DNA of 64,000 bases from a virus. Its lineage: Duplodnaviria; Caudoviricetes. Each line of letters starts with the position of its first letter. Positions within the stretch are counted from its first letter, which is position 1. Location of the stretch: IMG/VR virus record IMGVR_UViG_3300028738_000008. One strand, given 5' to 3'. The position numbers and the translations under genes are program-made. Positions 1-64,000 of this stretch are shown piece by piece. The notes beneath the pieces were generated by a model. The model was not told the origin of the DNA, did not search any database, and worked only from the letters and a program-made list of their open reading frames with translations.

Positions 1-3
1 TAT

Positions 4-2082
4 ATGTTATCAGCAGTAGCTGGTGCACCATTTAGTTCATTACAGTTTTACGATGTATTATCGGATACTTGGACAACAAAAACAGCTATAGGTGGATTGT
101 TATTGGCAGCATTAGGTACAGACTTTTCAATGGAAATAATAACAAGAGCAACGCCATATGAATCTGGCACATCAACTTCAACAACCACTAGAACATTAAC
201 AGATACATCGAAAACACTTGAGATTGATCGATATTGTAATTATGAGCTAAGAATAACAAGTGGCACTGGTATGGGTATGAAAAATCGTATAGTATCTAAC
301 GGAGTGAATTATTATGAAGTTGAACATCCGTTTCTAGTGCAGCCAGATGCGACATCGACATATGAAATACGTGGAGAAACTAAAAAAATATATGTTGTGG
401 GCAATAATGCTTCATCTATTTACCAGTATTGTATTGATTTTGATCAATGGATAACGGGGCCGTCAATAGATTTGGGACAAACTAGAAACGCATCTATCTC
501 ATATCCAGGTCAGGAGGCTCAGGCTATATTCTCTGGCGTTATAAATCCTAATGGAATTAAAGTGTTAAACCCAACGCCAACAGTGAAAGGCTCAGGATAT
601 GCCGTTGGTGATTTATTTAACATTACGACTGTCGGTACTGTTGGAAAGGGACGTGTTGAATCTATAAGTACTGGTGGGGCAGTTGAATCGGTATCATTAT
701 ATTCAGCTGGATTGAATTATACCACAGGGTCAGGTAAAGCTACCACAATTATTTCAGGTGGTGGTAATAATGCTTTAACGGTAAATATAACCACTGTTGG
801 AACTGTTGCAAGAATGACAACTGTCAGCAATGTAAATTTTTATAAGGGAGACACTGTTACTGTTGCAGGTTGTAATGAGTCTGCATGGAACGCACCGTAT
901 TCTATACTTGCGATTGATTCATTAACCACTTTTGATCTTGTGACAACAGCTACACTTACAATTGTACCATCATTTGTGAATAGTGTTGTATTGATTGTAG
1001 ATTCAACAAAGAATTGGGTTGTCAATGAACATGTTGGCAAAATTGTTAAACTTGACGTCGCAGGTACGTCACCAACCACACAATTAAGAAGAATTACATC
1101 AAATACAGCAACAACATTAACAGTTGCGACCATTGTGGCAGGTGTCAACGGTACATCAAGATATGCTATTCATGGGCCTGAAGGATTTGGCAGGGATAGA
1201 ATGTATGATCTAATTTCTGAAAATGGCGAAGGGCATGCAGCAAGTGGAACATCTGTTACTTTAACTGACACGAGTAAGAATTGGCAGGTTAATCAGTTCC
1301 TTGGTTATAAGGTTAGAATTATTGCAGGCACTGGCGTAGGTAGTGAAATAGCTATTTCAGCCAATGATGCCTCAACTCTAACTCTCACTACGCCAGGATT
1401 TACGCCAGATTCTACGACAAAATATGCTGTTATGGGAGCACATGGGACTGCTAACGGCACATTTGCGCTTACAACATTGGGAGACACTACAAAGAATTGG
1501 ACTGTGAATAAATGGGCTGGCAAAAGAGTTGTTTTTACATCGGGTACTGGACAAAGACAGGAAAGTACAATAGCGTCTAATACTGCAACTGTTTTGACAT
1601 TTGGTGCTGTTGGCGTTGCTCCAGATGCGACAACAACATATACAATATTAGGCGAATCTACACGTGCCACAGCCACATCATTAAGATGGTTGTATGGCAC
1701 AACCCATGATAAGGGTAGATGGCTAATATCTCCACGTGGAGGAAATACAAATACAATTGATAGATATGATATAGTGAACGATATATGGGATATATCAATG
1801 ATCTTTTCGCCGCAATCTGAAATATTTTCGGCTGGAACTTCATACTGTTATGACGGCTTAGATACTTATTACGCTTCAATTGCAGTTGCAGGTGATTTCG
1901 TATATATATTGTCTATAAATTTATTAACGATGGAACTGAATGGCGCATTTCAGACAACAGTATTACAAGGCACAGCACATATAGGCAATCTAATGGAAGT
2001 TGTGACATCTCCCGATGGTGGCAAATTTTTATTCTTGGGCGTTGATACCTCAAGGTTAATGTATAAGACCGCAATATTTTAA
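4..2082 (+). CDS. Virion tail fibre/spike-like beta-rich repeat protein (probably 5'-truncated by the window edge)
   Basis: 692 aa, T/G/S-rich; repeated module TLTDTSKNWxVN..G..V.I..GTG.G; first gene of a structural-like cluster. Confidence 0.5.
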   Translation: MLSAVAGAPFSSLQFYDVLSDTWTTKTAIGGLLLAALGTDFSMEIITRATPYESGTSTSTTTRTLTDTSKTLEIDRYCNYELRITSGTGMGMKNRIVSNGVNYYEVEHPFLVQPDATSTYEIRGETKKIYVVGNNASSIYQYCIDFDQWITGPSIDLGQTRNASISYPGQEAQAIFSGVINPNGIKVLNPTPTVKGSGYAVGDLFNITTVGTVGKGRVESISTGGAVESVSLYSAGLNYTTGSGKATTIISGGGNNALTVNITTVGTVARMTTVSNVNFYKGDTVTVAGCNESAWNAPYSILAIDSLTTFDLVTTATLTIVPSFVNSVVLIVDSTKNWVVNEHVGKIVKLDVAGTSPTTQLRRITSNTATTLTVATIVAGVNGTSRYAIHGPEGFGRDRMYDLISENGEGHAASGTSVTLTDTSKNWQVNQFLGYKVRIIAGTGVGSEIAISANDASTLTLTTPGFTPDSTTKYAVMGAHGTANGTFALTTLGDTTKNWTVNKWAGKRVVFTSGTGQRQESTIASNTATVLTFGAVGVAPDATTTYTILGESTRATATSLRWLYGTTHDKGRWLISPRGGNTNTIDRYDIVNDIWDISMIFSPQSEIFSAGTSYCYDGLDTYYASIAVAGDFVYILSINLLTMELNGAFQTTVLQGTAHIGNLMEVVTSPDGGKFLFLGVDTSRLMYKTAIF

Positions 2083-2092
2083 TATAAAACGT

Positions 2093-2131
2093 TAATAATG
2101 CCATTATTATATGATAATAATGGCATTATTA
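2093..2131. terminator. Perfect 18-bp AT-rich inverted repeat, 3-nt loop
   Basis: taataatgccattattat-atg-ataataatggcattatta directly after the stop at 2082. Confidence 0.6.
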
Positions 2132-2176
2132 TGTGACATTATCATATAATTAGTATTTATATAAAACAAATTATTA

Positions 2177-3184
2177 ATGAAAACCATACATATAATCGAT
2201 GGGGTTACAACTGGTAGAGTATTTGCCAAAGATATTAACGATAATTTTGCCGAACTGAACTCAATCGCTTCTGGCATTACTGAGCTACATCAAGCTGATA
2301 TTGACCTACATCAAGCTGATATTGACCTACATCAAGCTGATATTGACCTCGGTATTCGTATTAATCATATAGTTGTTGGCAGTGGTAGTACATCAACCAC
2401 AGTGTATACAAATCAAACTCCAACACCGTCGGCTTTAGGTGGATGGAATGCTGGCAGCACATTTTCTGGCGCAACCATGCAACAAATGTTTGATGGCTTA
2501 CTATATCCTTATCAAACGCCTACATTGGCAAGTTTTGCAATTACTGGTCAAGCTGGATTGGTTGAGGTTGGTACTAATTTATCAGGATTGAAAACATTTA
2601 CATGGTCTAAAACTAACAGCTCAAATATTAAATCTAATATAGGCTTAATTAGAGATACTGGAGATAATTCTATAATTGAATCTGGAATTAATGTTTTTGG
2701 TCTTACGAGCAAGGTTAGCACATTAACGATAAATAATTCAACGCCAATTACAAAAACATATAGACTTGAGTCTGAAAATACTAATAGTCAGACAATTTTA
2801 AGTAATTCATTTACATTCAGGTCAATTTATCCTGTATTTTCTGGATTCATTGCACAGGCTGATAGACCTTCGTCGTCATCGCTTGATATCGTTAATTCTA
2901 ATAAGAGAATTGTGCTTAGCAATGGTGATACAGTGTTTGCAATTAATTCAGCTGCTACTGACTATAGCTGGATTGCAATTCCTCAAACAGGAAATACACA
3001 ATACACAAATTGGTTTATAACAGCTCTTAATAGTGGTAGTATTGGTGGATCGAGCAACTTATTTGATACAGGTGAAAGTGTATTATTAACGTCGGCAACT
3101 GGACTATGGACAAATGTTCCATATTGGATATATATAACAAATTATCGCACACCAATATTATCAATAACTTTAAAAAGATCATAA
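2177..3184 (+). CDS. Hypothetical virion structural protein with short heptad coiled coil
   Basis: 335 aa ORF; TATTTATA motif at 2154-2161; (L)HQADID x3 near the N-terminus. Confidence 0.55.
   Translation: MKTIHIIDGVTTGRVFAKDINDNFAELNSIASGITELHQADIDLHQADIDLHQADIDLGIRINHIVVGSGSTSTTVYTNQTPTPSALGGWNAGSTFSGATMQQMFDGLLYPYQTPTLASFAITGQAGLVEVGTNLSGLKTFTWSKTNSSNIKSNIGLIRDTGDNSIIESGINVFGLTSKVSTLTINNSTPITKTYRLESENTNSQTILSNSFTFRSIYPVFSGFIAQADRPSSSSLDIVNSNKRIVLSNGDTVFAINSAATDYSWIAIPQTGNTQYTNWFITALNSGSIGGSSNLFDTGESVLLTSATGLWTNVPYWIYITNYRTPILSITLKRS
2285..2349 (+). repeat. 3 x 21-bp perfect tandem repeat (LHQADID)
   Basis: ctacatcaagctgatattgac at 2285, 2306, 2327. Confidence 0.95.
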
Positions 3185-3185
3185 A

Positions 3186-5246
3186 ATGGCAATACAATTA
3201 AGTGATAACATAAACATAAACGCAGCCAAACCAGATGGTGCGAGATATTTTAATAGAGCTAATAGACCTTACGAAAATGTTCAACAGGTTTTAAGTGAGC
3301 TTGCTCAATCTGTCTTACATGAAGGACTTACAGTCAATGTAATGGGAGTAGAGTATTGGTTTCCAGATGGAATTAACTTAGTGGTTAAAGCAGTTGGAAG
3401 TGTAGGCGTTATAGACGTCACCTATTATGAGTTAGCTAATATGATTGATGGCGGCGAATTAACAGCAGGTGCTCAATATCGTATTACTGATTATGCCACA
3501 GTGCATAATATGCTTGATTATGCTAATATGAACGTATTACTTGATTATGATAAGCCAGTGCCAGCACCGACGAATATTGTTGTTCTTCCAGATGCTGTAG
3601 GCTCTAATCCTATAACATATTATTGCGTTGCTTTTGGCTTATTTGATGAAGGTACTAAAATAGGGGGCGAAACATACGTATCCTTATTTTCAGAGGAATT
3701 CACATATACTGAGGGAGGCGAAACAACGTCAACTATGATTAGTTATGATTTTAGCAGTATTGATAATGTGGATTTCTCAAATATAGTGATATTAAGAGGT
3801 TTAGAATCTGGTGTATATACTGCCGAATTGAATGGCATAAGTGCTCAAGATTCGCTTCCTTATGATATGTTCAATCAATTCTTCACTACCGATATATCAT
3901 ATTACTATGAGTATCACGGCTATCCAGAAGACTTTATCAATATAGGTACTACTGAGGAACTTATCGTAACAGCTAATGATAATTATAATTTAGATAAATT
4001 TGCACGATCAGCAGAATATCCACAGGATATTATTTATTATGATTGGAATCCAAATAACTGGCTTTATGATCCTGCATTTTCAAATTACAGTGACTATAGA
4101 AATGGGTATGCTAAGAACCAAAACGTTGTTAGTGGATTTAAAGGTGTGATCAATTTTAGACACGATACGCTTAACGATAATTATATGGGTTATGATTTTA
4201 GAAATGTTAAATATCGTAGATGGTCTACAAACACTGATAGTTGGGTTAATAATATTCCATATGGCGTAGGTAAATATGTTATATATAATAATATACTTTA
4301 TAAGTCAAAAGCTGACAATAATTTAAATTTTAATCCATCATCTAATGTTGAGACTAAATGGCTGATTGTTATGCCTATGAATACACATGGATTTTTTGTT
4401 GCTGAATTTGATTATATTAATGGTAACGGTGAATTTTCAGCTGGTGATAAATATATTGACGTTAAAACATTTGATGTTGACCCCACATCAGGATTTAATA
4501 ATACATACGAGGAATCATGTCTGTCGAATCATTTTCAATCATATAAGGATGATTCTGATAATTGGTATGCATCAGGAAGTTTACTTACAAATAATGTATT
4601 TTTTCTAAATAGCTCAACACAAATCATTATGAATACTTTTGGCTTTGGCTTTTACAGTAATACAGTATACTCTAATTTTTCAAATAATAATTTTGATGAT
4701 TTTTGTTCATATAACATATTCGCATATGAATTTATGTCATCAAAGGCTTCATCAAATTTTTATGGAAATATATTCAAGCTGTCAAACTATAATACATTCG
4801 GCGGAGATTTTGGAAATAATTTTATTGATGAAATCTTATATAATAATACTTTTGGTAGTGGTAATAATAACAACATAATTGGTTATGGCTTTACGAATAA
4901 TACCACTGATAGTGGCTTTCAGAACAACATTATTGGTAGAGATTTTGGCTATAATTCTATAGGCGTAGGTTTTCATGGTAATAACATTAATAATAATTTT
5001 TATAGTAATACTATAAAAAATAATGTTGCTAACTGCGTTATAGGCGAGAGCATGTTAAATTGCGAATTTGATAATAATGTCTCTGAAATTGATTTAACTA
5101 CACAGCCTGAATTAGCCTCTGAAATATATGATTCGAATTATAATCATAGAATATTTGTCGGAGTTAATAGTACTATTTTTGTTGAATGGATTGACGAATT
5201 CTATGATAAAAATATATCAACGATTTCAAATATATCAATGAATTGA
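3186..5246 (+). CDS. Tail fibre-like protein with C-terminal Asn-rich beta-helix repeats
   Basis: GxxFxNNxI-type repeats; shares GAQYRITDY and DFRNVKYRRW blocks with 5302-8517. Confidence 0.55.
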   Translation: MAIQLSDNININAAKPDGARYFNRANRPYENVQQVLSELAQSVLHEGLTVNVMGVEYWFPDGINLVVKAVGSVGVIDVTYYELANMIDGGELTAGAQYRITDYATVHNMLDYANMNVLLDYDKPVPAPTNIVVLPDAVGSNPITYYCVAFGLFDEGTKIGGETYVSLFSEEFTYTEGGETTSTMISYDFSSIDNVDFSNIVILRGLESGVYTAELNGISAQDSLPYDMFNQFFTTDISYYYEYHGYPEDFINIGTTEELIVTANDNYNLDKFARSAEYPQDIIYYDWNPNNWLYDPAFSNYSDYRNGYAKNQNVVSGFKGVINFRHDTLNDNYMGYDFRNVKYRRWSTNTDSWVNNIPYGVGKYVIYNNILYKSKADNNLNFNPSSNVETKWLIVMPMNTHGFFVAEFDYINGNGEFSAGDKYIDVKTFDVDPTSGFNNTYEESCLSNHFQSYKDDSDNWYASGSLLTNNVFFLNSSTQIIMNTFGFGFYSNTVYSNFSNNNFDDFCSYNIFAYEFMSSKASSNFYGNIFKLSNYNTFGGDFGNNFIDEILYNNTFGSGNNNNIIGYGFTNNTTDSGFQNNIIGRDFGYNSIGVGFHGNNINNNFYSNTIKNNVANCVIGESMLNCEFDNNVSEIDLTTQPELASEIYDSNYNHRIFVGVNSTIFVEWIDEFYDKNISTISNISMN

Positions 5247-5301
5247 CGAATTCTATGATATTAGAATTACAAAATAATAATAAATAAAAAAAATATATAT
5301 A

Positions 5302-8300
5302 ATGGCATCATTTAGTTTAGTTTTTGATAATATAAGTAATGCTGACGCCTTAATAGGTGGATCATCGTCAGATATTAATGTTTGGAATACATTCCTTGAC
5401 TTGCCTAATAATGGCACGCCTATTAATAACGTATCTGTCGATGTGAATACAGTAATATTAGCTGGCGGCGCAAATATTCATTTAAAGGATTCGCTATTTG
5501 CAAACAGATTAGCTCTGCTTTCTATTAGCGATACTAATTGTATTGTGAGTGCTGGAGACCAATGCTTTTATGGTTGTACGTCAGTTAATACTTTAAATCT
5601 ACCCACATTAGCAACTGCTGGGGATCAATGTTTTTATGGCTGTAATTCCATAAATACGTTTGAATTGCCATTACTATTAACTGCTGGAAATAGTTGTTTT
5701 GGCGGATGCACAGCAGCTAATTCATTTAATCTATCCTCTTGTACTAATTTAGGAACTGATTTAGGTAATAATAATGTTTTTTATAATATTAGCGGTGGAA
5801 ATATAAGCCTAACAATACCAGCAGCATTAATGACTATTAACGGCGGAAATCCTGATGGTGATATAAGTGATTTATATTCAAGAAATTATATAAACTATAA
5901 TTTAGTTTATTATCCTTTAGAGTTGACATTTAATGATATAGCTAATGCCGATACCTTGATAGGCGGGTCGTCAACTGATGTGAGTTTTTGGAATGCATTT
6001 TTTGACTTACCTAATAATGGTACAGCGTTTACATCTGTAGAGGTTCTTGATAGTACCGTTAAATTATTCGGTGGAGCAAACATTCATTTAAAGGACGATA
6101 TATTTAATTCGAATTTGACATTAATTTCTGTTAATGATATCTTAGGATGCATTGTATCAGCTGGATTTGGCTGTTTTAATGCCTGTACATCTGCAACGTC
6201 TTTTAATTTACCGTCTTTAGCCAATTCTGGCGCATATTTATTTTATAGCTGTACATCTGCAACGTCTTTTAATTTACCATCTTTGATATCTGTCGTTGAT
6301 AGCTGTTTTAATAACTGTATAGCGGCAACATTTTTTAATTTATCATCATGTGTTAATTTAGGATCAACAGCAGATAGTAATTTTGTTTTTGCTAATAATA
6401 TTGGCAATACAATTAGCTTGACAATCCCAATTGAATTGATGACTGTGAATGGCGGAAATCCTGATGGAGATATTCAATATTTACAAGCTAATAACACCGT
6501 TAATATAACTGAGGTTGTAACCACAACCACAACAACCACGACAACAACCACGTTGCCTCCGACAACCACAACTACGACAACCACCGTTAGTCCATTTCCT
6601 CATATAGTTAACTCAAGTACCGAATATGATAGAATAATCATACACTTTAATACGAACGTATATGAGTATATGACATTGGGTAGTATGATCATATTCATTA
6701 ATGGTCAGCAATCAGTAAAGCGCATTCCACATGTATACGGGACTACAACTATCACAATAGACACCGATATAATATCATATGACGATAGCGTTTCTGTATA
6801 TATTCCTCAATATGCTCTTGCTGATAGTAGCAATAACTCTGTTGCAGAGGGAAATTATGCTATAAACAATACAGTCCCGATGTCTACAACCTCGACAACA
6901 ACCACGACAACAACCACGTTGCCACCTGTGCCGCCAAAGAGAAAGGTTCAGCCTAAATTGTTTGCTGATAGAGACCCTTTGAATACTGATAATGCTTTAA
7001 CTTTTATATCTGTTGGACAAATGTGGCATAATAATATTACTGGTGATGAGTTCTACCATAAATTTGATGGGGAATGGGTTGCACTTGGTAGCGGAAGCGG
7101 CGGTGGTATTATTGAAATACTTTATGATGATCTTTATACTTTATACGATAATGGTGAATTTGTAGCTGGACAGCAATATTTATTAACTGATTATATGACG
7201 ACATATACAAGACCTGTTACTAATGAAAATATTGAGTCAGGATTTGTAGAGCCATTATTGCTTACAGCAATCTCAAGTAGGGCTATAAATCCTATATGTT
7301 CAAGTATAATAAGGACTGATGATATTATATATTATCAAATACCCAATAACAGTATTGGATCAACAAAAGGGATTATATACAGGAGAATCGATACTGTGTA
7401 TAATAATGACGTATATACTGATTGGAGAAATATCAAATACCGTAGATGGGCTGTTACCGTTCCTAATGCATGGAATGTAAATGATATACATAATTCAGGA
7501 GATTTGGTTTATAACAGTGCTGATAATAGTATTTATATATGTGCAAAAGATGGTGTTACAGGCGGAGATCCTAATAATGATTATGATAATTGGTTTAATA
7601 CAGGCATTAAAAATGGCTCATATATTTCATCATCATCAACAAATTTCCCTATACAATATAATGGCAATATGTATAATTTGGCTGTTAACGCAGGTATATA
7701 TCTTGATTTTTTGATGATGAATACCGAATCGAGTGTTGATATTCAGAATAATGTTATTATTTCTGGGTATGACGTATTGCCTAATATTGTTATTGATAGC
7801 GTATATGCTAAAGATATTAAAATTGTTAATAGTAGCGATATTACCATCGGCTATGAAAATTCAATGATATCTATTGACTCTAATAATGAACATATTGTAA
7901 TCGGCTCTGGTAACCATAATATATCAATAGGTGCAGGCAATAACAATATTACTATAGGTTCTAATAATCATTCAGTCGCTATTACTAATTACAATAATGA
8001 TATTACAATTGGAAATGACAATTGTACATTATTTATGGATGAATATAATAACAGTGTCACAATTGGCTCAAATTGTGACACTGTTATTATAAGCGTTGAT
8101 AATAATAGTGTGCTTGTAAGCGGTGGCGTAATTGAAGTAAACATTGGATCATATAATAACGGCGTTCGCATGAGTAGTAATTGTTTCAGTGTATATATTC
8201 AAGGTGAAAATTCAAATATATTTATTGGCTCAAATACTGGTAATATATTTATGAGTACAGATAACAGCAACATTATATTTGGTACTAATTGTGCGTATAT

Positions 8301-8517
8301 AACTTTTGATAGCAGTAACCGTAACATTACGTTCGGTGACAATGTTTTAAAATATAACGTTAATAATGCGTTCTTTAATAATTCTACATATTTTGTACCT
8401 GCACAGGTGATGACTAATAAGAGATATAAATTATATGGTAGTGTTAACGGTAACAATGCTTATATGTCATATATCGATAACTTTGACGACATTAATATTA
8501 TAGACATTACAATTTAA
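5302..8517 (+). CDS. Modular adhesin/fibre: two BspA-like (LRR_5) units, Thr-rich linkers, KKxQPK module, beta-helix tail
   Basis: TAGDQCFYGC LRR motifs, GNPDGDI caps, poly-T linkers, C-terminal NxNIxIG repeats. Confidence 0.65.
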   Translation: MASFSLVFDNISNADALIGGSSSDINVWNTFLDLPNNGTPINNVSVDVNTVILAGGANIHLKDSLFANRLALLSISDTNCIVSAGDQCFYGCTSVNTLNLPTLATAGDQCFYGCNSINTFELPLLLTAGNSCFGGCTAANSFNLSSCTNLGTDLGNNNVFYNISGGNISLTIPAALMTINGGNPDGDISDLYSRNYINYNLVYYPLELTFNDIANADTLIGGSSTDVSFWNAFFDLPNNGTAFTSVEVLDSTVKLFGGANIHLKDDIFNSNLTLISVNDILGCIVSAGFGCFNACTSATSFNLPSLANSGAYLFYSCTSATSFNLPSLISVVDSCFNNCIAATFFNLSSCVNLGSTADSNFVFANNIGNTISLTIPIELMTVNGGNPDGDIQYLQANNTVNITEVVTTTTTTTTTTTLPPTTTTTTTTVSPFPHIVNSSTEYDRIIIHFNTNVYEYMTLGSMIIFINGQQSVKRIPHVYGTTTITIDTDIISYDDSVSVYIPQYALADSSNNSVAEGNYAINNTVPMSTTSTTTTTTTTLPPVPPKRKVQPKLFADRDPLNTDNALTFISVGQMWHNNITGDEFYHKFDGEWVALGSGSGGGIIEILYDDLYTLYDNGEFVAGQQYLLTDYMTTYTRPVTNENIESGFVEPLLLTAISSRAINPICSSIIRTDDIIYYQIPNNSIGSTKGIIYRRIDTVYNNDVYTDWRNIKYRRWAVTVPNAWNVNDIHNSGDLVYNSADNSIYICAKDGVTGGDPNNDYDNWFNTGIKNGSYISSSSTNFPIQYNGNMYNLAVNAGIYLDFLMMNTESSVDIQNNVIISGYDVLPNIVIDSVYAKDIKIVNSSDITIGYENSMISIDSNNEHIVIGSGNHNISIGAGNNNITIGSNNHSVAITNYNNDITIGNDNCTLFMDEYNNSVTIGSNCDTVIISVDNNSVLVSGGVIEVNIGSYNNGVRMSSNCFSVYIQGENSNIFIGSNTGNIFMSTDNSNIIFGTNCAYITFDSSNRNITFGDNVLKYNVNNAFFNNSTYFVPAQVMTNKRYKLYGSVNGNNAYMSYIDNFDDINIIDITI

Positions 8518-8541
8518 TTTGCAGATTAATTATAAAAAATT

Positions 8542-11500
8542 ATGACAATACCATTTATAGCGACTTGGGACACTACTAAGGTTAGTGGCGGCGGAAGCGA
8601 ATATAATCAAATAAAGCTGCCCTTAGTTAGCGGCGGAACTTATAATTTTGATATTAATTGGGGTGACGGCAATTCGGAAACTATTACTGCATGGGATCAA
8701 TCTGGTACTATGCATAGTTACGAGACTCCTAATATTTACGAAATTAATATAGACGGCGTTATTAACGGCTGGTCGTTTGCAGATAATAATGATCGTCAGA
8801 AATTGCTTGATGTTATACAGTGGGGTGATTTATTAGTTAGCGATGGCGGAAATCAGTTTAACGGCTGTGGATACTTTACATGCAGTGCAACTGATACGTT
8901 AAATATATCTGGAATTACAAACATGTCGTACATGTTTGCCAATTGTTTTGAATTTACACATAATATCAGTAATTGGGATGTATCTAATGTTACAGATATG
9001 TCATACATGCTTCAATACTGTTGGCAATTTAACCACGATCTCAGTAATTGGGATGTTTCAAAGGTTACCAACATGTCAGGATTATTTAACGGCTGTGAAA
9101 GTTTTAATTCAAATATCAGTAATTGGACTGTATCTGGAGTCACCGATATGTCATATATGTTTGATGCGGCTAAAGCATTTAATCAGGATCTTAGCTCTTG
9201 GGATGTTTCGAATGTGACTACAATGTCATATATGTTTTTTAATGCTCAAATATTCAATCAGGATATTAGTTCTTGGAATATATCTGGTGTTACAAACATG
9301 GATAATTTAATATATCTTAATACAGTATTTTCAACTACTAATTATGATAAACTTTTAAATTCATGGTCATTACAAAGTGTTCAGCCAAACGTGCTTCTTG
9401 GCGTATATCAAACAACTTACACAGCGGTAGCAGCAAAAGAAATATTAACGTCTGCACCGAATAACTGGATAATAACTGACGGCGGATTATACTCTGCCGC
9501 AACTACAACCACTACGACAACTGTTATGCCTGCTGGGGAATTTATATCCACTTGGGTGACATCACGTGGCGATAATGCATCATCCAATAGTATTAAATTA
9601 CCGTTAGTTAGCGGCGGTACTTATAGTTTCACTGTAATTTGGGGCGATGGCTCAAGCGATTATATTTCTGCTTGGGATCAAGCAGAAATTAATCATATAT
9701 ATGCATCAGGAGGCACTTATATAGTTGAAATAAATGGATTGATTAATGGGTGGAAATTTATTGGAGGCCATACAGATGAAGAAAAAATAGACAATATAAA
9801 TCAGTGGGGTTGCTTACAGTTTGGAAATGGCGGCGGAATGGGCGGATGTGTAAATTTAAATTGTAGTGCCACAGATATCCCCAATTTAAGCGGTATCACA
9901 GATATGTCGAGTATGTTTTTTAATTGTTATTATTTGGTATTGGATGCGAGTAGCTGGGACGTTTCGAATGCTACTAATATGGCTGGTATGTTTTCTGGCT
10001 GCTATAATTTCAAATCGGATTTAAGCCAATGGCGTACTGGTAATGTCGTTGATATGAGAAGCATGTTTAGTGATTGTAGTAATTTTACTTCAGATTTAAG
10101 TCAATGGGACACTGCTAATGTTACCGATATGTCTGGGATGTTTTATCAGTGTACATCATTCACATCAAATCTAAGCCAATGGATTACTAGTGCTGTTATC
10201 GACATGAATAATATGTTTAATATGTGTACTTTATTTTCATCTGATTTGAGTCAATGGGACGTGTCTAATGTAACTCAAATGTATTTGATGTTTTACAGAT
10301 GTACCAATTTCAACTCAAATCTCAGTGGATGGAATGTATCGAAGGTTATAGACATGGGCGAAATGTATAATTATGCAAAGTTAAGCATAGTAAATTATAG
10401 TAATATGCTTATTAGCTGGTCTATGAAATCTGTGCAATCTGATGTATCATTGGGAGCAAATGATACTCAATATCTACCATCGGCAGAATCAGCCAGAACA
10501 TTTTTAATGAGTGCCCCTAATAATTGGATGATTTCAGATGCTGGGTTATTTTCAGGAACAATAACAAGTTTAGATTTAACATTTGATAATATAAGTAATG
10601 CTGATACGTTGATAGGCGGATCATCATCGGACGTTAGTCTTTGGAATACTTTATTTGATCTGCCTAATAATGGTACATCATTTACATCTGTTGCTGTTGA
10701 TGGAAACACAGTTAGTTTAGATGGCGGTGTTAATATTCATTTAAGGGATTATTTATTCATAAATAACGTATCATTATTATCTATTGTTGCCGTTAATTGC
10801 GTTACAACAGCTGGAGATAGTTGTTTTCAGAATTGCACAGCAGCAACAAGCTTTAGTTTACCAGCCTTAACAACAGCTGGAGATAGTTGTTTTTATAATT
10901 GCACAGCAGCAACAAGCTTTAGTTTACCAGCCTTAACAACAGCTGGAAACGGTTGTTTTTATTTTTGTACAGCAGCAACAAGCTTTAGTTTACCAGCCTT
11001 AACAACTGTTGGAGATAGTTGTTTTCAGAATTGCACAGCAGCAACAAGCTTTAGTTTACCAGCCTTAATAACTGTTGGAGATTATTGTTTTTATTTATGC
11101 ACAGCAGCAACAACATTTGATCTTAGTTCTTGTACTAATTTAGGTGGTACAACTGGGGACAATAATGTGTTTTATGGTATATCTACGAATTCAATTGATT
11201 TAACAATACCATCAGCCTTGTTGACTGTTAATAACGGTAATCCTGATGGTGATATTCAATACCTTCAAGCAAATAACACTGTTACAATAGTTCGAATGGT
11301 ATTACAGAAGAAGATTCAGCCTAAAATATTTACTGAATATGACCCAACAGATGTAAATAATATGGCTTCTGGATTTTCTTTGGGTCAGGTTTGGCATAAT
11401 ACATTAACAAATAAAGAATTCATTCATGATAGTGATGGCGTATGGATATCGAATAATATAATTGTTGAGGATTCATTCAATGGTATTTATGTTTTATACC

Positions 11501-11574
11501 AAAATGAGTATGATGCATTAAATTTTCCTGTTGATGGTATCTTATATTTCGTCAGAGAAGTGCAATTAACATAA
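8542..11574 (+). CDS. DUF285/BspA-family surface-repeat protein plus LRR_5 unit and KKIQPK module
   Basis: Many WDVSNVTxMSxMF repeats in two DUF285 blocks; 22-aa LRR repeats. Confidence 0.8.
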   Translation: MTIPFIATWDTTKVSGGGSEYNQIKLPLVSGGTYNFDINWGDGNSETITAWDQSGTMHSYETPNIYEINIDGVINGWSFADNNDRQKLLDVIQWGDLLVSDGGNQFNGCGYFTCSATDTLNISGITNMSYMFANCFEFTHNISNWDVSNVTDMSYMLQYCWQFNHDLSNWDVSKVTNMSGLFNGCESFNSNISNWTVSGVTDMSYMFDAAKAFNQDLSSWDVSNVTTMSYMFFNAQIFNQDISSWNISGVTNMDNLIYLNTVFSTTNYDKLLNSWSLQSVQPNVLLGVYQTTYTAVAAKEILTSAPNNWIITDGGLYSAATTTTTTTVMPAGEFISTWVTSRGDNASSNSIKLPLVSGGTYSFTVIWGDGSSDYISAWDQAEINHIYASGGTYIVEINGLINGWKFIGGHTDEEKIDNINQWGCLQFGNGGGMGGCVNLNCSATDIPNLSGITDMSSMFFNCYYLVLDASSWDVSNATNMAGMFSGCYNFKSDLSQWRTGNVVDMRSMFSDCSNFTSDLSQWDTANVTDMSGMFYQCTSFTSNLSQWITSAVIDMNNMFNMCTLFSSDLSQWDVSNVTQMYLMFYRCTNFNSNLSGWNVSKVIDMGEMYNYAKLSIVNYSNMLISWSMKSVQSDVSLGANDTQYLPSAESARTFLMSAPNNWMISDAGLFSGTITSLDLTFDNISNADTLIGGSSSDVSLWNTLFDLPNNGTSFTSVAVDGNTVSLDGGVNIHLRDYLFINNVSLLSIVAVNCVTTAGDSCFQNCTAATSFSLPALTTAGDSCFYNCTAATSFSLPALTTAGNGCFYFCTAATSFSLPALTTVGDSCFQNCTAATSFSLPALITVGDYCFYLCTAATTFDLSSCTNLGGTTGDNNVFYGISTNSIDLTIPSALLTVNNGNPDGDIQYLQANNTVTIVRMVLQKKIQPKIFTEYDPTDVNNMASGFSLGQVWHNTLTNKEFIHDSDGVWISNNIIVEDSFNGIYVLYQNEYDALNFPVDGILYFVREVQLT
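10804..11113 (+). repeat. Five 66-bp tandem LRR-coding repeats
   Basis: Units start at 10804, 10870, 10936, 11002, 11068; TTAGDSCFQNCTAATSFSLPAL. Confidence 0.95.
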
Positions 11575-11587
11575 TAAATAAAATACT

Positions 11588-11851
11588 ATGACATTACAGA
11601 AGAAAATACAGCCTAAGTTATTCTCGGATAGAAATCCCACTGAAAATGATAATATAAGTACAGGATTTTCTTTGGGTCAGATTTGGCGCAACGTATTAAC
11701 CAATGACGAATATATTCATTTTTCGGATGGTATTTGGTATTTAGCTAATTTGAAAACTAATAATACTTTCACAGGTGTTTACGTACTAACACTGGCAGAT
11801 TATAACTTAATAACGCCTGATGCAAATATCTTATACATTTTAAAACAATAA
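11588..11851 (+). CDS. Stand-alone KKIQPK fibre module protein
   Basis: MTLQKKIQPKLFSDRNPT..GFSLGQIW; same module occurs inside three neighbouring genes. Confidence 0.7.
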   Translation: MTLQKKIQPKLFSDRNPTENDNISTGFSLGQIWRNVLTNDEYIHFSDGIWYLANLKTNNTFTGVYVLTLADYNLITPDANILYILKQ

Positions 11852-11853
11852 AT

Positions 11854-12957
11854 ATGGCAAGTTTAGATTTAACATTTGATAATATAAGTAATGCTGATAC
11901 ATTAATAGGAGGATCATCATCAAGCATTACAATTTGGAACAGATTTTTCGACATATCTAATAATGGGTCGCCATTTACATCAGTTATTGTGAGTGGAAAT
12001 ACTGTTGGCTTATCAGGTGCTACAAATATTAATTTAAGAGACGGTTTATTCCAAGGTATTGCGTCAATATTGTCTGTGGAAGATAATGCACATTGCGTAA
12101 CAACAGCTGGTAATAATTGTTTTGCTAATTGCGAATTCGTAGCATCCCTTAATTTTCCAGTATTAATATCTGCTGGCGATAGTTGTTTTATTAGCTGCAT
12201 CGCATTAACGTCTATAAATTTTCCACTATTAGCAACAGCTGGTAATTATTGCTTCGGATTGTGTTCGCCAACCACTATTTACTTACCGTCTCTAATAATC
12301 GCAAGCCCTAATTGTTTCAATAGTTGTAGATTCACAACGAATTTTAATTTGCCTTTAACGACAACAGTTGGTTTCAACTGTTTTGAAGGTTGCGTATCTG
12401 TTGCATTATTAAATTTGTCGTCATGTTTAAATTTAGGCGAATCTGTTGATGATAACAGCGTATTTGCAAGCATAATCGGCAAGACATTCACATTATTGAT
12501 ACCAGTAGCATTGTCAACATGTAATGCAGGCTCGCCAGACGGCGATATCCAATATTTATTATCTAATGATAATGTGACTATTAATTACATATTACCACCA
12601 ATGGTATTACAGAAGAAGATTCAGCCTAAAATATTCGCTGAATATAATCCAACAGATGTAAATAATATGGCTTCTGGATTTTCTTTGGGTCAGGTTTGGC
12701 GTAACACATTAACCAATAAAGAGTTTTTACATAGAACAGATGACGAATGGATTCCTTTGAGTTTTATTATTGATAATTCATTCGACGGAATTCAAGCAGC
12801 TTCAGATAGTATAACCATTCTCCCAACAAGTGAAAACCCTATCGGGGCATTCCTTGGTAATGAAAAGATAATAGCAGTATATTTTAACGGTGTAAAGATA
12901 TATGATTGGAGCAGTATTATTGGTACAACTACAACAACCACGCTGCCGCCTGTTTAA
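11854..12957 (+). CDS. BspA-like LRR_5 protein with C-terminal KKIQPK module
   Basis: Paralogous N-cap, LRRs and GSPDGDIQYL cap. Confidence 0.75.
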   Translation: MASLDLTFDNISNADTLIGGSSSSITIWNRFFDISNNGSPFTSVIVSGNTVGLSGATNINLRDGLFQGIASILSVEDNAHCVTTAGNNCFANCEFVASLNFPVLISAGDSCFISCIALTSINFPLLATAGNYCFGLCSPTTIYLPSLIIASPNCFNSCRFTTNFNLPLTTTVGFNCFEGCVSVALLNLSSCLNLGESVDDNSVFASIIGKTFTLLIPVALSTCNAGSPDGDIQYLLSNDNVTINYILPPMVLQKKIQPKIFAEYNPTDVNNMASGFSLGQVWRNTLTNKEFLHRTDDEWIPLSFIIDNSFDGIQAASDSITILPTSENPIGAFLGNEKIIAVYFNGVKIYDWSSIIGTTTTTTLPPV

Positions 12958-13036
12958 TATTTTAGAAACTAAAAGCTTACTATTTATACTTGATTACAAT
13001 AACATTAAAGGGAATGATAGTATACAGTTAAATATA

Positions 13037-13822
13037 ATGAATTTAAAACAGATTATAAAGGAAGTCATTAACGAAATTTATTACGAAGATGACTACGAAG
13101 CCATATCCGATGTATACGAGAAACTTGGCGAAATGATTTATAAACTTTTTTCAGACTTTTTGTATGAAAACAATCAGGATATGACAAAGAACGTATCGTG
13201 GCAGTTAATTCCATTCAATAGGCTGAAAAAAATCCTCGAAGACTTTATTCGTACTAAATTGGTCAGGGATGAAAAGGGAATTGACTATATTGAAGCGATT
13301 ATGTATCGTAATATCCTAAAAATAATGGCATTCACTATGCTGCTCGGTCATCAGCAAGACGATCCAGAGGAACATTACGAGCAACATCTTGGTCAATTCG
13401 TCGATGAGTTTCTTGAATCTGATAAAAATAAGCCAGAGTACGCTTTTCTAAATAAGTTATATGAAGAAGACTATCTCGAAGATGATGAAAATAGACGAAC
13501 AATATTGTATGAGGCTTTAAAAGATAGATTCATGGACTATTACGCCGAAGACCCTAAATCAGGTCAAGCATATATTAGCGATTTTGGCTTAAGACCATTG
13601 GAAGTTTTATTGAAAACATTATTAATGGAAAGAGAACCTGAGAAGAAGATCGTCACAATAGACAAAATGTTGAACGTAATACACCAACGATCAGATATAG
13701 CAGCATGGTTTATTGAAGGTGGTACAAAGGCTCTTTCAGATATTAGCGGCTACTATGGGGCTGAAAATGATAAAGACGACAGCGTTGTTTCTGGACAATA
13801 TCGCATGCATGACTATCGTTAA
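13037..13822 (+). CDS. Hypothetical acidic protein, possible head-internal protein (start revised from 12902)
   Basis: In-frame ATG at 13037 after an A-rich leader gives MNLKQIIKEVINE. Confidence 0.6.
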   Translation: MNLKQIIKEVINEIYYEDDYEAISDVYEKLGEMIYKLFSDFLYENNQDMTKNVSWQLIPFNRLKKILEDFIRTKLVRDEKGIDYIEAIMYRNILKIMAFTMLLGHQQDDPEEHYEQHLGQFVDEFLESDKNKPEYAFLNKLYEEDYLEDDENRRTILYEALKDRFMDYYAEDPKSGQAYISDFGLRPLEVLLKTLLMEREPEKKIVTIDKMLNVIHQRSDIAAWFIEGGTKALSDISGYYGAENDKDDSVVSGQYRMHDYR

Positions 13823-13857
13823 ATAATAATTATCGTATTTATAAAAAAATATTGATC

Positions 13858-14073
13858 ATGAGCGTATTATTAGAAATTATAGATGGATGGAAAAACTTCA
13901 TCTTTGAAAACAAGGAAGTCGAAATAGAGGCAAAACGTCGAATAACAATATGCGTTGATTGTGAATTTTTTACGAGTAGAAATACATGCGAAAAATGCGG
14001 ATGTTATATGCCTTTTAAAACAAGAAGTCTTAAATCGAAATGTGCTCTGCCAGAGCCTTTAAAAAAATGGTAA
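13858..14073 (+). CDS. Small Cys-rich zinc-finger-like protein
   Basis: CxxC...CxxCGC...KC pattern; TATTTATA at 13836-13843. Confidence 0.7.
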   Translation: MSVLLEIIDGWKNFIFENKEVEIEAKRRITICVDCEFFTSRNTCEKCGCYMPFKTRSLKSKCALPEPLKKW

Positions 14074-14144
14074 TGATAAATTCAAAGTCATGTAAAGGCT
14101 GAATCCAGAATTTATAAACGAACAGGATACGCCAGTTTCTGGCG

Positions 14145-14185
14145 AAACAATATTGCTCAGTTACTTAAACTGAGCAATATTGTTT
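14145..14185. terminator. 18-bp perfect inverted repeat between convergent genes
   Basis: aaacaatattgctcagtt-actta-aactgagcaatattgttt. Confidence 0.7.
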
Positions 14186-14709
14186 GCAACCATATCGTAA
14201 AGATATTGTTTAATAAAAATACCCTTAATCTTTGGACTAGCTTTTTCAAATGTTGTAAATGGAACTTCCTCGCCGCCATCGGTGTAAAGAGAAACGGCAA
14301 TGTCACTCCATTCAACATGACTTATCAATGACGACGTTTCGTCTGGCATATCGTAGTCACTGCTTCTATTGCTTTGATTGTCCATAAGACATTTGACATT
14401 TACGCCATTCATATATATCTGAAATGAAACAGGCTCTTTGGTAGGGTCAAATGTATAATTAATATCGCTAATGTATTCAAGATCAAAATTACAACTATCG
14501 TTATCATTTTTTTCTTTGATGTTCGAATCTATAACGTTTTCCTTAATCTTATTTCTATTTGATATAGAGTCGATTACGAATTGTTTTTGGAAATCTTCGC
14601 TTGCAAGCAATTGCGCTTTTTCGTCTTCGCTAACTTGCTTATCGTTATTAAGATAGTCGAAGTTTGATATTTCTTCGTTTATGGTTCTAATAATGTCTTT
14701 ACTTATCAT
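14161..14709 (-). CDS. Hypothetical protein, possible head-internal protein
   Basis: MISKDIIRTINEEIS leader; TATTTATA on the minus strand at 14725-14732. Confidence 0.65.
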   Translation of the reverse strand: MISKDIIRTINEEISNFDYLNNDKQVSEDEKAQLLASEDFQKQFVIDSISNRNKIKENVIDSNIKEKNDNDSCNFDLEYISDINYTFDPTKEPVSFQIYMNGVNVKCLMDNQSNRSSDYDMPDETSSLISHVEWSDIAVSLYTDGGEEVPFTTFEKASPKIKGIFIKQYLYDMVANNIAQFK

Positions 14710-14735
14710 GATTATAATATTTTATATAAATACGC

Positions 14736-15224
14736 TTAAATTTTATTAATGATCTTATTTTCGAAATCTTCAATAGCATTATCAACATTTTCCATTGTAT
14801 TGCTAACGTCTTCAATAGCATTATCAACATCATGTCCTATTTCATCTGTTTTACGCTCAATCTTTTCAGATAATTCTTCGATGATTTTATCAACGTCGTC
14901 AATAACATCGTCAACATCAACGCCAATTTCCTCTGTTTGGCGTTCAATCTTTTCAGATAATTCTTCGATCTTTTTTATAATACTATCAGTTCTAGCACCG
15001 CCTAATTTAGATGTATAGCCTAATACTGGTAAGGCGACTCCTTGAAAGAACACGGATACAATATATTGCATCCATCCGACCAGTCCGACTGGCTGCACGA
15101 AAAATAGTGGCACAATTACCAATAAAGATATAATCCAAAACATTGTCATAGAAGACAGTGAATCAGATAGTACCATTGCAAAGCTTTCCATCAAATTTTT
15201 ATATTTTTCTATGAACTTAGACAT
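14736..15224 (-). CDS. Two-TM membrane protein with duplicated acidic coiled-coil tail (DUF1003-like)
   Basis: Hydrophobic N-half; IEELSEKIERxTxEIG duplicated; TATTTATA on the minus strand at 15240-15247. Confidence 0.5.
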   Translation of the reverse strand: MSKFIEKYKNLMESFAMVLSDSLSSMTMFWIISLLVIVPLFFVQPVGLVGWMQYIVSVFFQGVALPVLGYTSKLGGARTDSIIKKIEELSEKIERQTEEIGVDVDDVIDDVDKIIEELSEKIERKTDEIGHDVDNAIEDVSNTMENVDNAIEDFENKIINKI

Positions 15225-15295
15225 AATGATTGGGTTTTATATAAATACTTAACACAATAATTAAGGTATAAGTATTTATATGAAAAGTAATTCAA

Positions 15296-15670
15296 ATGAT
15301 GTATGATATAATAATAATGGCGGCTATCAAGGATTTTGAGAAAATTGAATTCGTTTATAACAGTATTCTAAAAAACCTTCCGAAGGAGTATAATAAAATT
15401 TATTGCTTCACGCCTGTAGAATCATTCGGAAAAATAGAAGGCATTACATATATGCTTGATAGTGATGTTTTAAAGGTTGATATGTCTAGCGTCAACTTCA
15501 ATCCTAGTTGGCCTTCGGTACTTGATAATTACGTATTTGCTTACATTGGTACTCGTAGAAATATCTCGTTAACAATACCGACAGCACTGATGACAGTAAA
15601 CGGCGGACAACGTGATGGCGATATTGCAAGCTTATCAGTTTCACATAATTTAAATGTTATTTTAGTATAA
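15296..15670 (+). CDS. Chimeric ORF: glycosyltransferase-like N-terminus fused to an LRR C-cap
   Basis: YDIIIMAAIKDFEKI start; ends ISLTIPTALMTVNGGQRDGDI, like the LRR protein caps. Confidence 0.45.
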   Translation: MMYDIIIMAAIKDFEKIEFVYNSILKNLPKEYNKIYCFTPVESFGKIEGITYMLDSDVLKVDMSSVNFNPSWPSVLDNYVFAYIGTRRNISLTIPTALMTVNGGQRDGDIASLSVSHNLNVILV

Positions 15671-15681
15671 AATATTTATAA

Positions 15682-18597
15682 ATGGCAAAACTAACTACTA
15701 ATCTCATAACAGGCATTGAGATGCTTCTAACGGGTTTCGATGTTAGCGGAAATACGGTCACCGAAACAGACCCCACAGTTCCAACATATGTTAAAGCCAT
15801 AACGACTGGCGATATATCTAGCTGGAACTCAAAACAACAAGCTGGTAATTATTTAGTTCAAGGTGATGTTATTGCTACCGATGCTTTGGGTCGTAATAAA
15901 TTGAAAATGTACATAACTGTTAATCCGTCAAACGTTGACATGAATGCATGTAACATTACTATACCAGCTCTAAAATACAATAAGAAGGTAGCATTTTCGC
16001 ATTCAAGTGACGATAGTGACATCCTTGTTCATTCTTTATGGCAAGAATATTGCAACGGACATTGGATAGATGATATACTGTGGATTAATAGTCAACCATT
16101 TCATGAATTGACTCCAAGAACTACTGGTAGTTATGCTCCACGAATTTTACGAAGTACTGACGGATGCGGAAATGACATTAGATTTAGAATGACTTTAGCT
16201 TATCTGTCATATAATGGTGCTGGAACTAATTTATTAACATCAACGAATCTTGCTTCACCATACTCACAGAAAACAGACATTCAAAAAATGCTTGATTTTT
16301 TTGGCGACATATCTAATCATGGTCAAGGTATTCCCAATGGCGGTAAACTTGGCGTTGATGGCGACTGGTATGACTCATTAACTGGAACAGAAAATAACTT
16401 TAATACAAATATGGGATTCAAGCCCGCCACAGTCTGTCAGGCTGACGGCGATATAAATTATTTGTATGCTGCGCAGATTATGGACGAGATTTATATGATG
16501 ACAGATAATCTGGTAAAATATGACCCATTTAATGCCGCTGATAACGCTGCGGACATAGATAAATTATGTATCAACAGACGATCCATAGTAAGCATGATAT
16601 CATTTACAGGTAATACAACAGACGTTCAAACAAGCTTAATTGCTGCTCATAATGCATGCGTAGCAGACCCTTCAAAAAGATATTGGTTAATTAGCGGCGG
16701 ACATAATTGGTCAGCATCGGCAAATATGCATAATGACGCCGTAGGCTTTCTTAATTATATTCATGATCATTATGGCGCAGGCGGCGACGATTCCATTTGG
16801 TTTGCAGGTATGTCAGAAATCTACGAATATTTGTTTTTAAGAAAACTTATAAAGAATAATATTGTGAAAACAATTTCAGGCAATACAATAATGTTTGAGT
16901 TTGAAATCCCAGATCCTTATAATGTGTCGTGGAAGGAATTATCATTCCTTATATCTGGAATCGCAAATATGAATGACGTTATCACATTCAGCGTTGATGG
17001 GCCAGCATATGGCGTATCCAAGGCTATTAATGACTCGTCATTATTGGTGAATATTGATTACAATAAAAACAGTAAAGCATTAGCTGAAAAGTATTTGGCT
17101 TTAGCTATTGCATCCCCAACAAGTGAGAGAGTTGCTGATGCATATTATTTTATAAATAGACTCAACCCAAATATCAACTCGGTGTTAAGAAGTAAATTAT
17201 CAACATATGCAATAGCACCAACATTAAACTCAATCGTTATCAATAATAATGACACCTCAACCGCAAATAGATTGGTAACAATATCTTTAAGTTATACTGG
17301 CTACATGTCCGAATATATGGTATCTGAAACATCAACATTTTCAGGTGCTACTTGGAATGTGTTAACAACAACATCATTTCCATATACTTTCGCAACAAGT
17401 ATCATTGAGACAAAAACGATATATGTGAAAATTAGAAATGCTTATGGCGTGTCAGCAACTATGGTCGATTCAATTAGTTATCTTGGCTTAGTGTTATCAT
17501 TTAATTCAGTTATTATTAATTCTGGCGCAGGTACTACACAAACTGCTGAGGTGGTTGTGTCTACGACATATAGTAATAGTACGCCGACATACTATAGAAT
17601 TGGCGAAACACCCGATCTATCAACAAATCTTTGGATTACATGGACTGGATCGCAAATATCCTATAACTTAACAGCATTGGGAACACGAACCGTATACGTT
17701 CAATTACAGGATAATATCACAACAACAAATACCCTTAGTGACTCGATTCTATATTCGCCAATTGATCTTAAATCGGTTATAATTAATAGTGGCTCAACAT
17801 CAACCCCCGATCAAATAGTACACATTGCATTTAATTACTTAGGATATCCTACTGATTATATGCTATCGGAAAATGCTGACTTTTCGGGTGCTACATGGAC
17901 TCAGTGGATAGGAGGCTCAGGATCAACCGTCACGTTTACTCTTAGTTTGAATAACGGTGTAAAAACGGTATATGGAAAAATGCGAGACATTAATAGTTAT
18001 GAGAGTGTTGTTGTTAATGATACAATATCATTAGCGATTGCATCTGCAAAAAGAATGAAAGCAAGTTTAACAACGTATAGTGGAACATCGCCATTTGTCA
18101 GTTTAGTATCAAATGGCGAAACTTGGAATCAAGGAAAACCATCAGTTACTTCAAAAGCATTGAAGGATACAAATGGTAATGCATACTGTAGTGTTATAGC
18201 ATCATACACTGGCATAATATCAGCATCTTTACCAATTCCTATGACTGGCACAGTTTATGACGCCGTGTTGTCAGGTGGGCTTGTATGGTACACAGGATCG
18301 CCAGTGGTTTACACTATACCGTTTATTATTACATTCACAGGTTTGGTTGTTGGTAAAATAATAAGAGTTAAAGTATTTGGCACTGATAACAGATCAACCG
18401 AGCAACATGGTGCAGTGACTATATCTGGCATTGGTTCTGAAACGCAGGCAATAAATCCTAAATATAATGTATCGAATATAAACATATTTGAAAACGTTGT
18501 AGTGCCAAGCAACGGTAGTATTACACTTAGTTTAGTTGGCGTTACGCCTGATACTAAAACTTGCATTCAGATTGTTGAATTTGAAGAAGTGGGTTAA
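15682..18597 (+). CDS. Polysaccharide deacetylase-like barrel plus tandem Ig-like repeats (possibly virion-associated)
   Basis: LKYNKKVAFSHSSDD, SNHG and GGHN motifs; three SxxINxG...YM(V/L)SE..FSGATW repeats. Confidence 0.55.
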   Translation: MAKLTTNLITGIEMLLTGFDVSGNTVTETDPTVPTYVKAITTGDISSWNSKQQAGNYLVQGDVIATDALGRNKLKMYITVNPSNVDMNACNITIPALKYNKKVAFSHSSDDSDILVHSLWQEYCNGHWIDDILWINSQPFHELTPRTTGSYAPRILRSTDGCGNDIRFRMTLAYLSYNGAGTNLLTSTNLASPYSQKTDIQKMLDFFGDISNHGQGIPNGGKLGVDGDWYDSLTGTENNFNTNMGFKPATVCQADGDINYLYAAQIMDEIYMMTDNLVKYDPFNAADNAADIDKLCINRRSIVSMISFTGNTTDVQTSLIAAHNACVADPSKRYWLISGGHNWSASANMHNDAVGFLNYIHDHYGAGGDDSIWFAGMSEIYEYLFLRKLIKNNIVKTISGNTIMFEFEIPDPYNVSWKELSFLISGIANMNDVITFSVDGPAYGVSKAINDSSLLVNIDYNKNSKALAEKYLALAIASPTSERVADAYYFINRLNPNINSVLRSKLSTYAIAPTLNSIVINNNDTSTANRLVTISLSYTGYMSEYMVSETSTFSGATWNVLTTTSFPYTFATSIIETKTIYVKIRNAYGVSATMVDSISYLGLVLSFNSVIINSGAGTTQTAEVVVSTTYSNSTPTYYRIGETPDLSTNLWITWTGSQISYNLTALGTRTVYVQLQDNITTTNTLSDSILYSPIDLKSVIINSGSTSTPDQIVHIAFNYLGYPTDYMLSENADFSGATWTQWIGGSGSTVTFTLSLNNGVKTVYGKMRDINSYESVVVNDTISLAIASAKRMKASLTTYSGTSPFVSLVSNGETWNQGKPSVTSKALKDTNGNAYCSVIASYTGIISASLPIPMTGTVYDAVLSGGLVWYTGSPVVYTIPFIITFTGLVVGKIIRVKVFGTDNRSTEQHGAVTISGIGSETQAINPKYNVSNINIFENVVVPSNGSITLSLVGVTPDTKTCIQIVEFEEVG

Positions 18598-18653
18598 AAC
18601 ACTTGCAAGATACTGATATTAATAGTATCTTGCAAGCCTAAAAAATATATGAT

Positions 18654-18827
18654 ATGAATGAACAATTAAAAATTGGCGACGTGGTTGATTTAAAATCAGG
18701 AGGCCCACGAATGACATTAGGTACTTTCCAGAGCAATGGAAAATGGCTTGCGCAGTGGTTTACTGGTGAAGAACTGAGACATGGCGAATTCCGTACTGAG
18801 CAAATCGAATTGTCAAAAGACGAATAA
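18654..18827 (+). CDS. YodC/DUF2158 family small protein (not in ORF track)
   Basis: MNEQLKIGDVVDLKSGGPRMTLG...QWF. Confidence 0.85.
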   Translation: MNEQLKIGDVVDLKSGGPRMTLGTFQSNGKWLAQWFTGEELRHGEFRTEQIELSKDE

Positions 18828-18838
18828 TCAATGATTTC

Positions 18839-18886
18839 GTTTCACAATTCATGAAATAATTTACAGAATTTCATGAATTGTGAAAC
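18839..18886. repeat. 19-bp perfect inverted repeat
   Basis: gtttcacaattcatgaaat-N10-atttcatgaattgtgaaac. Confidence 0.85.
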
Positions 18887-18911
18887 TTTTTCAAAATATT
18901 TTGTATTTATA

Positions 18912-18942
18912 TTTGCAAGTTACAAATTAATGATTACCTTTG
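18912..18942 (+). promoter_or_regulatory. Bacteroidota-type promoter of tRNA operon 1
   Basis: TTTG-N19-TACCTTTG; TATTTATA at 18904-18911. Confidence 0.8.
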
Positions 18943-18971
18943 TACCGAAATAAAATTTTAAGAAATATACA

Positions 18972-19043
18972 ATGAGAACAATTTTTAACATAGTACCGCA
19001 GCATCAACCACAACCCTTGAAGTATCTTCAATCGAATGGCTGA
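18972..19043 (+). CDS. Leader peptide 1 (MRTIFNIVPQHQPQPLKYLQSNG)
   Basis: PQHQPQP run upstream of a terminator and Pro/His/Gln tRNAs. Confidence 0.85.
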   Translation: MRTIFNIVPQHQPQPLKYLQSNG

Positions 19044-19071
19044 ACTATGTAAAAAATAAACATACATAATG

Positions 19072-19108
19072 ATCCCCTTTAATTGAAAGATTAAAGGGGA
19101 TTTTTTTT
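19072..19108 (+). terminator. Attenuator terminator 1
   Basis: atcccctttaat-tgaaag-attaaaggggat plus T-tract. Confidence 0.9.
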
Positions 19109-19110
19109 AT

Positions 19111-19195
19111 CTAGGCGTAGCCCTGTAGTTGGTAGCAGTCCTGATTTGGGATCAGGCGTGGTAACACCTCGTGAGTTCGACCCTCACCGCTTAGA
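19111..19195 (+). tRNA. trnP: tRNA-Pro(TGG), long variable arm
   Basis: cctga-tttggga-tcagg; C1-G72, A73; 14-nt variable region. Confidence 0.85.
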
Positions 19196-19205
19196 CAAAA
19201 TTTAT

Positions 19206-19282
19206 CTGGGAGTTATGCAGAGGCAATACAACGGTATTTTGGAAATATCGGCTCGTGAGTTCGATTCTCACCTCTCAGACCA
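19206..19282 (+). tRNA. trnP: tRNA-Pro(TGG)
   Basis: ggtat-tttggaa-atatc; CCA encoded. Confidence 0.85.
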
Positions 19283-19310
19283 CTGATTATCAGTTCTTTG
19301 AATAATTTAT

Positions 19311-19383
19311 AGAGTAGTATATCAATTGGCAGATTACCGCATTCGGGATGCGGAGGCTCTGGATTCGAGTTCCAGTTACTCTA
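19311..19383 (+). tRNA. trnP: tRNA-Pro(CGG)
   Basis: ccgca-ttcggga-tgcgg. Confidence 0.85.
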
Positions 19384-19393
19384 CTGATTAGAT

Positions 19394-19467
19394 GGTGTCT
19401 ATAGTGCAATTGGTAGCATGACAGATTGTGGTTCTGTTGATGACAGGTTCGAACCCTGCTAGACACA
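19394..19467 (+). tRNA. trnH: tRNA-His(GTG)
   Basis: acaga-ttgtggt-tctgt; G-1 present. Confidence 0.9.
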
Positions 19468-19495
19468 CTAAATGCGAATTGCATTTTATTAAAAT

Positions 19496-19570
19496 GGTGA
19501 TTGTAGCTTAAACGGATAAAGCGCATGCCTGTGAAGCATGTATATGCGAGATCGTACCTCGTCTTTCACC
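19496..19570 (+). tRNA. trnH: tRNA-His(GTG), atypical T-loop and two acceptor mismatches
   Basis: catgc-ctgtgaa-gcatg; T-loop atcgtac. Confidence 0.65.
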
Positions 19571-19590
19571 CTAATTTTAAATTAAAGATC

Positions 19591-20355
19591 ATGTATTACG
19601 TTGTACAGAAGAATGTTTTTAGGGAAGAAAATTACGATAATTTGATTATCGCTTTGAATCGGTTGGAGTTGCCATATGAGATCGTTGATGTATTACCTTT
19701 TGTAGACACCTTCGAATTCAAGACAACCAGAAAGGATGTTTTTCCTTTCGGAGCTGTTAAAATGTCAAGAATTGCCAAAGAATTGGACTGGAATCCAGGC
19801 TCTCAATTATGTGACAATCATGACTATAACGTATATAGTAAGTATTATAAAGAAAACTTGCTGAACTACGATTCAAGGATTATCAGGTTTGGCGATGATT
19901 TCTTTCAAACAGAAAGGTTCTTTGCACGTCCGACATTGGATACTAAAGTGTTTACTGGTCATGTGTTTGACATGGGCGAATGGATTAAGTTCAGAGACGA
20001 ATCCATTGTCAATGGACATAGCACTTTACTGAACACAGATACTGAAATTCAGATTTCTTCTGTAAAAAATATACAGAAAGAAATAAGGTTTTGGATTGTG
20101 AAAGGCGAAATCGCCACAGCAAGTCAGTATTCTCTGGGTGGAAGATTCTGTGTGAATGAAAACGTCGATCAGTCGGCATATGACTTCGTAAACAGAATGA
20201 TTAAGATATTCGAATTGAATGATACCTTTATTATAGATGCATGCCTTGTTAAAGGCGAATACAAAATAGTTGAATGCGGTTGCACAAACAGTGCTGGCTT
20301 CTATCGAGCAGATATGCAAAAGCTGCTTATGAAATTGGAAGACGCTTTCAATTAA
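19591..20355 (+). CDS. ATP-grasp domain protein (DUF4343/R2K-like)
   Basis: FARP..DTKVFTG, EIRFWIVKG.I...SQY, FIIDA..., KIVECGCTNSAGFY; start revised to the ATG at 19591. Confidence 0.8.
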   Translation: MYYVVQKNVFREENYDNLIIALNRLELPYEIVDVLPFVDTFEFKTTRKDVFPFGAVKMSRIAKELDWNPGSQLCDNHDYNVYSKYYKENLLNYDSRIIRFGDDFFQTERFFARPTLDTKVFTGHVFDMGEWIKFRDESIVNGHSTLLNTDTEIQISSVKNIQKEIRFWIVKGEIATASQYSLGGRFCVNENVDQSAYDFVNRMIKIFELNDTFIIDACLVKGEYKIVECGCTNSAGFYRADMQKLLMKLEDAFN

Positions 20356-20362
20356 TATAAAT

Positions 20363-20438
20363 TGCCTTATGGTGTAATTGGCAACACACCTGATTCTGAT
20401 TCAGTTGAGTGAAGGTTCGAGTCCTTCTAAGGCATCCA
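20363..20438 (+). tRNA. trnQ: tRNA-Gln(CTG)
   Basis: Loop ttctgat; CCA encoded. Confidence 0.9.
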
Positions 20439-20445
20439 ACTATAT

Positions 20446-20517
20446 TGCCCTGTTATGTAATGGCTAGCATACGACACTTTGACTGTCGGAGTTACGGTTC
20501 GAATCCGTACAGGGCAA
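20446..20517 (+). tRNA. trnQ: tRNA-Gln(TTG)
   Basis: cgaca-ctttgac-tgtcg. Confidence 0.9.
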
Positions 20518-20603
20518 CAAAATTTAACGATATATTAGCGTTATTTAGAATCATTTTTTTTACATAATGTGCATATTTTTACTATTTATAGGTAAAATAT
20601 ACC

Positions 20604-21617
20604 ATGAAAATATTATTTATATTAAAAGAAAGATTTTATAATAATTCGTTAATCAAGTCATATGGACTAATGAATTCATCAACGCATGTTTCGAAGTATT
20701 TAGACTCTATTGGACTTTGCACAAAAGTAGTGAGAGTTGTTGATGGAAATTCAATTGATAAAGAGGTTCATGAATACAAACCAGATGTCGTCATTATTGA
20801 GGCTTTATGGGTAAGCGGCGAAAAACTAAAAGAACTTATTGAGATAAAGAGATATTCCCATATCAGATGGATTGTAAGAGTTCACAGCGATATTGGCTTC
20901 TTGGCTGCTGAGACTTTGGCATTGAAATATATTAATGATTACATTAGCCTCAATAAGCATAATTTGGTCATAGCACCAAACAATAAGGAATTTAATGAGT
21001 ATCTTACGAATGCTATGAATTTTAAATTCAAATATCTTCCCAATATTATTAATGTTAAATCATCAGATCATTCTTTAGTAAAGCATCCGCACTCAATAGA
21101 TATTGGATGTTTTGGTGCATTAAGAATACTGAAAAATCATGTATTTCAAGCTATGTGTGCAATGAGCGCAGCGGATATATTAAATAAGACATTGCGCTTT
21201 CACATTACTGTAGATGCGAACGCCGATAAAGCAAATCTAAATCCAGTATTAAAGAATTTGGAGGAATTATTTAAACGTAGTTCTCATGAATTGATCTGTC
21301 ATCCTTGGATGGAGAATGACGAGTTTCAGGGTCTGGTTAGAAAAATGGACATAGGCTTACAGCTTTCATATACCGAAAGCTTCAACATTGTCGCAGCAGA
21401 TTTTGTTAATAATGATATTCCAATTATCGTATCAGATGCCATTGATTGGATGCCAGATATATTTAAAACATCTACAATTGATTACGAAGAAGCGACTAAT
21501 AAAATAGTTTCAATCTATAAATCCAGAACTTTGGGTCATAAAAAGAATGTTGCTTTTGATAGTTTGGTAAAATATAATCGTAAGGCTCAACAAGAATGGC
21601 TAGATTTCATTATCTAA
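20604..21617 (+). CDS. GT-B (family 4-like) glycosyltransferase
   Basis: DIGCFGALRILKNH, MDIGLQLSYTESFNIVAAD motifs. Confidence 0.8.
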   Translation: MKILFILKERFYNNSLIKSYGLMNSSTHVSKYLDSIGLCTKVVRVVDGNSIDKEVHEYKPDVVIIEALWVSGEKLKELIEIKRYSHIRWIVRVHSDIGFLAAETLALKYINDYISLNKHNLVIAPNNKEFNEYLTNAMNFKFKYLPNIINVKSSDHSLVKHPHSIDIGCFGALRILKNHVFQAMCAMSAADILNKTLRFHITVDANADKANLNPVLKNLEELFKRSSHELICHPWMENDEFQGLVRKMDIGLQLSYTESFNIVAADFVNNDIPIIVSDAIDWMPDIFKTSTIDYEEATNKIVSIYKSRTLGHKKNVAFDSLVKYNRKAQQEWLDFII

Positions 21618-21666
21618 AGTCAAGTGCTTATTATGAAATTAAAAGTATTTATTTTAAAATAATATC

Positions 21667-22437
21667 ATGACAGTAACGAATAGTAAACAGAGACTTTTTG
21701 AAATGATGTCCAGATTGGATGGCAATTTCAATTCAAGTCTAAACGAAAATGACGATAAGCTTGTTGATAGAGAGTTAATAGAAAACAAACGAACCGAAAA
21801 GAAGAAGGTTATCAATGAAAACAAGCTTTTCGAAATGAATAATAAGTTGAATGAGTTGGGTCAAAACGATCCTTGGGATGCTGAGGTTGATGCAGCATCA
21901 CGTAGAGCTGAAATTAAAGCTTATTATGGTGGTAATCATACTCAGGGTGATGACGATGATGATTACGATGTAAAACCTCGTAGAGCTAGATTTTATTCTG
22001 ATGATGAAGATGAAATGGACGAAAATAAGCTGACTGAATATCCTTCCGAGAAACCCACACATGGTCAAGACCCTAATTGGAGTATTGACCCAAAAAATCC
22101 TTCGGGATGTCTACCTAATCTTCCTATGGATGAGGGCGATATGAATGAGGCTATTAACGTTGGTGACGTTTTACAATATTTAGATGACGGCACATTTTGG
22201 AAAATAATTGATATAACCAACGGAATAGCAACAGCTTTTGACGGATTTAAAACAAAAGGAAAAATTGAGGCGAACAAATTAGTTGCCAATAATAATCTAA
22301 AAATATCTAAAGATGTTGACGGTAGGTTATTTAAAAGCTTAGTAGCGAAAGCAAAAGAGCATATTAAGAATAATGGCACAGATGAGGATGATTATATTAA
22401 TAGCGGCTACCCAATGGACGAAAATGAGCTGAACTAA
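21667..22437 (+). CDS. Acidic hypothetical protein, possible head-internal protein
   Basis: SKQRLFEMMSRLD leader; repeated (L/I)NE/DEN motifs. Confidence 0.6.
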   Translation: MTVTNSKQRLFEMMSRLDGNFNSSLNENDDKLVDRELIENKRTEKKKVINENKLFEMNNKLNELGQNDPWDAEVDAASRRAEIKAYYGGNHTQGDDDDDYDVKPRRARFYSDDEDEMDENKLTEYPSEKPTHGQDPNWSIDPKNPSGCLPNLPMDEGDMNEAINVGDVLQYLDDGTFWKIIDITNGIATAFDGFKTKGKIEANKLVANNNLKISKDVDGRLFKSLVAKAKEHIKNNGTDEDDYINSGYPMDENELN

Positions 22438-22485
22438 TAAAATAGTGAATTATTTTAAACTTTTTTGATTTTTTTACTATTTATA

Positions 22486-22516
22486 TTTGCAGGTATCAAA
22501 AATTGTATTACCTTTG
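22486..22516 (+). promoter_or_regulatory. Promoter of tRNA operon 2
   Basis: TTTG-N19-TACCTTTG; near-copy of the operon 1 promoter. Confidence 0.8.
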
Positions 22517-22546
22517 TACCGAAATTAATATTTAAGAATAGAAACA

Positions 22547-22639
22547 ATGAGAAATTTACTTAACATAGAATTATTGGCAGTGGATCAGGTCAACCTCCTA
22601 TTATGGGCGGATGAAGATAGATTATGCCATGCTGGTTAA
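22547..22639 (+). CDS. Leader peptide 2 (MRNLLNIELLAVDQVNLLLWADEDRLCHAG)
   Basis: 19 of 30 residues are L/D/E/V/A/W. Confidence 0.85.
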   Translation: MRNLLNIELLAVDQVNLLLWADEDRLCHAG

Positions 22640-22664
22640 GTAGAGTTTAAGAATATTTTAAACT

Positions 22665-22695
22665 AAACCCCCAGCATACGTGTTGGGGGTTTTTT
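22665..22695 (+). terminator. Attenuator terminator 2
   Basis: aaacccccagca-tacg-tgttgggggttt plus T-tract. Confidence 0.9.
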
Positions 22696-22739
22696 GTTTA
22701 TGTACGTTATTTGACATGTTGGGTTATAAAATTAAAATT

Positions 22740-22811
22740 GGTCTATTGGGGTATGGGTTATCCTTTGTGGTTGTCAGCCATGAGAAGCGAGTTCAAGTCT
22801 CGCATAGACCG
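22740..22811 (+). tRNA. trnD: tRNA-Asp(GTC)
   Basis: Loop ttgtcag; G73. Confidence 0.8.
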
Positions 22812-22870
22812 CACTAAGCATTATGAGAGTACTTGCCACTAGGGTAAGCCAACCTAAATTGCTTTTTCAT

Positions 22871-22944
22871 ACCTTCGTAGGGGAGTGGTCGTCCCTGTCG
22901 CACTGTCTATGCGAAGATCGCCAGTTCAAATCTGGTCGGGGGTG
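22871..22944 (+). tRNA. trnD: tRNA-Asp(GTC)
   Basis: tcgca-ctgtcta-tgcga. Confidence 0.85.
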
Positions 22945-22973
22945 CTGGTTTCATAATAAATGAAACATTTAAT

Positions 22974-23046
22974 GCTCGGTTCATCTAACTGGTTAGGATA
23001 GGTGACCTTCAATCATCCAATACGGATTCAAGTTCCGTACCGAGTA
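22974..23046 (+). tRNA. trnE: tRNA-Glu(TTC)
   Basis: ggtga-ccttcaa-tcatc. Confidence 0.8.
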
Positions 23047-23056
23047 CTTTTTTCAT

Positions 23057-23131
23057 GCTCCTATCGTCTAGTTGGTTCAAGGCGTCTGTTTTACAAGCAG
23101 AATATCGGTGGTTCGAATCCATCTGGGAGCA
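23057..23131 (+). tRNA. trnV: tRNA-Val(TAC)
   Basis: tctgt-tttacaa-gcaga. Confidence 0.85.
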
Positions 23132-23140
23132 CAAATTTAT

Positions 23141-23213
23141 GGCTTAGTAGACCAACGGCAGAGTCATCAGACTTAAACCCTGTACAGTGTGGGTTCGAAT
23201 CCCACCTAAGCTA
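23141..23213 (+). tRNA. trnL: tRNA-Leu(TAA), short variable loop
   Basis: Loop cttaaac; 5-nt variable loop; weak anticodon stem. Confidence 0.75.
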
Positions 23214-23220
23214 CAAATAT

Positions 23221-23294
23221 GGCTCAGTATCCCAATTGGCAGAGGAAGTTGACTCAAAAACAACTAGTTGTCGGTTCGAATCCGACTTGAGCTA
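23221..23294 (+). tRNA. trnL: tRNA-Leu(CAA), short variable loop
   Basis: Loop ctcaaaa. Confidence 0.8.
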
Positions 23295-23305
23295 CAATAT
23301 AATAT

Positions 23306-23378
23306 GGATCGGTAGACCAACGGCAGAGTCACTTGTTTTAGAAGCAAGCCAGTGAGGGTTCGAATCCCTCTCGATCTA
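23306..23378 (+). tRNA. trnL: tRNA-Leu(TAG), short variable loop
   Basis: cttgt-tttagaa-gcaag. Confidence 0.8.
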
Positions 23379-23388
23379 CAATATTTAT

Positions 23389-23475
23389 GGGGAATTGATG
23401 GAATGGTAGACATCCTAGTTTTAGAAACTAGTGCGAAATAATAGTAGCGTGTGAGTTCGAGTCTCACATTCCTCA
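23389..23475 (+). tRNA. trnL: tRNA-Leu(TAG), long variable arm
   Basis: ctagt-tttagaa-actag. Confidence 0.9.
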
Positions 23476-23594
23476 CGCAATATTCAATGGGAACGCATGT
23501 GTTAACATCGTGGCGTCCGTCACGTAGATGGGAAACAGAACAGGGAGCATGCCTAGAATCTCGTTTAGGGTTGGAGATTTACTTTAATAATTAT

Positions 23595-23668
23595 GGGGCA
23601 GTAGCTCAATTGGCTAGAGCACTACACTTGCAATGTAGAGGTTGTGGAATCGTCCTCCATCTGCTCCA
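23595..23668 (+). tRNA. trnA: tRNA-Ala(TGC), atypical T-loop
   Basis: ctaca-cttgcaa-tgtag; G3:U70; T-loop atcgtcc. Confidence 0.85.
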
Positions 23669-23696
23669 CTGATAATCAGGAGATTATCTATTTTAC

Positions 23697-23786
23697 ACGT
23701 CTATGTCCGAGTGGCTTAAGGAACTGGTCTCCAAAACCAGCGTGGGTGACACCATATCCAAGGTTCGAATCCTTGTTGGCGTGCCA
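23697..23786 (+). tRNA. trnW: tRNA-Trp(CCA) with class II (Ser-like) body
   Basis: ctggt-ctccaaa-accag; 18-nt variable region; G73; CCA encoded. Confidence 0.8.
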
Positions 23787-23807
23787 GAGAATAAATGTTG
23801 CGAATCT

Positions 23808-23836
23808 TGTAACATTTATTCTTTTTTTTCGTATAA
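23808..23836 (+). promoter_or_regulatory. TGTAAC-N16-CGTATAA putative promoter (copy 1 of 4)
   Basis: Same boxes and spacing at 29658, 38449, 56088. Confidence 0.65.
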
Positions 23837-23853
23837 TTTGTAAAAATAACAAT

Positions 23854-24042
23854 ATGAGAGTTAAGATTGGCGATAAAATTGTGGATACAGAAGACGAGCC
23901 TATCATGCTTATTTTCGAAGACGATGCTGAAAGAAAAATGGTTGCGAATACAATTGGCGACATGATTTCAGGCTGTAAACGTTATTGCATGTATCCAAAA
24001 GATACCGATATTGATACTATTAATTTTTTCATGATATGTTAA
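23854..24042 (+). CDS. Small hypothetical protein
   Basis: MRVKIGDKIVDTEDEPIMLIF; start revised from 23644. Confidence 0.65.
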   Translation: MRVKIGDKIVDTEDEPIMLIFEDDAERKMVANTIGDMISGCKRYCMYPKDTDIDTINFFMIC

Positions 24043-24716
24043 TTATTTCAAAGAAAAAGGACTATTACGATGGCGTTGTTCAAACAACAGGCATTGATAA
24101 GACAATTGTTTATAATAGAAAGCAAAATGATATCAGAGATTCATTCGATGATTATAAAAAGCTTCCAGCGGACTTAATTAAGTTGGTTGAAAATCTCACA
24201 GCCTTTCATTTGGATACTAAGAAGACTAATTTGGAATTAAAGGGGATTTACATAATCGCTTTTTGCGGACAAATGTATGTCGCATGGGAAATGATTGACA
24301 GAAAACCATTCAATGATTATGATCCGAAATCAATTATAACGTATGATTTAAAAGGCATGCAAGAAATTGTTATCGATAAAACATGGCGTGATGCTGTTGG
24401 CATTGTAGACGCTTATAGAAACCTTGTTAATTACGACCCTATGAAGCTTCACAGATTATATAATAGTCCTGTTTTCGCCATCGATACGGCATTTGTAAGG
24501 TATGGCGCACGTGACTCCAACTTCATACTCAACCCAACGTTGAAAACGTATAAATTCTTCAAGCTTTTTGATTCATTTCAGGCTTTGCAAGAAATTCAAA
24601 TGTTTATTTCTGGTGTGTTGGGAACTGGCGAGAATAAGATGATAGAAGTAGCTGATAAATATAAAATAGAAAGTCATGGATTCGACAAAACATCCTTCCG
24701 AAAAGAAAAAAAGTGA
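24036..24716 (+). CDS. Hypothetical protein
   Basis: 226 aa ORF overlapping the upstream gene. Confidence 0.7.
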   Translation: MLIISKKKDYYDGVVQTTGIDKTIVYNRKQNDIRDSFDDYKKLPADLIKLVENLTAFHLDTKKTNLELKGIYIIAFCGQMYVAWEMIDRKPFNDYDPKSIITYDLKGMQEIVIDKTWRDAVGIVDAYRNLVNYDPMKLHRLYNSPVFAIDTAFVRYGARDSNFILNPTLKTYKFFKLFDSFQALQEIQMFISGVLGTGENKMIEVADKYKIESHGFDKTSFRKEKK

Positions 24717-24785
24717 GCCTGAAAACTGCTGCGGCAAAACTGCCAATGTCATTGAGCAGAGAAAGAAAAGTAAAGTAAAAAAGAA

Positions 24786-25190
24786 ATGAGATTATTAATA
24801 TTACTTTTTTACTTACCAATATTATCCTTTTCGCAGACCACTGTGATCGGTCATGTTTCAGCAACTGTAATTGAGTCTGTGTTTGTCAAGAATGTGTATA
24901 ATTCTGGGTATACGGCAATAGATAAGAGTATCGACTCAACAACCGTTACATCTGCAATCATAACTACAACGCAGTTCAATCCGAATATTTTTACGATTAC
25001 AATTCCAACAACAAGTAAAATTGTTAAGAATACTAATGGCAAGGATTCAATGAGTGTTTTCAATTTTAAAACCGTTGGGTTTAAAATTGACACAATTACA
25101 ATAAATGGGATAGTAGCACCAATGCCAAAGCAATCTTCTGGCAATTATATATCGACTACGCCCATACCAATCATAGTAAATTATAATTGA
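24786..25190 (+). CDS. Secreted beta-sandwich protein (DUF4402-like)
   Basis: Signal peptide, GHVSATVI, C-terminal G.Y....IIVNYN. Confidence 0.6.
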   Translation: MRLLILLFYLPILSFSQTTVIGHVSATVIESVFVKNVYNSGYTAIDKSIDSTTVTSAIITTTQFNPNIFTITIPTTSKIVKNTNGKDSMSVFNFKTVGFKIDTITINGIVAPMPKQSSGNYISTTPIPIIVNYN

Positions 25191-25225
25191 AAAAGGGAAG
25201 CTTTATTAGCCTCCCTTTTTCTTGT

Positions 25226-26299
25226 TTAGTATTTGGTTGAGTATGTGGCATACATTTTGAAGTCATTTTTCGTTAAAGCAGAGTCTCCGCCATCACGACC
25301 AGACATCTTGTCAGCCAATTTTTTTGCCAATTTAGCATTGTATATCAAAACATTTACCATTTGCGGATTAAACTCATATTTATCAATGTTATTTAAATAT
25401 TCGTCGTCAGCTGGGTTATACATTAAGGTAATACTGGCATTTTTTTCTTGTGAGAAGAATGTAAATGCAAATATGTCCCCATTATTAGCACCTCTTAACT
25501 CGACTTTAGCAAATCTAAATGGAACTGGAGCACTTTGACCAGATGATCTATCCATAATCATAAGCTGAACATCAATGTTATTAAGATACTTCTTAAATAA
25601 GCTATCGAGAACATCTTGTCTTATCTTTCTAGTTCGTGAATCGGTTCTATCCGCCTTAAATGCTTTAGCTCCCATTTCGGGCCCGATTTCATCAATAGCC
25701 AAATCCGCTTTAAATGACTTATTATCAGCATTTTTATCATAAACATCGCCATCATTGAACGATTTAATGCCGTCACGTGGACGAACGTCTTGATCTTCAT
25801 CCATATCATTTTCGTCATCAACAGTATATTTTCCAATATCCTCAACTCCAACTCCTTCAATTGAATCGTCAGTAGTTCCGTCATTAAGATCGGCTTCATC
25901 CATTTCGCCTTCATCTGACATTCCATCATCGCCAAAGAAATTTTCTCTACTCTCAACAAAGTCACCCCAAGAGGTCGCTAGAAATTGTTTGTTCTTTGTA
26001 TCGTAAACAATTGTTTTTGTATATGTATCACCCATATTAACATATATGCCAATTGCATCCCTGAAATAATTGTCAACGAATTCATTTTCATCTGTAATAG
26101 ATTCCACACCATATCCTTCAAGATATTTATTAGCCGCATCCATAGCATTTTCAGCGGCTGCGTGTGATAAATGTTGTGTATTAAGTTTCTCAGCATATTT
26201 TTCGATCATATCGCCATTTTCATCGGCTTCATTTGCGTTGAAGTTTTGATCCATTCTACCCATGACTTCAAATAGTCTGTTTTTACTAGTTTTTTTCAT
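25226..26299 (-). CDS. Acidic hypothetical protein, possible head-internal protein
   Basis: MKKTSKNRLFEVMGRMD leader like 21667; bidirectional hairpin near 25191-25220. Confidence 0.65.
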   Translation of the reverse strand: MKKTSKNRLFEVMGRMDQNFNANEADENGDMIEKYAEKLNTQHLSHAAAENAMDAANKYLEGYGVESITDENEFVDNYFRDAIGIYVNMGDTYTKTIVYDTKNKQFLATSWGDFVESRENFFGDDGMSDEGEMDEADLNDGTTDDSIEGVGVEDIGKYTVDDENDMDEDQDVRPRDGIKSFNDGDVYDKNADNKSFKADLAIDEIGPEMGAKAFKADRTDSRTRKIRQDVLDSLFKKYLNNIDVQLMIMDRSSGQSAPVPFRFAKVELRGANNGDIFAFTFFSQEKNASITLMYNPADDEYLNNIDKYEFNPQMVNVLIYNAKLAKKLADKMSGRDGGDSALTKNDFKMYATYSTKY

Positions 26300-26305
26300 A
26301 TTGTT

Positions 26306-26737
26306 TTAATTAAATCCTACTATGCAGGTATTATTTTTAAAATCGAATTGTAAGTCAGCAGCATATAATGTTCCGCCATTTTGTAATGTCGCTCCGCCGA
26401 TAACATACTTCCATTTATATTCGTTAATGTTTTTCTTTGTGCTTGAAATAAGCTCGTCACTATTCTTATCACGTAATTCGAGATCAAAAGTACCTGTCAA
26501 GCCATTTATAACAATTTTCATAAGTCCAATACCCTCTTCGTCAGGATTAAAGCCAACACCCCAGCTAAGTACAATACTACTATCATTAATATCTGACTCA
26601 TACTCGGATGATATGTTATCATAATTAAAAAAATGTGACTGAGCAATTGGTTGTGTGAAGGCGAATTGTCCGTTTGTGAATGAGTAATTCTCATTGATTG
26701 ACTTTATTTCGTCGTCGATTATTTTGTTAATATTCAT
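26306..26737 (-). CDS. Hypothetical protein
   Basis: MNINKIIDDEIKSINE leader; TATTTATT upstream on the minus strand. Confidence 0.65.
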   Translation of the reverse strand: MNINKIIDDEIKSINENYSFTNGQFAFTQPIAQSHFFNYDNISSEYESDINDSSIVLSWGVGFNPDEEGIGLMKIVINGLTGTFDLELRDKNSDELISSTKKNINEYKWKYVIGGATLQNGGTLYAADLQFDFKNNTCIVGFN

Positions 26738-26840
26738 AATGTCAATATTTTTATAATAAATACTTACACAAACTCTTTTCGTTTGTATTTATGTTAAAAC
26801 AATTTAAAGCATATTTTTTTATTAAAAATACCTGATTTAT

Positions 26841-28463
26841 ATGAAAACATTACACGAATCGCCATTTGTATATTTATATGAAAACTCTGGCCATAAGGAA
26901 AAAACTGTTCGTAGCATTAATATAAATGCAAGTAAGGCACAAGCAATATACGTTCCAGTGCCACCACCAACAGTTAACGCCTTATTAATGACTTTTAATG
27001 ATATATCAGGTACTTTTGTTACAGACCCATCATCTGTTGAAGAATGGAACATATTTTTTGATTTACCAGTAAATGGTAATCCGTTTACATCTGTCTCAAT
27101 ATCTTCAAATACCGTTAGTTTATTTGGCGGTAGTGACATAACTCTAAAAAATTACTTATTCGGCGATACTGATTTTGGAAACAATCTGTTGGAGTTCATT
27201 GATGATAGCGGAATCATTATTAATAGTGGTAATGGAGCATTTAGCGATACAGGCGAAATTGGTAATGGATGCCACAATATAACAAAAATATCAATGTCAG
27301 CATGCGTATCATTAGGTGATGAAACATTTGCTGATTGCTATTCATTAACAGATTTATCATTACCATTCGATAGTTATGTTACCTTGGGTTCAAATATTTT
27401 TCGTTCTTGTGGTATGGCATCATTAAGCTTTTCATCATTAACAATGGCTGGAGATAGCTGCTTCAATAGCTTGTCACTTTTAACTGAATTTAGTGCACCA
27501 ATATTAATCGTTGCGGATATGAATTGTTTTTCTGGATGCGTTGCAATATCAGCAATATCATTGCCGTCATTAACAACGGCTGGAGACGGCTGTTTCAGTA
27601 ATTGCGTATCGTTATCAATTCCTGATCTACCAATTGCAACAACTGCTGGAGTTAACTGCTTTTACAATTGTTCGACATTATCATCATTATCATTACCAGA
27701 TTTAGTTACTGCTGGAGAAAGCTGTTTCAGTAATTGCGTATCGTTATCAACTGTCGATCTGCCATTATTAACAACTGCTGGAAATGGTTGCTTTTACGGT
27801 TGTCCATTATCATCATTATCATTACCAGATTTAGTTACTGCTGGAGAAAGCTGCTTTATGGGAATAAGATCATTTACTACCATGAATTTACCATCCTTAT
27901 CATCGATAGGTACTACTTGTTTTCAAGATTGCGCATCTTTGTTAGCAGTTAATTTACCAGCATTAATCACAATGGGCGAAGGCTGTTTTAATGGATGCAC
28001 ATCTTTACTAACAGTAGACATGCCACAGTGTCAAACAGCTGGCGGCGGTTGCTTTAGTTATTGTACGTCGTTAACATCAGTAGACATGGCATCACTGATT
28101 TCAATGGGAAATTCATTTTTTTTAAACTGCATATCTTTAGTGACATTAAATCTTCCTTTATTATCGTCTGCCACGCAATCTTGTTTTGCGACCTGTACAT
28201 CATTGGTAGACATCAGTTTACCATCATTAATATCAACTGGTAATTATTTCTTTAACGGCTGTACGTTATTAACAAACATCAGTTTACCGTCATGCGTTAG
28301 TTTAGGACTTACTTTATATAATGATTCAGTTTTCAATAATATTACAGGCAAAAAAATAACTTTAACAGTGCCAACAGCTTTAATGACTTGTAATAGTGGA
28401 TCGCCTGATGGTGATATAGCTTATTTACAGGCTAATAACATAGTAACACTGATAACAGTTTAA
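26841..28463 (+). CDS. BspA-like LRR_5 protein (paralog of the 5.3-13 kb adhesins)
   Basis: About 13 LPxLxTAGxxCFxxC repeats; same N-cap and GSPDGDIAYLQANN cap. Confidence 0.8.
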   Translation: MKTLHESPFVYLYENSGHKEKTVRSININASKAQAIYVPVPPPTVNALLMTFNDISGTFVTDPSSVEEWNIFFDLPVNGNPFTSVSISSNTVSLFGGSDITLKNYLFGDTDFGNNLLEFIDDSGIIINSGNGAFSDTGEIGNGCHNITKISMSACVSLGDETFADCYSLTDLSLPFDSYVTLGSNIFRSCGMASLSFSSLTMAGDSCFNSLSLLTEFSAPILIVADMNCFSGCVAISAISLPSLTTAGDGCFSNCVSLSIPDLPIATTAGVNCFYNCSTLSSLSLPDLVTAGESCFSNCVSLSTVDLPLLTTAGNGCFYGCPLSSLSLPDLVTAGESCFMGIRSFTTMNLPSLSSIGTTCFQDCASLLAVNLPALITMGEGCFNGCTSLLTVDMPQCQTAGGGCFSYCTSLTSVDMASLISMGNSFFLNCISLVTLNLPLLSSATQSCFATCTSLVDISLPSLISTGNYFFNGCTLLTNISLPSCVSLGLTLYNDSVFNNITGKKITLTVPTALMTCNSGSPDGDIAYLQANNIVTLITV

Positions 28464-28510
28464 ATTAATTTGAAGAATTTAAACTTTTTTATAAAAAATC
28501 ACTATTTATA

Positions 28511-28542
28511 CTTGCAGATGTAATTTATTTGAATTACTTTTG
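28511..28542 (+). promoter_or_regulatory. Promoter of tRNA operon 3
   Basis: CTTG-N20-TACTTTTG; TATTTATA at 28503-28510. Confidence 0.75.
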
Positions 28543-28571
28543 CACCAGTTAAAAACAATTAAAAAATAGAA

Positions 28572-28649
28572 ATGATGAATGCAACACTTAAATACGGAAA
28601 GACTACTAAATCTTATAAAAAATATAAGATGAAGAAGGACTGTGTGTAA
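28572..28649 (+). CDS. Leader peptide 3 (MMNATLKYGKTTKSYKKYKMKKDCV)
   Basis: 8 Lys and 3 Tyr in 25 residues. Confidence 0.85.
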   Translation: MMNATLKYGKTTKSYKKYKMKKDCV

Positions 28650-28671
28650 GTGAACTATATATAATATATTC

Positions 28672-28706
28672 AAAAACCCAGTCTTAATTTAAGTCTGGGT
28701 TTTTTT
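28672..28706 (+). terminator. Attenuator terminator 3
   Basis: aaaaacccag-t-ctta-att-taag-t-ctgggttttt plus T-tract. Confidence 0.85.
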
Positions 28707-28720
28707 ATGTTAAAAAATTC

Positions 28721-28792
28721 GCTCCTATAGCTTAATGGTAAAGCCTTCGACCTTTAATCGAATGACCCCTGAATCAGTATCAGGTGGGAGCA
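28721..28792 (+). tRNA. trnK: tRNA-Lys(TTT), atypical T-loop
   Basis: ttcga-cctttaa-tcgaa; T-loop atcagta. Confidence 0.7.
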
Positions 28793-28808
28793 CAGAGTAT
28801 AGTAAGTC

Positions 28809-28879
28809 GCTTCTATAGCTCAATGGTAGAGCTTGTAACTTTTAATTATAAGACCTCGGTTCGATTCCGAGTAGGAGCA
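28809..28879 (+). tRNA. trnK: tRNA-Lys(TTT)
   Basis: tgtaa-cttttaa-ttata. Confidence 0.9.
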
Positions 28880-28889
28880 CAAAATTATT

Positions 28890-28962
28890 GCCTTCGTAGC
28901 TTAATCGGGAAAGCTGTACACTCTTAATGTAAGGAGCGTGAGTTCGATCCTCACCGAGGGCA
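28890..28962 (+). tRNA. trnK: tRNA-Lys(CTT)
   Basis: Loop ctcttaa. Confidence 0.9.
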
Positions 28963-28969
28963 CAAATAT

Positions 28970-29051
28970 GGGATGGATGGTAAGCAGGCGAAATCAGCGG
29001 ATTGTAAACCCGTCGCTACCAGCTATTTAGGTTCGAATCCTAACCGTCCCA
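28970..29051 (+). tRNA. trnY: tRNA-Tyr(GTA)
   Basis: Loop ttgtaaa; long variable arm. Confidence 0.85.
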
Positions 29052-29110
29052 CGTGAGAGACCGTTATAATTTCAAAGTCCACTTGGTATCGGAAGCGTAG
29101 AAATTAATTT

Positions 29111-29194
29111 GGGGATGTATGCAAATGGTTGAAGCAAGCGGTCTGTAAAACCGTGACGTAAGAGACGATGCTGGTTCGAATCCAGCCAGCCCCA
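29111..29194 (+). tRNA. trnY: tRNA-Tyr(GTA)
   Basis: gcggt-ctgtaaa-accgt; long variable arm. Confidence 0.9.
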
Positions 29195-29256
29195 CTTGGT
29201 AGACTGTTATAATTTCATAGAACCCATTAAGTGTGGTATGCGTGGAAATTAAAAAT

Positions 29257-29337
29257 GGCGGCAGACGGGTAATGGAAATCCTAGGGGCATGCAATCCTGA
29301 GTCACAGACTATGTTGGTTCGAATCCAACCGTCGCCA
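29257..29337 (+). tRNA. tRNA-like gene, anticodon undetermined (8-nt loop gcatgcaa)
   Basis: Good acceptor and T-arm (gttgg-ttcgaat-ccaac), variable hairpin, no U33. Confidence 0.55.
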
Positions 29338-29361
29338 CAATGAATTAAAAATTAATTAGAT

Positions 29362-38550: not shown

Positions 38551-39222
38551 ATGATGAAAGATCAAATTATCGAATTACGAAAATTGGGAAATTCGTACAA
38601 CGAAATAGTAAGTAAACTTGGTTGTACAAAGTCAAATGTCTCATATCATTGTGGCAAATTAGGAATTAATTTACATAATGATAATCCGAAAAAAATAAGT
38701 GAACAAATCGTAGAGTCAATAAGAAACGATAAAATTTCGTTGTCGTCTAAAGAGATTGCTTTAAAATATAATGTTAGCGTAAGTACAGTGAATAAATTTA
38801 CAAAGATGAAGTCAAGGTCTTTAGATATAAAACCTGAAAGTAGCGTATGTTTAAATTGTGGTAAAGAAACACCGTATAGAAAAGAGAAACGATTTTGTAG
38901 CAATCAATGCGGTGCTCAATATATACACAAATTGGCTTATAAAGATTTTTTAGAAAATAACGAAAAATATTGTGTTGGAAATTACACAGCTAAAAATTTT
39001 AAGGACTTTATTGTAGCTGAGCAAAATGATAAATGCTTGATATGTGGAATGTCAGCAATTTGGGAAAACAAAATATTAGTTTTCGTTTTAGATCACATTG
39101 ACGGTAATGCTTCAAATAACAAAAGAGAAAATTTAAGATTAATTTGTCCTAATTGCGATTCGCAAACAAGCACATTTAAATCGAAAACGAAGGTTTCAAT
39201 GAGAAGAAATTATAATAAATAA
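38551..39222 (+). mobile_element. Free-standing HNH homing endonuclease with N-terminal HTH
   Basis: CLICG...LDHIDGNASNNKRENLRLICPNC; located within the tRNA array. Confidence 0.88.
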
Positions 39223-39227
39223 TATAT

Positions 39228-39310
39228 GGAAGGTAGCATGCAGTGGTGCATAAGTGGCTTTGAACACCATGCCGATGTAAAAGTCGAGAGTTCGATTCTT
39301 TTACCTTCCG
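39228..39310 (+). tRNA. trnS: tRNA-Ser(TGA)
   Basis: Loop tttgaac; long variable arm; G73. Confidence 0.85.
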
Positions 39311-39636
39311 CTTAGAAGTAAGATTAGTCTGAGACAAAGTACACGTCATGGCAACCACGCCAGCTTCTACACGCATAGCTGATTGATTAACAGAGTCATT
39401 CAGTCTGGTACTTAGAAGTAGTGTTAGCAATTGTTCTGTTTATTTGCTAATGATATTTATTAATTGCCGTTTCCGAATTGCTTAAGATGCTGCCATTAAG
39501 ATTCTGTTTGGGACAATTAGAAAGGATGTGTTGAACTACCCGATTATAAAAGGTCTCCTGAGATTTTATGAATCTTTGTAATAAGGTTCGTGGTCGTGAG
39601 TAAGAGGCTCACATCGGAAATAAAATATTTAAAATT

Positions 39637-39710
39637 GGGGAGGTAGCTCAGTTGGTAGTAGCGGTGGATTGAAGATCCACAGGTCGTCGGTTCAAGTCCG
39701 ACTCTCCCCA
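39637..39710 (+). tRNA. trnF: tRNA-Phe(GAA)
   Basis: gtgga-ttgaaga-tccac. Confidence 0.92.
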
Positions 39711-39791
39711 CGAAAAACAATGGTGCTTAGTATTGTTACTTCAATGGATGAAACAAAACACAATGCTGCAAAATTCCTTGTTTTTATTATC

Positions 39792-39865
39792 GCAGTGATG
39801 GTGTTTAATGGTTAGCATATAACCTTGCCAAGGTTGAGGTGGAAGTTCGAATCTTCTTCATTGCT
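39792..39865 (+). tRNA. trnG: tRNA-Gly(GCC)
   Basis: taacc-ttgccaa-ggttg; U73. Confidence 0.9.
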
Positions 39866-40089
39866 CTTTTTTTATATTTATTATTTCGGTGATGAAATCT
39901 AAATATTTTTTTGATGTTCGCTCTTTGACATATTTTTGAGCAGATGTATCGATAACATAATAATCAATAGAATTATTGGCGCATGCTGTTATTTTTAAAT
40001 TATCATTGATCTGGGTTTGACGTAATTTTCTCTCGCCAAAAACAGGTAAATTAAATTTAATCCCGATCACCTGCTCCACAAATTAAATT

Positions 40090-40175
40090 GCAGTAATCGC
40101 ATAGTTGGTCGATTGCGCCAGCCTTCCAAGCTGGAAAGAGAAATCACGGCGAGGGTTCGAATCCCTCTTACTGCT
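40090..40175 (+). tRNA. trnG: tRNA-Gly(TCC), extended variable region
   Basis: ccagc-cttccaa-gctgg; 16-nt variable region. Confidence 0.85.
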
Positions 40176-40191
40176 CAATAAATTGTTAATA

Positions 40192-40464
40192 ATGAAACTG
40201 AAAAACATATTGAAAGCCTTATGGGGTCAGTTACCAGCACAAAGAGCATTTAGGAATTTTTTTATCACTGGAAATGCTTTAGGCATGTTTAACATAAGAA
40301 GTCATCAGTGTGAAAATGGTACTCCAAAGGTTATGTACAATACCAGAGCCACAGCACAAAAAGCTGCTGATAGCATGGGTAAAAAAATGAATAAGCATTT
40401 CTCGGTTTATAAATGTATCTATTGTGATGGGTATCACTTAGGTAAGAATAGAGATAATAAATAG
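40192..40464 (+). CDS. Small basic protein with YxCxxCxGxH zinc-binding motif
   Basis: Start revised (40105 overlaps the tRNA). Confidence 0.7.
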   Translation: MKLKNILKALWGQLPAQRAFRNFFITGNALGMFNIRSHQCENGTPKVMYNTRATAQKAADSMGKKMNKHFSVYKCIYCDGYHLGKNRDNK

Positions 40465-40535
40465 TGGTATAGCTCAGTTGGTAGAGCATGGGTATCATAA
40501 GCCCTGTGTCATAGGTTCGATTCCTATTGCCGCTA
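40463..40535 (+). tRNA. tRNA(CAT), Met or Ile2
   Basis: Loop atcataa. Confidence 0.8.
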
Positions 40536-40931
40536 CAAACTAATAAATATATAATGGTAGAAAGTAAGTTTAATTCACACGGAAAATTGAAAATGGATAA
40601 TGATACAAAAATCAAGGCTGGCGATACTGTTGAATACAGCTATGCTGATAATAACCCAAACGATAGAACAAGAAAAATGATCGTAACGCTTAGAGGCACT
40701 TGGGATGGTGATAAGGTTTCATTCAACGATAAGAAAAATACCGTAGTTAAAACTACTCATTGGCTAACATTAATAGAAGAATAATATGCAAGAAAAAGAA
40801 GATGCTATTGAGGAAAGGGATGATAAGCTTTCATACGAGAATTATAATCATGTTGATGGCAAATTTCATAAAGTAAGACGTAAGAATACGCATCTTACGC
40901 CAAAGAAGAAAAAACGAAAGTAAAAATATAT

Positions 40932-41021
40932 TGCGAGTTAGAGAAGTCAGGCCTATCTCACCAGTCTCATAAGCTGGAGTACCGTTTAAAAGTATCGTTG
41001 GTTCGAATCCAGCACTCGCTT
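40932..41021 (+). tRNA. trnM: tRNA-Met(CAT), initiator-like 1:72 mismatch, long variable arm
   Basis: ccagt-ctcataa-gctgg; T1:T72. Confidence 0.75.
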
Positions 41022-41035
41022 CATTAAAAACACAC

Positions 41036-41120
41036 TGCGGAATGGTGTAATTGGCAACACACGAGGCTCATAACCTTGAGACATTAAATGCTTGTATTGG
41101 TTCGAATCCAATTTCCGCTT
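41036..41120 (+). tRNA. trnM: tRNA-Met(CAT), initiator-like 1:72 mismatch, long variable arm
   Basis: cgagg-ctcataa-ccttg; T1:T72. Confidence 0.75.
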
Positions 41121-41134
41121 CTATAATTATAATT

Positions 41135-41208
41135 GGTCGTGTGGCGCAATTGGTTAGCGCAATTGTCTTATACACAAAAGGTTGTGGGTTCAAGTCCCAC
41201 CATGACCA
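41135..41208 (+). tRNA. trnI: tRNA-Ile(TAT)
   Basis: ttgt-cttatac-acaa. Confidence 0.85.
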
Positions 41209-41220
41209 CAACAAATACAT

Positions 41221-41301
41221 GCTTAGTTAGCCAAGTGGCAAGGCAGCAGACTGTTAATCTGCCGAAGAAATTCATCGTAGGTTCGATCCCTACACTAAGC
41301 G
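41221..41301 (+). tRNA. trnN: tRNA-Asn(GTT), long variable arm
   Basis: gcaga-ctgttaa-tctgc; gaa-gaaa-ttc arm; G73. Confidence 0.88.
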
Positions 41302-41594
41302 CAAATACTTTATATTTTTTGTTGCATATCTAATTTATTATCATTAAATTTGCAGCCTAAAACATTTAATATGATAGTAAAATATGTACATCATGACACT
41401 GAGGTAAGTGTGCAAGAAGAAATGCTTGGAAAACATCGTGAGCATTGCTTATGTTATCAGGGTTGTAAGTTCTTCAAACCTGAAACCAGAAAAGGAAATT
41501 GTGGCATTGCAAATGCCATTTATAAGAATTGCGTTCTTTACGGTGTTGTAACACCAGTTTGGGAATGTCCTAAATACGAGAAGGAAACTGTGTA

Positions 41595-41843
41595 ATGGAT
41601 GAATTAATACCAGCACCTGAACAGAATATGTTCAACATTGAAGTTTATTTGGACGACGGAAGGGTATTCGAATACAAAGTAGCGTCAGCCGAAAAAGTTC
41701 GAGAACATGCTCATGCCATTATCATGACAGGCTACAGGCATAATGATGGATTTTTATTTGAACATTATCCACCGCACAGAATCTTGAAGGTCAAGAGCAA
41801 TAACATAAGCACTCAGTATAAAGACGTAACAAAAGGAACGTAA
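41595..41843 (+). CDS. Small hypothetical protein
   Basis: 82 aa ORF coupled to its neighbours. Confidence 0.7.
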   Translation: MDELIPAPEQNMFNIEVYLDDGRVFEYKVASAEKVREHAHAIIMTGYRHNDGFLFEHYPPHRILKVKSNNISTQYKDVTKGT

Positions 41844-42148
41844 TGGAATTACAAAAATTGATTTTAGCCGAGGACGTTTACGACGCCTTGGAAACAGGTA
41901 AGAATTGTACGATCAGAAAAGGTCGCAGAGACATTCAATTAGACAAGCTTTTATTTGAATCGCTTGACGAAAAAAGAACAACAGTCGTAAATGTCGTAAT
42001 GACAATTCATTGTAAGCTACAGCATATTCCAGACGAGTTTGTATGGAACGACGGATTCACAGGACATGAAAACATGCTTACAGAAATGAAAAGGTTTTAT
42101 CCTGACATTCAAATGGATACCGAATGTACTGTAATTATATTTGAATAA
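41843..42148 (+). CDS. ASCH/PUA-like domain protein
   Basis: GKNCTIRKG; ends DGF....L..MKRFYP. Confidence 0.7.
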   Translation: MELQKLILAEDVYDALETGKNCTIRKGRRDIQLDKLLFESLDEKRTTVVNVVMTIHCKLQHIPDEFVWNDGFTGHENMLTEMKRFYPDIQMDTECTVIIFE

Positions 42149-42336
42149 TGAATTTCGAGACATTATTGGCAATAATTATAGCAATTCCATTTTCAATGAT
42201 TTGTCTACGTTGCACATTGAAAAATTGTGAGAATCCTTCATATGAATCATGGAGAATTGAGAACGAATAAAAATATAAATGCTGGAACAACTCTGTACGT
42301 GAGCCAGCTACTATTGCAATAGTAACGTACACTCAC

Positions 42337-42408
42337 GCCGATATCATATAATTGGTATTATGCTGGCTCTGTAACCCAGACATCGGGAATCGTCCTCTCG
42401 TATCGGCT
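42337..42408 (+). tRNA. trnT: tRNA-Thr(TGT), atypical T-loop and C33
   Basis: gccgata/tatcggc acceptor; loop tctgtaa; T-loop atcgtcc. Confidence 0.65.
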
Positions 42409-42414
42409 CAATAT

Positions 42415-42488
42415 GCATCCTTAGCTATAATTGGTAGAGCACCTGTTTAGTAAGCAGGGGGTTGTCGGTTCGAGTCCGTCAGGATGCT
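42415..42488 (+). tRNA. trnT: tRNA-Thr(AGT)
   Basis: cctgt-ttagtaa-gcagg. Confidence 0.85.
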
Positions 42489-42741
42489 CAAACATTTAAA
42501 TTAAAAACAATGGTAAATACATTAAAGGGTAAATTGATTAAAACTGTTATAAAGAGTGCTTGCAGAGCAAAATTTACTAAAGAGAAGGTGCAAGAGTATC
42601 TAAAGGGATATTTAGCATTTGAGACAACTGTAACAAATTATTCGCTTGATGTAGATTCAGCATATTTTGATATTGTCTATGTGGACAATCATCAAAATCA
42701 TTTAATTAGTGTTAATATAAAAATCGTAAAATAAAAGTAAT

Positions 42742-43134
42742 ATGACAATTCAAGATCAGATCAACTTGGACTTGCACCAAGCAATGTTAAACAAAGACAA
42801 GGAACTTTTAACATTTTTAAGGGTTGTAGCCAGTGATTTTTACCTAAAAGGAAAGGTCATTGACGATGAAATGGCGAAGAAAGTTTTACGCACATTAAAG
42901 GAAGAAGCAACCATAATGAACAACCAATACGAAATTGACGTTATTGCTAAGTATTTGCCAGCATTATTAAGCGAAGCAGAGATCAAAGCACTCGTTATTG
43001 AGGCTATTAAAGCCAATGGCTTCGCTGGAATGAAAGACATGGGTAAAGTTATGGCTGAATTAAAAAAGTTGCCTACAGCCTCTCAAATTGACAATACTTA
43101 TGCCAGTAAATTAACAAAGGAATTGCTAGCATAG
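42742..43134 (+). CDS. GatB/YqeY domain protein
   Basis: AMLNKDKE.L..LR; YLPALLSEAEI; MKDMGKVM; TAG stop followed directly by TAA. Confidence 0.9.
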   Translation: MTIQDQINLDLHQAMLNKDKELLTFLRVVASDFYLKGKVIDDEMAKKVLRTLKEEATIMNNQYEIDVIAKYLPALLSEAEIKALVIEAIKANGFAGMKDMGKVMAELKKLPTASQIDNTYASKLTKELLA

Positions 43135-43142
43135 TAAAATAT

Positions 43143-43218
43143 GGAGGCGTATCACAACAATCTTCTAAATTGTTTTAGTGTAATTGGACTGATGTGGGTT
43201 CGACTCCCATCGCCTCTT
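43143..43218 (+). tRNA. trnR: tRNA-Arg(TCT)-like, D-armless with D-like hairpin in the variable region
   Basis: aacaat-cttctaa-attgtt; agt-gtaattgg-act; gtggg-ttcgact-cccat. Confidence 0.7.
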
Positions 43219-43516
43219 CAAGAATAATAACTATTATGAATATAATTAAAGTAGAAAACGTAAAAGGCATTGAAAATCGTGCAAAGGGTATGACGGTATT
43301 GCACGATTATAAAATGGATGGTAGACATGTTCAGTCTGTTATAGTTGTTTTAAGCTATGATGATCTTAAAAGTATTAGCAATATAATCGAAAAATTGAGG
43401 GGATATAATGTTAGTTGTTTGGTCATGCCAGAAGCTTTACATTTTACTCCAGAAGAAAGAATATTGCTTGAACCTTTATTCAATAAAAGTTTTACTGTAA
43501 GTTATTATTAAACAAT

Positions 43517-43590
43517 GGCTATGTAGCTCAACTGGATGGAGCACTTCGCTACGAACGAAGAGGTTGGGGGTTCGAATCCCTTCATGGTCA
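43517..43590 (+). tRNA. trnR: tRNA-Arg(ACG)
   Basis: cttcg-ctacgaa-cgaag. Confidence 0.92.
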
Positions 43591-43603
43591 CAAATGCATA
43601 TAT

Positions 43604-44485
43604 ATGAAAAAGAACATAGTATTTTATAACGCCTATCATAAAGGTGACTTACATTACTCAAGACAATTTATGAAAGATATTCAAAAGAATCTCTCGACTA
43701 AATATGAGGGTTTCTTTTATTCTGATAAATATCCTGATGATAATATTTATTTTGACTTAGTTGATTTTAAACGACTTCCGTTTAAAAATATGCTTAATGA
43801 AAATTCTCAAGTTACTTATGACGAAAAAAATGTTTACATTAATACTTGGATAGGTCAAGGTGGGTACAAATATGTTGTTGAGTCTAAATGCTCTTTAAAG
43901 TCTTATCATAATATGTATAAGGACATTTATGTAACATTAGGCATACCTTTAAAGAGAATTGATGCATATATTCCAACGATTGATTATACAAAGCTTGACC
44001 AACAGCATACCGTAAATATTTTGAATTTTAACAGTCAGCAAAAACTCACCAACGTAAAGAAGAAGATACTTATATGTAATGGCGATGTATTATCATTTCA
44101 GTCTGAGAATTTTAAATTTGAATACATTGTAAACATACTTGCATTCATGAATCTCAATTGTACTTTTATATGTACCAGTAAATCTTTTCTACCCAAAACC
44201 GATAATGTTGTTTTCTGCGAGGATATCATAAAAAAAGACGGCTGTGATCTAAATGAAATTTCTTTTCTATCAACATTTTGCGATATAATCGTCGGCAGAG
44301 CTTCTGGGCCTTATGCATTCACGCATGTAAAGGAAAACATTGGGAATAAAGATATCGATTATATTTCATTATGTAAAAATATAGAAGAAGGTATTTGGTA
44401 TCAGGGCAAAGCATCTAATAGCTGGTCTGACAAATATACCATAAATAATATTGTTGACATGATTAATTTGAAAATAAATGACTAA
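43604..44485 (+). CDS. Glycosyltransferase-like protein
   Basis: HKGDLHYSR; CDLNEISFLSTFCDIIVGRASGP. Confidence 0.5.
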   Translation: MKKNIVFYNAYHKGDLHYSRQFMKDIQKNLSTKYEGFFYSDKYPDDNIYFDLVDFKRLPFKNMLNENSQVTYDEKNVYINTWIGQGGYKYVVESKCSLKSYHNMYKDIYVTLGIPLKRIDAYIPTIDYTKLDQQHTVNILNFNSQQKLTNVKKKILICNGDVLSFQSENFKFEYIVNILAFMNLNCTFICTSKSFLPKTDNVVFCEDIIKKDGCDLNEISFLSTFCDIIVGRASGPYAFTHVKENIGNKDIDYISLCKNIEEGIWYQGKASNSWSDKYTINNIVDMINLKIND

Positions 44486-45149
44486 AAAAGTATTAATTTT
44501 TACAAGTGCTTGGGGCAGAAGACCTCTAATGACACGACAATGCATGCTGAGTGTTATGGCTCAGAGTTATAAAGATCTTGTCCATGCGGTTAACATTACT
44601 TTAGACGGCGACGCAACCACAAAAGATTATTCTCCGATGTATAACGATCTTGTTAAATTGGATAATAGATTTATCGTTAATACCAATCTGAATGGTCATA
44701 CACATCATAATAATATGCTTGCGATAAAGTCCGTTCCAAATTTCATGGAGTATGATTATTTTTTGAAGATGGATAATGACGATATATACAAAACTCATTA
44801 CGTTGAGAATATTGTAAATTTCTTTGAAGCAAATCCTGATGTAGATATTACATCGACAAAAATAACCGATCACTTAAATGGTTATGACCTTTATAAAGGC
44901 TCATGGGATAATTTTGGCGCAAATCCAGATGGAACAGATTATCATATGCCTATGACATTTGCATTTACACGTAAAGCATTGGAGTCTATTATCGGACTAA
45001 CAAATATTTATGGCTTTGATGATATGATGTGGCGTGACGCATGGGCTAAAGATGGCTTGAAGCATAAGGCTGTTCATAATGAAAACGAAGTTATTTTCAA
45101 TGTACATGGCGGAAATGTCTCAACAGGCAGTTGGTTAAAAAAGAAATGA
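44478..45149 (+). CDS. GT2-family glycosyltransferase
   Basis: SVMAQSY; YFLKMDNDDIY. Confidence 0.8.
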   Translation: MTKKVLIFTSAWGRRPLMTRQCMLSVMAQSYKDLVHAVNITLDGDATTKDYSPMYNDLVKLDNRFIVNTNLNGHTHHNNMLAIKSVPNFMEYDYFLKMDNDDIYKTHYVENIVNFFEANPDVDITSTKITDHLNGYDLYKGSWDNFGANPDGTDYHMPMTFAFTRKALESIIGLTNIYGFDDMMWRDAWAKDGLKHKAVHNENEVIFNVHGGNVSTGSWLKKK

Positions 45150-45152
45150 ATC

Positions 45153-45767
45153 ATGATAAATGGAGATCGTAGTAAAATAAATTTATTCGTATGCGTTTAT
45201 AGTACTGAGAATAAACGGAGACAGAATGAAATGGATAAATGTTTACGAATTAATAAAAGGAATCAATTTCTCAATGTTGTGCCAATTTATAATCAGGATA
45301 GACTAACATATAATGATTTCTTTAAAATCATAAATGAAGCGTCTGGAAATGATGACATTAACATAATAACAAATTCGGATATATATTTTGACTCTACTAT
45401 TGAATTAGCTCAACATATGTTATATAAGGAATTATATGCATTAACTCGCTGGGATTTAAATGGTAATGACTTAACATTTTATAATCTTAGTTATAGTCAG
45501 GATAGCTGGATATTTAGAGGTAAAATTGAAGATATTAATGCACCTTATGAATTAGGAAAAATGGGATGCGATAATAAAATAGCTTTTGAATTTTTTAATA
45601 AAGGTTATAAAGTGCTAAACCCATCTAAAAGCATTATTACAACTCATTTACATGAATCAAATTTTAGAACATATGATTATTTTGATCAGTATGATGGGTG
45701 GACTCTGTGGATTGAGCCTCATTTTATTTTTGAAGAGCCTGTATTTAATAAATATATGAAATCCTAA
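45153..45767 (+). CDS. GT-A-like hypothetical protein
   Basis: IITNSDIYFD; GKMGCDNKIA. Confidence 0.5.
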   Translation: MINGDRSKINLFVCVYSTENKRRQNEMDKCLRINKRNQFLNVVPIYNQDRLTYNDFFKIINEASGNDDINIITNSDIYFDSTIELAQHMLYKELYALTRWDLNGNDLTFYNLSYSQDSWIFRGKIEDINAPYELGKMGCDNKIAFEFFNKGYKVLNPSKSIITTHLHESNFRTYDYFDQYDGWTLWIEPHFIFEEPVFNKYMKS

Positions 45768-46754
45768 ATGAGAAAAGCACTAATAATCGGTATAACAGGA
45801 CAGGACGGTTCATATCTCGCAGAATATTTATTGGAAATGGGATATGATGTTCACGGTATTGTAAGAAGAAATTCATTACCCAATTCGCAATCGTATCGTC
45901 TTGAGTCGATAGAAAAAGAAATTCATACCTATTATGGTGACCTATTAGATCAAACATCCTTAGATAGTACTCTTGCTGAGGTTAAACCTGATGAAATTTA
46001 TAATCTGGGTGCTCAATCTCATGTTAGAATTAGTTATGATATTCCACAATACACATCACAGGTAAATGCCATAGGCGTTTTAAATCTACTTGAGTCGTAT
46101 AAGAAAATATGTCCAGAAGCTAAATTATACCAAGCCAGCACTTCCGAAATGTTTGGATTGAATATTGACGATGATAATTTCCAGAGAGAAACAACGGTTT
46201 TGAATCCTGTTTCCCCTTATGGTATATCGAAAGTATTTGCTTATGGCATGGTAAGGCATTATAGACGAGCATATGATTTACATGCATGTAATGGCATTTT
46301 GTTTAATCATGAATCTCCAAGACGTGGTGACAACTTTGTTACAAGTAAAGTCGTTAAAAGTGCATGTATGATTAAATTAGGACGACAAGAAAAACTTGAA
46401 TTAGGCAATATGGACTCATACAGGGATTGGGGGCATGCTAAGGATTACGTGAAAACAATGCATTTAATTATCAATCATGAAACAGCTGATGATTTTGTTG
46501 TTAGCACTATGGAAACTCGCTCAGTAAGAGATATGTGCGATATAGTTTTTAAATATTTGGATTTGAATTATATGGATTATGTTGTTCAAAATCCTAAATT
46601 TATGAGAGCAGAGGAATTACCATATTTAAGAGGTGATTCAACAAAAATGAGAAATACGTTCAATTGGAAGCCTACTTACACATTCGAAGAAATGATGTAC
46701 GAAATGACTGCTCATTGGATGGATGTATTACAGGGAATTAAATCAAAAAGATAA
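45768..46754 (+). CDS. gmd: GDP-mannose 4,6-dehydratase
   Basis: ALIIGITGQDGSYLAE; YQASTSE; SPYGISK; GILFNHESPRRG. Confidence 0.95.
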   Translation: MRKALIIGITGQDGSYLAEYLLEMGYDVHGIVRRNSLPNSQSYRLESIEKEIHTYYGDLLDQTSLDSTLAEVKPDEIYNLGAQSHVRISYDIPQYTSQVNAIGVLNLLESYKKICPEAKLYQASTSEMFGLNIDDDNFQRETTVLNPVSPYGISKVFAYGMVRHYRRAYDLHACNGILFNHESPRRGDNFVTSKVVKSACMIKLGRQEKLELGNMDSYRDWGHAKDYVKTMHLIINHETADDFVVSTMETRSVRDMCDIVFKYLDLNYMDYVVQNPKFMRAEELPYLRGDSTKMRNTFNWKPTYTFEEMMYEMTAHWMDVLQGIKSKR

Positions 46755-46944
46755 GAGTTCGATATAATGCAGCGAGAATAAATACATCGAGGTTAAAGGG
46801 TATGAAACAGAGTTAGATCGAATTAAATGGAGTCAATTTACTGAACCATTGGAAGTTTGGAAGAGAAAAGAATTGTTAAAATTAGGACTAAAATTATAAT
46901 AATTGACTTGTATTTGTTAATAATTATAAGTATTTTTGTAAAAT

Positions 46945-47035
46945 GGATAGATGCCAGAGTCTGGTTTATCGGGACAACCTGCTAAGTTGTTGTACGGCGA
47001 AAGTCGTGCCGAGGGTTCGAATCCCTCTCTATCCG
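46945..47035 (+). tRNA. trnS: tRNA-Ser(GCT)
   Basis: acaac-ctgctaa-gttgt; long variable arm; own host-type promoter near 46906-46938. Confidence 0.92.
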
Positions 47036-47044
47036 CATAAATGA

Positions 47045-47686
47045 TTGGATATGAGAAAAGTGTCGTTTGCGTTAACAGCTTGTGGGAGACCTGATCTCTT
47101 AGAAAGAACTATGGATTCATTCATAACACATAACACATATCCAATCGAAAAATATTATATCACAGAAGACTCAACAATAATCGGATTGAATGATAAATTG
47201 ATTGAGAAATATTCAGCCTTGAATATAGAGTGGATAATAAATGAAACCCGAATGGGTCAGATAAGATCAATCGATAATATGTATGCAAAAATAGATACTG
47301 AATACATATTTCATTGTGAAGATGATTGGCTATTCACTCAAGATGGCTTCATTGAGAAGAGTATTGATATACTCGATAATAATTCCAACATAATGATGGT
47401 GTGGCTTAGAGCACACAATGACACTAATGGACACCCTGTAACATACTTCAATGAAAAATTCGATATTGTTACACATAATTACTTAATAATGTGGCATGGT
47501 TTTTCATTTAATCCAGCATTGCGAAGATTAAGTGATTATAAACTTGTTGCGCCTTATGAGTCGATTGGACATGAATCTGATCTCTCAATAAAGTATAAAG
47601 AACTCGGATTTTCAACAGCAATACTAAAAGATAAGCATGTCGAGCATATTGGCTGGAATCGACACATGAATGATATAAATCAGTAA
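47045..47686 (+). CDS. GT2-family glycosyltransferase
   Basis: TACGRPDLL; YIFHCEDDW; FSFNPALRR. Confidence 0.8.
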   Translation: MDMRKVSFALTACGRPDLLERTMDSFITHNTYPIEKYYITEDSTIIGLNDKLIEKYSALNIEWIINETRMGQIRSIDNMYAKIDTEYIFHCEDDWLFTQDGFIEKSIDILDNNSNIMMVWLRAHNDTNGHPVTYFNEKFDIVTHNYLIMWHGFSFNPALRRLSDYKLVAPYESIGHESDLSIKYKELGFSTAILKDKHVEHIGWNRHMNDINQ

Positions 47687-47688
47687 GC

Positions 47689-48615
47689 ATGGAAAAAGTT
47701 GACGTAATTATAAACGTGTATGGCAAACCTTGGCAGACACTTTGCACATTAAAATCGCTTATGAAAGTAAGCGGCGAACATATCGATAAAATTTATATAA
47801 TCGAGGAGAGACAACAACCATATGGCTCAAAAATTGAATTCATATATAAAGAATTTAATAATGTAATTAGATATATGCCAGACGTATATCGTTTCGTAAC
47901 TGTTACAAATCATGGTAACATGTCTAATCCGAACGAACGATATATTTTCAGATACCAATATGGTATAGAAAATTCAGACAAAAAATATGTTTTTATCACG
48001 CACAACGATATACTATATGTCAATGATATTATTGGTAATATGCTTGAGAAAGATGATGGCCAAGCTGGCGTTGGGCTGATTGGACAATGTTGGAATTGCC
48101 CAGCGTTTATGGGTAATCTATGTGATGGAGATAGGCACGATAAATATAACCCAACATATGATGAAGTCATAAATCTGACAAAAATACACACACCAGCACG
48201 ATATCTACAACACAATGAGTTGGTAGACCGAACTCACCCAATGCCATTACCTGAATGTAGACTTAATGAATTTGCATGCTTAGTCGATAGAAATATAACT
48301 ATGGCACAATGCTACCCGAATGGTAATACGCCTTTGTTTGGAGCATATGATTTACTTGACTTGGGCGATGCTTGGTTTAGAAGCCTTATCCTTAAAGGAT
48401 TCAAATTTAAAAATCATGACATTAATGTTGATGCCGTTCATGGTTATTTTTCTCAAATTCCATCCGAAATACGAGTATATATGGAGAAAATAACTGATAG
48501 CAGCGTAACTGAACGATCAAAAATGTTTGTAAGTGGCTACCCGACGCAACTTGATCATCAGAAATATAATGATTCAGAAGTATTTGCCGAAAATTATTTT
48601 AAAGAAAACTTTTAA
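47689..48615 (+). CDS. GT-A-like protein
   Basis: VDVIINVYGKPWQT; FITHNDI. Confidence 0.55.
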   Translation: MEKVDVIINVYGKPWQTLCTLKSLMKVSGEHIDKIYIIEERQQPYGSKIEFIYKEFNNVIRYMPDVYRFVTVTNHGNMSNPNERYIFRYQYGIENSDKKYVFITHNDILYVNDIIGNMLEKDDGQAGVGLIGQCWNCPAFMGNLCDGDRHDKYNPTYDEVINLTKIHTPARYLQHNELVDRTHPMPLPECRLNEFACLVDRNITMAQCYPNGNTPLFGAYDLLDLGDAWFRSLILKGFKFKNHDINVDAVHGYFSQIPSEIRVYMEKITDSSVTERSKMFVSGYPTQLDHQKYNDSEVFAENYFKENF

Positions 48616-48626
48616 CACTTTTAACA

Positions 48627-49217
48627 ATGGATGTATATTGCTTACCAGACAATTATTCACATAGATTGAATAATGCATACTTTGATGATACTTCATTCAA
48701 AGACGAATATCAAGATGACGTTTATGATGCTGCTGAGGCTACTCTGAAAGAAAATGATTTTAAATCAATCGTGGATATTGGTACAGGTAGCGGATTTAAG
48801 CTGATCAAGCATTTCGATAAATACGACACATTTGGAATTGATCTTGAGCCAACAGTTACTTTTTTAAGAAGACAGTACCCTGAAAAGAAATGGGGCGGAC
48901 TGCATGAACTACCTGTGGATGGTCGATATGACGTTTTCATATGTTCAGATGTGATCGAACATATACCTGAGCCAAATGGATTTCTCGAAGAATTACTTAA
49001 ATACGATTTTAAGAAAATAGTTTTCTCAACACCCGATAAATTGCATATGTATTCAGGCTTACAACTTGGAATGCCCTCAAACACAGCACATGTACGTGAA
49101 TGGGATATGATCGAGTTTAATAAATACCTGAGTAAATATTTTGTGATCGAAAAGCATTTTAAATCCAATGAGGGATCAAATACGCAGATTGCTATTTGCA
49201 GTAAGAAAATAATTTAA
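48627..49217 (+). CDS. Class I SAM-dependent methyltransferase
   Basis: IVDIGTGSG; CSDVIEHI; HVREW. Confidence 0.85.
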   Translation: MDVYCLPDNYSHRLNNAYFDDTSFKDEYQDDVYDAAEATLKENDFKSIVDIGTGSGFKLIKHFDKYDTFGIDLEPTVTFLRRQYPEKKWGGLHELPVDGRYDVFICSDVIEHIPEPNGFLEELLKYDFKKIVFSTPDKLHMYSGLQLGMPSNTAHVREWDMIEFNKYLSKYFVIEKHFKSNEGSNTQIAICSKKII

Positions 49218-49323
49218 TAAATTTATAGAAAAATACTTGCATGATATTTAAAAAAGTTTTATTTTTGTATCGAATTTTAAACAGGGCATAGCCTAATCTA
49301 TGCGTAAACTTTAATTTTTTTAT

Positions 49324-50358
49324 ATGAAAAACTTTTTATTTTCTTTCGTGCTATTAACCTTAGCACTTGTTTCTTGTCAGAAACAGTCTGACATCGTAAC
49401 GCCGACTACAGGCAAAATGCATTATCCGACCATTAATTTGGTTCAGGGTTCTGAACTTGTAACAAAAAGTGCTGGCAACACTATTACTACACTCACTTAT
49501 GAATTTTGGGTGAAAGCACCAAATGCTGGTGGAACAGGAACTACTGGATGGGTACTTGCAGAGGACGGATTATTTAAGGATGGAACTACTCCACAGAACA
49601 ACAATGCTCCAACATGGGATGTTGCTTATCCTAACAATTGCACCACATGCTTTATTGACATTCCATTACATATGGAAACACGTATTGTTATCAAAGGTAA
49701 GGATGCGGATGGAATTAAATATTACGGTATTGGCACTTCACCTGTTGGCGGATGGACAACAGCTGAAATTGGTAATATGACGATTAATATGTATGAGATT
49801 GATTCTCGCCTAACAATCGATGTTAGCGATTTGATTAAGAATACAAACTTTAATTTCACATTAACATTTGCTGGCACTATTAAACCCATTGACTATAATA
49901 ATATTGTTCAATCGACAGATTCATGGTTACTTGGCGTAGCATCTGGCGTTAGAAATTATAGAGGCGTACCATTAGTATCGACGACAGGAGTTTCAGTCTT
50001 GAAAAAAATTGAGATATTGGGTACAGGTATTAAAAATACAACACCTACCTATAAGATTAATGATGCTACAGCAACAATTGAGCAGGTTCAGAATGTATAT
50101 GAATACTTCGGAAAAGGTAGTTCAGATTTTACAGCCACATATAGTGTTGTTAGACGTGATGGCGTTGTGTTTAAACCTACGACAGCCATTACAATGGCAA
50201 GTCCAAATCCGTCAACAAGTTTTAGTGGTACTAATTGGCTGCAAGCAGGATATGACTTTCATATAGCTTTCACGGCAAACCCACAAGACTTAGGTAAAGG
50301 CTGCTTTGTAGGTACACTTACGAGCAATAGCACTATCAACGGAACTGTTGGTCTATAA
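49324..50358 (+). CDS. Lipoprotein
   Basis: Lipobox LALVSC. Confidence 0.7.
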   Translation: MKNFLFSFVLLTLALVSCQKQSDIVTPTTGKMHYPTINLVQGSELVTKSAGNTITTLTYEFWVKAPNAGGTGTTGWVLAEDGLFKDGTTPQNNNAPTWDVAYPNNCTTCFIDIPLHMETRIVIKGKDADGIKYYGIGTSPVGGWTTAEIGNMTINMYEIDSRLTIDVSDLIKNTNFNFTLTFAGTIKPIDYNNIVQSTDSWLLGVASGVRNYRGVPLVSTTGVSVLKKIEILGTGIKNTTPTYKINDATATIEQVQNVYEYFGKGSSDFTATYSVVRRDGVVFKPTTAITMASPNPSTSFSGTNWLQAGYDFHIAFTANPQDLGKGCFVGTLTSNSTINGTVGL

Positions 50359-50892
50359 ATGAAGACAATACTATTAGCATTCATTATGTTAATAGGAATC
50401 ACAAGTCAAGCTCAGAAGCCCATCAACGTACTGTCGATGGGCTTCGGCAAAGACTTCATAAGTGGCGAAGCATTGATCAATGCAAACTTTATGATACATA
50501 ATGCTTACGCCAGTTATTCGGTTTCTATTGAAAACTCTGTAAAGAGTTACGACGTGGGATGGACTTTCAATCAAAAATATTTGAAAGGTTTCTATTTAAT
50601 TCCCACAATTGGCATTACAGCCGTAAATAAAACAAATGTTTCAAGATTTTGCATTGAGACAGTTCCAAATTCAAATGTTGATATTACAGTTGTTGACGGA
50701 GTGATCACAACCTCAATTATTAGTCAGCCAACAGGCACAACTGTGGGAGCAATTGACAAAGTAAATAGTAAGGTTGAAATGCACCCAAATATAGGATTGT
50801 TTATTGGATATCAGTTTGATGACACGCTTACACTTTTCATAAAGGCAACAAATAATTCATTTGGTGCTGGGATGGGTTTCATTATAAATTAA
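50359..50892 (+). CDS. Exported, possibly outer-membrane beta protein
   Basis: Signal peptide; alternating C-terminal strands. Confidence 0.45.
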   Translation: MKTILLAFIMLIGITSQAQKPINVLSMGFGKDFISGEALINANFMIHNAYASYSVSIENSVKSYDVGWTFNQKYLKGFYLIPTIGITAVNKTNVSRFCIETVPNSNVDITVVDGVITTSIISQPTGTTVGAIDKVNSKVEMHPNIGLFIGYQFDDTLTLFIKATNNSFGAGMGFIIN

Positions 50893-50901
50893 AATTACAA
50901 A

Positions 50902-51342
50902 ATGCCATTAAAAATTGTAGATTCCTATAAAAGGAAATTTAAAGTGTATTGCGTGAATGATAAAATCATGTGCGATGTTTTGCAAATGATTTTATCGAGT
51001 GATGAAACATCTGGCATCATTCAACATGATCAACTCTATGGAGTAATATTCGATGATTCAAAATTCATATTACATGAATACACTGGACTCAATTATATTG
51101 ATGGCAGAGAGGCATACGACGGCGATATCTTTAGAGATAAGCATCATGGCGATCTGTTTAGAATCTATCGTATAGAGGGCGGATTTGCCATTAGCGTAAA
51201 TTCCTTTCCTTCTACATTCGTTGGTAGCAGTCCATTTCCATTAACGCCATTAGCTGATGCTCAAACAACTTCATGGTTTCATGGTAGTGCCGAGTATGTA
51301 TCTAACATCCATGAATTTATTTTACCAGAATCATATTTTTAA
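50902..51342 (+). CDS. YopX-family protein
   Basis: EYTGL..IDGREAYDGDI. Confidence 0.75.
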   Translation: MPLKIVDSYKRKFKVYCVNDKIMCDVLQMILSSDETSGIIQHDQLYGVIFDDSKFILHEYTGLNYIDGREAYDGDIFRDKHHGDLFRIYRIEGGFAISVNSFPSTFVGSSPFPLTPLADAQTTSWFHGSAEYVSNIHEFILPESYF

Positions 51343-51388
51343 CTTGCAGTCAATATTATTTTTACGTATTTTTGTAAAAAAGTAATTT

Positions 51389-51745
51389 ATGGATATTGAT
51401 TTAAATGATACTTATTGGGATAGAGTGGTTGGCATTGTCACCGAACTTCGTGTTGATGCACGATGGATACTAAGACAGAACGGTAGCGAGAAACCATATG
51501 GCTCATTGCGAATAGTTTCGCACCCAGACCTTAAAGCAGGTTATCTACGTGCAGTCTTCACCTATGTTGAAGATGTTAGGCAAAAATCCAAAGGCGAGAA
51601 GATACAAACTATTGAAGACTATCAAATTGATAAGTCTGAGCTTGAAATATATTCCGTCGATGAAGCAATAAAAACAAAAAGCGTCACATATGAAGCTCCA
51701 TATCAAGAGCTTAACAAAAAATTCGGCGTAAATATTTTCGAATAA
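51389..51745 (+). CDS. Hypothetical protein
   Basis: 118 aa ORF after a host-type promoter. Confidence 0.7.
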   Translation: MDIDLNDTYWDRVVGIVTELRVDARWILRQNGSEKPYGSLRIVSHPDLKAGYLRAVFTYVEDVRQKSKGEKIQTIEDYQIDKSELEIYSVDEAIKTKSVTYEAPYQELNKKFGVNIFE

Positions 51746-51763
51746 ATTTAATAAATAATAATT

Positions 51764-52663
51764 ATGATTTCAAGAAGTAATAAAAAGGAACTGGACATTT
51801 TCGATAGTTTTAATACTGATCAGAATCTTCCAAAGCATGTGAAACGTAGAGAGTCAGAAACAAATGATGTTGTGTCATTTGAGGGCAGTAGCGTTGATGG
51901 TAATTGGCAAATAGCGTCGCCCACCACTGTTGAGAGTGATATGACGTATTGGGTTGATTATCGGAAATATATGTTCGGTCAGAACAATACCATTATCAAT
52001 TGGGTGAAACTTAAAATAGCTCAATCAATGTTTAAAAACAAAATGGTTGCAAAGCCTGTTAAAACATTGAATATCAGGGAATTTTTCAGTGACATAAAGG
52101 ATTCTGTTGAAACTATCGCAGCATCAAATGAAATTGCTGATCATTACGAAAAGGTTCTTTTGAAAGCAAAGGACATGAATCAAAGAGCTTTGATCACAAA
52201 ACTTACTGATTTGTTGGAAGTCGTTAGGGCTGAAACCGTTTTAATTGGGACTGATTTGAATAAGTTTGTAACCGAAAAGAATGTAATTGACTTTTACAAT
52301 AAGATCGGCGAAGACAAACATCTTAAATTGAGTTGGATGAAGAACTTTGTAAGGGTAATACCTGACGACGTTTATGAACTTAAACAACATGCCGACACTT
52401 TCATGGTGTTCGATAACTATGTTGTTCTTCATTACGACCCTCTGAATAACGGCGATGAATTGACAACAGAAGAAAAGGAAAAAGCTAAAGACCCAATTCT
52501 ATTCGGTGTTATCAAAAACAGCCATAAGCTTTATTATATTGCTGATTGGGTTGACGAATATTGCGACTTAACATTGGAAGAAATGTTTAAAGAATTAGGA
52601 AGCAAAGTAGGCGAGATAAACAATAAGTCTGTGCATACTTTCATTGACAAAATAAAAGCATAA
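51764..52663 (+). CDS. Hypothetical phage protein
   Basis: 299 aa ORF; DPILFG...YYIADWVDEYCDLTL. Confidence 0.75.
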   Translation: MISRSNKKELDIFDSFNTDQNLPKHVKRRESETNDVVSFEGSSVDGNWQIASPTTVESDMTYWVDYRKYMFGQNNTIINWVKLKIAQSMFKNKMVAKPVKTLNIREFFSDIKDSVETIAASNEIADHYEKVLLKAKDMNQRALITKLTDLLEVVRAETVLIGTDLNKFVTEKNVIDFYNKIGEDKHLKLSWMKNFVRVIPDDVYELKQHADTFMVFDNYVVLHYDPLNNGDELTTEEKEKAKDPILFGVIKNSHKLYYIADWVDEYCDLTLEEMFKELGSKVGEINNKSVHTFIDKIKA

Positions 52664-52738
52664 AAAATATATTTACAATATTTGGCATAGATTAAAGTTT
52701 TCAGTTACTGCCCACGTATTTATAATAAAGTTTATATC

Positions 52739-53554
52739 ATGAAATTAATTAATTACGATGGGAATGGCATAAAAACTGGAATTTATTGTATAAGGAATTT
52801 AAAAAACAATAAATTATATGTTGGAAGTAGTAAGAGTTCAATAGGATCGAGAAAACGAAGACATTTATTAAATTTAAAAAACAATACACACTATAACGAA
52901 CATTTACAAAATGCTTGGAATTTTTATGGTGAGGAAAATTTCTCATTTGAGGTTTTATTTTTATGTAAATCAGACGAATGCTCAAGATATGAAGCAGAAT
53001 TTATCAAGTTGTATTCATCGAATATTCGAAAATATGGATATAATATTGCCAATGTTGAGAATTATAAATTCGCATACAATATGTCTGAAATACATAATAA
53101 TGAAAAAAGTCAAAAAAAAATTAATAAATCATTAGTATGTAATGGATTACATACTAATGAAAGAGGCATTTCTAAACCATTTAATGTGTATAACTTAAGT
53201 GGTAATTTTATTAAAAAATATGATAGTGCCAAAGAGTATATTGAAATGCATGGCGGATCAAGAGGAAATTTATCCATAGTCTTATCAAAAAGAAAATTAG
53301 TATACATTGAGAAAAATATAATACTATTTGAAGATGATATATTAACTAATGACGATATCGCATATGTTAATAATAAGTTAAGACGTAAACATGTGTTTCT
53401 CTATAACGTCGATGGCGAATTTATTAACGAATTTGAATCTGTAAAGCTTTGTGCTGATCATTTAAAATGTAAAGAAGCTGAGATAAGAATGTGTTGTTTG
53501 GGCAAAAGAAGTAGAATAAGAAATTTTATAACTAAATATACAAAAAATGAGTGA
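52739..53554 (+). mobile_element. Free-standing GIY-YIG homing endonuclease with NUMOD1-like repeats
   Basis: TGIYCIRN...LYVGSS; Y..DG.FI.EF.S...A. Confidence 0.9.
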
Positions 53555-54410
53555 AAGTAATGACGATTTAACAACTGGAATAGGCAAAGGGTTAAGGTAT
53601 AACCAAGGCAAATTAAGATACGACCTTGTGCATGCAAAAGCCGAAAGGGATATGGTTGATGTTTTAACATATGGCGCAAGTAAATATAGCCCTGATAATT
53701 GGCGTCAAGGTATGTCGTGGAAATCTATTATAGCCTCTTTGAAAAGACATTTGGCTGCGATTGAACTTGGCGAGGATTATGACAATGGCGAAGGCGGAAG
53801 TGGAAAGCTACATGTTTCAAATCTGGCTTGTAATGCACACTTTTTAAATGGACTGTACTATGATTTTCCACAGGGCGATGACCGTTATAAAAGCTATCTA
53901 AAGATTCCTAAAATTGGCTGGGATATTGATGGCGTACTTGCAAACTTTATGAAAGCATGGCATTTATTGCACCCAGAGGTACTGGAATTCCCAACTACAT
54001 GGTATACTGATCGCCATATTCGTGACAGGTTTGACGCTATGAAAATAGATGGCACATTAGATGCTTTTTATTTAAATATGGAAACTGAAATAAAAGCTGA
54101 GGAGTTATTATATGATCCTCATTGCTACATAACTTCTCGTCCAGTTAAGAAAGAAGTTACTGAACAATGGCTTGATAAGAATCATTTTCCAAGTAAGCCT
54201 GTTTACACATTGGAAACCAGACAGTCCAAAGTTGATTTGGCAAAGGAAGCTGGCGTTGAGATTTTTATTGACGACTCATTTGACAACTTTGTTGACTTAA
54301 ACAATCATGGTGTGTTTACATATTTGTTAACAACTCCTTGGAACATACGACATGACGTTGGTCATATGAGAATTAATTCGATTAATGACATTCCTTGGTT
54401 AAGAAAATAA
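53547..54410 (+). CDS. dATP/dGTP diphosphohydrolase (DUF5664) fused to a HAD-family nucleotidase
   Basis: YGASKY.PDNW.QG, RHL, H...LACN; then WDIDGVL, ITSR, IFIDD. Confidence 0.8.
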   Translation: MSESNDDLTTGIGKGLRYNQGKLRYDLVHAKAERDMVDVLTYGASKYSPDNWRQGMSWKSIIASLKRHLAAIELGEDYDNGEGGSGKLHVSNLACNAHFLNGLYYDFPQGDDRYKSYLKIPKIGWDIDGVLANFMKAWHLLHPEVLEFPTTWYTDRHIRDRFDAMKIDGTLDAFYLNMETEIKAEELLYDPHCYITSRPVKKEVTEQWLDKNHFPSKPVYTLETRQSKVDLAKEAGVEIFIDDSFDNFVDLNNHGVFTYLLTTPWNIRHDVGHMRINSINDIPWLRK

Positions 54411-54849
54411 GTCATGGCAGATAATACAGAGTCTAAGTCAATATCAGATATTGAGATAGAAGATGGACATGGCTTTTGGGGCTGCGAACAATACGGATAC
54501 ACAAAAGACGAAGATTTATGAAGCTTGAAACACTGGTTAGGTCTTATGAAATAATGGGATACACTCCGAAAGGATTGGAACGTGATGAAGAATGTCAAAG
54601 CATAATCAAATAGCTATATGATAAATACAAAATTCATGTTTATGCAAATTATTGCTCAATGCGATTTAAAGAATATCCTAAAACGTATATGAGATTTAAA
54701 GGATGCTACAGATATGAATGCGGCAAGGATTATAGTAATAATTTTTATTGTGATACGTCATTTGATAGTCCTTACGATGCTTATTTTGACGCACTTAGAC
54801 ATATGCTGCCAGCATTTAGATTTCAATATAAATATAACGACGATTACAA

Positions 54850-55506
54850 ATGACAACAGTTTGCTTTATATCCGATACACATAATAAGCATAATAAACTA
54901 ATAATTCCTGAATGTGATTTTTTAATACATTCAGGAGATATTAGTTCAATGGGTTATGAATATGAAATAGTAAATTTTTTAAAATGGTTTAGTAAACAGC
55001 CAGCTAAATACAAAATTTTTACTGTTGGTAACCATGATTGGTTATTTGAACGTAACAGATCATTAGCCAAATCACTTATTCCAGAAAATGTTATATATTT
55101 GGAAGATGAAAGTATTGAAATAGATGGATTGAATTTTTATGGCTCGCCAGTACAGCTGGAATTTTGTAATTGGGCTTTTAATAGAAGTGAAGAGTCTCTT
55201 ACAAGATATTGGTCAAATATTCCAGACAATATTGACATATTGATAACGCATTCGCCTGCATATGGAATACTTGATGATGTTAGACATAATGGCAAACATT
55301 TAGGGTCGCCATCATTATATGACGAAGTTACTAACAGAATAAAACCATTGATTCACTGTTTCGGGCACATACATTCTGGGCATGGAACAAAATTTATTAA
55401 TAATACATGTTTTGTAAATGCCTCTGTTTTAGATGAAGACTATAAATTATCTTACAATCCAATACTCATTGGTATAAATGACCGCAAGGTAGAGGTCTTT
55501 AGCTGA
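54850..55506 (+). CDS. Calcineurin-like metallophosphoesterase
   Basis: ISDTH, HSGD, GNHD, THSP, GHIH. Confidence 0.92.
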   Translation: MTTVCFISDTHNKHNKLIIPECDFLIHSGDISSMGYEYEIVNFLKWFSKQPAKYKIFTVGNHDWLFERNRSLAKSLIPENVIYLEDESIEIDGLNFYGSPVQLEFCNWAFNRSEESLTRYWSNIPDNIDILITHSPAYGILDDVRHNGKHLGSPSLYDEVTNRIKPLIHCFGHIHSGHGTKFINNTCFVNASVLDEDYKLSYNPILIGINDRKVEVFS

Positions 55507-55536
55507 TGATACCACTATTTATAATCAAAATTAAAT

Positions 55537-55869
55537 ATGAAAAAGATAAAAAATTTATTCAAAAAGCTTCAATACGACAAGCAATTACAAGAAAAGTTGG
55601 CTGGCGAGTTGACACTTAAAGGCGACGCTATTATATGGTCATACGACTTTGATAATGACGCCGAAGAGATTAACATTTGTCAAGAGGAACTCGATGATAG
55701 TGATACGACTTTTGATGAAGTCGTTTGTGTTGAAGAATACCTAACGGAAACATATGACACAGACTTGGAAGAAATCGAAGATTTCATTACGAGCAACGAC
55801 GACATTGGCGAATATGACTTCTCCAACTCGATTATTAAAGGGTCATGCATTTCATTTAAAATTAGCTAA
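55537..55869 (+). CDS. Acidic hypothetical protein
   Basis: TATTTATA at 55516-55523. Confidence 0.65.
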   Translation: MKKIKNLFKKLQYDKQLQEKLAGELTLKGDAIIWSYDFDNDAEEINICQEELDDSDTTFDEVVCVEEYLTETYDTDLEEIEDFITSNDDIGEYDFSNSIIKGSCISFKIS

Positions 55870-56157
55870 TATGCAAAACCGTACATTCAAAGTAGTAAGC
55901 TATGACCCTAAAACAAATCTTCAAGGAAGTAAACGTGTTTATACTTCGGAAAAAGACTTTCTGAGATATAAGGATGATGTTATAAGGAGATACAGATATC
56001 ATTTAATCGTAAAAACTTTTGAGTTGATTGACGATGTGTGGGTTTCGTTAAATACTTATCCATGTGATAAAATTAGTTAAGGATTTTTGTAACATTTTGA
56101 AAGTTTAAACGTATAAATAGGTAGCAGCATTAAAGTTGTTACCTATTTTTATTTATC

Positions 56158-57195
56158 ATGGGCGGAAAAGCATTACAGAAATACGGAGTCTTTACTGAGA
56201 GAAAAGACACTGAGGAATTTATGAGAATTGGCAGGAAAATGCAAGATATAATCAAGACTGAAATCGGACTTGATACCGCCATTGTTAAATGTTTCCACGA
56301 GAAACAAGATCATGGCGATTTGGACTTGCTGATCAAAATACCTGAAAGAACATTCGGAACTGGCGGTGGCATTAATCTGGCTAGCTTTGTTGAGAACATC
56401 TTGAAACCAAGAGCTATCAATAACAATGGCGGAGTTATTTCATTCGACTTTGAAGAATTTCAAATCGACTTTATCTCAATTGAAGAAAGCGATTGGGAAA
56501 TAGCTAATACTTATTTCTCTTATGATCCATTGGGAAATATCATGGGTAAAACCTATCATAAATTCAATTTATCATACGGCTGGAATGGTTTGTTTTACAA
56601 ATTCAGAAACCTAGACGGTAGAATCGGCGGAAACATCGAAATGACCAAAGACCCTAGGAAGATTTTTGAATTTGGAGACTACGATTACGACAGGTATTTG
56701 AAAGGATTCAATTCAATTGACGAAATTTATGATTTCGTTATGAAGTCTAAATACTTTGATACCAGCATCTTTCAATTTGAAGACTTGAATCATATTGATC
56801 GTAAGAGAAACAAGAAAAGAAAATCTTACAATGAGTTTCTTGCTTTCATGAATGAGAACAACATCGGAACTAAATACACTTTTGATAAAAATAAGGAAAA
56901 CTACATCGACATGATTGAAGAAGCTTTTCCCGAATCTAATTTGAAACATGAATTAAGTATCATAAAAAAGCGTGATGCTTTCCGTAGAGAACTGGCTAAT
57001 AAATTCAGCGGTACGATTGTCATGGAATGGTTGCCAGAGTTGAAGGGTAAGGAATTGGGCTTGGCTTTGAGAGATTATAAAGAATCTCATGGTGACGGCT
57101 ATGAAAAGTATATCATGAACCATAATATTGATCAAATAAAAATCAATTTTATGGCGTTGTATAACGGAAATGACTTGCACATTCCAAAATTTTAA
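56158..57195 (+). CDS. Pol-beta-superfamily nucleotidyltransferase-like protein
   Basis: K..HGDLDLL and FQIDFI; TGTAAC-N16-CGTATAA at 56088-56116. Confidence 0.6.
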   Translation: MGGKALQKYGVFTERKDTEEFMRIGRKMQDIIKTEIGLDTAIVKCFHEKQDHGDLDLLIKIPERTFGTGGGINLASFVENILKPRAINNNGGVISFDFEEFQIDFISIEESDWEIANTYFSYDPLGNIMGKTYHKFNLSYGWNGLFYKFRNLDGRIGGNIEMTKDPRKIFEFGDYDYDRYLKGFNSIDEIYDFVMKSKYFDTSIFQFEDLNHIDRKRNKKRKSYNEFLAFMNENNIGTKYTFDKNKENYIDMIEEAFPESNLKHELSIIKKRDAFRRELANKFSGTIVMEWLPELKGKELGLALRDYKESHGDGYEKYIMNHNIDQIKINFMALYNGNDLHIPKF

Positions 57196-57220
57196 TTACC
57201 TTTGTAAAAAAATTTGAAAT

Positions 57221-57652
57221 ATGAAACTATATAAGGCTTTAAAACTGAAAAAGAAATTGACTGGCGAAATTGCTAGTTTGAAATTATTAATTCTTTCTAA
57301 GAACTCATACGTGGAAGGTTCAAAGGTAAACTATGTTGTGACTGAACTGTATGATGAACTGTTGGTAAAAATAAATGCTTTGGTTGATTTGAAAATGTCG
57401 ATCAATGCAGCAAATGCCGACATTCAAGAAAGTATTTATAATCTTGCTGAATTGAAAGGCATGATTTCTTTCTGGCAGCAAATGCCGACAGCCGAAGGTG
57501 TTATTAGTAATACTTACTCGGAAGCAGCCGCAAAGACTTATGTGGCTACCTTTAATGAAGTTTTTAAAGATAATCTCATTAAAAACTTACAGACTGACGT
57601 TGATACGATTCAGGAAGAAATCGATACATATAATTATACCAAAGAAGTTTAA
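57221..57652 (+). CDS. DIP1984-like helical protein
   Basis: MKLYKALKLKKKL.GEI..L; K..I..AN; LAELKG; IQEEID.YN. Confidence 0.65.
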   Translation: MKLYKALKLKKKLTGEIASLKLLILSKNSYVEGSKVNYVVTELYDELLVKINALVDLKMSINAANADIQESIYNLAELKGMISFWQQMPTAEGVISNTYSEAAAKTYVATFNEVFKDNLIKNLQTDVDTIQEEIDTYNYTKEV

Positions 57653-57833
57653 AACATAAGGGAAGTCGAGGAATTAGTGTAAAAATCAACGATAGTTACA
57701 TGTAAAACTGAAAACGATAATGATATCAACATTAAAATTCAAGTCTTATGCGTATCAAAAATCACTCGTCAAAATTGAAAACTCATTTTATCTACTTTTA
57801 TATTAACAAATCGATTTTCCTTTTACATTTTTT

Positions 57834-58214
57834 ATGAGAGAAACAATAGAAAAACTAACGGAAGAAGAAAAGTCTGCATTGCTTTTAAAGTACGCTGACC
57901 TTTCTTCTTATTATATTAAAGAACATTTATATGACCCACTTATCTCTGCGGTCATTTTAGATACGTGTTTTAAGCACTTAGAAGCGAATTACAAGGATTC
58001 ATCGAAAGTAGCTAAAGCATGGGCTGTAACCATCGTTATGCGCAACTATGACGACCTGCTTGATGTTGGACATATCAGACATATGATCGAGAAGTTCTTA
58101 ATGTATTATGCCAGCAGCAAGTATGAGGAATATTGTGCTGATATAGCTCTTTGGAATAATGACTTTGCCAAAGACGCCGAATTTATTAGGAACTATTGCT
58201 CAACCGAATTATGA
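57834..58214 (+). CDS. Hypothetical protein
   Basis: 126 aa ORF. Confidence 0.65.
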   Translation: MRETIEKLTEEEKSALLLKYADLSSYYIKEHLYDPLISAVILDTCFKHLEANYKDSSKVAKAWAVTIVMRNYDDLLDVGHIRHMIEKFLMYYASSKYEEYCADIALWNNDFAKDAEFIRNYCSTEL

Positions 58215-58706
58215 GCACAAATTATAATGTTTATAAGGGTAAAAATGGCGTTGAGCATGTGCTTGTAAGATTCACATGGTTTGATGATAAGGGCGACCCA
58301 AACTATATCGAATCGCATGATCTTGATTCTGCTGCCGAAATACTTGGTCTATTGCGTGGTGAGACATGCCTTGGCGATTTAGAGCCATAATTAATTATTC
58401 AACTATTTATGCCTGTATGCTCTAATGCATAATTCAATATGGCAAATTATATTAAATATAAGAGATCAACAAAGAAATTCGATCTAGGATATAACCAAGA
58501 AGATATTCAAGCATTCTTAGACTCATTAATTGTGGAGGGTTGGAGAATTATCACATATGAGGAAAAGCCTAATAACGATAATGATGGATTTACAATGTAT
58601 TTACTTTGCGGCAAAGAAAAAACTGAATGGGGAAAAGATAAACAAGTATTATAAATTTGCTTGTTTATAAAACATTTATTATATACCTTTGTCAAAAATA
58701 TAATTC

Positions 58707-59054
58707 ATGACAAATAAAAACAATAATCAAATCTCTGGTAAAACTGATAACAATATCGCAAACACATATTCAGGTATAACCACTGGCATTATAAATGCAT
58801 TTCCTTGGAATGGCTCAGCTAGCACATATGTTACAGCACCAAAGTATTCAAGTGTTGAACTGATCGATACACTGATATTTGAAGACAGAATTGAATTGGT
58901 TTACAAGGGAGTACTTTCATTAAGTACATGGTCACAAGGTTATAATATCGAAATTTGGAAAAACGTATACGGATGCGTTGACGGTAAGTTTTCCATGATT
59001 GAACATGTAATCGGAGAATACATACCAGCACAAGATGAATCTTATAGCTTCTAA
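58707..59054 (+). CDS. Hypothetical protein
   Basis: After a host-type promoter. Confidence 0.65.
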   Translation: MTNKNNNQISGKTDNNIANTYSGITTGIINAFPWNGSASTYVTAPKYSSVELIDTLIFEDRIELVYKGVLSLSTWSQGYNIEIWKNVYGCVDGKFSMIEHVIGEYIPAQDESYSF

Positions 59055-59376
59055 GAAAATAAAACCATGACAAAAATTCATGGTTTTATTTTTAAATTAT
59101 CTTGTAGATTCAATATTAATTACTTACTTTTGTACAGCATAATAAACTAATAATTGTGCGACAATATAAACTAATAATTAATAGACGGCGATACAGTTCA
59201 CACATATCCTAGTTGCTCGAAAATTATATATTCTAGTAAACCAACTGTTTACAAAGAAGGCGACTATGGTCACTCATTTGCTTTTGGTTATTACATTATA
59301 AATGAGAAACTTGAGCATGTTTATATTAACACAAATCAAGATGAATATGTTAGGCTCTGGAAACAATACGTAAAAG

Positions 59377-59826
59377 TTGATGAAAAAGATATATCAAACA
59401 ATAATTGATAAAAATCATGGCAATTGCATGCAAGCTACTATTGCCAGTATATTTGATTTAACTTTAGATCAAGTTCCAAATTTTATTGAACTTGGATGCG
59501 AATGGTTTAATGTTATGGGACAAATGTATATTGATCGAGGCTATGACTTATGCTGTTTCAATCCTCAAAGAGATATTGAACAAACCAGAGAAGTACTTAA
59601 TATAGATAAGGGAGTTAATGGATATTGGGTTGCCACAGTTGATAGCATTTATTTTGGCAAGGCTGTAAGTCATTCAGTTATCATAGATAAAGACTTAAAT
59701 GTGGTGCATGACCCCAATCCGAATAATATAGGTCACGTCTATGAATTTGGCGATATAAAATCTATAGACGTGTGCGGAAAAAATAATTGGTATATAGATA
59801 TTGATGGAAAACTAATAATCAAATAA
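59377..59826 (+). CDS. Hypothetical protein, possible papain-fold remnant
   Basis: GNCMQA..A, SH.V, VVHDPNP. Confidence 0.55.
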   Translation: MMKKIYQTIIDKNHGNCMQATIASIFDLTLDQVPNFIELGCEWFNVMGQMYIDRGYDLCCFNPQRDIEQTREVLNIDKGVNGYWVATVDSIYFGKAVSHSVIIDKDLNVVHDPNPNNIGHVYEFGDIKSIDVCGKNNWYIDIDGKLIIK

Positions 59827-60077
59827 AATGGAAGAAAAAATGAAAATACTCTTATTGAGTGACGAAGAAGTAAAATGGCGAATATTCGAAGAAGCCACAT
59901 TAAAAGCATATGAACTCATTGGCGCAAATCCTGTGACAATTGAAGTTGATAACAATGATTATGGTTTTGATTTTGTTTATGGCTTCTGGGTTAATAACAA
60001 GTCCGAAGGCGGCAGAGTGCTGCTAAGCCGTGATAAAGAAAAATGTATTGAAATGTTAAAAATAATACTACCATAAA

Positions 60078-60461
60078 ATGGAAGAAGTTGAAGGATTAGT
60101 TAGCGACGAACAAGGTGAGCGTGTCGAGCCAGTTGTTGAAAACATTGGTAAAGAATTTTTTGAATGGGCAGATAAATACTGGTCACTTAATGTCTTTATA
60201 ACTAAGGGCATCGAAGTCGTAGGCAAACGAGAGGACTCAGAAGTATGTTTATATGAGATAATGAAAACATACTTTATAAAAAAGATTAATGAACTTGCTG
60301 AACAAAAATATGCAAAGCCTGAACCAAATAAAGAACTCTTAACGGAACTTTGCGACTATATTGGAACGCATATTTATAAAATTGGGAGGATTGCTCCAGA
60401 AGATATTCCTGTTCAATCAAATTCAGAACTAGTTGAAGAATTCTTAAAAACCAGAAAATGA
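60078..60461 (+). CDS. Hypothetical protein
   Basis: Part of a tightly packed operon. Confidence 0.65.
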   Translation: MEEVEGLVSDEQGERVEPVVENIGKEFFEWADKYWSLNVFITKGIEVVGKREDSEVCLYEIMKTYFIKKINELAEQKYAKPEPNKELLTELCDYIGTHIYKIGRIAPEDIPVQSNSELVEEFLKTRK

Positions 60462-60925
60462 TAAAGACATTGGCAGAATCATGTGTAATTAATGATATAA
60501 TCTCGGATATGTTTTTACCATACGAACTATCATTAAAATTAAAGGAACTTAAATTCAATGAACCCTGCTTGGCATTCTATGCAACAGATCCTTTCACTAA
60601 GGCAGATGATATGCAGCTAAAGATGGTAAAGCAATTACCAAATACTCCGATAGACGCATGTAGGAATTCAGAATTTGGAGGCAGCATAGCTGCACCAACA
60701 TTTCAACAAGCATCCGACTGGATATTGTTAAAGTATGGATATTTTATATCGTCAACATATGACACATATAAAAAGCTGCATGGAGCAATGGCTGGCGATT
60801 ATTATGACCTATATTTTGCTGGATATCATGCGACACAAAATATTGCTATGATTGCAATCATTAAAAAAATGCTTCTTTTAATATCTGAAAATTTACTTGA
60901 AGGGGATGGTAAATGCGAAAAGTAG
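60458..60925 (+). CDS. Hypothetical protein
   Basis: LKELKFNEPC...AAPTFQQA..W. Confidence 0.65.
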   Translation: MIKTLAESCVINDIISDMFLPYELSLKLKELKFNEPCLAFYATDPFTKADDMQLKMVKQLPNTPIDACRNSEFGGSIAAPTFQQASDWILLKYGYFISSTYDTYKKLHGAMAGDYYDLYFAGYHATQNIAMIAIIKKMLLLISENLLEGDGKCEK

Positions 60926-61818
60926 GCGAGTTCGAAGAGAGATTGAAAGCATACAACGAAGATCATTGCTGGCAATACGACATACGTGTGAAGAACATGG
61001 AAGCCGATCTAAGCAATGGACAGTTCGACGCCGACTACTGCGACAAATTAAGAGTCTCCGATTTTATATTCGAAAACATTATAGATAAAAAAGAACAGCA
61101 AAATCTTAAAAAGTTTATCGAACGTCATGAGTGGCTCGGAACATTATCTCAATATACGACACATTGGTTCGCTTGCTATCATATTCATAATGACGTAAAG
61201 ATAATCGCTGGCGTAATATTATTCAATGTTCCAAACTCCTTTAGCAAAATACTCGGCGAGGAAACTCCACAACTGGAAAGACTTATAAGCCGAGGTGCTT
61301 GCATATCATGGTCGCCAAAGAACTTGGCAAGTGCTTTCTTAATGTGGTGCATCACATGGATGGTAAAGAATACACAGTACAGACTATTCACAGCCTATTC
61401 AGACCCAACTGCAAAAGAATTAGGCACAATTTATCAAGCATGTAACTTTTATTACATGGGACAGAGTGCTGGAGCAACCAATCGCTACATAAATCCTTAT
61501 AACGGAAAGATTGTGTCCGATAGATATTTCAGACAAAAGACTTCTTACAAAAAGTTCGCAATCGAAATGGGAATCGAATGGCAAAAGAATTGGAATCACC
61601 CAACTGGAATGTGCTGGGATAATATGTCGAAAGAAACCGAACAAAGATTGAGGGACTATTCAAAAATGAAACAAAGTCAGGCAGAAATTATTCAAATGCC
61701 TTCTAAACATAAATATGCATATGTGCTCGGCGTAACCAAACACGAAACACGCCAATTGAGAAAGCTTTATGAGTCAAAGAATAAAAATCATGAATATCCT
61801 AAAGACAGAGGAAAATAA
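60913..61818 (+). CDS. Mom-like (GNAT-fold) DNA modification protein
   Basis: L.RL..; LFTAYSDPTAKELGTIYQACNFYYMG resembles the Mu Mom Y(A/S)D..GxxYQAxNxxYxG motif. Confidence 0.7.
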   Translation: MRKVGEFEERLKAYNEDHCWQYDIRVKNMEADLSNGQFDADYCDKLRVSDFIFENIIDKKEQQNLKKFIERHEWLGTLSQYTTHWFACYHIHNDVKIIAGVILFNVPNSFSKILGEETPQLERLISRGACISWSPKNLASAFLMWCITWMVKNTQYRLFTAYSDPTAKELGTIYQACNFYYMGQSAGATNRYINPYNGKIVSDRYFRQKTSYKKFAIEMGIEWQKNWNHPTGMCWDNMSKETEQRLRDYSKMKQSQAEIIQMPSKHKYAYVLGVTKHETRQLRKLYESKNKNHEYPKDRGK

Positions 61819-61862
61819 GAAATAGTTTCGAATAAAAACAGTATTTATAAAAAAATACATTT

Positions 61863-63326
61863 ATGACAGATATTATTAAGCTAATCAGCGAAGAACTTAA
61901 CAGACTAACACCTGTTGTACTCAATGAGAACCATATTTACGAAGCCGAAGACGATACAGAGGATCAAGAAGAACCCGAACAAGTTACACAAGCTGCAAAT
62001 AACTTCGAACAAATGGCAAACGCCGTTAAGCCAGAAGGCGACGTAGAAGCTATCGGAATGCCAAACGAAAGCCAAATAGGTGGCTTCACTGTCTATATTC
62101 CTGTAAGCAGAGAATACTCATTAAATAAGGTAATCGCCTCAATGATCAAAGCAGCGACTAAGCTCGGAGTCACTCCACCTGTTATAACCAAAGGCAATAA
62201 AACAACTAAGGTAGTTACAGTCGATGGCTACAAATATGCCGTAGACGTAATCCCTGTCAGCGTAAATGTTGATCAAGTGTTCAGAATGCCAGGTAATTAC
62301 AAGCTGGAAGCAGTCGTGGACACAAGAAGCGGCGGAAGTGTTGCAGTGGGTACAGACCCAATTCCTCATGAATTATTAAACGGTTCACAAGATTGCGACT
62401 ACTGTCACCAAAAAAGAGATCGTATAAAAAGCTTTATCGTAAGAGGCGGAGCAGACAATGGATATAAAACATTGGGAAGTAATTGTGTAAACAAATTCTT
62501 AGGAATTAATCCAGCCAAATATTTAAGAATGCTGGACGTATATTCATTGTTTAAAAACACAATGGAACAATTCGAAGAAGATGGCTTTGGAAACGAAGGT
62601 GGCGGCGGTGGATTTGGAATCAGTGCTAAACTAAGAATCTTTGATCTACCAAAAGCAATAACTATTGTTCATAATGTATTAAAAGCAGACGGTGGCAATA
62701 TTAAACGTGATTGGGTGTATCCTGATAATGGCAGAAAATACCAAACAAATGAAGGAGAAGCAACTGCTGATAAAGCAGAGGAAATTATGGACGACCCAGA
62801 CCAAAGAGATAACATAAAGGTAGACGAGGATTACGTGAAAGGCTTTATTGACTTTTTGAAAAACTTTGAAATACCTAAAGACGCCAAATACGAATTTCAA
62901 GAATATCTTCACAAGATGAAGGAAATCCCTAATAAAGATTTCAGATACGTCGATACTGCCTTCTTAGCTTCTGCCGAAAACTATTTCGACCAAAACCAAG
63001 CAAGACTCGCTGCGCCAGAATCAAACTTCGTAGGCGAAGAAGGTGCTAAAGTCAAAATAAAAGACGCTACAGTAACTGGCGTTCGCTCTGGCGACGGTGC
63101 ATACGGCACATGGTACTTATGGACATTCGTTGACCCAGCAGGTAACGTCTTAAAGAAATTCGGTGAACTTAATACAAAATTCAGAACCTTCGAAGACCCT
63201 AGACATGATGCATTATTAGGAGATATCAATAAAGGCGATAAATTCAGCTTTACAACGGATATTAAGAAACACGAAGTATTCAATAACCAAAAATCAACCC
63301 AGCTGGGCAGATTGTCTAAATTCTAA
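61863..63326 (+). CDS. Hypothetical protein with Zn-binding motif and C-terminal OB-like fold; possible head-internal protein
   Basis: MTDIIKLISEELNRL leader; CDYC..KR...LGSNC; TATTTATA at 61842-61849. Confidence 0.6.
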   Translation: MTDIIKLISEELNRLTPVVLNENHIYEAEDDTEDQEEPEQVTQAANNFEQMANAVKPEGDVEAIGMPNESQIGGFTVYIPVSREYSLNKVIASMIKAATKLGVTPPVITKGNKTTKVVTVDGYKYAVDVIPVSVNVDQVFRMPGNYKLEAVVDTRSGGSVAVGTDPIPHELLNGSQDCDYCHQKRDRIKSFIVRGGADNGYKTLGSNCVNKFLGINPAKYLRMLDVYSLFKNTMEQFEEDGFGNEGGGGGFGISAKLRIFDLPKAITIVHNVLKADGGNIKRDWVYPDNGRKYQTNEGEATADKAEEIMDDPDQRDNIKVDEDYVKGFIDFLKNFEIPKDAKYEFQEYLHKMKEIPNKDFRYVDTAFLASAENYFDQNQARLAAPESNFVGEEGAKVKIKDATVTGVRSGDGAYGTWYLWTFVDPAGNVLKKFGELNTKFRTFEDPRHDALLGDINKGDKFSFTTDIKKHEVFNNQKSTQLGRLSKF

Positions 63327-63328
63327 TC

Positions 63329-63754
63329 ATGAATACTATATTATGTGCAGCCTTTTGCGGTACAGGCAAAACATACTTCTGTGAGAAAAATGCTAAAGCC
63401 ATTGAAATAGAATACTGGAAGTATAAAGACAAAGGATTGCAAAAAGAGTATATTGCTGATGTGAAAAAACACTTTGGCAAGGTCAAGCATATTTTTATTG
63501 CTACCGATCCAGAAGGCTTGAAACTTTTAAATAATGAGGGATTTAATATAACTCTCATTTATCCGAATAATGAATTACGAAACGAATATCTTGATAGATA
63601 TATTGAAAGAGATAGCCCACATGAATTTATAGGGGCATTTATGAAATACTGGAATCTATGGATTGACGAATTAAAAGAACAAAAATATTGTGAACATATT
63701 ATATTAGAAAAGGGTCAATACTTGCAAGACGTTATCAAAAAACTAAAACCATGA
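63329..63754 (+). CDS. P-loop-containing small protein
   Basis: AAFCGTGKT. Confidence 0.65.
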   Translation: MNTILCAAFCGTGKTYFCEKNAKAIEIEYWKYKDKGLQKEYIADVKKHFGKVKHIFIATDPEGLKLLNNEGFNITLIYPNNELRNEYLDRYIERDSPHEFIGAFMKYWNLWIDELKEQKYCEHIILEKGQYLQDVIKKLKP

Positions 63755-64000
63755 ACATAAATAATATCATAAAAGACGAGTTATCCAAACTCAATGAAGA
63801 CGTCATCGAAAAGTCTAGCGACCCAAACACCATGTCATTCTATCATGGCGGCAACCTAGATCGCTATGACGATTCCTTATCTCAGAAAAAAGGCAGATAC
63901 GAATACGGTGCAGGCTTGTACTTAACAACCCACTACGAAACCGCTAATAAGTACTCCAAAGGCTCTAGGAAGATTTATATCATAGAAGTCAATAAAGGAA
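63751..64000 (+). CDS. ADP-ribosyltransferase-fold protein, truncated at the window end (not in ORF track)
   Basis: MNINNIIKDELSKLNE leader then FYHGG...YGAGLYLT....A.KY. Confidence 0.6.
   Translation, partial: MNINNIIKDELSKLNEDVIEKSSDPNTMSFYHGGNLDRYDDSLSQKKGRYEYGAGLYLTTHYETANKYSKGSRKIYIIEVNKG

What the first reader, a model, noticed from the sequence alone, without database searches (positions are those of the whole stretch)
18904..47035. Four leader-peptide attenuators that partition all 20 amino acids across the phage tRNA operons
Seen in sequence: four units share one layout of promoter, short ORF, intrinsic terminator and then a tRNA array. Leader 1 (PQHQPQP) precedes Pro x3, His x2, Gln x2. 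Leader 2 (19/30 L,D,E,V,A,W) precedes Asp x2, Glu, Val, Leu x4, Ala, Trp. Leader 3 (8 K, 3 Y) precedes Lys x3, Tyr x2. Leader 4 (39/48 S,I,G,T,N,R,M,F,C) precedes Cys, Ile x2, Ser, Phe, Gly x2, CAT x3, Asn, Thr x2, Arg x2 (a further Ser has its own promoter). The sets are disjoint and sum to 3+6+2+9=20. In each unit the last leader codons are complementary to the terminator. Established: this is trp/his/ilv-type attenuator architecture, normally used for amino-acid biosynthesis operons. Inference: the phage senses a shortage of charged tRNA (host depletion or anticodon-nuclease defence) by ribosome stalling, then transcribes only the matching tRNA set. I do not know of this being described for tRNA arrays.
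Basis: partly seen in the sequence, partly recalled or inferred. Interest (0 to 1): 0.97.

Follow-up and report, generated by a model that had tools for sequence, protein, structure and literature searches.

The report
Leader-peptide attenuators gating phage tRNA arrays
A giant peat-soil phage puts each of its four blocks of tRNA genes behind a tiny translated "test gene" written in exactly the codons those tRNAs read, followed by a switchable transcription stop, so it probably makes a tRNA block only when ribosomes read those codons slowly, a control known for amino-acid genes that I could not find published for tRNA genes.

Summary
Four units on the + strand each consist of a Bacteroidota-type promoter, a short ORF, a hairpin with a T-run, and a tRNA array. 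The arrays together cover all 20 amino acids.

- **Composition match:** 76 of 122 leader residues belong to the amino-acid set of the unit's own array. None of 1,000,000 random partitions reached this.
- **Anticodon coverage:** all 30 distinct anticodons have a cognate codon in their own leader (chance about 6e-8).
- **Co-variation in relatives:** huge phages with different tRNA groupings have leaders that follow their own grouping. Examples are a 425-kb IMG/VR contig and the GenBank records LR756500.1 and LR756501.1. None of 200,000 shuffled leader/array pairings matched the observed total.
- **Switch structure:** the last leader codons pair with the terminator's 5' arm. The cognate pair is strongest in 11 of 12 units. 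In this window the pairing is clear for units 3 and 4 but weak for units 1 and 2. Ribosome-masked folds give the expected switch.

This is classical trp/his/ilv-style attenuation applied to tRNA genes. No RNA data exist for this phage, and the trigger is inferred. Seven literature searches found no description of it. Earlier unchecked AI notes from this scan report the same layout in other phage genomes.

The parts
18912..18942 (+). Unit 1 promoter, Bacteroidota type (TTTG, 19 nt, TACCTTTG)
18972..19043 (+). Leader ORF 1, 23 codons. Sensor run is codons 9-15, CCG CAG CAT CAA CCA CAA CCC (PQHQPQP); stop TGA
   Evidence: 8/22 residues are P/H/Q against 1.6 expected. All 5 anticodon species of the array have a cognate codon here
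19026..19039 (+). Unit 1 candidate antiterminator strand (CTTCAATCGAATGG). It can pair with the upstream TTGAAG or, imperfectly, with the terminator 5' arm and loop
   Evidence: The duplex is weak, -5 to -7 kcal/mol, and not beyond shuffles
19071..19109 (+). Unit 1 intrinsic terminator (12-14 bp stem, 8 T). It ends 2 nt before the first tRNA
19111..20518 (+). tRNA array 1: Pro-TGG x2, Pro-CGG, His-GTG x2, an ATP-grasp (R2K) gene at 19591-20352, Gln-CTG, Gln-TTG
22486..22516 (+). Unit 2 promoter (TTTG, 19 nt, TACCTTTG)
22547..22639 (+). Leader ORF 2, 30 codons, 19 of them L/D/E/V/A/W; stop TAA
   Evidence: p 2e-4. 8/8 anticodon species are sampled
22629..22635 (+). Unit 2 antiterminator strand ATGCTGG (codons 28-30), complementary to CCAGCAT of the terminator 5' arm
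   Evidence: In orthologues this changes to AGTCGGG/CCCGACT. It is not beyond shuffles on its own
22665..22695 (+). Unit 2 intrinsic terminator
22740..23786 (+). tRNA array 2: Asp x2, Glu-TTC (22974), Val, Leu-TAA, Leu-CAA, Leu-TAG x2, Ala, Trp
23789..23828 (+). Terminator that closes array 2 directly after tRNA-Trp
28512..28542 (+). Unit 3 promoter (TTG ... TACTTTTG)
28572..28649 (+). Leader ORF 3, 25 codons, with 8 Lys (4 AAA, 4 AAG) and 3 Tyr (TAC, TAT x2); stop TAA
   Evidence: (p 1.4e-5)
28636..28647 (+). Unit 3 antiterminator strand (AGGACTGTGTGT region), which pairs with the terminator 5' arm
   Evidence: -10.1 kcal/mol, shuffle p 0.035
28672..28706 (+). Unit 3 intrinsic terminator
28721..29195 (+). 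tRNA array 3: Lys-TTT x2, Lys-CTT, Tyr-GTA x2
37849..37879 (+). Unit 4 promoter (TTTG, 19 nt, TACTTTTG)
37984..38130 (+). Leader ORF 4, 48 codons, 39 of them S/I/G/T/N/R/M/F/C; stop TGA. An in-frame upstream ATG at 37936 would add 16 codons
   Evidence: p 1.4e-5. 14/14 anticodon species are sampled
38108..38118 (+). Unit 4 antiterminator strand TAGATTGGGTT, 11 pairs with AACCCGATCTA of the terminator 5' arm
   Evidence: -15.5 kcal/mol, shuffle p 0.0035
38153..38186 (+). Unit 4 intrinsic terminator
38238..43591 (+). tRNA array 4, interspersed with ORFs: Cys, Ile-GAT-like (about 38343-38420, unconfirmed), an HNH-like ORF, Ser-TGA (weak), Phe, Gly x2, CAT x3, Ile-TAT, Asn, Thr-TGT (weak), Thr-AGT, Arg-TCT-like (odd), Arg-ACG
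   Evidence: No strong + strand terminator lies inside
46945..47036 (+). tRNA-Ser-GCT, probably with its own promoter (TATTTTTG at 46929-46936). Its codon AGT is nevertheless present in leader 4

Best explanation
These are four ribosome-mediated (leader-peptide) transcription attenuators, each gating one tRNA operon of a huge phage with a Bacteroidota-type host.

Proposed mechanism (the sequence parts are shown; the dynamics are inferred):
1. Host RNA polymerase starts at a TTTG/TAnnTTTG promoter, and a ribosome translates the short leader.
2. If the ribosome runs quickly to the stop codon, it covers the last leader codons. These are a near-copy of the terminator's 3' arm. The terminator hairpin and T-run then form 22-28 nt downstream, and transcription stops before the tRNAs.
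3. If the ribosome stalls on a sensor codon because the matching charged tRNA is scarce, the leader tail stays free and pairs with the terminator's 5' arm as it emerges. The polymerase then reads into the array.

Each leader contains codons for every anticodon in its own array, so shortage of any one of them opens the whole block (OR logic). The products are the sensed tRNAs themselves, so the circuit is a negative-feedback supply-on-demand loop. Four such loops cover all 20 amino acids.
For: - Layout at four sites.
- Composition match: 76/122, with 0 of 1e6 random partitions reaching it. The true leader/array pairing is the best of 24 permutations, 76 against 59 for the next.
- Anticodon coverage 30/30, chance about 6e-8.
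- Co-variation in a distant relative: a 425-kb contig groups its tRNAs as {E,D,V,F,I,N,W}, {M,K,R}, {Y,T,P,A,S,C,H,G,V,R} and {Q,L}, and its four leaders follow that grouping. The score is 65/113 against a null of 33.3 +/- 5.8, with 0 of 3e5 reaching it.
- Further lineages have other groupings with matching leaders. These include GenBank LR756500.1 (H,E,V,W,L) and LR756501.1 (R,A,T,V,G,P; a 10-bp leader/terminator duplex of -21.5 kcal/mol).
- For the first 14 units, 0 of 2e5 shuffled pairings reach the cognate sum.
- Among orthologues the order of sensor residues is not conserved but the composition is: PQHQPQP, PQPQQHPQ and PQQHPQ.
- The leader tail against the terminator 5' arm is strongest for the cognate pair in 11 of 12 units. 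The paired sequence differs between orthologues: ATGCTGG/CCAGCAT against AGTCGGG/CCCGACT.
- Ribosome-masked folding of the nascent transcript sequesters the 5' arm when the A site is on sensor codons (0.66-0.98). Sequestration is lower at the tail or stop codon, 0.11-0.66.
- In units 1 and 3 the terminator abuts the first tRNA with a gap of 10-14 nt, so there is no room for a separate promoter.
Against: - No transcript or ribosome data exist; no RNA run was listed for this phage.
- At equilibrium the full-length RNA always folds into the terminator, so the switch must be kinetic, as in trp.
- Against shuffled tails, the antiterminator duplex is not individually significant for unit 1 (p 0.15) or unit 2 (p 0.20). 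It is marginal for unit 3 (0.035) and clear only for unit 4 (0.0035).
- In two leaders of the 425-kb relative the pairing segment lies 5-9 codons before the stop, so a terminating ribosome would not mask it.
- The large sets of 9-10 amino acids cover about half of ordinary protein composition, so they discriminate less well.
- Tight transcription-translation coupling in Bacteroidota is assumed, not known to me.
- Several array-4 tRNAs are weak or unusual calls.
Confidence: 0.85

Rival explanations
1. The switch is the same, but the natural signal is amino-acid starvation of the host (uncharged tRNA), as in biosynthetic operons, rather than shortage of the tRNA molecules themselves.
For: A stalled ribosome cannot tell a missing tRNA from an uncharged one. 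The architecture is the same as in amino-acid operons.
Against: Making more tRNA does not relieve amino-acid starvation, so this would be a futile response. The leaders sample every anticodon species, synonymous codons included (30/30). That fits sensing of isoacceptors, not of amino acids.
Confidence: 0.1
2. The short ORFs and terminators are real but not regulatory. The hairpins are leaky constitutive terminators or insulators, and the ORFs encode small peptides or merely stabilise the transcript.
For: No expression data exist. The antiterminator duplex is weak in units 1 and 2.
Against: This does not explain why leader composition tracks the array in at least 8 lineages with at least 6 different groupings. 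It does not explain why residue order drifts while composition is kept. It does not explain why the tail/5'-arm complementarity is cognate-specific.
Confidence: 0.04
3. The element is an RNA-only sensor. The leader RNA binds tRNAs directly through codon-like triplets, in the manner of a T-box, without being translated.
For: The codon triplets are by definition complementary to the anticodons downstream.
Against: No T-box or other Rfam family matches the leaders. The triplets are in one reading frame between a conserved ATG and a stop, with an A-rich upstream region. Up to 14 anticodon species would have to be read by one short RNA. The position of the stop codon relative to the pairing segment is conserved.
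Confidence: 0.02
4. The resemblance between four short ORFs and the neighbouring tRNA sets is due to chance.
For: Short ORFs are common in AT-rich intergenic DNA.
Against: 0 of 1e6 random partitions, 0 of 3e5 and 0 of 2e5 reach the observed values. Anticodon coverage has a chance probability of about 6e-8.
Confidence: 0.005

Closest known systems
Multivalent leader-peptide attenuators of enterobacterial amino-acid operons (ilvGMEDA: Ile/Leu/Val; ilvBN: Val/Leu; thr: Thr/Ile), together with trpL, hisL, leuL and pheL (textbook knowledge)
   Same: A promoter-proximal short ORF is enriched in regulatory codons. An intrinsic terminator follows, with a mutually exclusive antiterminator that a ribosome at the ORF end prevents. 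Several amino acids are sensed by one leader. Unit 1 even shows a four-segment (1:2, 2:3, 3:4) design in the fold model.
   Different: The controlled genes are tRNAs, not enzymes, so the product feeds back on the sensor directly. Up to 9-10 amino acids and 14 anticodon species are sensed by one leader. Four leaders partition the whole code. The system is viral. There is no sequence or structure homology to Rfam's leader families.
pheST (phenylalanyl-tRNA synthetase) operon attenuator with the Phe-rich leader pheM in E. coli (from memory, not checked here)
   Same: Leader-peptide attenuation controls a component of the decoding apparatus rather than a biosynthetic enzyme.
   Different: It senses one amino acid and controls a synthetase protein. 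It is not a tRNA gene, not a phage element and not a multiplexed set.
T-box riboswitches of Firmicutes
   Same: They control transcription of translation-related genes by antitermination in response to the charging state of a specific tRNA.
   Different: In a T-box the RNA binds uncharged tRNA directly, with no ORF and one tRNA per element. No T-box match is found here, and the sensor is a translated ORF.
Phage tRNA sets proposed as replacements for host tRNAs depleted or cleaved during infection (PMC10264068; PMC10802454)
   Same: They give the physiological rationale: phage tRNAs rescue translation when host tRNAs are removed.
   Different: Those papers concern what the tRNAs do, not how their expression is controlled. 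PMC10264068 contains no mention of attenuators, leaders, promoters or terminators.

Membership tests
Ribosome-mediated (leader-peptide) transcription attenuators, as a functional class | A short ORF with start and stop codons lies between the promoter and the first structural gene | tested here: met
   Four ORFs of 23-48 codons begin 23-100 nt after the TAnnTTTG boxes. The sequence upstream of each ATG is A-rich.
Ribosome-mediated (leader-peptide) transcription attenuators, as a functional class | Regulatory codons correspond to the product of the controlled genes | tested here: met
   76/122 own-set residues, with 0 of 1e6 random partitions reaching it. 30/30 anticodon species are sampled.
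Ribosome-mediated (leader-peptide) transcription attenuators, as a functional class | An intrinsic terminator lies between the leader ORF and the structural genes | tested here: met
   Hairpins of -9.8 to -15.6 kcal/mol followed by 6-8 T, 22-28 nt after each stop codon.
Ribosome-mediated (leader-peptide) transcription attenuators, as a functional class | An alternative antiterminator pairing is mutually exclusive with the terminator and is blocked by a ribosome at the end of the ORF | tested here: inconclusive
   At the level of the whole set it is met: the cognate tail/5'-arm duplex is strongest in 11 of 12 units, and masked folds behave as expected. Within this window only unit 4 (p 0.0035) and unit 3 (p 0.035) exceed shuffles. 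Units 1 and 2 do not.
Ribosome-mediated (leader-peptide) transcription attenuators, as a functional class | The element is conserved in relatives, and the regulatory codons co-vary with the controlled genes | tested here: met
   16 units in at least 8 lineages with at least 6 different tRNA groupings.
Ribosome-mediated (leader-peptide) transcription attenuators, as a functional class | Read-through responds to the supply of the cognate charged tRNA in vivo or in vitro | not testable with these tools
   No RNA run was listed for this DNA.
Rfam amino-acid operon leader families (His, Trp, Thr, Leu and Phe leaders) | A match to the family covariance model | tested here: not met
   cmscan at gathering threshold and at E <= 1 gives only tRNA hits and chance hits in 18000-48000. 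The resemblance is functional, not homologous.
T-box riboswitch | A specifier loop and the conserved T-box antiterminator motif, detectable with the Rfam model | tested here: not met
   No T-box match at E <= 1.

The most novel reading that the evidence does not exclude
Huge phages run their own decoding-capacity homeostat. It is a small set of codon-sampling leader attenuators that together monitor every anticodon the phage can supply, and that switch on only the tRNA block whose codons are being read slowly. On this reading the system is also a built-in detector and antidote for host anticodon nucleases and for tRNA depletion during host shut-off. The partition of the code among sensors is evolutionarily fluid, with tRNAs moving between arrays and the leaders re-written to follow them.
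Probability: 0.4. Interest if true: 0.95.

Novelty: new variant of a known kind. Interest (0 to 1): 0.88.

Why it matters
Phage tRNA genes have been debated for fifty years (codon compensation, host shut-off, evasion of anticodon nucleases), yet almost nothing is known about how their expression is controlled. A codon-matched attenuator in front of each array would have three consequences:
- It would imply that the phage measures decoding speed codon by codon and supplies tRNAs on demand. This makes the competing hypotheses directly testable: which depletion opens which unit.
- It would extend leader-peptide attenuation from amino-acid metabolism to the translation machinery itself, and to viruses.
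- It would provide compact natural sensors for the availability of up to 14 tRNA species, useful as reporters of tRNA pools.

The leaders can also be used to annotate the identity of unusual phage tRNAs, such as the odd Ile-GAT-like and Arg-TCT-like genes here.

Tried and rejected
- **Close cultured relatives:** blastn of 18850-23800 against 50,697 GenBank phage records gave only tRNA-sized hits.
- **Whole genome:** none is held for the window.
- **RNA evidence:** the DNA occurs in many peat metagenome runs, but none is on record as RNA, and a second search restricted to RNA listed none.
- **Brevundimonas jumbo phages:** they share the ATP-grasp gene at 35% identity but have no tRNA array next to it, so they are not a useful model.
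- **TTTGACATGTTGG as a second promoter feeding the tRNAs:** rejected for lack of a -7/-10 box before the tRNA 5' end. The short core is not enriched in the window.
- **TAG recoding as a complication for the leader stops:** rejected. No leader ends in TAG, and reading TAG through barely lengthens frames.
- **E. coli tRNA-Phe genes (pheU/pheV):** I recalled that they might have an attenuator-like leader. The literature search gave nothing to support this, and I do not claim it.
- **Formal pair counting on the MAFFT alignment of unit-2 orthologues:** abandoned because the terminator columns were not aligned structurally. The cognate/non-cognate duplex matrix was used instead.
- **Literature:** seven searches found no description of leader-peptide control of tRNA genes.

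Full report
**1. What is there**

The window comes from a huge phage found in peat metagenomes. Its closest IMG/VR relative is a 148-kb fragment estimated at 45% complete. The nearest GenBank relatives of one embedded gene are the 462-kb and 735-kb uncultured phages LR756500.1 and LR756501.1.

On the + strand between 18.9 and 47.0 kb, ARAGORN finds 33 tRNA genes. Infernal adds Glu-TTC at 22974, a third Lys at 28721, Thr-TGT at 42337 and an odd Arg-TCT-like gene at 43143. Ser-TGA at 39228 appears only below ARAGORN's default threshold. I can read a CUGAUAA anticodon loop and a good T-arm there, but the D region is abnormal, so I treat it as unconfirmed.

With these calls the arrays are:
- Array 1: Pro x3, His x2, Gln x2.
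- Array 2: Asp x2, Glu, Val, Leu x4, Ala, Trp.
- Array 3: Lys x3, Tyr x2.
- Array 4: Cys, (Ile), Ser, Phe, Gly x2, CAT x3, Ile, Asn, Thr x2, Arg x2, and a distant Ser-GCT.

**2. The four units**

Each array is preceded by the same layout.

*Promoters.* The strict Bacteroidota promoter pattern TTTG-N19-TAnnTTTG occurs only three times in the 64 kb, and all three are at units 1, 2 and 4 (0.68 expected by chance). The consensus itself is from my knowledge of Bacteroides and Flavobacterium promoters. Unit 3 has TTG...TACTTTTG.

*Leader ORFs*:
- 18972-19043, 23 codons, core PQHQPQP.
- 22547-22639, 30 codons.
- 28572-28649, 25 codons.
- 37984-38130, 48 codons, with an in-frame ATG 16 codons further upstream.

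*Terminators.* Each stop codon is followed after 22-28 nt by a G+C-rich hairpin and 6-8 T. These four are among only 11 strong + strand terminators in the whole window. In units 1 and 3 the first tRNA starts 10-14 nt after the hairpin. The tRNAs can therefore only be reached by reading through the terminator. Array 2 is closed by another terminator directly after tRNA-Trp.

**3. Is the match more than chance?**

- *Residue composition.* Leaving out the initiator Met, 8/22, 19/29, 11/24 and 38/47 leader residues belong to the amino-acid set of the unit's own array, 76 of 122 in all. Random partitions of the 20 amino acids into sets of 3, 6, 2 and 9 give 35.6 +/- 7.5, with a maximum of 72 in 1,000,000 trials. 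Among the 24 ways of pairing leaders with arrays, the true one is best (76 against 59 for the next). Against the window's own protein composition, each leader is enriched at p = 1e-5 to 2e-4.
- *Codon level.* Every distinct anticodon in every array (5/5, 8/8, 3/3 and 14/14) has at least one cognate codon in its own leader under strict wobble rules. With the phage's codon usage the joint chance is about 6e-8. The leaders look like codon samplers. Leader 1 reads CCG CAG CAT CAA CCA CAA CCC, which touches all five anticodon species of array 1.

**4. Relatives: the decisive comparison**

I used the ATP-grasp gene that sits inside array 1 as an anchor.

- *Same grouping.* Relatives with the same grouping as the window keep the leaders. 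The order of the sensor residues drifts (PQHQPQP, PQPQQHPQ, PQQHPQ) while the composition stays.
- *The 425-kb contig* (IMGVR_UViG_3300035208_004923, 97% complete) groups its tRNAs quite differently, and its four leaders follow that grouping:
  - A leader rich in F, N, I, V, E, D and W precedes Glu, Asp, Val, Phe, Ile, Asn and Trp.
  - A leader rich in K, R, M and ATA-Ile precedes CAT, Lys and Arg genes.
  - A leader rich in T, S, Y, H, A, G, R, C, P and V precedes exactly those tRNAs.
  - A leader with the core LLQQLQLLQL precedes Gln and Leu.
  
  The score is 65/113, against a null of 33.3 +/- 5.8, with 0 of 300,000 reaching it. These four sets also add up to 20 amino acids.
- *Other lineages*:
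  - {C,V,L}
  - {F,S,E,D}
  - {W,E,D,A,K,R,G,T,L,Y}
  - {H,E,V,W,L} in LR756500.1
  - {R,A,T,V,G,P} in LR756501.1
- *Shuffled pairings.* For the first 14 units, none of 200,000 shuffled leader/array pairings reaches the cognate total. One unit (L023) is a poor match, p = 0.4.

**5. The switch**

*Complementarity.* In most units the last leader codons resemble the terminator's 3' arm and hence complement its 5' arm:
- Unit 2: ATGCTGG/CCAGCAT.
- Unit 4: TAGATTGGGTT/AACCCGATCTA.
- Unit-2 orthologues: AGTCGGG/CCCGACT.
- LR756501.1: GGGTGTGGGT/ACCCACACCC.

These are shown.

*Cognate against non-cognate.* In a matrix of 12 leader tails against 12 terminator arms, the cognate (or orthologous) pair is strongest in 11 rows, sometimes narrowly.

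*Limits within this window.* Against shuffled tails the duplex is clear for unit 4 (p 0.0035), marginal for unit 3 (0.035) and not significant for units 2 (0.20) and 1 (0.15).

*Ribosome-masked folding.* I folded the nascent transcript, cut just before the 3' arm, with a ribosome footprint masked. The 5' arm is sequestered upstream when the A site is on sensor codons (0.66, 0.76, 0.83, 0.98). It is less sequestered when the ribosome is on the tail or the stop codon (0.11, about 0.3, 0.13-0.5, about 0.6).

*Four-segment design in unit 1.* Unit 1 and its orthologue in G004 show low sequestration without any ribosome (0.20, 0.12). This is the four-segment design of trp. In units 1-3 the conserved N-terminal codons (..AAC ATA G..) pair with the stop-codon region in the full-length fold. 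That may explain why those codons are conserved among otherwise unrelated leaders.

*Kinetic switch.* The full-length RNA always prefers the terminator at equilibrium, so the switch has to be kinetic, as in the classical cases.

**6. How it most likely works**

Shown by sequence: the promoter, the translated-looking leader, the terminator, the codon match, the co-variation and the complementarity.

Inferred: a fast ribosome reaches the stop codon and masks the tail, which leads to termination. A ribosome stalled on any sensor codon leaves the tail free, which leads to antitermination and transcription of the array.

The product is the sensed tRNA, so each unit is a negative-feedback loop on decoding capacity. 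The natural trigger is open. It could be demand from phage translation, loss of host tRNAs after host shut-off, or cleavage by anticodon nucleases. The last idea is supported in general by PMC10264068 and PMC10802454, which do not discuss regulation.

**7. Comparison with what is known**

Functionally this is a leader-peptide attenuator of the trp/his/ilv kind. It is closest to the multivalent ilv and thr leaders and, for its target, to the pheST leader (the pheST case is from memory). It is not homologous to Rfam's leader families or to T-boxes, since none matched.

Seven full-text searches found no paper that places such leaders in front of tRNA genes. The paper that released LR756500 and LR756501 does not contain the words attenuator, leader or terminator.

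This scan's own earlier notes report the same layout in many other phage genomes: 137 notes held the search words, in at least 100 genomes, and the eight shown all describe it. Those are unchecked AI notes. I did not use them as evidence, but the phenomenon has been seen before in this scan on other DNA.

**8. Verdict**

The mechanism and its trigger await experiment. I rate it a new variant of a known kind, of high interest.

Noticed in passing
window 29698-29770 (with terminator 29628-29652 and ORF 29362-29601 upstream): An amber-suppressor tRNA (anticodon CTA; ARAGORN labels it Pyl) lies behind its own terminator, downstream of array 3 and a 79-codon ORF. TAG ends only 1 of 43 long frames, but reading TAG through barely lengthens frames in this window. 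Any recoding would therefore concern other parts of the genome.
   Followed up: partly
window 38343-38420 and 43143-43218: Two tRNA-like genes (anticodon loops for GAT and TCT) have a very short D region and a D-arm-like hairpin (GTGTAATGG..CAC/ACT) in the position of the variable arm. ARAGORN's default misses both, and Infernal finds only the second, at 33 bits. Their codons (ATT; AGA/AGG) are present in leader 4.
   Followed up: partly
window 19111-19196, 23697-23786, 38238-38323, 40090-40176, 40932-41121, 41221-41302: Several tRNAs of identities that normally have short variable loops are 82-91 nt long: Pro 86, Trp 90, Cys 86, Gly 87, CAT 91 and 86, Asn 82. This suggests long variable arms or insertions.
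   Followed up: no
window 22707-22722, 38211-38226, 39921-39931; also L003, L004, L016, L036, L039, L040 and the 425-kb contig: A conserved motif, GTTCTTTGACATGTTGG, sits 10-20 nt before the first tRNA of many arrays, between the attenuator terminator and the tRNA. It is conserved as far as LR756501.1 and is absent where the tRNA abuts the terminator. No -7/-10 box follows it. It may be a processing or pause signal; it remains unexplained.
   Followed up: partly
window 19591-20352: An ATP-grasp gene of the R2K clade (Pfam R2K_3 and R2K_2) is embedded between the His and Gln tRNAs of array 1. It is conserved in or next to tRNA arrays in most of the huge-phage relatives examined, so it is probably co-regulated by leader 1. 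The longest ORF (from 19525) overlaps tRNA-His; the conserved start is MYYVVQ at 19591. The copy in the 425-kb contig is frameshifted.
   Followed up: partly
window 38551-39222; L012 about 1545-2180: An HNH-endonuclease-like ORF lies inside array 4. In the 95%-identical relative, another ORF is inserted between the unit-1 terminator and the first tRNA-Pro. This suggests that mobile endonuclease genes invade the arrays.
   Followed up: no
window 29254-29338: A tRNA-like sequence (good acceptor and T-arm, long extra arm, ambiguous anticodon loop) lies after the second tRNA-Tyr. It is called only at a low ARAGORN threshold and is not found by Infernal.
   Followed up: no
L010, reverse strand, about 5936-6065 (425-kb contig): The first tRNA after the K/R/M leader appears to carry an insertion of about 70 nt next to the anticodon loop, which may be an intron.
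   Followed up: no
L009/L010 (425-kb contig), upstream of its four leaders: The promoters there look sigma-70-like (TTGAAA, 18 nt, TATAAT, with TGTG upstream), not TAnnTTTG. The same attenuator design may therefore operate in a phage of a host outside the Bacteroidota.
   Followed up: no
window 15682-18597, 26841-28463, 31245-33794, 34433-36706: Neighbouring genes are a polysaccharide-deacetylase-like protein, a BspA-type leucine-rich-repeat protein, a ribonucleotide reductase large subunit and a von Willebrand A-domain protein.
   Followed up: no

What the first reader, a model, noticed from the sequence alone, without database searches (positions are those of the whole stretch)
18972..19108. 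Attenuator 1: Pro/His/Gln sensor
Codons ccg cag cat caa cca caa ccc include codons for every downstream anticodon (TGG, CGG, GTG, CTG, TTG). Hairpin ttgaag/cttcaa (19017-19031) could act as the 1:2 structure. atcttcaat (19024-19032) can pair, with one bulge, with attgaaagat (19082-19091) inside the terminator. This is the weakest antiterminator of the four.
Basis: partly seen in the sequence, partly recalled or inferred. Interest (0 to 1): 0.8.

Follow-up and report, generated by a model that had tools for sequence, protein, structure and literature searches.

The report
Leader-peptide attenuator guarding phage tRNA genes
A 23-codon mini-gene containing seven consecutive proline, glutamine and histidine codons sits between a promoter and a strong terminator that touches the phage's own tRNA-Pro/His/Gln genes; it most likely works like the trp attenuator, switching these tRNA genes on when ribosomes run short of those tRNAs, a control I could not find described for tRNA genes.

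Summary
The ORF at 18972-19043 holds the run PQHQPQP. A 14-bp terminator with eight U (19071-19108) ends 2 nt before the first of seven Pro/His/Gln tRNA genes.

The link to the tRNAs is far beyond chance. This is the only run of seven or more P/H/Q residues in all six frames of the window. Three other units in the window follow the same plan. In 14 units from three phage lineages, every amino acid of the downstream tRNA set occurs in the leader. A distant relative whose array holds only Gln and Leu tRNAs has the leader run LLQQLQLLQL.

The RNA switch of this particular unit is weak:
- The 1:2 hairpin is only -2.6 kcal/mol.
- The best antiterminator is an imperfect helix, 19027-19039 with 19075-19087. 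It scores -6.9 kcal/mol, no better than 13% of shuffles.
- Orthologous Pro/His/Gln units have strong antiterminators (-15 to -18 kcal/mol).
- The match of codons to anticodons is real but expected once the amino acids are given (P=0.14).

No RNA data were available and no paper describing this was found. Earlier notes of this scan report the same design on other DNA, and I partly confirmed it in Caulobacter phage phiCbK. Verdict: a real member of an undescribed class, a new variant of leader-peptide attenuation.

The parts
18840..18891 (+). Terminator-like hairpin (about 17-bp stem plus T-run) after the upstream DUF2158 gene (18654-18827). It makes unit 1 a transcription unit of its own.
   Evidence: Sequence read. 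Pfam hit of the upstream ORF.
18912..18942 (+). Promoter of the Bacteroidota type: TTTG (18912-18915), a 19-nt spacer, then TAccTTTG (18935-18942). The same block precedes all four leaders.
   Evidence: Motif TTACYTTTGYACC occurs without mismatch at 18934, 22508 and 28534, and with one mismatch at 37871. It is conserved in G001. The consensus itself is from my own knowledge of Bacteroides promoters.
18972..19043 (+). Leader ORF of 23 codons. The N-terminal motif M-R/K-x-x-x-N-I is shared with unit 2 of the window and with the Pro/His/Gln, Gln/Leu and unit-2-type leaders of relatives.
18996..19016 (+). Regulatory run of seven codons, PQHQPQP, matching the Pro/His/Gln tRNAs downstream.
19017..19031 (+). 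Candidate 1:2 (anti-antiterminator) hairpin, TTGAAG/CTTCAA, -2.6 kcal/mol. G001 carries a paired change that turns the closing G:C into A:U.
19024..19039 (+). 5' strand of the candidate antiterminator (region 2), in the last six codons of the ORF. A ribosome at the stop codon masks it.
19046..19068 (+). AT-rich spacer hairpin TATGTA/TACATA, which caps the antiterminator stem-loop.
19075..19091 (+). 3' strand of the candidate antiterminator (region 3): part of the terminator's 5' arm, its loop and the first two bases of its 3' arm.
19071..19108 (+). Intrinsic terminator: 14-bp stem, -18.0 kcal/mol, eight T. It ends 2 nt before the first tRNA.
19111..20518 (+). The regulated genes: tRNA-Pro(TGG) x2, Pro(CGG), His(GTG) x2, an ATP-grasp (R2K) ORF, Gln(CTG) and Gln(TTG).

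Best explanation
Unit 1 is a ribosome-mediated (leader-peptide) transcription attenuator of the phage's Pro/His/Gln tRNA operon.

Proposed mechanism:
- Host RNA polymerase starts at the Bacteroidota-type promoter near 18947, and a ribosome translates the 23-codon leader while the RNA is still being made.
- If Pro-, His- and Gln-tRNAs are plentiful, the ribosome runs to the stop codon and covers 19024-19039. The terminator 19071-19108 then folds, transcription stops 2 nt before tRNA-Pro, and little phage tRNA is made.
- If any of these aminoacyl-tRNAs is scarce, the ribosome stalls in PQHQPQP. Scarcity could come from host tRNAs that do not meet the phage's demand, from tRNA loss or cleavage, or from starvation. 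The stalled ribosome covers the 5' half of the small 1:2 hairpin and leaves 19027-19039 free to pair with 19075-19087. That delays terminator folding, and the polymerase reads into the tRNA genes.
- The result is negative feedback of tRNA supply on tRNA synthesis. With the three sister units, all 20 amino acids are covered.

Shown: the architecture, the match of leader to tRNA set, its conservation and co-variation across lineages, and the geometry of the alternative pairings.

Inferred: translation of the leader, stalling, and read-through. In this lineage the antiterminator is weak, so the dynamic range of unit 1 may be small.
For: 1. Layout: promoter, short ORF, terminator, then tRNAs, with no room for another promoter. 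The T-run ends at 19108 and the tRNA starts at 19111.
2. PQHQPQP is unique in the window and lies directly before the Pro/His/Gln tRNAs. Enrichment has binomial p=7.5e-5.
3. The three other units of the window follow the same plan, each with its own amino-acid set. Each leader is most enriched over background for its own operon's amino acids. The tRNA not called at 22974 turned out to be Glu, matching the GAA codon in leader 2.
4. Orthologous units in G001, G002/G006, G003/G004, L153 and G005 keep the design. All changes inside the Pro/His/Gln runs stay within P, H and Q. The Gln+Leu array of G005 has the leader run LLQQLQLLQL. In all 14 units no amino acid of the tRNA set is missing from the leader.
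5. Folding with a ribosome mask: in all 15 units the strand complementary to the terminator's 5' arm lies at the 3' end of the ORF. The switch from free to masked falls at the end of the regulatory run. For unit 1 the permissive P-site codons are 7-15, and the run is codons 9-15.
6. Orthologs of unit 1 have strong antiterminators: -14.8 and -18.0 kcal/mol, reached by 8 and 2 of 1000 shuffles.
7. Between the window and G001, the substitutions lying between the start codon and the base of the terminator fall in 19001-19026, plus one in a loop. The 2:3 strands and the terminator stem are identical, and the G>A / C>U pair keeps the 1:2 hairpin.
8. The ORF on the opposite strand is not conserved.
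Against: - The antiterminator of this unit is -6.9 kcal/mol (-9.4 as a stem-loop) against -18.0 for the terminator. 126 of 1000 shuffles and 5 of 11 unrelated ORF ends pair as well.
- At equilibrium the terminator forms for every ribosome position, so any regulation must be kinetic.
- The 1:2 hairpin is very weak: -2.6 kcal/mol, and -0.9 in G001.
- Synonymous codon choice shows no tuning to the anticodons.
- There are no expression data. No RNA run was listed, and the contigs laid showed no variants.
- The host, the polymerase used and transcription-translation coupling are inferred from the promoter motif only.
Confidence: 0.65

Rival explanations
1. Decayed attenuator. The unit descends from a working Pro/His/Gln attenuator, but in this lineage the antiterminator has eroded. 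The terminator then acts as a constant damper, and the tRNAs are made by fixed, unregulated read-through.
For: The antiterminator is at chance level here but strong in orthologs. The shared GAATGG element now faces CCCUUU instead of CCCCAUUC.
Against: The regulatory run, the region-2 strand and the terminator are identical or constrained between the window and G001, while the 5' UTR and the hairpin loop vary. A new adjacent pairing, UUCAAU with AUUGAA, extends the helix. From memory, the antiterminator-to-terminator energy ratio of about 0.5 resembles that quoted for the E. coli trp leader.
Confidence: 0.17
2. Independent micro-protein gene. The 23-residue peptide has a function of its own, the hairpin is simply its terminator, and the tRNAs are expressed by other means.
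For: The N-terminal motif M-R/K-x-x-x-N-I is conserved across most units.
Against: The peptide sequence outside the run changes freely between close relatives (Y>S, L>F) while base pairs are kept. Peptide composition follows the tRNA content of the operon in every unit. No promoter fits between the terminator and the tRNA.
Confidence: 0.04
3. Opposite polarity or another signal. Completed translation of the leader, rather than stalling, promotes read-through, or a protein or tRNA binds the leader RNA directly in the manner of a T-box.
For: None direct. The long-range pairing 18981-18994 with 19044-19057 shows that further structures exist.
Against: A ribosome at the stop codon masks the only strand that can compete with the terminator. 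No T-box or other Rfam family reaches its threshold. There is no specifier-like element.
Confidence: 0.06
4. Chance: an accidental ORF in an AT-rich spacer.
For: Small ORFs and weak hairpins are common in this DNA.
Against: The probability of the run is about 9e-9 per position, and this is its only occurrence in the window. The design is repeated in 14 units and three lineages, with composition that follows the tRNA sets.
Confidence: 0.01

Closest known systems
Leader-peptide attenuators of amino-acid biosynthetic operons (trpL, hisL, leuL, pheL; multivalent thrL and ilvL/ilvGMEDA of enterobacteria). Named from established knowledge.
   Same: A short translated leader with a run of regulatory codons, an intrinsic terminator before the first regulated gene, and a competing strand placed so that a ribosome at the stop codon masks it while a stalled ribosome frees it. 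As in thr and ilv, several amino acids are sensed at once.
   Different: The regulated genes are tRNA genes, not biosynthetic enzymes. The output therefore feeds back on the sensed molecule itself, the tRNA. The element belongs to a phage and uses a Bacteroidota-type promoter with no Shine-Dalgarno sequence. No Rfam leader family matches.
pheM leader of the pheST (phenylalanyl-tRNA synthetase) operon of E. coli. From memory, not checked here.
   Same: A leader-peptide attenuator that controls a component of the translation apparatus in response to decoding of its cognate codons.
   Different: It controls a synthetase, senses one amino acid, and is a cellular gene.
T-box riboswitches (Rfam RF00230).
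   Same: They couple the state of a specific tRNA to read-through of a terminator.
   Different: A T-box binds uncharged tRNA directly through a specifier codon and the T-box sequence, without translation. Nothing in the window reaches any Rfam gathering score except tRNA, and no T-box appeared among the sub-threshold matches in 18850-19320.
Leader/terminator units before the tRNA blocks of Caulobacter phage phiCbK (JX100813). Reported in earlier notes of this scan, not in the phage's genome paper.
   Same: Annotated rho-independent terminators lie directly before tRNA blocks. An ORF ending about 25 nt before the terminator at 51465 contains YRQFVRQIQVVRNIR and precedes tRNA-Phe, Val, Ile, Ile, Val, Gln, Gln.
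   Different: The phage, host phylum and GC content are unrelated, and there is no sequence similarity. The genome paper does not mention attenuation.

Membership tests
Ribosome-mediated (leader-peptide) transcription attenuators | A short ORF in the 5' leader, downstream of a promoter, with a plausible start context | tested here: met
   ATG at 18972, about 25 nt after the predicted start site, behind an A/U-rich unstructured leader. The promoter is at 18912-18942. Translation itself was not shown.
Ribosome-mediated (leader-peptide) transcription attenuators | A cluster of regulatory codons for the sensed amino acids | tested here: met
   Seven consecutive Pro/Gln/His codons. It is the only such run in the window and is kept in orthologs.
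Ribosome-mediated (leader-peptide) transcription attenuators | An intrinsic terminator between the leader ORF and the regulated genes | tested here: met
   A 14-bp stem, -18.0 kcal/mol, with eight U, 27 nt after the stop codon and 2 nt before the tRNA.
Ribosome-mediated (leader-peptide) transcription attenuators | An antiterminator that excludes the terminator and is masked by a ribosome at the stop codon but free when the ribosome stalls in the run | tested here: inconclusive
   The geometry is met: P-site codons 7-15 are permissive. The helix is only -6.9 kcal/mol, and 126 of 1000 shuffles do as well. The feature is clearly met in the orthologs G002 and G003 (2-8 of 1000).
Ribosome-mediated (leader-peptide) transcription attenuators | An anti-antiterminator (1:2) pairing that gives termination when the leader is not translated | tested here: inconclusive
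   The hairpin 19017-19031 is -2.6 kcal/mol, with one compensatory pair against G001. The fold without a ribosome also pairs 18981-18994 with 19044-19057 and ends in the terminator.
Ribosome-mediated (leader-peptide) transcription attenuators | The regulated genes make or charge the sensed amino acid (biosynthesis, transport or synthetase) | tested here: not met
   The downstream genes are tRNAs plus an ATP-grasp ORF. For this reason I class the unit as a new variant, not as a plain member.
Ribosome-mediated (leader-peptide) transcription attenuators | Read-through that responds to the supply of the cognate aminoacyl-tRNA | not testable with these tools
   No RNA run was listed.
T-box riboswitch | Stem I with a specifier loop and the conserved T-box sequence (Rfam RF00230) | tested here: not met
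   No Rfam family except tRNA reaches its gathering score in the window. No T-box appears among the sub-threshold matches in 18850-19320.

The most novel reading that the evidence does not exclude
Large phages that carry a full tRNA set regulate it on demand. Four multivalent leader-peptide attenuators divide the 20 amino acids among them, and each turns on its tRNA operon only when ribosomes stall for lack of those tRNAs. This could give the phage a built-in sensor and remedy for tRNA depletion, including depletion caused by host anticodon nucleases. The same logic appears in unrelated phages (a Bacteroidota-type peat megaphage clade and Caulobacter phiCbK), which implies either convergence or an old, widespread principle.
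Probability: 0.6. Interest if true: 0.9.

Novelty: new variant of a known kind. Interest (0 to 1): 0.8.

Why it matters
How phage tRNA genes are regulated, and why phages carry them at all, are open questions. As far as I could find, attenuation by a leader peptide has been described for amino-acid and synthetase genes but not for tRNA genes.

If this reading is right:
- tRNA supply is under direct feedback from decoding speed.
- The leader peptides become a readable label of which tRNAs an operon is meant to supply.
- The idea that phage tRNAs answer tRNA depletion, whether from codon-usage mismatch, host shut-off or anticodon nucleases, becomes directly testable with simple reporter constructs.
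- Such units offer compact, amino-acid-specific sensors of translation for synthetic biology.

Tried and rejected
- Motif scan of viral contigs with the N-terminal leader motif: 120 hits, almost all chance, not used.
- Search for relatives with the 971-aa upstream protein: none found.
- BLAST of the unit and its region against GenBank phages: only tRNA matches and chance matches, so there is no annotated close relative.
- RNA evidence: only peat DNA metagenomes hold the stretch, and no RNA run was listed.
- Natural variants from four peat runs: the contigs are identical over the unit, so they give no extra covariation.
- Metagenome pattern scan: two relevant loci only, a copy of the G001 type and one new G002-type variant.
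- Multiple alignment of the five Pro/His/Gln and Gln/Leu units: the terminators of different lineages do not align in register, so I ran no column-wise covariation count. I compared the helices lineage by lineage instead.
- Codon-level tuning to the anticodons: rejected as a signal. P=0.14 for unit 1 and 0.48 for all four units.
- A gene on the minus strand (18927-19067): rejected. It is truncated in G001 and broken by stops in G002.
- CCCTT (19014-19018) pairing with AAGGG in the terminator's 3' arm: rejected, because those bases are CAATT in G001.
- Literature: nothing describes leader-peptide control of tRNA genes. I have a vague memory that 1980s papers on the phage T5 tRNA region noted small ORFs there. 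I could not check it, because that literature is outside the searchable library.

Full report
**Setting.** The window carries 33 tRNA genes called by ARAGORN, plus a few more seen only by Rfam. All lie on the + strand, in four groups. Promoter-like blocks of the Bacteroidota type (TTTG, about 19 nt, TAnnTTTG; the consensus is from my own knowledge) precede each group. No whole genome is held for the window. The DNA is found in many peat metagenomes. The closest public relative is a 148-kb IMG/VR fragment, G001, estimated 45% complete. A 328.5-kb metagenome contig carries the same unit. The source is therefore a phage of roughly 330 kb.

**The observation.** The ORF 18972-19043 encodes 23 residues. 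Codons 9-15 are CCG CAG CAT CAA CCA CAA CCC, giving PQHQPQP. Twenty-seven nt after the stop codon comes a 14-bp hairpin of -18.0 kcal/mol followed by eight T (19071-19108). The first tRNA starts at 19111; ARAGORN calls it, and Rfam scores it 35 bits in a local search. After it come Pro(TGG), Pro(CGG), two His(GTG), an ATP-grasp ORF, Gln(CTG) and Gln(TTG). The upstream gene (DUF2158) has its own hairpin and T-run at 18840-18891, and the promoter block lies at 18912-18942. Unit 1 is thus a separate transcription unit. Any polymerase that reaches tRNA-Pro must pass the terminator, because only 2 nt separate the two.

**Is it more than chance?**
- P, H and Q together make up 7.1% of residues in the 38 long ORFs of the window. 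Seven in a row has a probability of about 9e-9 per position, and PQHQPQP is the only run of that length in all six frames.
- The window has three sister units with the same order: promoter, ORF, terminator, tRNAs. Leader 2 is rich in L, A, V, D, E and W and precedes Asp, Glu, Val, Leu, Ala and Trp tRNAs. The gene not called at 22974 proved to be tRNA-Glu. Leader 3 is rich in K and Y and precedes Lys and Tyr tRNAs. Leader 4 is rich in I, S, T, G, N, M, R, C and F and precedes tRNAs for exactly these amino acids.
- Each leader is most enriched over background for its own operon's set.

**Relatives.** The ATP-grasp ORF embedded in the operon served as a probe. It found three lineages: G001 (95% identity), G002/G006 and G003/G004 (about 65%), and G005/L137/L138 (46%; G005 is a 425-kb, 97% complete contig).
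- All have a leader and terminator in front of the array.
- The Pro/His/Gln leaders read PQHQPQQ, PQPQQHPQ, PQQHPQ and PQPQQHPP. Every substitution or indel inside the run stays within P, H and Q.
- In G005 the corresponding array holds only Gln and Leu tRNAs, and its leader run is LLQQLQLLQL.
- Two more G005 units have a leader rich in M, K and R before Met/Lys/Arg tRNAs, and a leader containing all of Y, T, P, A, S, C, H, G, V and R before tRNAs for those ten amino acids.
- Over 14 units, no amino acid of a downstream tRNA set is missing from its leader. Enrichment p-values run from 2e-7 to 4e-2.
- This co-variation of leader composition with operon content is the strongest evidence that the ORFs are functionally tied to the tRNAs.

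**The RNA switch.** I folded each nascent leader up to the terminator loop while masking the bases covered by a ribosome, taken as up to 14 nt beyond the first base of the P-site codon.
- In all 15 units the strand that can pair with the terminator's 5' arm lies at the 3' end of the ORF. It is free while the ribosome sits in the regulatory run and is masked from the end of the run to the stop codon.
- For unit 1 the permissive P-site codons are 7-15, bracketing the run (codons 9-15).
- The best antiterminator of unit 1 is UUCAAUCGAAUGG (19027-19039) with CCCUUUAAUUGAA (19075-19087). It has 11 pairs and two mismatches and is capped by the hairpin TATGTA/TACATA.
- Without a ribosome, region 2 is held in the 1:2 hairpin and in a longer pairing of 18981-18994 with 19044-19057, and the terminator forms.

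**Weak points of unit 1.**
- Its antiterminator is -6.9 kcal/mol as a duplex and -9.4 as a stem-loop, against -18.0 for the terminator. 126 of 1000 dinucleotide shuffles and 5 of 11 unrelated ORF ends pair as well.
- The orthologous units are clear: GAAUGGGG with CCCCAUUC gives -14.8 and -18.0 kcal/mol, reached by 8 and 2 of 1000 shuffles. Most other units are also clear. The window lineage still has the shared GAATGG, but it now faces CCCUUU, and the lineage has gained the adjacent UUCAAU:AUUGAA pairing.
- The 1:2 hairpin is only -2.6 kcal/mol, and such hairpins occur in 16% of windows of this DNA.
- In its favour: between the window and G001, the substitutions lying between the start codon and the base of the terminator fall in 19001-19026, plus one in a loop. 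They include a G>A / C>U pair that keeps the hairpin while changing the peptide (Y>S, L>F). Region 2 and the terminator stem are identical.
- At equilibrium the terminator wins at every ribosome position in all four units. As in classical attenuators, the decision would have to be kinetic.

**Codon-level claim.** Each of the five anticodons has a cognate codon in the run. Resampling synonymous codons from the phage's own usage gives this result in 14% of trials for unit 1. Coverage as high as that observed over all four units occurs in 48% of trials. G001 has lost CAG but keeps tRNA-Gln(CTG). The signal is at the level of amino acids.

**Rivals.**
- A decayed attenuator that now only damps transcription cannot be excluded (0.17).
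- An independent micro-protein, reverse polarity or direct RNA binding, and chance are all unlikely, for the reasons given in their entries.
- The ORF on the opposite strand is not conserved.
- No Rfam family other than tRNA reaches its threshold.

**Comparison with what is known.** The unit works like the trp/his/leu/phe and the multivalent thr/ilv leader-peptide attenuators. Among translation genes it resembles the pheST leader (both from established knowledge). It fails one defining feature of that family: the regulated genes are tRNAs. Eight literature searches and two papers I read found no description of leader-peptide control of tRNA genes. Older subscription literature is not covered.

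**Earlier notes of this scan.** They report the same design on other DNA, including a Pro/His/Gln cassette in a related large phage and units in phiCbK-like Caulobacter phages. I reached my reading before consulting them. I then checked phiCbK itself. Annotated terminators abut its tRNA blocks. An ORF containing YRQFVRQIQVVRNIR ends just before the terminator that precedes tRNA-Phe, Val, Ile, Ile, Val, Gln, Gln. Its genome paper does not mention attenuation.

**Verdict.** The finding is real and belongs to a conserved, apparently undescribed class: leader-peptide attenuators of phage tRNA operons. For this unit the sensor part is secure. The switch part is plausible but weak, and regulation remains to be shown.

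Noticed in passing
window 22711-22722 and 38215-38226; also G001 (L001 about 832-843, L005 about 1848-1859): An identical 12-mer, TTGACATGTTGG, lies between the terminator and the first tRNA of units 2 and 4 and is conserved in G001. Units 1 and 3 lack it. In unit 2 it reads as a sigma-70-like -35 box with TAAAAT 16 nt later. In unit 4 the spacing does not fit. It may be a second promoter or a processing signal.
   Followed up: partly
window 18981-18994 with 19044-19057: Codons 4-8 of the leader (including the conserved AACATAG) can pair with ACTATGT plus an A-run just after the stop codon. A CATAG/CTATG pair at the equivalent places recurs in the Pro/His/Gln leaders of G002, G003 and, imperfectly, G005. 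It may be a helix that closes the leader and limits re-initiation. It shows no covariation, so it remains unverified.
   Followed up: partly
window 19525-20355 (real start probably near 19592): An ATP-grasp (R2K clade) ORF is embedded between the His and Gln tRNAs. It holds the same position in three phage lineages at 46-95% identity. Its link to tRNA function is unknown.
   Followed up: partly
window 19111-19196, 19206-19282 and many others (23697-23786, 40932-41022, 46945-47036): Many of the phage tRNAs are 82-92 nt long. tRNA-Pro(TGG) at 19111 has a long extra arm and was missed by Rfam in the whole-window scan. The tRNA at 43143-43218 is called only with a 10-nt intron.
   Followed up: no
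window 28721-28792: A tRNA-like gene seen by Rfam (53.5 bits) but not by ARAGORN. By eye, not tool-tested, its anticodon loop reads CCTTTAA (anticodon TTT with C at position 33) and its T-loop is unusual. It is the first gene after the unit 3 terminator.
   Followed up: partly
window 29362-29770: A 79-codon ORF, a terminator (29623-29656) and then a tRNA with the amber-suppressor anticodon CTA. The order is the same in G001. The ORF is not leader-like in composition.
   Followed up: no
window 37936-38130: Leader 4 is probably translated from the internal ATG at 37984 (MKRNIS...). That start follows an A-rich stretch and restores the shared N-terminal motif. The promoter block lies about 100 nt upstream.
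   Followed up: partly
L151 (G001) 6218-6352: Leader 2 of G001 carries a 14-codon insertion after the N-terminal motif, made of amino acids mostly outside the operon's tRNA set. This lowers its enrichment (p=0.04).
   Followed up: no
L158 (phiCbK JX100813) 2341-2570 and 3950-4303: The annotated gene gp083 (45 aa, rich in S, L, P and K) ends before an annotated terminator and the tRNA-Pro, Lys, Leu and Ser genes. A second ORF, rich in Y, R, Q, F, V, I and N, ends before the terminator of the Phe/Val/Ile/Gln block.
   Followed up: partly
L147 (G005) reverse strand, upstream of the Glu/Asp/Val/Phe/Ile/Asn/Trp array: My terminator-and-ORF finder detected no leader before this array. It may be co-transcribed with upstream genes, or its unit may lie beyond the region I inspected.
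   Followed up: no

What the first reader, a model, noticed from the sequence alone, without database searches (positions are those of the whole stretch)
22547..22695. Attenuator 2: Leu/Asp/Glu/Val/Ala/Trp sensor
The eight Leu codons use five synonyms (TTA, CTT, TTG, CTC, CTA). The single TGG matches the single tRNA-Trp. atgctgg (22629-22635, just before the stop) is the exact complement of ccagcat (22671-22677) in the terminator 5' arm, so a ribosome reaching the stop would mask the antiterminator.
Basis: partly seen in the sequence, partly recalled or inferred. Interest (0 to 1): 0.82.

Follow-up and report, generated by a model that had tools for sequence, protein, structure and literature searches.

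The report
Leader-peptide attenuator gating phage tRNA genes
A 30-codon mini-gene written mostly in Leu, Asp, Glu, Val, Ala and Trp codons, wired to a switchable transcription stop, sits in front of a giant phage's tRNA genes for those same amino acids, so the phage probably makes these tRNAs only when ribosomes read those codons slowly; I found no published description of such control for tRNA genes.

Summary

The unit is one of four cassettes in the window, at 18972, 22547, 28572 and 37984. Each has a Bacteroidota-type promoter, a short ORF, an intrinsic terminator and a tRNA array. The four arrays divide all 20 amino acids between them, and each leader is enriched only in its own set.

About 60 homologous cassettes occur in uncultured giant phages of 322-735 kb, including GenBank LR756501.
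- Where the tRNA content of an array differs, the leader composition differs with it. Across 12 independent types the Fisher p is 3e-30, and 0 of 200,000 permutations match the observed fit.
- The end of the ORF pairs with its own terminator 5' arm. This holds in 38 of 46 leaders and involves at least 10 different covarying sequences.
- RNAalifold recovers the 1:2, 2:3 and 3:4 helices with compensatory changes.
- Sensor codons lie where a stalled ribosome would leave the antiterminator free.

No RNA or experimental data exist, so the regulation itself is inferred. Seven literature searches found no prior description. This scan has noted the same design on other phage DNA before; those are AI notes and I did not test them. 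The "five Leu synonyms" detail is not significant (p=0.18).

The parts
22486..22516 (+). Promoter of Bacteroidota type: -33 TTTG (22486-22489), 19-nt spacer, -7 TACCTTTG (22509-22516). A second TAnnTTTG box (TATATTTG, 22482-22489) overlaps the -33 element.
   Evidence: Read. 44 of 49 unique homologous leaders have TAnnTTTG 31-65 nt upstream of the ATG, with consensus TTTG-N19-TAtaTTTGca. The 19-mer around the -7 box is identical at 18933 and 22507.
22547..22639 (+). Leader ORF of 30 codons plus TAA. Codons 1-7 are the family-wide N-terminus M[KR]N[LS]x[ND]I, codons 8-24 the sensor core, and codons 25-30 the tail that encodes region 2.
   Evidence: The ORF is kept open in all homologues, with in-frame indels, for example a 14-codon insertion in G001.
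22568..22618 (+). Sensor core, codons 8-24 (ELLAVDQVNLLLWADED). 15 of 17 residues come from the downstream tRNA set.
   Evidence: An A-site stall at any of these codons leaves the antiterminator able to form.
22555..22568 (+). Region 1. It pairs with 22632-22644 (anti-antiterminator, 1:2 helix), with further inner pairs 22575-22579/22625-22629.
   Evidence: MFE folds. RNAalifold predicts the helix in 15 B-type leaders, with a compensatory change G-C to A-U in the window and G001.
22629..22635 (+). Region 2 (ATGCTGG), the 5' strand of the antiterminator. It pairs with 22671-22677.
   Evidence: structure dG -15.9. Covariation is shown.
22644..22664 (+). AT-rich spacer hairpin between the stop codon and the terminator. 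The antiterminator helix encloses it.
   Evidence: A hairpin in the same place (GTAATA..TATTAC) is visible in most B-type relatives (alignment, by eye). Its role is inferred.
22665..22695 (+). Intrinsic terminator (regions 3 and 4). The core stem is CCCCCAGCA / TGTTGGGGG with loop TACG, followed by T6.
   Evidence: G001 shows a compensatory change, CCCCC/GGGGG to CCTCC/GGAGG. 46 of 49 homologous leaders have a terminator 21-54 nt after the stop.
22710..22722 (+). Conserved box TTTGACATGTTGG between the terminator and the first tRNA. Function unknown.
   Evidence: Identical at 38214. A TTTGA[CT][AG]T box is present in 19 of 48 relatives, mostly about 19 nt before the first tRNA.
22740..23786 (+). 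Regulated tRNA array: Asp, Asp, Glu, Val, Leu x4, Ala, Trp.
23786..23824 (+). Terminator that closes the array.
   Evidence: It is conserved in G001.
18972..19108 (+). Paralogous cassette A. The leader MRTIFNIVPQHQPQPLKYLQSNG and a terminator precede the Pro x3, His x2 and Gln x2 tRNAs.
28572..28706 (+). Paralogous cassette C. The leader MMNATLKYGKTTKSYKKYKMKKDCV and a terminator precede the Lys x3 and Tyr x2 tRNAs.
37984..38186 (+). Paralogous cassette D. A 48-codon leader rich in I, S, N, G, T, R, F, M and C, plus a terminator, precedes the array that starts with Cys and runs on through Ile, Phe, Gly, Met, Asn, Thr, Arg and Ser.

Best explanation
This is a ribosome-mediated (leader-peptide) transcription attenuator that gates a phage tRNA operon.

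Proposed sequence of events:
- Transcription starts at a Bacteroidota-type promoter about 25 nt upstream of the ATG, and a ribosome translates the 30-codon leader.
- If Leu, Asp, Glu, Val, Ala and Trp codons are decoded quickly, the ribosome reaches the tail and stop codon. There it covers region 2 (22629-35), the terminator 22665-22695 forms, and RNA polymerase stops 45 nt before the first tRNA.
- If any of those codons is decoded slowly because the matching charged tRNA is scarce, the ribosome stalls within codons 8-24. The stall breaks the 1:2 helix and leaves region 2 free. Region 2 then pairs with the terminator 5' arm, and polymerase reads through into the ten tRNA genes.
- The tRNAs made relieve the stall, so the circuit is a direct negative feedback.

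The window holds four such units. Together they cover all 20 amino acids.

Shown here: the anatomy, the alternative helices with covariation, the composition-to-tRNA tracking and the placement of the sensor codons.
Inferred: translation of the ORF, transcription-translation coupling, stalling, the actual change in read-through and the physiological trigger.
For: 1. Anatomy: promoter, ORF, spacer hairpin, terminator and tRNA array.
2. The same design occurs four times in the window. The arrays partition the 20 amino acids, and each leader is enriched only for its own set: A 8/19, B 18/26, C 11/21, D 36/44, with p from 1e-4 to 3e-6 for the own set and >0.4 for the other sets.
3. Sixty-one cassettes came from a motif search of viral contigs, and more came from a motif-free survey. 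Where the array content differs, the leader differs with it:
   - LLQQLQLLQL precedes Gln and Leu tRNAs only.
   - FEFDFFAAEADF precedes Asp, Phe, Glu and Ala.
   - LTLSLCTLSRRS precedes Ser, Thr, Cys, Arg and Leu.
   - TPAPAVAFRRGTGTGTGTCVPAGCG precedes Arg, Thr, Val, Ala, Gly and Pro in LR756501.
   Across 12 independent types the Fisher p is 3e-30 and permutation gives 0 of 200,000. Across 41 unique leaders the own fraction is 0.49 against 0.24 when permuted, 0 of 20,000.
4. A terminator is present in 46 of 49 leaders.
5. Antiterminator: in 38 of 46 leaders the last 30 nt of the ORF pair with the own 5' arm better than with at least 95% of unrelated arms, and at least 10 different arm sequences are involved. 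RNAalifold on transcripts truncated before the 3' arm gives a 9-bp helix in which 5 pairs carry compensatory changes.
6. The 1:2 helix and the terminator are predicted on the full alignment, with compensatory changes.
7. Geometry: stalls at codons 2-24 keep the antiterminator, and stalls from codon 26 on lose it. Across relatives, 72% of residues in the stall-permissive core match the tRNA set, against 15% in the N-terminus and 31% in the tail.
8. The frame is preserved through in-frame indels.
Against: - There is no transcript, ribosome-profiling or reporter evidence. No RNA run holding this DNA was listed.
- The phage and its host are uncultured.
- In the equilibrium fold of the transcript truncated before the terminator 3' arm, the antiterminator can form even without a ribosome. 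The off state therefore depends on kinetics, with 1:2 forming first, and that is assumed.
- Cassette A of this window has only a weak antiterminator.
- A conserved box between the terminator and the first tRNA (22710-22722) could be a second, unregulated entry point for transcription or a processing signal.
- Not all residues match: Q14, N16 and R25 have no tRNA in this array.
- Making more tRNA would not help if the amino acid itself were limiting. What is sensed (tRNA abundance, charging or damage) is therefore open.
Confidence: 0.85

Rival explanations
1. The short ORF with its promoter and terminator is an independent small phage gene, or a promoter-proximal insulator. The tRNA array would be transcribed from its own start near the conserved box at 22710-22722, and leader and tRNAs would have no regulatory link.
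For: A conserved box, and a sigma-70-like TTGACA-N16-TAAAAT, lie between the terminator and the first tRNA. The terminator is strong.
Against: This cannot explain why leader composition changes with the tRNA content in at least 12 independent types. It also does not explain why the ORF tail covaries with the terminator 5' arm. The box spacing is not conserved (N16 here, N9 at 38215), and a start from it would fall inside tRNA-Asp (my reading). Cassettes A and C have no such box.
Confidence: 0.05
2. The same RNA switch is set by something other than the supply of the cognate charged tRNAs. Candidates are a nascent-peptide arrest (as in tnaC, secM or erm leaders), direct tRNA binding to the leader RNA (T-box-like), or a phage protein binding the conserved N-terminal region or region 1.
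For: The N-terminus M[KR]N[LS]x[ND]I, and its DNA, are conserved across cassettes with different sensors. That could reflect a binding site or an arrest motif rather than only region 1.
Against: Sensor cores share no sequence and only track the amino-acid identities of the tRNAs. No T-box or other Rfam family matches. One RNA binding up to nine different tRNAs is implausible. The N-terminal codons covary with the stop region as an RNA helix.
Confidence: 0.07
3. The match between peptide and tRNAs is a by-product with no sensing role. It could arise from local mutational or recombination history, for example leaders derived from tRNA-adjacent sequence.
For: None found beyond the fact that the cassettes are paralogous and duplicate together with their arrays.
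Against: Own-versus-swapped statistics, the position-specific enrichment in the stall-permissive core and the conserved open frame all argue for selection on decoding.
Confidence: 0.03

Closest known systems
Leader-peptide transcription attenuators of enterobacterial amino-acid operons (trpL, hisL, leuL, pheL), especially the multivalent ones (thrL: Thr+Ile; ilvL/ivbL: Ile, Leu, Val). This comparison rests on established knowledge.
   Same: Both have a short translated ORF enriched in regulatory codons. Both have three mutually exclusive helices (1:2, 2:3, 3:4) ending in an intrinsic terminator. In both, region 2 is covered by a ribosome that finishes the ORF, and a stall at the sensor codons gives read-through.
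   Different: The regulated genes here are tRNAs, not biosynthetic enzymes, so the product acts directly on the sensor. The leaders sense 2 to 9-10 amino acids. The units are phage-encoded, in sets that cover all 20 amino acids. The promoter is of Bacteroidota type with no Shine-Dalgarno sequence. There is no sequence or Rfam-model similarity.
pheST (pheM leader) attenuator of E. coli, in which a translation-apparatus gene is controlled by a Phe-rich leader (my own knowledge, not checked here).
   Same: Leader-peptide attenuation is used to adjust a component of the decoding system according to the decoding speed of the cognate codons.
   Different: The target there is the synthetase, it senses one amino acid, and it is a cellular gene.
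T-box riboswitches (Rfam RF00230)
   Same: They read tRNA status to decide between a terminator and an antiterminator upstream of translation-related genes.
   Different: T-boxes bind uncharged tRNA directly through a specifier codon and a T-box loop, and they have no ORF. No T-box match exists in the window.
Codon-matched leader cassettes noted earlier by this scan on other phage DNA (flavobacterial-type, marine Bacteroidota and Caulobacter giant phages). These are AI notes.
   Same: By their descriptions, the architecture and reading are the same.
   Different: They concern other genomes. I did not test them and they are not independent published evidence.

Membership tests
Ribosome-mediated (leader-peptide) transcription attenuator | Short ORF in the 5' leader enriched in codons of the sensed amino acids | tested here: met
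   17 of 23 residues are in the set, against 7.3 expected. The enrichment is specific for the own set in all four window cassettes.
Ribosome-mediated (leader-peptide) transcription attenuator | Intrinsic terminator between the leader ORF and the regulated genes | tested here: met
   The terminator at 22665-22695 has dG about -19. 46 of 49 homologues have one. G001 carries a compensatory change.
Ribosome-mediated (leader-peptide) transcription attenuator | Antiterminator that uses the terminator 5' arm and a segment that a ribosome finishing the ORF would cover | tested here: met
   22629-35 pairs with 22671-77. The swap test succeeds in 38 of 46 leaders. RNAalifold gives a 9-bp helix in which 5 pairs show compensatory changes.
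Ribosome-mediated (leader-peptide) transcription attenuator | Anti-antiterminator (1:2) that sequesters region 2 when the leader is not translated | tested here: met
   22555-68 pairs with 22632-44 in the MFE. The helix is conserved and carries a compensatory change. Its kinetic precedence is not testable here.
Ribosome-mediated (leader-peptide) transcription attenuator | Sensor codons placed so that a stall frees region 2 | tested here: met
   Stall scan. Core, N-terminus and tail show 72%, 15% and 31% matching residues.
Ribosome-mediated (leader-peptide) transcription attenuator | Read-through responds to the supply of cognate charged tRNA (functional proof) | not testable with these tools
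   No RNA runs were listed. The phage is uncultured.
Classical amino-acid operon leaders (Rfam Trp_leader, His_leader, Leu_leader, Thr_leader, Phe_leader) | Match to the family covariance model; regulated genes are biosynthetic genes of the sensed amino acid | tested here: not met
   cmscan of the whole window at gathering thresholds found only tRNAs. The downstream genes are tRNAs.
T-box riboswitch | Specifier loop and T-box motif; match to RF00230 | tested here: not met
   No match.

The most novel reading that the evidence does not exclude
Giant Bacteroidota phages may run a modular tRNA homeostat. Every tRNA array would be switched on by its own codon-matched leader when ribosomes stall on those codons. 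The phage could then detect and repair loss of particular host tRNAs automatically, whether the loss comes from host shut-off or from anticodon-nuclease defences that cut tRNA-Lys or tRNA-Tyr. Cassette C senses exactly Lys and Tyr. The ribosome would be the sensor and the tRNA both the output and the feedback signal.
Probability: 0.35. Interest if true: 0.95.

Novelty: new variant of a known kind. Interest (0 to 1): 0.88.

Why it matters
- Expression of tRNA genes is generally thought to be set by promoters and growth-rate control. Control of tRNA genes by the decoding speed of their own codons would be a new regulatory logic, and the shortest feedback loop known for attenuation.
- It would explain why giant-phage tRNA genes are grouped by amino acid.
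- It gives a sequence rule (the leader spells out the array) that can annotate operon boundaries and unusual tRNAs in uncultured phages.
- It makes the open question of why phages carry tRNAs testable. The condition that opens each attenuator (codon-usage mismatch, host shut-off or tRNA-cleaving defence) is the condition under which the tRNAs are needed.
- The leaders are also compact, multi-input natural sensors of decoding capacity.

Tried and rejected
- Expression evidence: 24 DNA (peat metagenome) runs hold the stretch, but no RNA run was listed.
- Rfam: no leader, T-box or other regulatory family was found.
- Megablast against GenBank phages found only tRNA-Leu hits in Streptomyces phages.
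- The whole genome is not held.
- PHROGs and Pfam scans of neighbouring proteins gave no taxonomic anchor.
- The Brevundimonas phage homologue of the ATP-grasp gene does not lie in a tRNA array. I therefore confirmed no cultured relative with the cassette.
- The sigma-70-like promoter at 22711-22738 (11 of 12 matches) was considered as the real tRNA promoter and rejected as the main route. Its spacing is not conserved at the paralogous box, its start site would fall inside tRNA-Asp, and the host promoter type is TTTG/TAnnTTTG.
- Leu synonym diversity is not significant (p=0.18).
- A simple duplex test did not support the antiterminators of cassettes A and C when only the 5' arm was used. Full folds show pairings that also involve the terminator loop. 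Cassette A remains weak.
- A narrow Rfam re-scan of 22960-23060 did not return the tRNA-Glu that the whole-window scan called. I read its anticodon by eye only.
- Seven literature searches and the huge-phage paper PMC7162821 (no occurrence of "attenuat", "leader" or "terminator") gave no prior description. This means none was found in the held library, not that none exists.

Full report
**What is in the sequence.** The window is AT-rich (34.5% GC) and phage-like. It carries 33 tRNAs by ARAGORN and 34 by Rfam, all on the + strand.

The finding's coordinates are exact.
- An ATG at 22547 opens a 30-codon frame ending in TAA at 22637-22639. The peptide is MRNLLNIELLAVDQVNLLLWADEDRLCHAG.
- A 12-pair hairpin with six G-C pairs and a T6 run occupies 22665-22695.
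- ATGCTGG (22629-35) is the exact complement of CCAGCAT (22671-77).
- Forty-five bases after the T-run begins an array of ten tRNAs (22740-23786): Asp, Asp, Glu, Val, Leu(TAA), Leu(CAA), Leu(TAG) x2, Ala and Trp. Glu is called by Rfam only.
- A second terminator at 23786-23824 closes the array.
- Upstream lies a promoter of the Bacteroidota type: TTTG (22486-89), 19 nt, TACCTTTG (22509-16).

**The unit is one of four.** The same promoter box, short ORF, terminator and tRNA array occur at 18972 (A), 28572 (C) and 37984 (D). A motif-free survey looked for a terminator preceded by a 12-70 codon ORF and followed within 260 nt by a tRNA. It finds exactly these four in the 64 kb.
- Leader A (…VPQHQPQP…) precedes Pro x3, His x2 and Gln x2.
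- Leader C (…KYGKTTKSYKKYKMKK…) precedes Lys x3 and Tyr x2.
- Leader D is 48 codons, rich in I, S, N, G, T, R, F, M and C. It precedes the long array that begins with Cys and contains Ile, Phe, Gly, Met, Asn, Thr, Arg and Ser.

The four arrays partition all 20 amino acids: A {P,H,Q}, B {D,E,V,L,A,W}, C {K,Y}, D {C,I,F,G,M,N,T,R,S}. Each leader is enriched only in its own set (A 8/19, B 18/26, C 11/21, D 36/44). The p values run from 1e-4 to 3e-6 for the own set, and every off-diagonal comparison is at or below expectation.

**Relatives.**
- A syntenic viral contig, G001 (148 kb, estimated 45% complete), is 65-93% identical.
- The ATG-proximal DNA motif of the leaders retrieved 103 stretches from IMG/VR. 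Sixty-one of them are short ORFs with a tRNA within 400 nt, giving 49 unique peptides once the four window leaders are added.
- Several lie on complete genomes of 322-425 kb.
- The ATP-grasp gene embedded in array A is 52% identical to one in LR756501, the 735-kb genome of Al-Shayeb et al. 2020. That paper places its largest genomes in the Mahaphage clade with predicted Bacteroidetes hosts, and it does not mention attenuators, leaders or terminators (PMC7162821).
- The promoter consensus TTTG-N19-TAtaTTTGca is present in 44 of 49 leaders, which agrees with a Bacteroidota host.
- The window's DNA is held by peat metagenome runs.

**The leader spells out its array.** Where the tRNA content of an array differs, the leader differs accordingly.
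- LLQQLQLLQL precedes only Gln and Leu tRNAs (G002).
- FEFDFFAAEADF precedes Asp, Phe, Glu and Ala.
- LTLSLCTLSRRS precedes Ser, Thr, Cys, Arg and Leu.
- LAVEAAAMLWLDMDVEW precedes Leu, Glu, Ala, Met, Val, Trp and Asp.
- KRRTIKRMMRKM precedes Met, Lys and Arg.
- TPAPAVAFRRGTGTGTGTCVPAGCG precedes Arg, Thr, Val, Ala, Gly and Pro in LR756501.

G003, a complete 363-kb genome, has the same four cassettes as the window. Its D leader stands before 20 contiguous tRNAs of the D set.

Statistics:
- I took one representative of each of 12 types and counted residues after position 7 against the window's proteome background. Ten of the 12 are individually significant, and the Fisher combination gives 3e-30.
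- Reassigning tRNA sets among the types never reaches the observed fit in 200,000 permutations.
- Over 41 unique leaders the own-set fraction is 0.49, against 0.24 when sets are permuted (0 of 20,000).

Retrieval used only the N-terminal motif or the terminator geometry, never composition, so this result is not circular.

**The switch.**
- Terminators follow the stop codon by 21-54 nt in 46 of 49 leaders. The other three are visible by eye.
- In G001 the B terminator carries a compensatory change, CCCCC/GGGGG to CCTCC/GGAGG.
Most B-type relatives have a different terminator (CCCGACT…AGTCGGG), and there the last codons of the ORF read AGTCGGG.
- Across all types, the last 30 nt of the ORF pair with the own 5' arm better than with at least 95% of unrelated arms in 38 of 46 leaders. 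At least ten unrelated arm sequences are involved.
- RNAalifold on 14 B-type transcripts cut before the 3' arm predicts a 9-bp 2:3 helix. Five of its pairs show double compensatory changes.
- On the full-length alignment RNAalifold predicts the terminator and a 1:2 helix between codons 4-6 and the stop region. That helix has a G-C to A-U double change in the window and G001: N6/…GGT TAA against D6/…GGG TAA.
- In the window, 1:2 is 22555-68 with 22632-44 plus inner pairs (dG -26). 2:3 is 22629-35 with 22671-77, enclosing the spacer hairpin 22644-64 (dG -16). 3:4 is 22665-92 (dG -19).

**Geometry.** I masked the mRNA up to 12 nt beyond the A-site codon. The antiterminator survives stalls at codons 2-24 and is lost from codon 26 onward. 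A ribosome at the stop codon covers region 2 entirely. The sensor core is codons 8-24. Across relatives, 72% of residues in the stall-permissive core belong to the downstream tRNA set, against 15% in the conserved N-terminus and 31% in the tail. The peptide therefore has three parts:
- an N-terminus constrained as RNA (region 1);
- a core constrained by which tRNAs decode it;
- a tail constrained as RNA (region 2).

**Mechanism proposed.** Fast decoding of the core lets the ribosome run onto region 2. The terminator then forms and the tRNA array is not transcribed. Slow decoding of any core codon stalls the ribosome upstream, which opens 1:2 and lets 2:3 form, so polymerase reads through. The tRNAs produced speed up decoding and close the loop.

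This logic is that of the trp, his, leu, thr and ilv attenuators (established knowledge). The regulated product, however, is the tRNA itself.

What is sensed physiologically is inferred. More tRNA cannot cure a shortage of the amino acid, so the likely signal is shortage of decoding-competent tRNA. Such a shortage could come from a mismatch between phage codon usage and the host pool, from host shut-off, or from tRNA-cleaving defences. From my own knowledge, unchecked, tRNA-Lys and tRNA-Tyr are known nuclease targets, and they are exactly the pair governed by cassette C.

**Limits.**
- Nothing here shows transcription, translation or termination in vivo, and no RNA run was listed.
- The off state without translation rests on the kinetic assumption that 1:2 forms first. 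At equilibrium, the transcript cut before the terminator 3' arm can also adopt 2:3.
- Cassette A of this window has a weak antiterminator.
- A conserved box (TTTGACATGTTGG, 22710-22) between the terminator and the first tRNA is unexplained.

**Novelty.**
- The window matches no Rfam leader or T-box model.
- Seven full-text searches found no description of leader-peptide attenuation of tRNA genes.
- This scan has recorded the same design on other phage DNA before, including flavobacterial-type, marine Bacteroidota and Caulobacter giant phages. First-reader notes on this genome say the same. These are AI notes. I tested the ones on this genome but not those on other genomes.
- I class it as a new variant of a known kind: the classical attenuation mechanism with a new class of regulated gene, multi-amino-acid codon-matched sensors and genome-wide modular use in giant phages.

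Noticed in passing
window 22710-22722 and 38214-38226; L019, L020 and many B-type loci: A conserved box (GT)TCTTTGACATGTTGG lies between the attenuator terminator and the first tRNA, usually about 19 nt before it. A TTTGA[CT][AG]T box is present in 19 of 48 relatives. Its function is unknown; it could be a processing signal, an extended U-tract or a second start site.
   Followed up: partly
window 28721-28792 and 22974-23046: Two tRNAs that ARAGORN misses but Rfam calls (Lys-UUU and Glu-UUC) have anticodon loops CCUUUAA and CCUUCAA. That puts C at position 33, where U is almost universal. The Lys case is confirmed by the Rfam alignment; the Glu case I read by eye only. Altered loops might affect recognition by anticodon nucleases.
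   Followed up: partly
window 29698-29770: A tRNA has anticodon CTA (an amber suppressor, labelled Pyl by ARAGORN). Among 31 long ORFs of the window none ends in TAG (TAA 26, TGA 5).
   Followed up: partly
window 23697-23786 and G001 62542-62616: The tRNA-Trp(CCA) has a long variable arm (90 nt). Its homologue in G001 lacks the arm, and ARAGORN calls it Gly(TCC), although the aligned loop contains CCA.
   Followed up: partly
window 19591-20355: An R2K-clade ATP-grasp gene (Pfam PF14243/PF18299, RimK-like) is embedded in array A between the His and Gln tRNAs. It is conserved in the same place in relatives and is 52% identical to a gene in the 735-kb phage LR756501. One GenBank phage annotates a homologue as ribosomal protein S6 glutaminyl transferase.
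   Followed up: partly
L041, L060, L072, L079, L082, L114, L126 (B-type leaders of relatives); not in the window: The motif ACCTCCTTTCTT lies between the leader stop codon and the terminator. From memory, it resembles the 3' end of 16S rRNA (the anti-Shine-Dalgarno region).
   Followed up: no
G001 57650-58170: An ORF of about 170 codons is inserted between the first and second tRNA-Pro of array A. It is absent from the window and may be a mobile (homing-endonuclease-like) insertion.
   Followed up: no
L040, L043, L064, L092: In some A-type relatives an extra short Lys/Glu-rich ORF (starting MAKEK…) lies between the attenuator terminator and the first tRNA.
   Followed up: no
window 38340-38410 and 39226-39312: These tRNA-like sequences are called by neither ARAGORN nor Rfam. 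The first aligns with a tRNA-Ile(GAT) called in G001.
   Followed up: partly

What the first reader, a model, noticed from the sequence alone, without database searches (positions are those of the whole stretch)
28572..28706. Attenuator 3: Lys/Tyr sensor
KYGKTTKSYKKYKMKK uses AAA x4, AAG x4 and both Tyr codons, matching Lys(TTT) x2, Lys(CTT) and Tyr(GTA) x2. aggactg (28636-28642) pairs with cagtctt (28679-28685) of the terminator 5' arm. tRNA-Lys is the established target of PrrC-type anticodon nucleases, so a separate Lys operon fits a counter-defence role (inference).
Basis: partly seen in the sequence, partly recalled or inferred. Interest (0 to 1): 0.8.

Follow-up and report, generated by a model that had tools for sequence, protein, structure and literature searches.

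The report
Lys/Tyr leader-peptide switch gating phage tRNAs
A 25-codon mini-gene packed with lysine and tyrosine codons, followed by a switchable transcription stop, sits directly in front of a giant phage's lysine and tyrosine tRNA genes, so the phage probably makes these tRNAs only when ribosomes read those codons slowly; I found no paper that describes this control for tRNA genes.

Summary
ORF 28572-28649 has 8 Lys codons (AAA x4, AAG x4) and 3 Tyr codons in 24 residues. It is followed by an intrinsic terminator (28677-28706), and 14 nt later by tRNA-Lys x3 and tRNA-Tyr x2. A Bacteroidota-type promoter lies upstream, so the tRNAs can only be transcribed by reading through the terminator.

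It is one of four such units in the window. Each leader is enriched only in the amino acids of its own tRNA block.

At least 25 further distinct Lys/Tyr units exist in related IMG/VR giant phages. In these, an 8-nt segment in the 3' part of the leader ORF pairs with the terminator's 5' arm. That segment is read in two different frames, and it changes together with the terminator arm in three lineages, the window's included. In a more distant 425-kb phage Lys is grouped with Met/Arg and Tyr with six other amino acids, and the leaders follow.

The window's own antiterminator (AGGACTG/CAGTCTT) is weak taken alone (P about 0.1). It is credible through its position and these relatives.

Best reading: a trp/his-type ribosome-mediated attenuator that feeds back on tRNA supply. 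The anticodon-nuclease counter-defence idea is compatible but untested. This scan has noted the same design on other DNA. Seven literature searches found no published description.

The parts
28503..28542 (+). Promoter of Bacteroidota type: TATTTATACTTGCA (CTTG as the -33 element, 28511-28514), a 20-nt spacer, then TACTTTTG (-7 box, 28535-28542)
   Evidence: Direct reading. The same composite box precedes leaders 1 and 2. Relatives have TTTG-N19-20-TAnnTTTG 22-40 nt before the leader ATG. Function is inferred from the consensus.
28543..28571 (+). A-rich untranslated leader (68% A in the last 25 nt) without a Shine-Dalgarno motif
   Evidence: 0 of 34 long ORFs of the window have a Shine-Dalgarno motif. 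Their upstream 25 nt average 45% A, and the four leaders have 60-68% A.
28572..28649 (+). Leader ORF of 25 codons, MMNATLKYGKTTKSYKKYKMKKDCV, with 8 Lys and 3 Tyr codons
   Evidence: It is a homologue of the YYYGKKSYKK leaders of relatives.
28585..28652 (+). Leader hairpin (regions 1:2), -19.1 kcal/mol. Inner stem ATCTTATA (28610-28617) / TATAAGAT (28623-28630) lies over the S-Y-K-K-Y-K codons. Outer stems are 28585-28597 / 28640-28652. It sequesters 5 of the 7 nt of region 2 when no ribosome is present.
   Evidence: Minimum-free-energy folds. The inner stem aligns in register with TCTTATAAG/CTTATRRGA of relatives.
28636..28642 (+). Region 2 (5' strand of the antiterminator), AGGACTG, within the last codons of the leader and 5 nt before the stop codon
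   Evidence: Best duplex with the terminator 5' arm: -8.9 kcal/mol, P 0.08-0.12. It has the same relative position as region 2 of relatives.
28652..28671 (+). AT-rich spacer hairpin between the stop codon and the terminator. It lies inside the loop closed by the 2:3 helix.
   Evidence: Folds with a ribosome mask and of the antiterminator state.
28677..28706 (+). Intrinsic terminator: CCCAGTCTT / AAGTCTGGG with a central T.T mismatch, loop AATTT, T-run 28700-28706. The 5' arm (region 3) includes CAGTCTT 28679-28685.
   Evidence: -15.2 kcal/mol with the A/U extension. Identical in the closest relative.
28721..28792 (+). tRNA-Lys(UUU), atypical: C33 and T-loop AUCAGUA
   Evidence: Rfam tRNA match of 53.5 bits with alignment. 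ARAGORN does not call it.
28809..28880 (+). tRNA-Lys(UUU)
28890..28963 (+). tRNA-Lys(CUU)
28970..29052 (+). tRNA-Tyr(GUA)
29111..29195 (+). tRNA-Tyr(GUA), second copy
29362..29601 (+). 79-aa ORF of unknown function, probably the last gene of the unit. A terminator-like hairpin plus T-run follows at about 29628-29658.
   Evidence: No Pfam match. Conserved in the closest relative.

Best explanation
This is a ribosome-mediated (leader-peptide) transcription attenuator of the trp/his type. What it gates is unusual: a phage operon of three tRNA-Lys and two tRNA-Tyr genes.

Proposed mechanism:
1. Transcription starts at a host-type promoter (28503-28542), and the 25-codon leader is translated as it is made.
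2. If Lys and Tyr codons are decoded quickly, the ribosome runs to the end of the ORF and covers AGGACTG (28636-28642), or the leader hairpin re-forms behind it. The terminator 28677-28706 then folds and transcription stops 14 nt before the first tRNA.
3. If the ribosome lingers on the Lys/Tyr codons 7-17, it holds the leader hairpin open. AGGACTG pairs with CAGTCTT in the terminator's 5' arm before the 3' arm is made. The terminator cannot form, and RNA polymerase reads into the tRNA genes.
4. The product, tRNA, relieves the stall, so the circuit is a direct negative feedback on tRNA supply.

Shown here: the anatomy, the codon bias, conservation, and covariation of the pairing in relatives.
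Inferred: translation of the ORF, promoter use, stalling, and regulated read-through.
For: 1. Architecture. Promoter, A-rich leader, ORF and terminator are followed 14 nt later by the first tRNA, which leaves no room for another promoter. In relatives the gap is 7-12 nt in most units.

2. Codon bias. K+Y is 11/24, P 1.6e-5 or 0.002 depending on the null; 1 of 490 short ORFs reaches this.

3. Four units in the window. In the 4x4 table of leaders against tRNA sets, only the diagonal is enriched: 0.36, 0.66, 0.46 and 0.81, against proteome frequencies of 0.07, 0.32, 0.11 and 0.50.

4. Relatives. 12 further distinct Lys/Tyr units were found next to the ribonucleotide reductase gene. A pattern scan gave 22 units with tRNAs downstream. 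All have a core YYYGKKSYKK, a terminator, and then Lys/Tyr tRNAs.

5. The leader tracks the tRNA cargo.
- In a 425-kb relative, MKTIITIKRRTIKRMMRKMIIFSNQV precedes Met x3, Lys x3, Arg x2.
- In the same phage, MKTTSSTYHFASGRCSAGYPVAPTSDNPVTYVFE precedes Tyr, Thr, Pro, Ala, Ser, Cys and His tRNAs.
- LLQQLQLLQL precedes Gln and Leu tRNAs.
- In a blind test on 40 units, the mean cognate fraction is 0.331, against 0.217 +/- 0.019 in permutations; 0 of 20,000 permutations reach the observed value.

6. Antiterminator.
- GAATCGGG in the leader pairs with CCCGATTC of the terminator (8 bp, P <= 0.003).
- It is read as R/G-I-G in most units but as E-S-G in L019 and L061. The conservation is therefore at the RNA level, not the peptide level.
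- L080, L084 and the window have different terminator arms, each with its own matching segment.
- The terminator stems carry a central T.T or T.G, which region 2 replaces with an A-T pair.

7. Folding with a ribosome footprint. With the A site on codons 1-17, the 5' arm is paired with P about 0.9. With no ribosome, or with the A site on codons 19 to stop, P is 0.15-0.54. Energy order: leader hairpin -19.1, terminator state -19.2, antiterminator state -12.2 kcal/mol.

8. Translation context matches the phage's genes: no Shine-Dalgarno, A-rich upstream. Synonymous third-base variation occurs at Gly5 and the Lys codons among relatives.
Against: - There is no expression or read-through data. No RNA run holding this DNA was listed.
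- The window's own antiterminator has only 7 bp, one of them G-U, and is not significant alone (P 0.08-0.12).
- Three Lys codons and one Tyr codon (codons 18-22) lie so close to region 2 that a stall there would mask it rather than free it.
- The closest relative keeps the identical leader, Tyr codons included, but has no Tyr tRNAs behind it.
- For relatives, equilibrium folding does not by itself predict termination when the ribosome sits at the stop codon. Kinetics must be invoked.
- Attenuators 1 and 2 of the window also have weak or unclear antiterminators (P 0.39 and 0.30).
- Lys and Tyr codons are AT-rich and this DNA is AT-rich, which raises the chance level. That is reflected in the P of 0.002.
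Confidence: 0.77

Rival explanations
1. The same switch serves chiefly as a defence sensor. When a host anticodon nuclease or other tRNA-targeting immune effector destroys host tRNA-Lys or tRNA-Tyr, ribosomes stall on the leader and the phage turns on its own, possibly cleavage-resistant, tRNAs. It refines the purpose of the best explanation and does not compete with its mechanism.
For: - tRNA-Lys and tRNA-Tyr are the documented targets of PrrC, PARIS (AriB) and retron-Eco7 (PtuAB), and phage tRNA-Lys/Tyr rescue infection (PMC11555353 abstract; PMC11464382 abstract).
- The title of PMC10264068 says that phage tRNAs evade tRNA-targeting host defences through anticodon loop mutations (paper not read).
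- Lys and Tyr are kept together as a two-amino-acid unit in more than 25 related phages.
- One of the Lys(UUU) tRNAs has C33 in place of the usual U33, next to the wobble base.
- A Tad3-type anti-Thoeris gene lies 8 kb downstream.
Against: - Every tRNA block in the window has a leader. Together they cover essentially all amino acids, which fits general supply control.
- In the 425-kb relative Lys and Tyr are in different, larger units.
- The host and its defences are unknown.
- All cited defence systems are from E. coli.
Confidence: 0.25
2. The terminator is overcome by a phage or host factor, for example a timed antitermination protein, or is simply leaky. The small ORF's translation is not the sensor, and its composition has another cause.
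For: Antiterminators of units 1-3 in the window are weak by the shuffle test. Units 2 and 4 carry a conserved TTTGACATGTTGG...TAAAAT box after the terminator that could be a second promoter.
Against: - It does not explain why each leader is written in the amino acids of its own tRNA block, nor why that follows the cargo across phages.
- It does not explain the conserved, covarying complement to the terminator arm inside the ORF.
- Unit 3 has no room for a second promoter: 14 nt lie between the terminator and the first tRNA.
Confidence: 0.08
3. The ORF encodes a small basic peptide with a function of its own, with its own promoter and terminator. Its position before the tRNAs is incidental.
For: The peptide core FGTYYYGKKSYKK is well conserved among relatives.
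Against: - The window's peptide shares only KSYKK and the K/Y richness with them.
- The 3' half is read in different frames in L019 and L061, while the nucleotides GAATCGGG are kept.
- Analogous ORFs of quite different composition precede the other tRNA blocks.
- The tRNAs would lack any promoter.
Confidence: 0.04
4. Chance: an AT-rich intergenic stretch happens to be open for 25 codons and is rich in AAR/TAY codons, and a terminator of the upstream gene follows.
For: AT-rich DNA favours Lys and Tyr codons: 18.7% expected per sense codon from the local base composition. The 7-bp pairing is not significant alone.
Against: - P is 0.002 even against the local base composition.
- Four units in the window show diagonal-only enrichment.
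- More than 25 homologous units all lie in front of Lys/Tyr tRNAs, whereas the unrelated pattern matches in other contexts had no tRNA behind them.
- The promoter lies between the upstream gene and the terminator.
Confidence: 0.02

Closest known systems
Leader-peptide transcription attenuators of amino-acid operons in Proteobacteria: trpL, hisL, pheL, leuL, and the multivalent thrL and ilvL (general description: PMC1183508)
   Same: - Promoter, short translated ORF rich in control codons, and an intrinsic terminator.
- A leader hairpin (1:2), an antiterminator (2:3) and a terminator (3:4) that exclude one another.
- The stop codon lies next to region 2.
- The leader senses more than one amino acid, as thrL and ilvL do.
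   Different: - The regulated genes are tRNAs rather than biosynthetic enzymes, so the product acts directly on the sensor.
- The element is carried by a phage with Bacteroidota-type promoters and no Shine-Dalgarno.
- There is no sequence or covariance-model similarity to the Rfam leader families.
- The control codons are spread over codons 7-22 rather than forming a tight run.
pheST (pheM leader) attenuator of E. coli phenylalanyl-tRNA synthetase (from my own knowledge)
   Same: Leader-peptide attenuation is applied to a component of the translation apparatus rather than to amino-acid synthesis.
   Different: It controls a synthetase protein rather than tRNA genes, and it is chromosomal and senses a single amino acid.
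T-box riboswitches of Firmicutes
   Same: Transcription read-through is coupled to the state of a specific tRNA, through a choice between terminator and antiterminator.
   Different: A T-box binds uncharged tRNA directly and needs no translation. No T-box match was found here. Here a translated ORF is the sensor.
tRNA regions of T5-like phages that counter tRNA-cleaving defences (PMC11555353, PMC11464382)
   Same: Phage-encoded tRNA-Lys and tRNA-Tyr supplement or replace host tRNAs.
   Different: In T5, tRNA-Tyr is reported as highly expressed (abstract; a section heading of the paper says from a strong promoter). No codon-sensing leader is described there.
Earlier notes of this scan on other phage DNA (e1-3450872, e1-3634853 and others)
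   Same: A Lys/Tyr-rich leader plus a terminator in front of Lys/Tyr tRNA arrays. The same design was noted in at least 55-64 other genomes.
   Different: Those are unpublished AI notes. The window's unit is a divergent member with a different terminator arm and a different region 2.

Membership tests
Ribosome-mediated (leader-peptide) transcription attenuator | A short ORF with a start codon in a translatable context, between a promoter and the regulated genes | tested here: met
   ORF 28572-28649 starts 29 nt after the -7 box. Its A-rich upstream region resembles that of the phage's genes. Translation itself was not shown.
Ribosome-mediated (leader-peptide) transcription attenuator | Control codons cognate to the regulated product are over-represented in the leader | tested here: met
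   K+Y 11/24, P 1.6e-5 or 0.002; only the diagonal is enriched in the 4x4 table; permutation test over 40 units, P <= 5e-5.
Ribosome-mediated (leader-peptide) transcription attenuator | An intrinsic terminator between the leader ORF and the regulated genes, with no other promoter in between | tested here: met
   Hairpin 28677-28699 plus seven T; the first tRNA starts 14 nt later.
Ribosome-mediated (leader-peptide) transcription attenuator | An antiterminator helix that uses the terminator's 5' arm (window's own sequence) | tested here: inconclusive
   AGGACTG/CAGTCTT: 7 bp, -8.9 kcal/mol, the best available partner, but P is 0.08-0.12 against shuffles.
Ribosome-mediated (leader-peptide) transcription attenuator | An antiterminator helix conserved and covarying in homologous units | tested here: met
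   GAATCGGG/CCCGATTC, P <= 0.003, read in two frames. L080, L084 and the window have changed both strands together. Other unit types show P 0.002-0.04.
Ribosome-mediated (leader-peptide) transcription attenuator | A leader hairpin (1:2) over the control codons that sequesters region 2 when no ribosome stalls | tested here: met
   Hairpin 28585-28652, -19.1 kcal/mol. The inner stem is in register with that of relatives. This rests on prediction only.
Ribosome-mediated (leader-peptide) transcription attenuator | Read-through rises when the cognate charged tRNA is scarce | not testable with these tools
   No RNA run was listed. A reporter or in vitro assay is needed.
Classical amino-acid operon attenuators (trp, his, leu, thr, ilv, phe) | The regulated genes encode amino-acid biosynthesis enzymes | tested here: not met
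   Five tRNA genes and a 79-aa ORF without a Pfam match lie downstream.
Rfam leader families (His_leader, Trp_leader, Thr_leader, Leu_leader and the like) | A match to the family covariance model | tested here: not met
   cmscan of 28540-29800 at E <= 1 lists only tRNA and chance matches. The gathering-score scan of the whole window lists only tRNAs.
T-box riboswitch | Specifier loop and T-box motif (Rfam T-box model) | tested here: not met
   No match.
Phage tRNAs that evade anticodon nucleases | The phage carries the isoacceptor that the nuclease targets | tested here: met
   tRNA-Lys(UUU) x2, Lys(CUU), Tyr(GUA) x2.
Phage tRNAs that evade anticodon nucleases | Anticodon-loop differences from the host tRNA that block cleavage, and rescue of infection | not testable with these tools
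   The host is unknown. One Lys(UUU) tRNA has C33, but what that does is unknown.

The most novel reading that the evidence does not exclude
The Lys/Tyr unit is a built-in alarm for tRNA-directed immunity. Cleavage of host tRNA-Lys or tRNA-Tyr by a defence nuclease stalls ribosomes on the leader and switches on a dedicated set of phage tRNAs, including an atypical Lys(UUU) tRNA with C33 that may resist cleavage. The phage would then pay for counter-defence only when attacked.
Probability: 0.25. Interest if true: 0.92.

Novelty: new variant of a known kind. Interest (0 to 1): 0.8.

Why it matters
Why phages carry tRNAs, and how those tRNAs are controlled, is a long-standing question. A codon-sensing switch in front of the tRNA genes would mean that giant phages measure decoding speed for particular codons and top up exactly those tRNAs. 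That reading fits codon-supply compensation and also fits escape from tRNA-cleaving defences, and it makes both directly testable with a simple reporter. It would also extend leader-peptide attenuation to non-coding RNA genes, to phages, and to Bacteroidota-type expression signals. The mini-genes could serve as portable sensors of the availability of specific tRNAs.

Tried and rejected
- GenBank phages (blastn): only tRNA-Tyr-sized matches to Bacillus and Enterococcus phages, and no relative of the leader.
- Whole genome of the window: not held.
- The 79-aa ORF as an anchor: found only the one close relative.
- RNA evidence: 24 peat-metagenome DNA runs hold the stretch, but no RNA run was listed. 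Read-through could therefore not be observed, and read laying was not used.
- Metagenome scan for intermediates of the window's own leader variant: one true hit, a 328-kb contig with the identical leader and no Tyr tRNA called behind it. The other 17 were unrelated chance matches. No covariation data exist within the window's own lineage.
- Formal pair counting on alignment A2: not run. The window, L080 and L084 are out of register with the main group in regions 2 and 3, so per-sequence duplex searches with shuffles and a cross matrix were used instead.
- Equilibrium folding with a ribosome at the stop codon in relatives: it predicts antiterminator rather than terminator, so the model is too crude for that state.
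- T-box, known Rfam leaders and chance ORF: considered and rejected.
- Seven literature searches: no description of leader-peptide attenuation of tRNA genes.

Full report
**What is there.**
- The window is AT-rich (about 34% GC) and phage-like.
- It carries 35 tRNA genes, all on the + strand and grouped in blocks by amino acid.
- It also carries a ribonucleotide reductase, an R2K ATP-grasp protein, a BspA-type repeat protein and a Tad3-type anti-Thoeris protein.
- Its relatives are IMG/VR viral contigs of 150-425 kb, and the DNA occurs in peat metagenomes.

**Anatomy at the finding's coordinates.**
- A promoter-like box lies at 28503-28542: CTTG, 20 nt, TACTTTTG. This is the Bacteroidota TTTG / TAnnTTTG pattern.
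- A 29-nt A-rich leader follows.
- ORF 28572-28649 encodes MMNATLKYGKTTKSYKKYKMKKDCV.
- An AT-rich hairpin follows the ORF.
- An intrinsic terminator lies at 28677-28706.
- 14 nt later come tRNA-Lys(UUU) 28721 (found by Rfam only), Lys(UUU) 28809, Lys(CUU) 28890, Tyr(GUA) 28970 and Tyr(GUA) 29111.

**Is it more than chance?**
- Lys plus Tyr make up 11 of 24 residues after the initiator.
- Against the window's own long proteins (10.9% K+Y) the binomial P is 1.6e-5. Against the local base composition, which favours AAR and TAY codons, P is 0.002.
- Of 490 short ORFs in all six frames, one reaches this fraction, which I take to be the leader itself.
- The 7-bp pairing AGGACTG/CAGTCTT is the best complement to the terminator's 5' arm anywhere in the leader (-8.9 kcal/mol). 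It is not significant alone: P is 0.11-0.12 against dinucleotide shuffles, and 0.08 when only the last 33 nt are considered.

**The unit is one of four in the window.** The same layout occurs at three other places:
- 18904-19109: leader MRTIFNIVPQHQPQPLKYLQSNG, before Pro x3, His x2, Gln x2.
- 22478-22697: leader MRNLLNIELLAVDQVNLLLWADEDRLCHAG, before Asp, Val, Leu, Ala and Trp tRNAs.
- 37850-38186: a leader written mostly in S, I, G, N, T, R, M, F and C, before Cys, Phe, Gly, Met, Ile, Asn, Thr, Arg and Ser tRNAs.

In the 4x4 table of leaders against tRNA sets, only the diagonal exceeds the proteome frequency, and all twelve off-diagonal cells lie below it. The promoter boxes of units 1-3 are nearly identical.

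**Relatives.** The nearest relative is IMGVR_UViG_3300025140_000001 (neighbouring proteins 92-95% identical). It has the identical leader and terminator.

A search anchored on the ribonucleotide reductase gene, which lies 2.5 kb downstream, returned 80 loci. Twelve further distinct Lys/Tyr units were found in them. A pattern scan for the KSYKK core plus its hairpin partner gave 36 distinct matches:
- 22 had a leader ORF, a terminator and Lys/Tyr tRNAs behind them.
- The unrelated matches in other contexts had no tRNA behind them.

The family core is YYYGKKSYKK. The window's leader keeps KSYKK and the K/Y richness but is otherwise rewritten. In most units the terminator ends 7-12 nt before the first tRNA. 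Relatives also have TTTG-N19-20-TAnnTTTG promoters 22-40 nt before the ATG.

**The leader follows the cargo.**
- In a 425-kb relative (97% complete), Lys is grouped with Met and Arg behind MKTIITIKRRTIKRMMRKMIIFSNQV.
- In the same phage, Tyr is grouped with Thr, Pro, Ala, Ser, Cys and His behind MKTTSSTYHFASGRCSAGYPVAPTSDNPVTYVFE.
- A Gln/Leu block there is preceded by ...LLQQLQLLQL....
- I ran a deliberately blind test: the ORF nearest the terminator was taken without regard to composition, on 40 units after removal of near-duplicates. The mean cognate fraction was 0.331, against 0.217 +/- 0.019 when tRNA sets were permuted. None of 20,000 permutations reached the observed value.
- Caveat: related units remain in that set, so the P value is not a count of independent events.

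**The RNA switch.**
- In the main Lys/Tyr group, GAATCGGG in the 3' part of the ORF is a perfect complement of the terminator's 5' arm CCCGATTC (-13 kcal/mol, P <= 0.003).
- It is translated as R/G-I-G in most units but as E-S-G in L019 and L061. The nucleotides are conserved, not the peptide.
- Three lineages have different terminator arms, each with its own matching segment at the corresponding place:
  - L080: GAAGATCGG with CCCTGATCTT.
  - L084: CTGGATCAGG with CCTGATTCAG.
  - The window: AGGACTG with CAGTCTT.
- In a cross matrix, the window's leader pairs best with its own arm (-8.9, against -4.2 to -7.5 for the other arms). No other leader pairs as well with the window's arm (-6.3 to -7.1).
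- The terminator stems have a central T.T or T.G in all but one unit examined (L139, whose 3' arm is the perfect complement), and region 2 replaces it by A-T. Loops vary freely, while the doubly constrained 5' arm is nearly invariant.
- The control codons S-Y-K lie in the 5' strand of a hairpin (TCTTATAAG/CTTATRRGA). In the window this is ATCTTATA/TATAAGAT, 28610-28630, aligned in register.
- Units of other amino-acid classes in relatives show the same placement of region 2, within the last ten codons, with P 0.002-0.04.

**Model check for the window.**
- I folded the nascent RNA up to the terminator loop with a 30-nt ribosome footprint held single-stranded.
- With the A site on codons 1-17, which include five Lys and two Tyr codons, the 5' arm is paired with AGGACTG (P about 0.9).
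- With no ribosome, or with the A site on codons 19 to stop, it is mostly free (0.15-0.54).
- Energies are ordered as in classical attenuators: leader hairpin -19.1, terminator state -19.2, antiterminator state -12.2 kcal/mol.
- These are predictions, not measurements.
- For relatives, whose ORF continues about ten codons past region 2, equilibrium folding does not settle what happens with the ribosome at the stop codon.

**Translation context.** None of 34 long ORFs in the window has a Shine-Dalgarno motif, and their upstream 25 nt average 45% A. The four leaders have 60-68% A. Among relatives the Gly5 codon varies synonymously (GGA/GGT/GGC), and Lys codons swap between AAA and AAG. This fits selection on a translated frame.

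**Points against, or open.**
- No RNA data could be found.
- The window's antiterminator is short.
- Codons 18-22 (one Tyr, three Lys) are too close to region 2 to act productively in the model.
- The nearest relative has lost the two Tyr tRNAs: a 227-aa ORF on the opposite strand sits in their place. It keeps the Tyr codons in an identical leader. I read this as a recent event, but it is a mismatch.
- Units 2 and 4 have a conserved TTTGACATGTTGG...TAAAAT box after the terminator that might be a bypass promoter. Unit 3 has no such box.

**The counter-defence inference.**
- tRNA-Lys is cleaved by PARIS, and a T5 tRNA-Lys variant restores infection (PMC11464382).
- Retron-Eco7 effectors degrade tRNA-Tyr. 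T5's tRNA-Tyr protects, and phage tRNA-Lys counters PrrC170 (PMC11555353).
- A stall-sensing leader would respond to such attacks, and Lys plus Tyr form a dedicated unit in this phage group.
- However, all tRNA blocks here carry leaders, Lys and Tyr are separated in a distant relative, and nothing is known of the host.
- I therefore treat counter-defence as a possible use of the switch (about 0.25), not as shown.

**Comparison with what is known.**
- In mechanism, this is a leader-peptide attenuator of the trp/his/thr/ilv kind (general description in PMC1183508).
- It is not a member of any Rfam leader family, nor a T-box.
- Its cargo, tRNA genes, differs from every described case that I know of or could find in seven literature searches.
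- This scan has noted the same design, Lys/Tyr cassettes included, on other phage DNA in at least 55-64 genomes. Those are unchecked AI notes, and I tested the claims here independently.

**Verdict.** The counter-defence purpose is untested. This is a new variant of a known kind of control.

Noticed in passing
window 28721-28792 (also L012 1501-1572): The first tRNA-Lys(UUU) of the operon is atypical. It has C33 instead of U33 and a T-loop AUCAGUA without the usual TTC. ARAGORN misses it, while Rfam scores it 53.5 bits. It matches Rfam at the same score in the closest relative. It might be a decoy, a nuclease-resistant variant or a decaying copy.
   Followed up: partly
window 29053-29110 and 29196-29262: A spacer of about 55 nt, 80% identical between its two copies, follows each of the two tRNA-Tyr genes. 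This suggests a tandem duplication of a tRNA-Tyr plus spacer unit. The role of the spacer is unknown.
   Followed up: partly
window 22710-22738 and 38214-38240; L001 about 830-860: An exact shared box TTTGACATGTTGG followed by TAAAAT (sigma-70-like, 11 of 12) lies between the terminator and the first tRNA of units 2 and 4, and in the closest relative. It is absent from units 1 and 3. It could be a second promoter that bypasses attenuation, or a processing signal.
   Followed up: partly
window 29698-29769 and 30158-30487: An amber-suppressor tRNA (anticodon CUA) lies after the operon's terminator. The ORF downstream matches Pfam PTH2 (peptidyl-tRNA hydrolase, 24 bits, E 4.8e-5) when an early in-frame TAG is read through, as earlier notes of the scan suggested.
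   Followed up: partly
L012 1976-2659 (- strand): In the closest relative, a 227-aa ORF on the opposite strand occupies the place of the two tRNA-Tyr genes. It is Cys-rich and has only a weak DUF7836 match. It may be a mobile insertion that removed them.
   Followed up: partly
window 36801-37532: This ORF matches Pfam Tad3, a type I Thoeris inhibitor (72 bits). It is an anti-defence gene inside the tRNA region.
   Followed up: no
L031 3954-4087, and likewise L099, L101, L107, L129, L142: In several relatives, 130-200 nt with repeated GCATAAAAACGCATA-like motifs lie between the Lys/Tyr terminator and the first tRNA. This could be an added regulatory or promoter element that the window lacks.
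   Followed up: no
window 39228-39310: A tRNA-like sequence with an acceptor-like pairing GGAAGGT/ACCTTCC and a TTCGATTC T-loop-like motif was called neither by ARAGORN nor by Rfam at gathering score.
   Followed up: no
window 19111-19196, 23697-23786, 38238-38323, 40090-40176, 40932-41022: Several tRNAs that normally have short variable arms (Pro, Trp, Cys, Gly, Met) are 86-91 nt long by ARAGORN. They may carry insertions or introns.
   Followed up: no
window 38551-39222: An HNH / endonuclease VII-like ORF with helix-turn-helix motifs lies between tRNA-Cys and the next tRNAs, in the manner of a homing endonuclease within the tRNA array.
   Followed up: no
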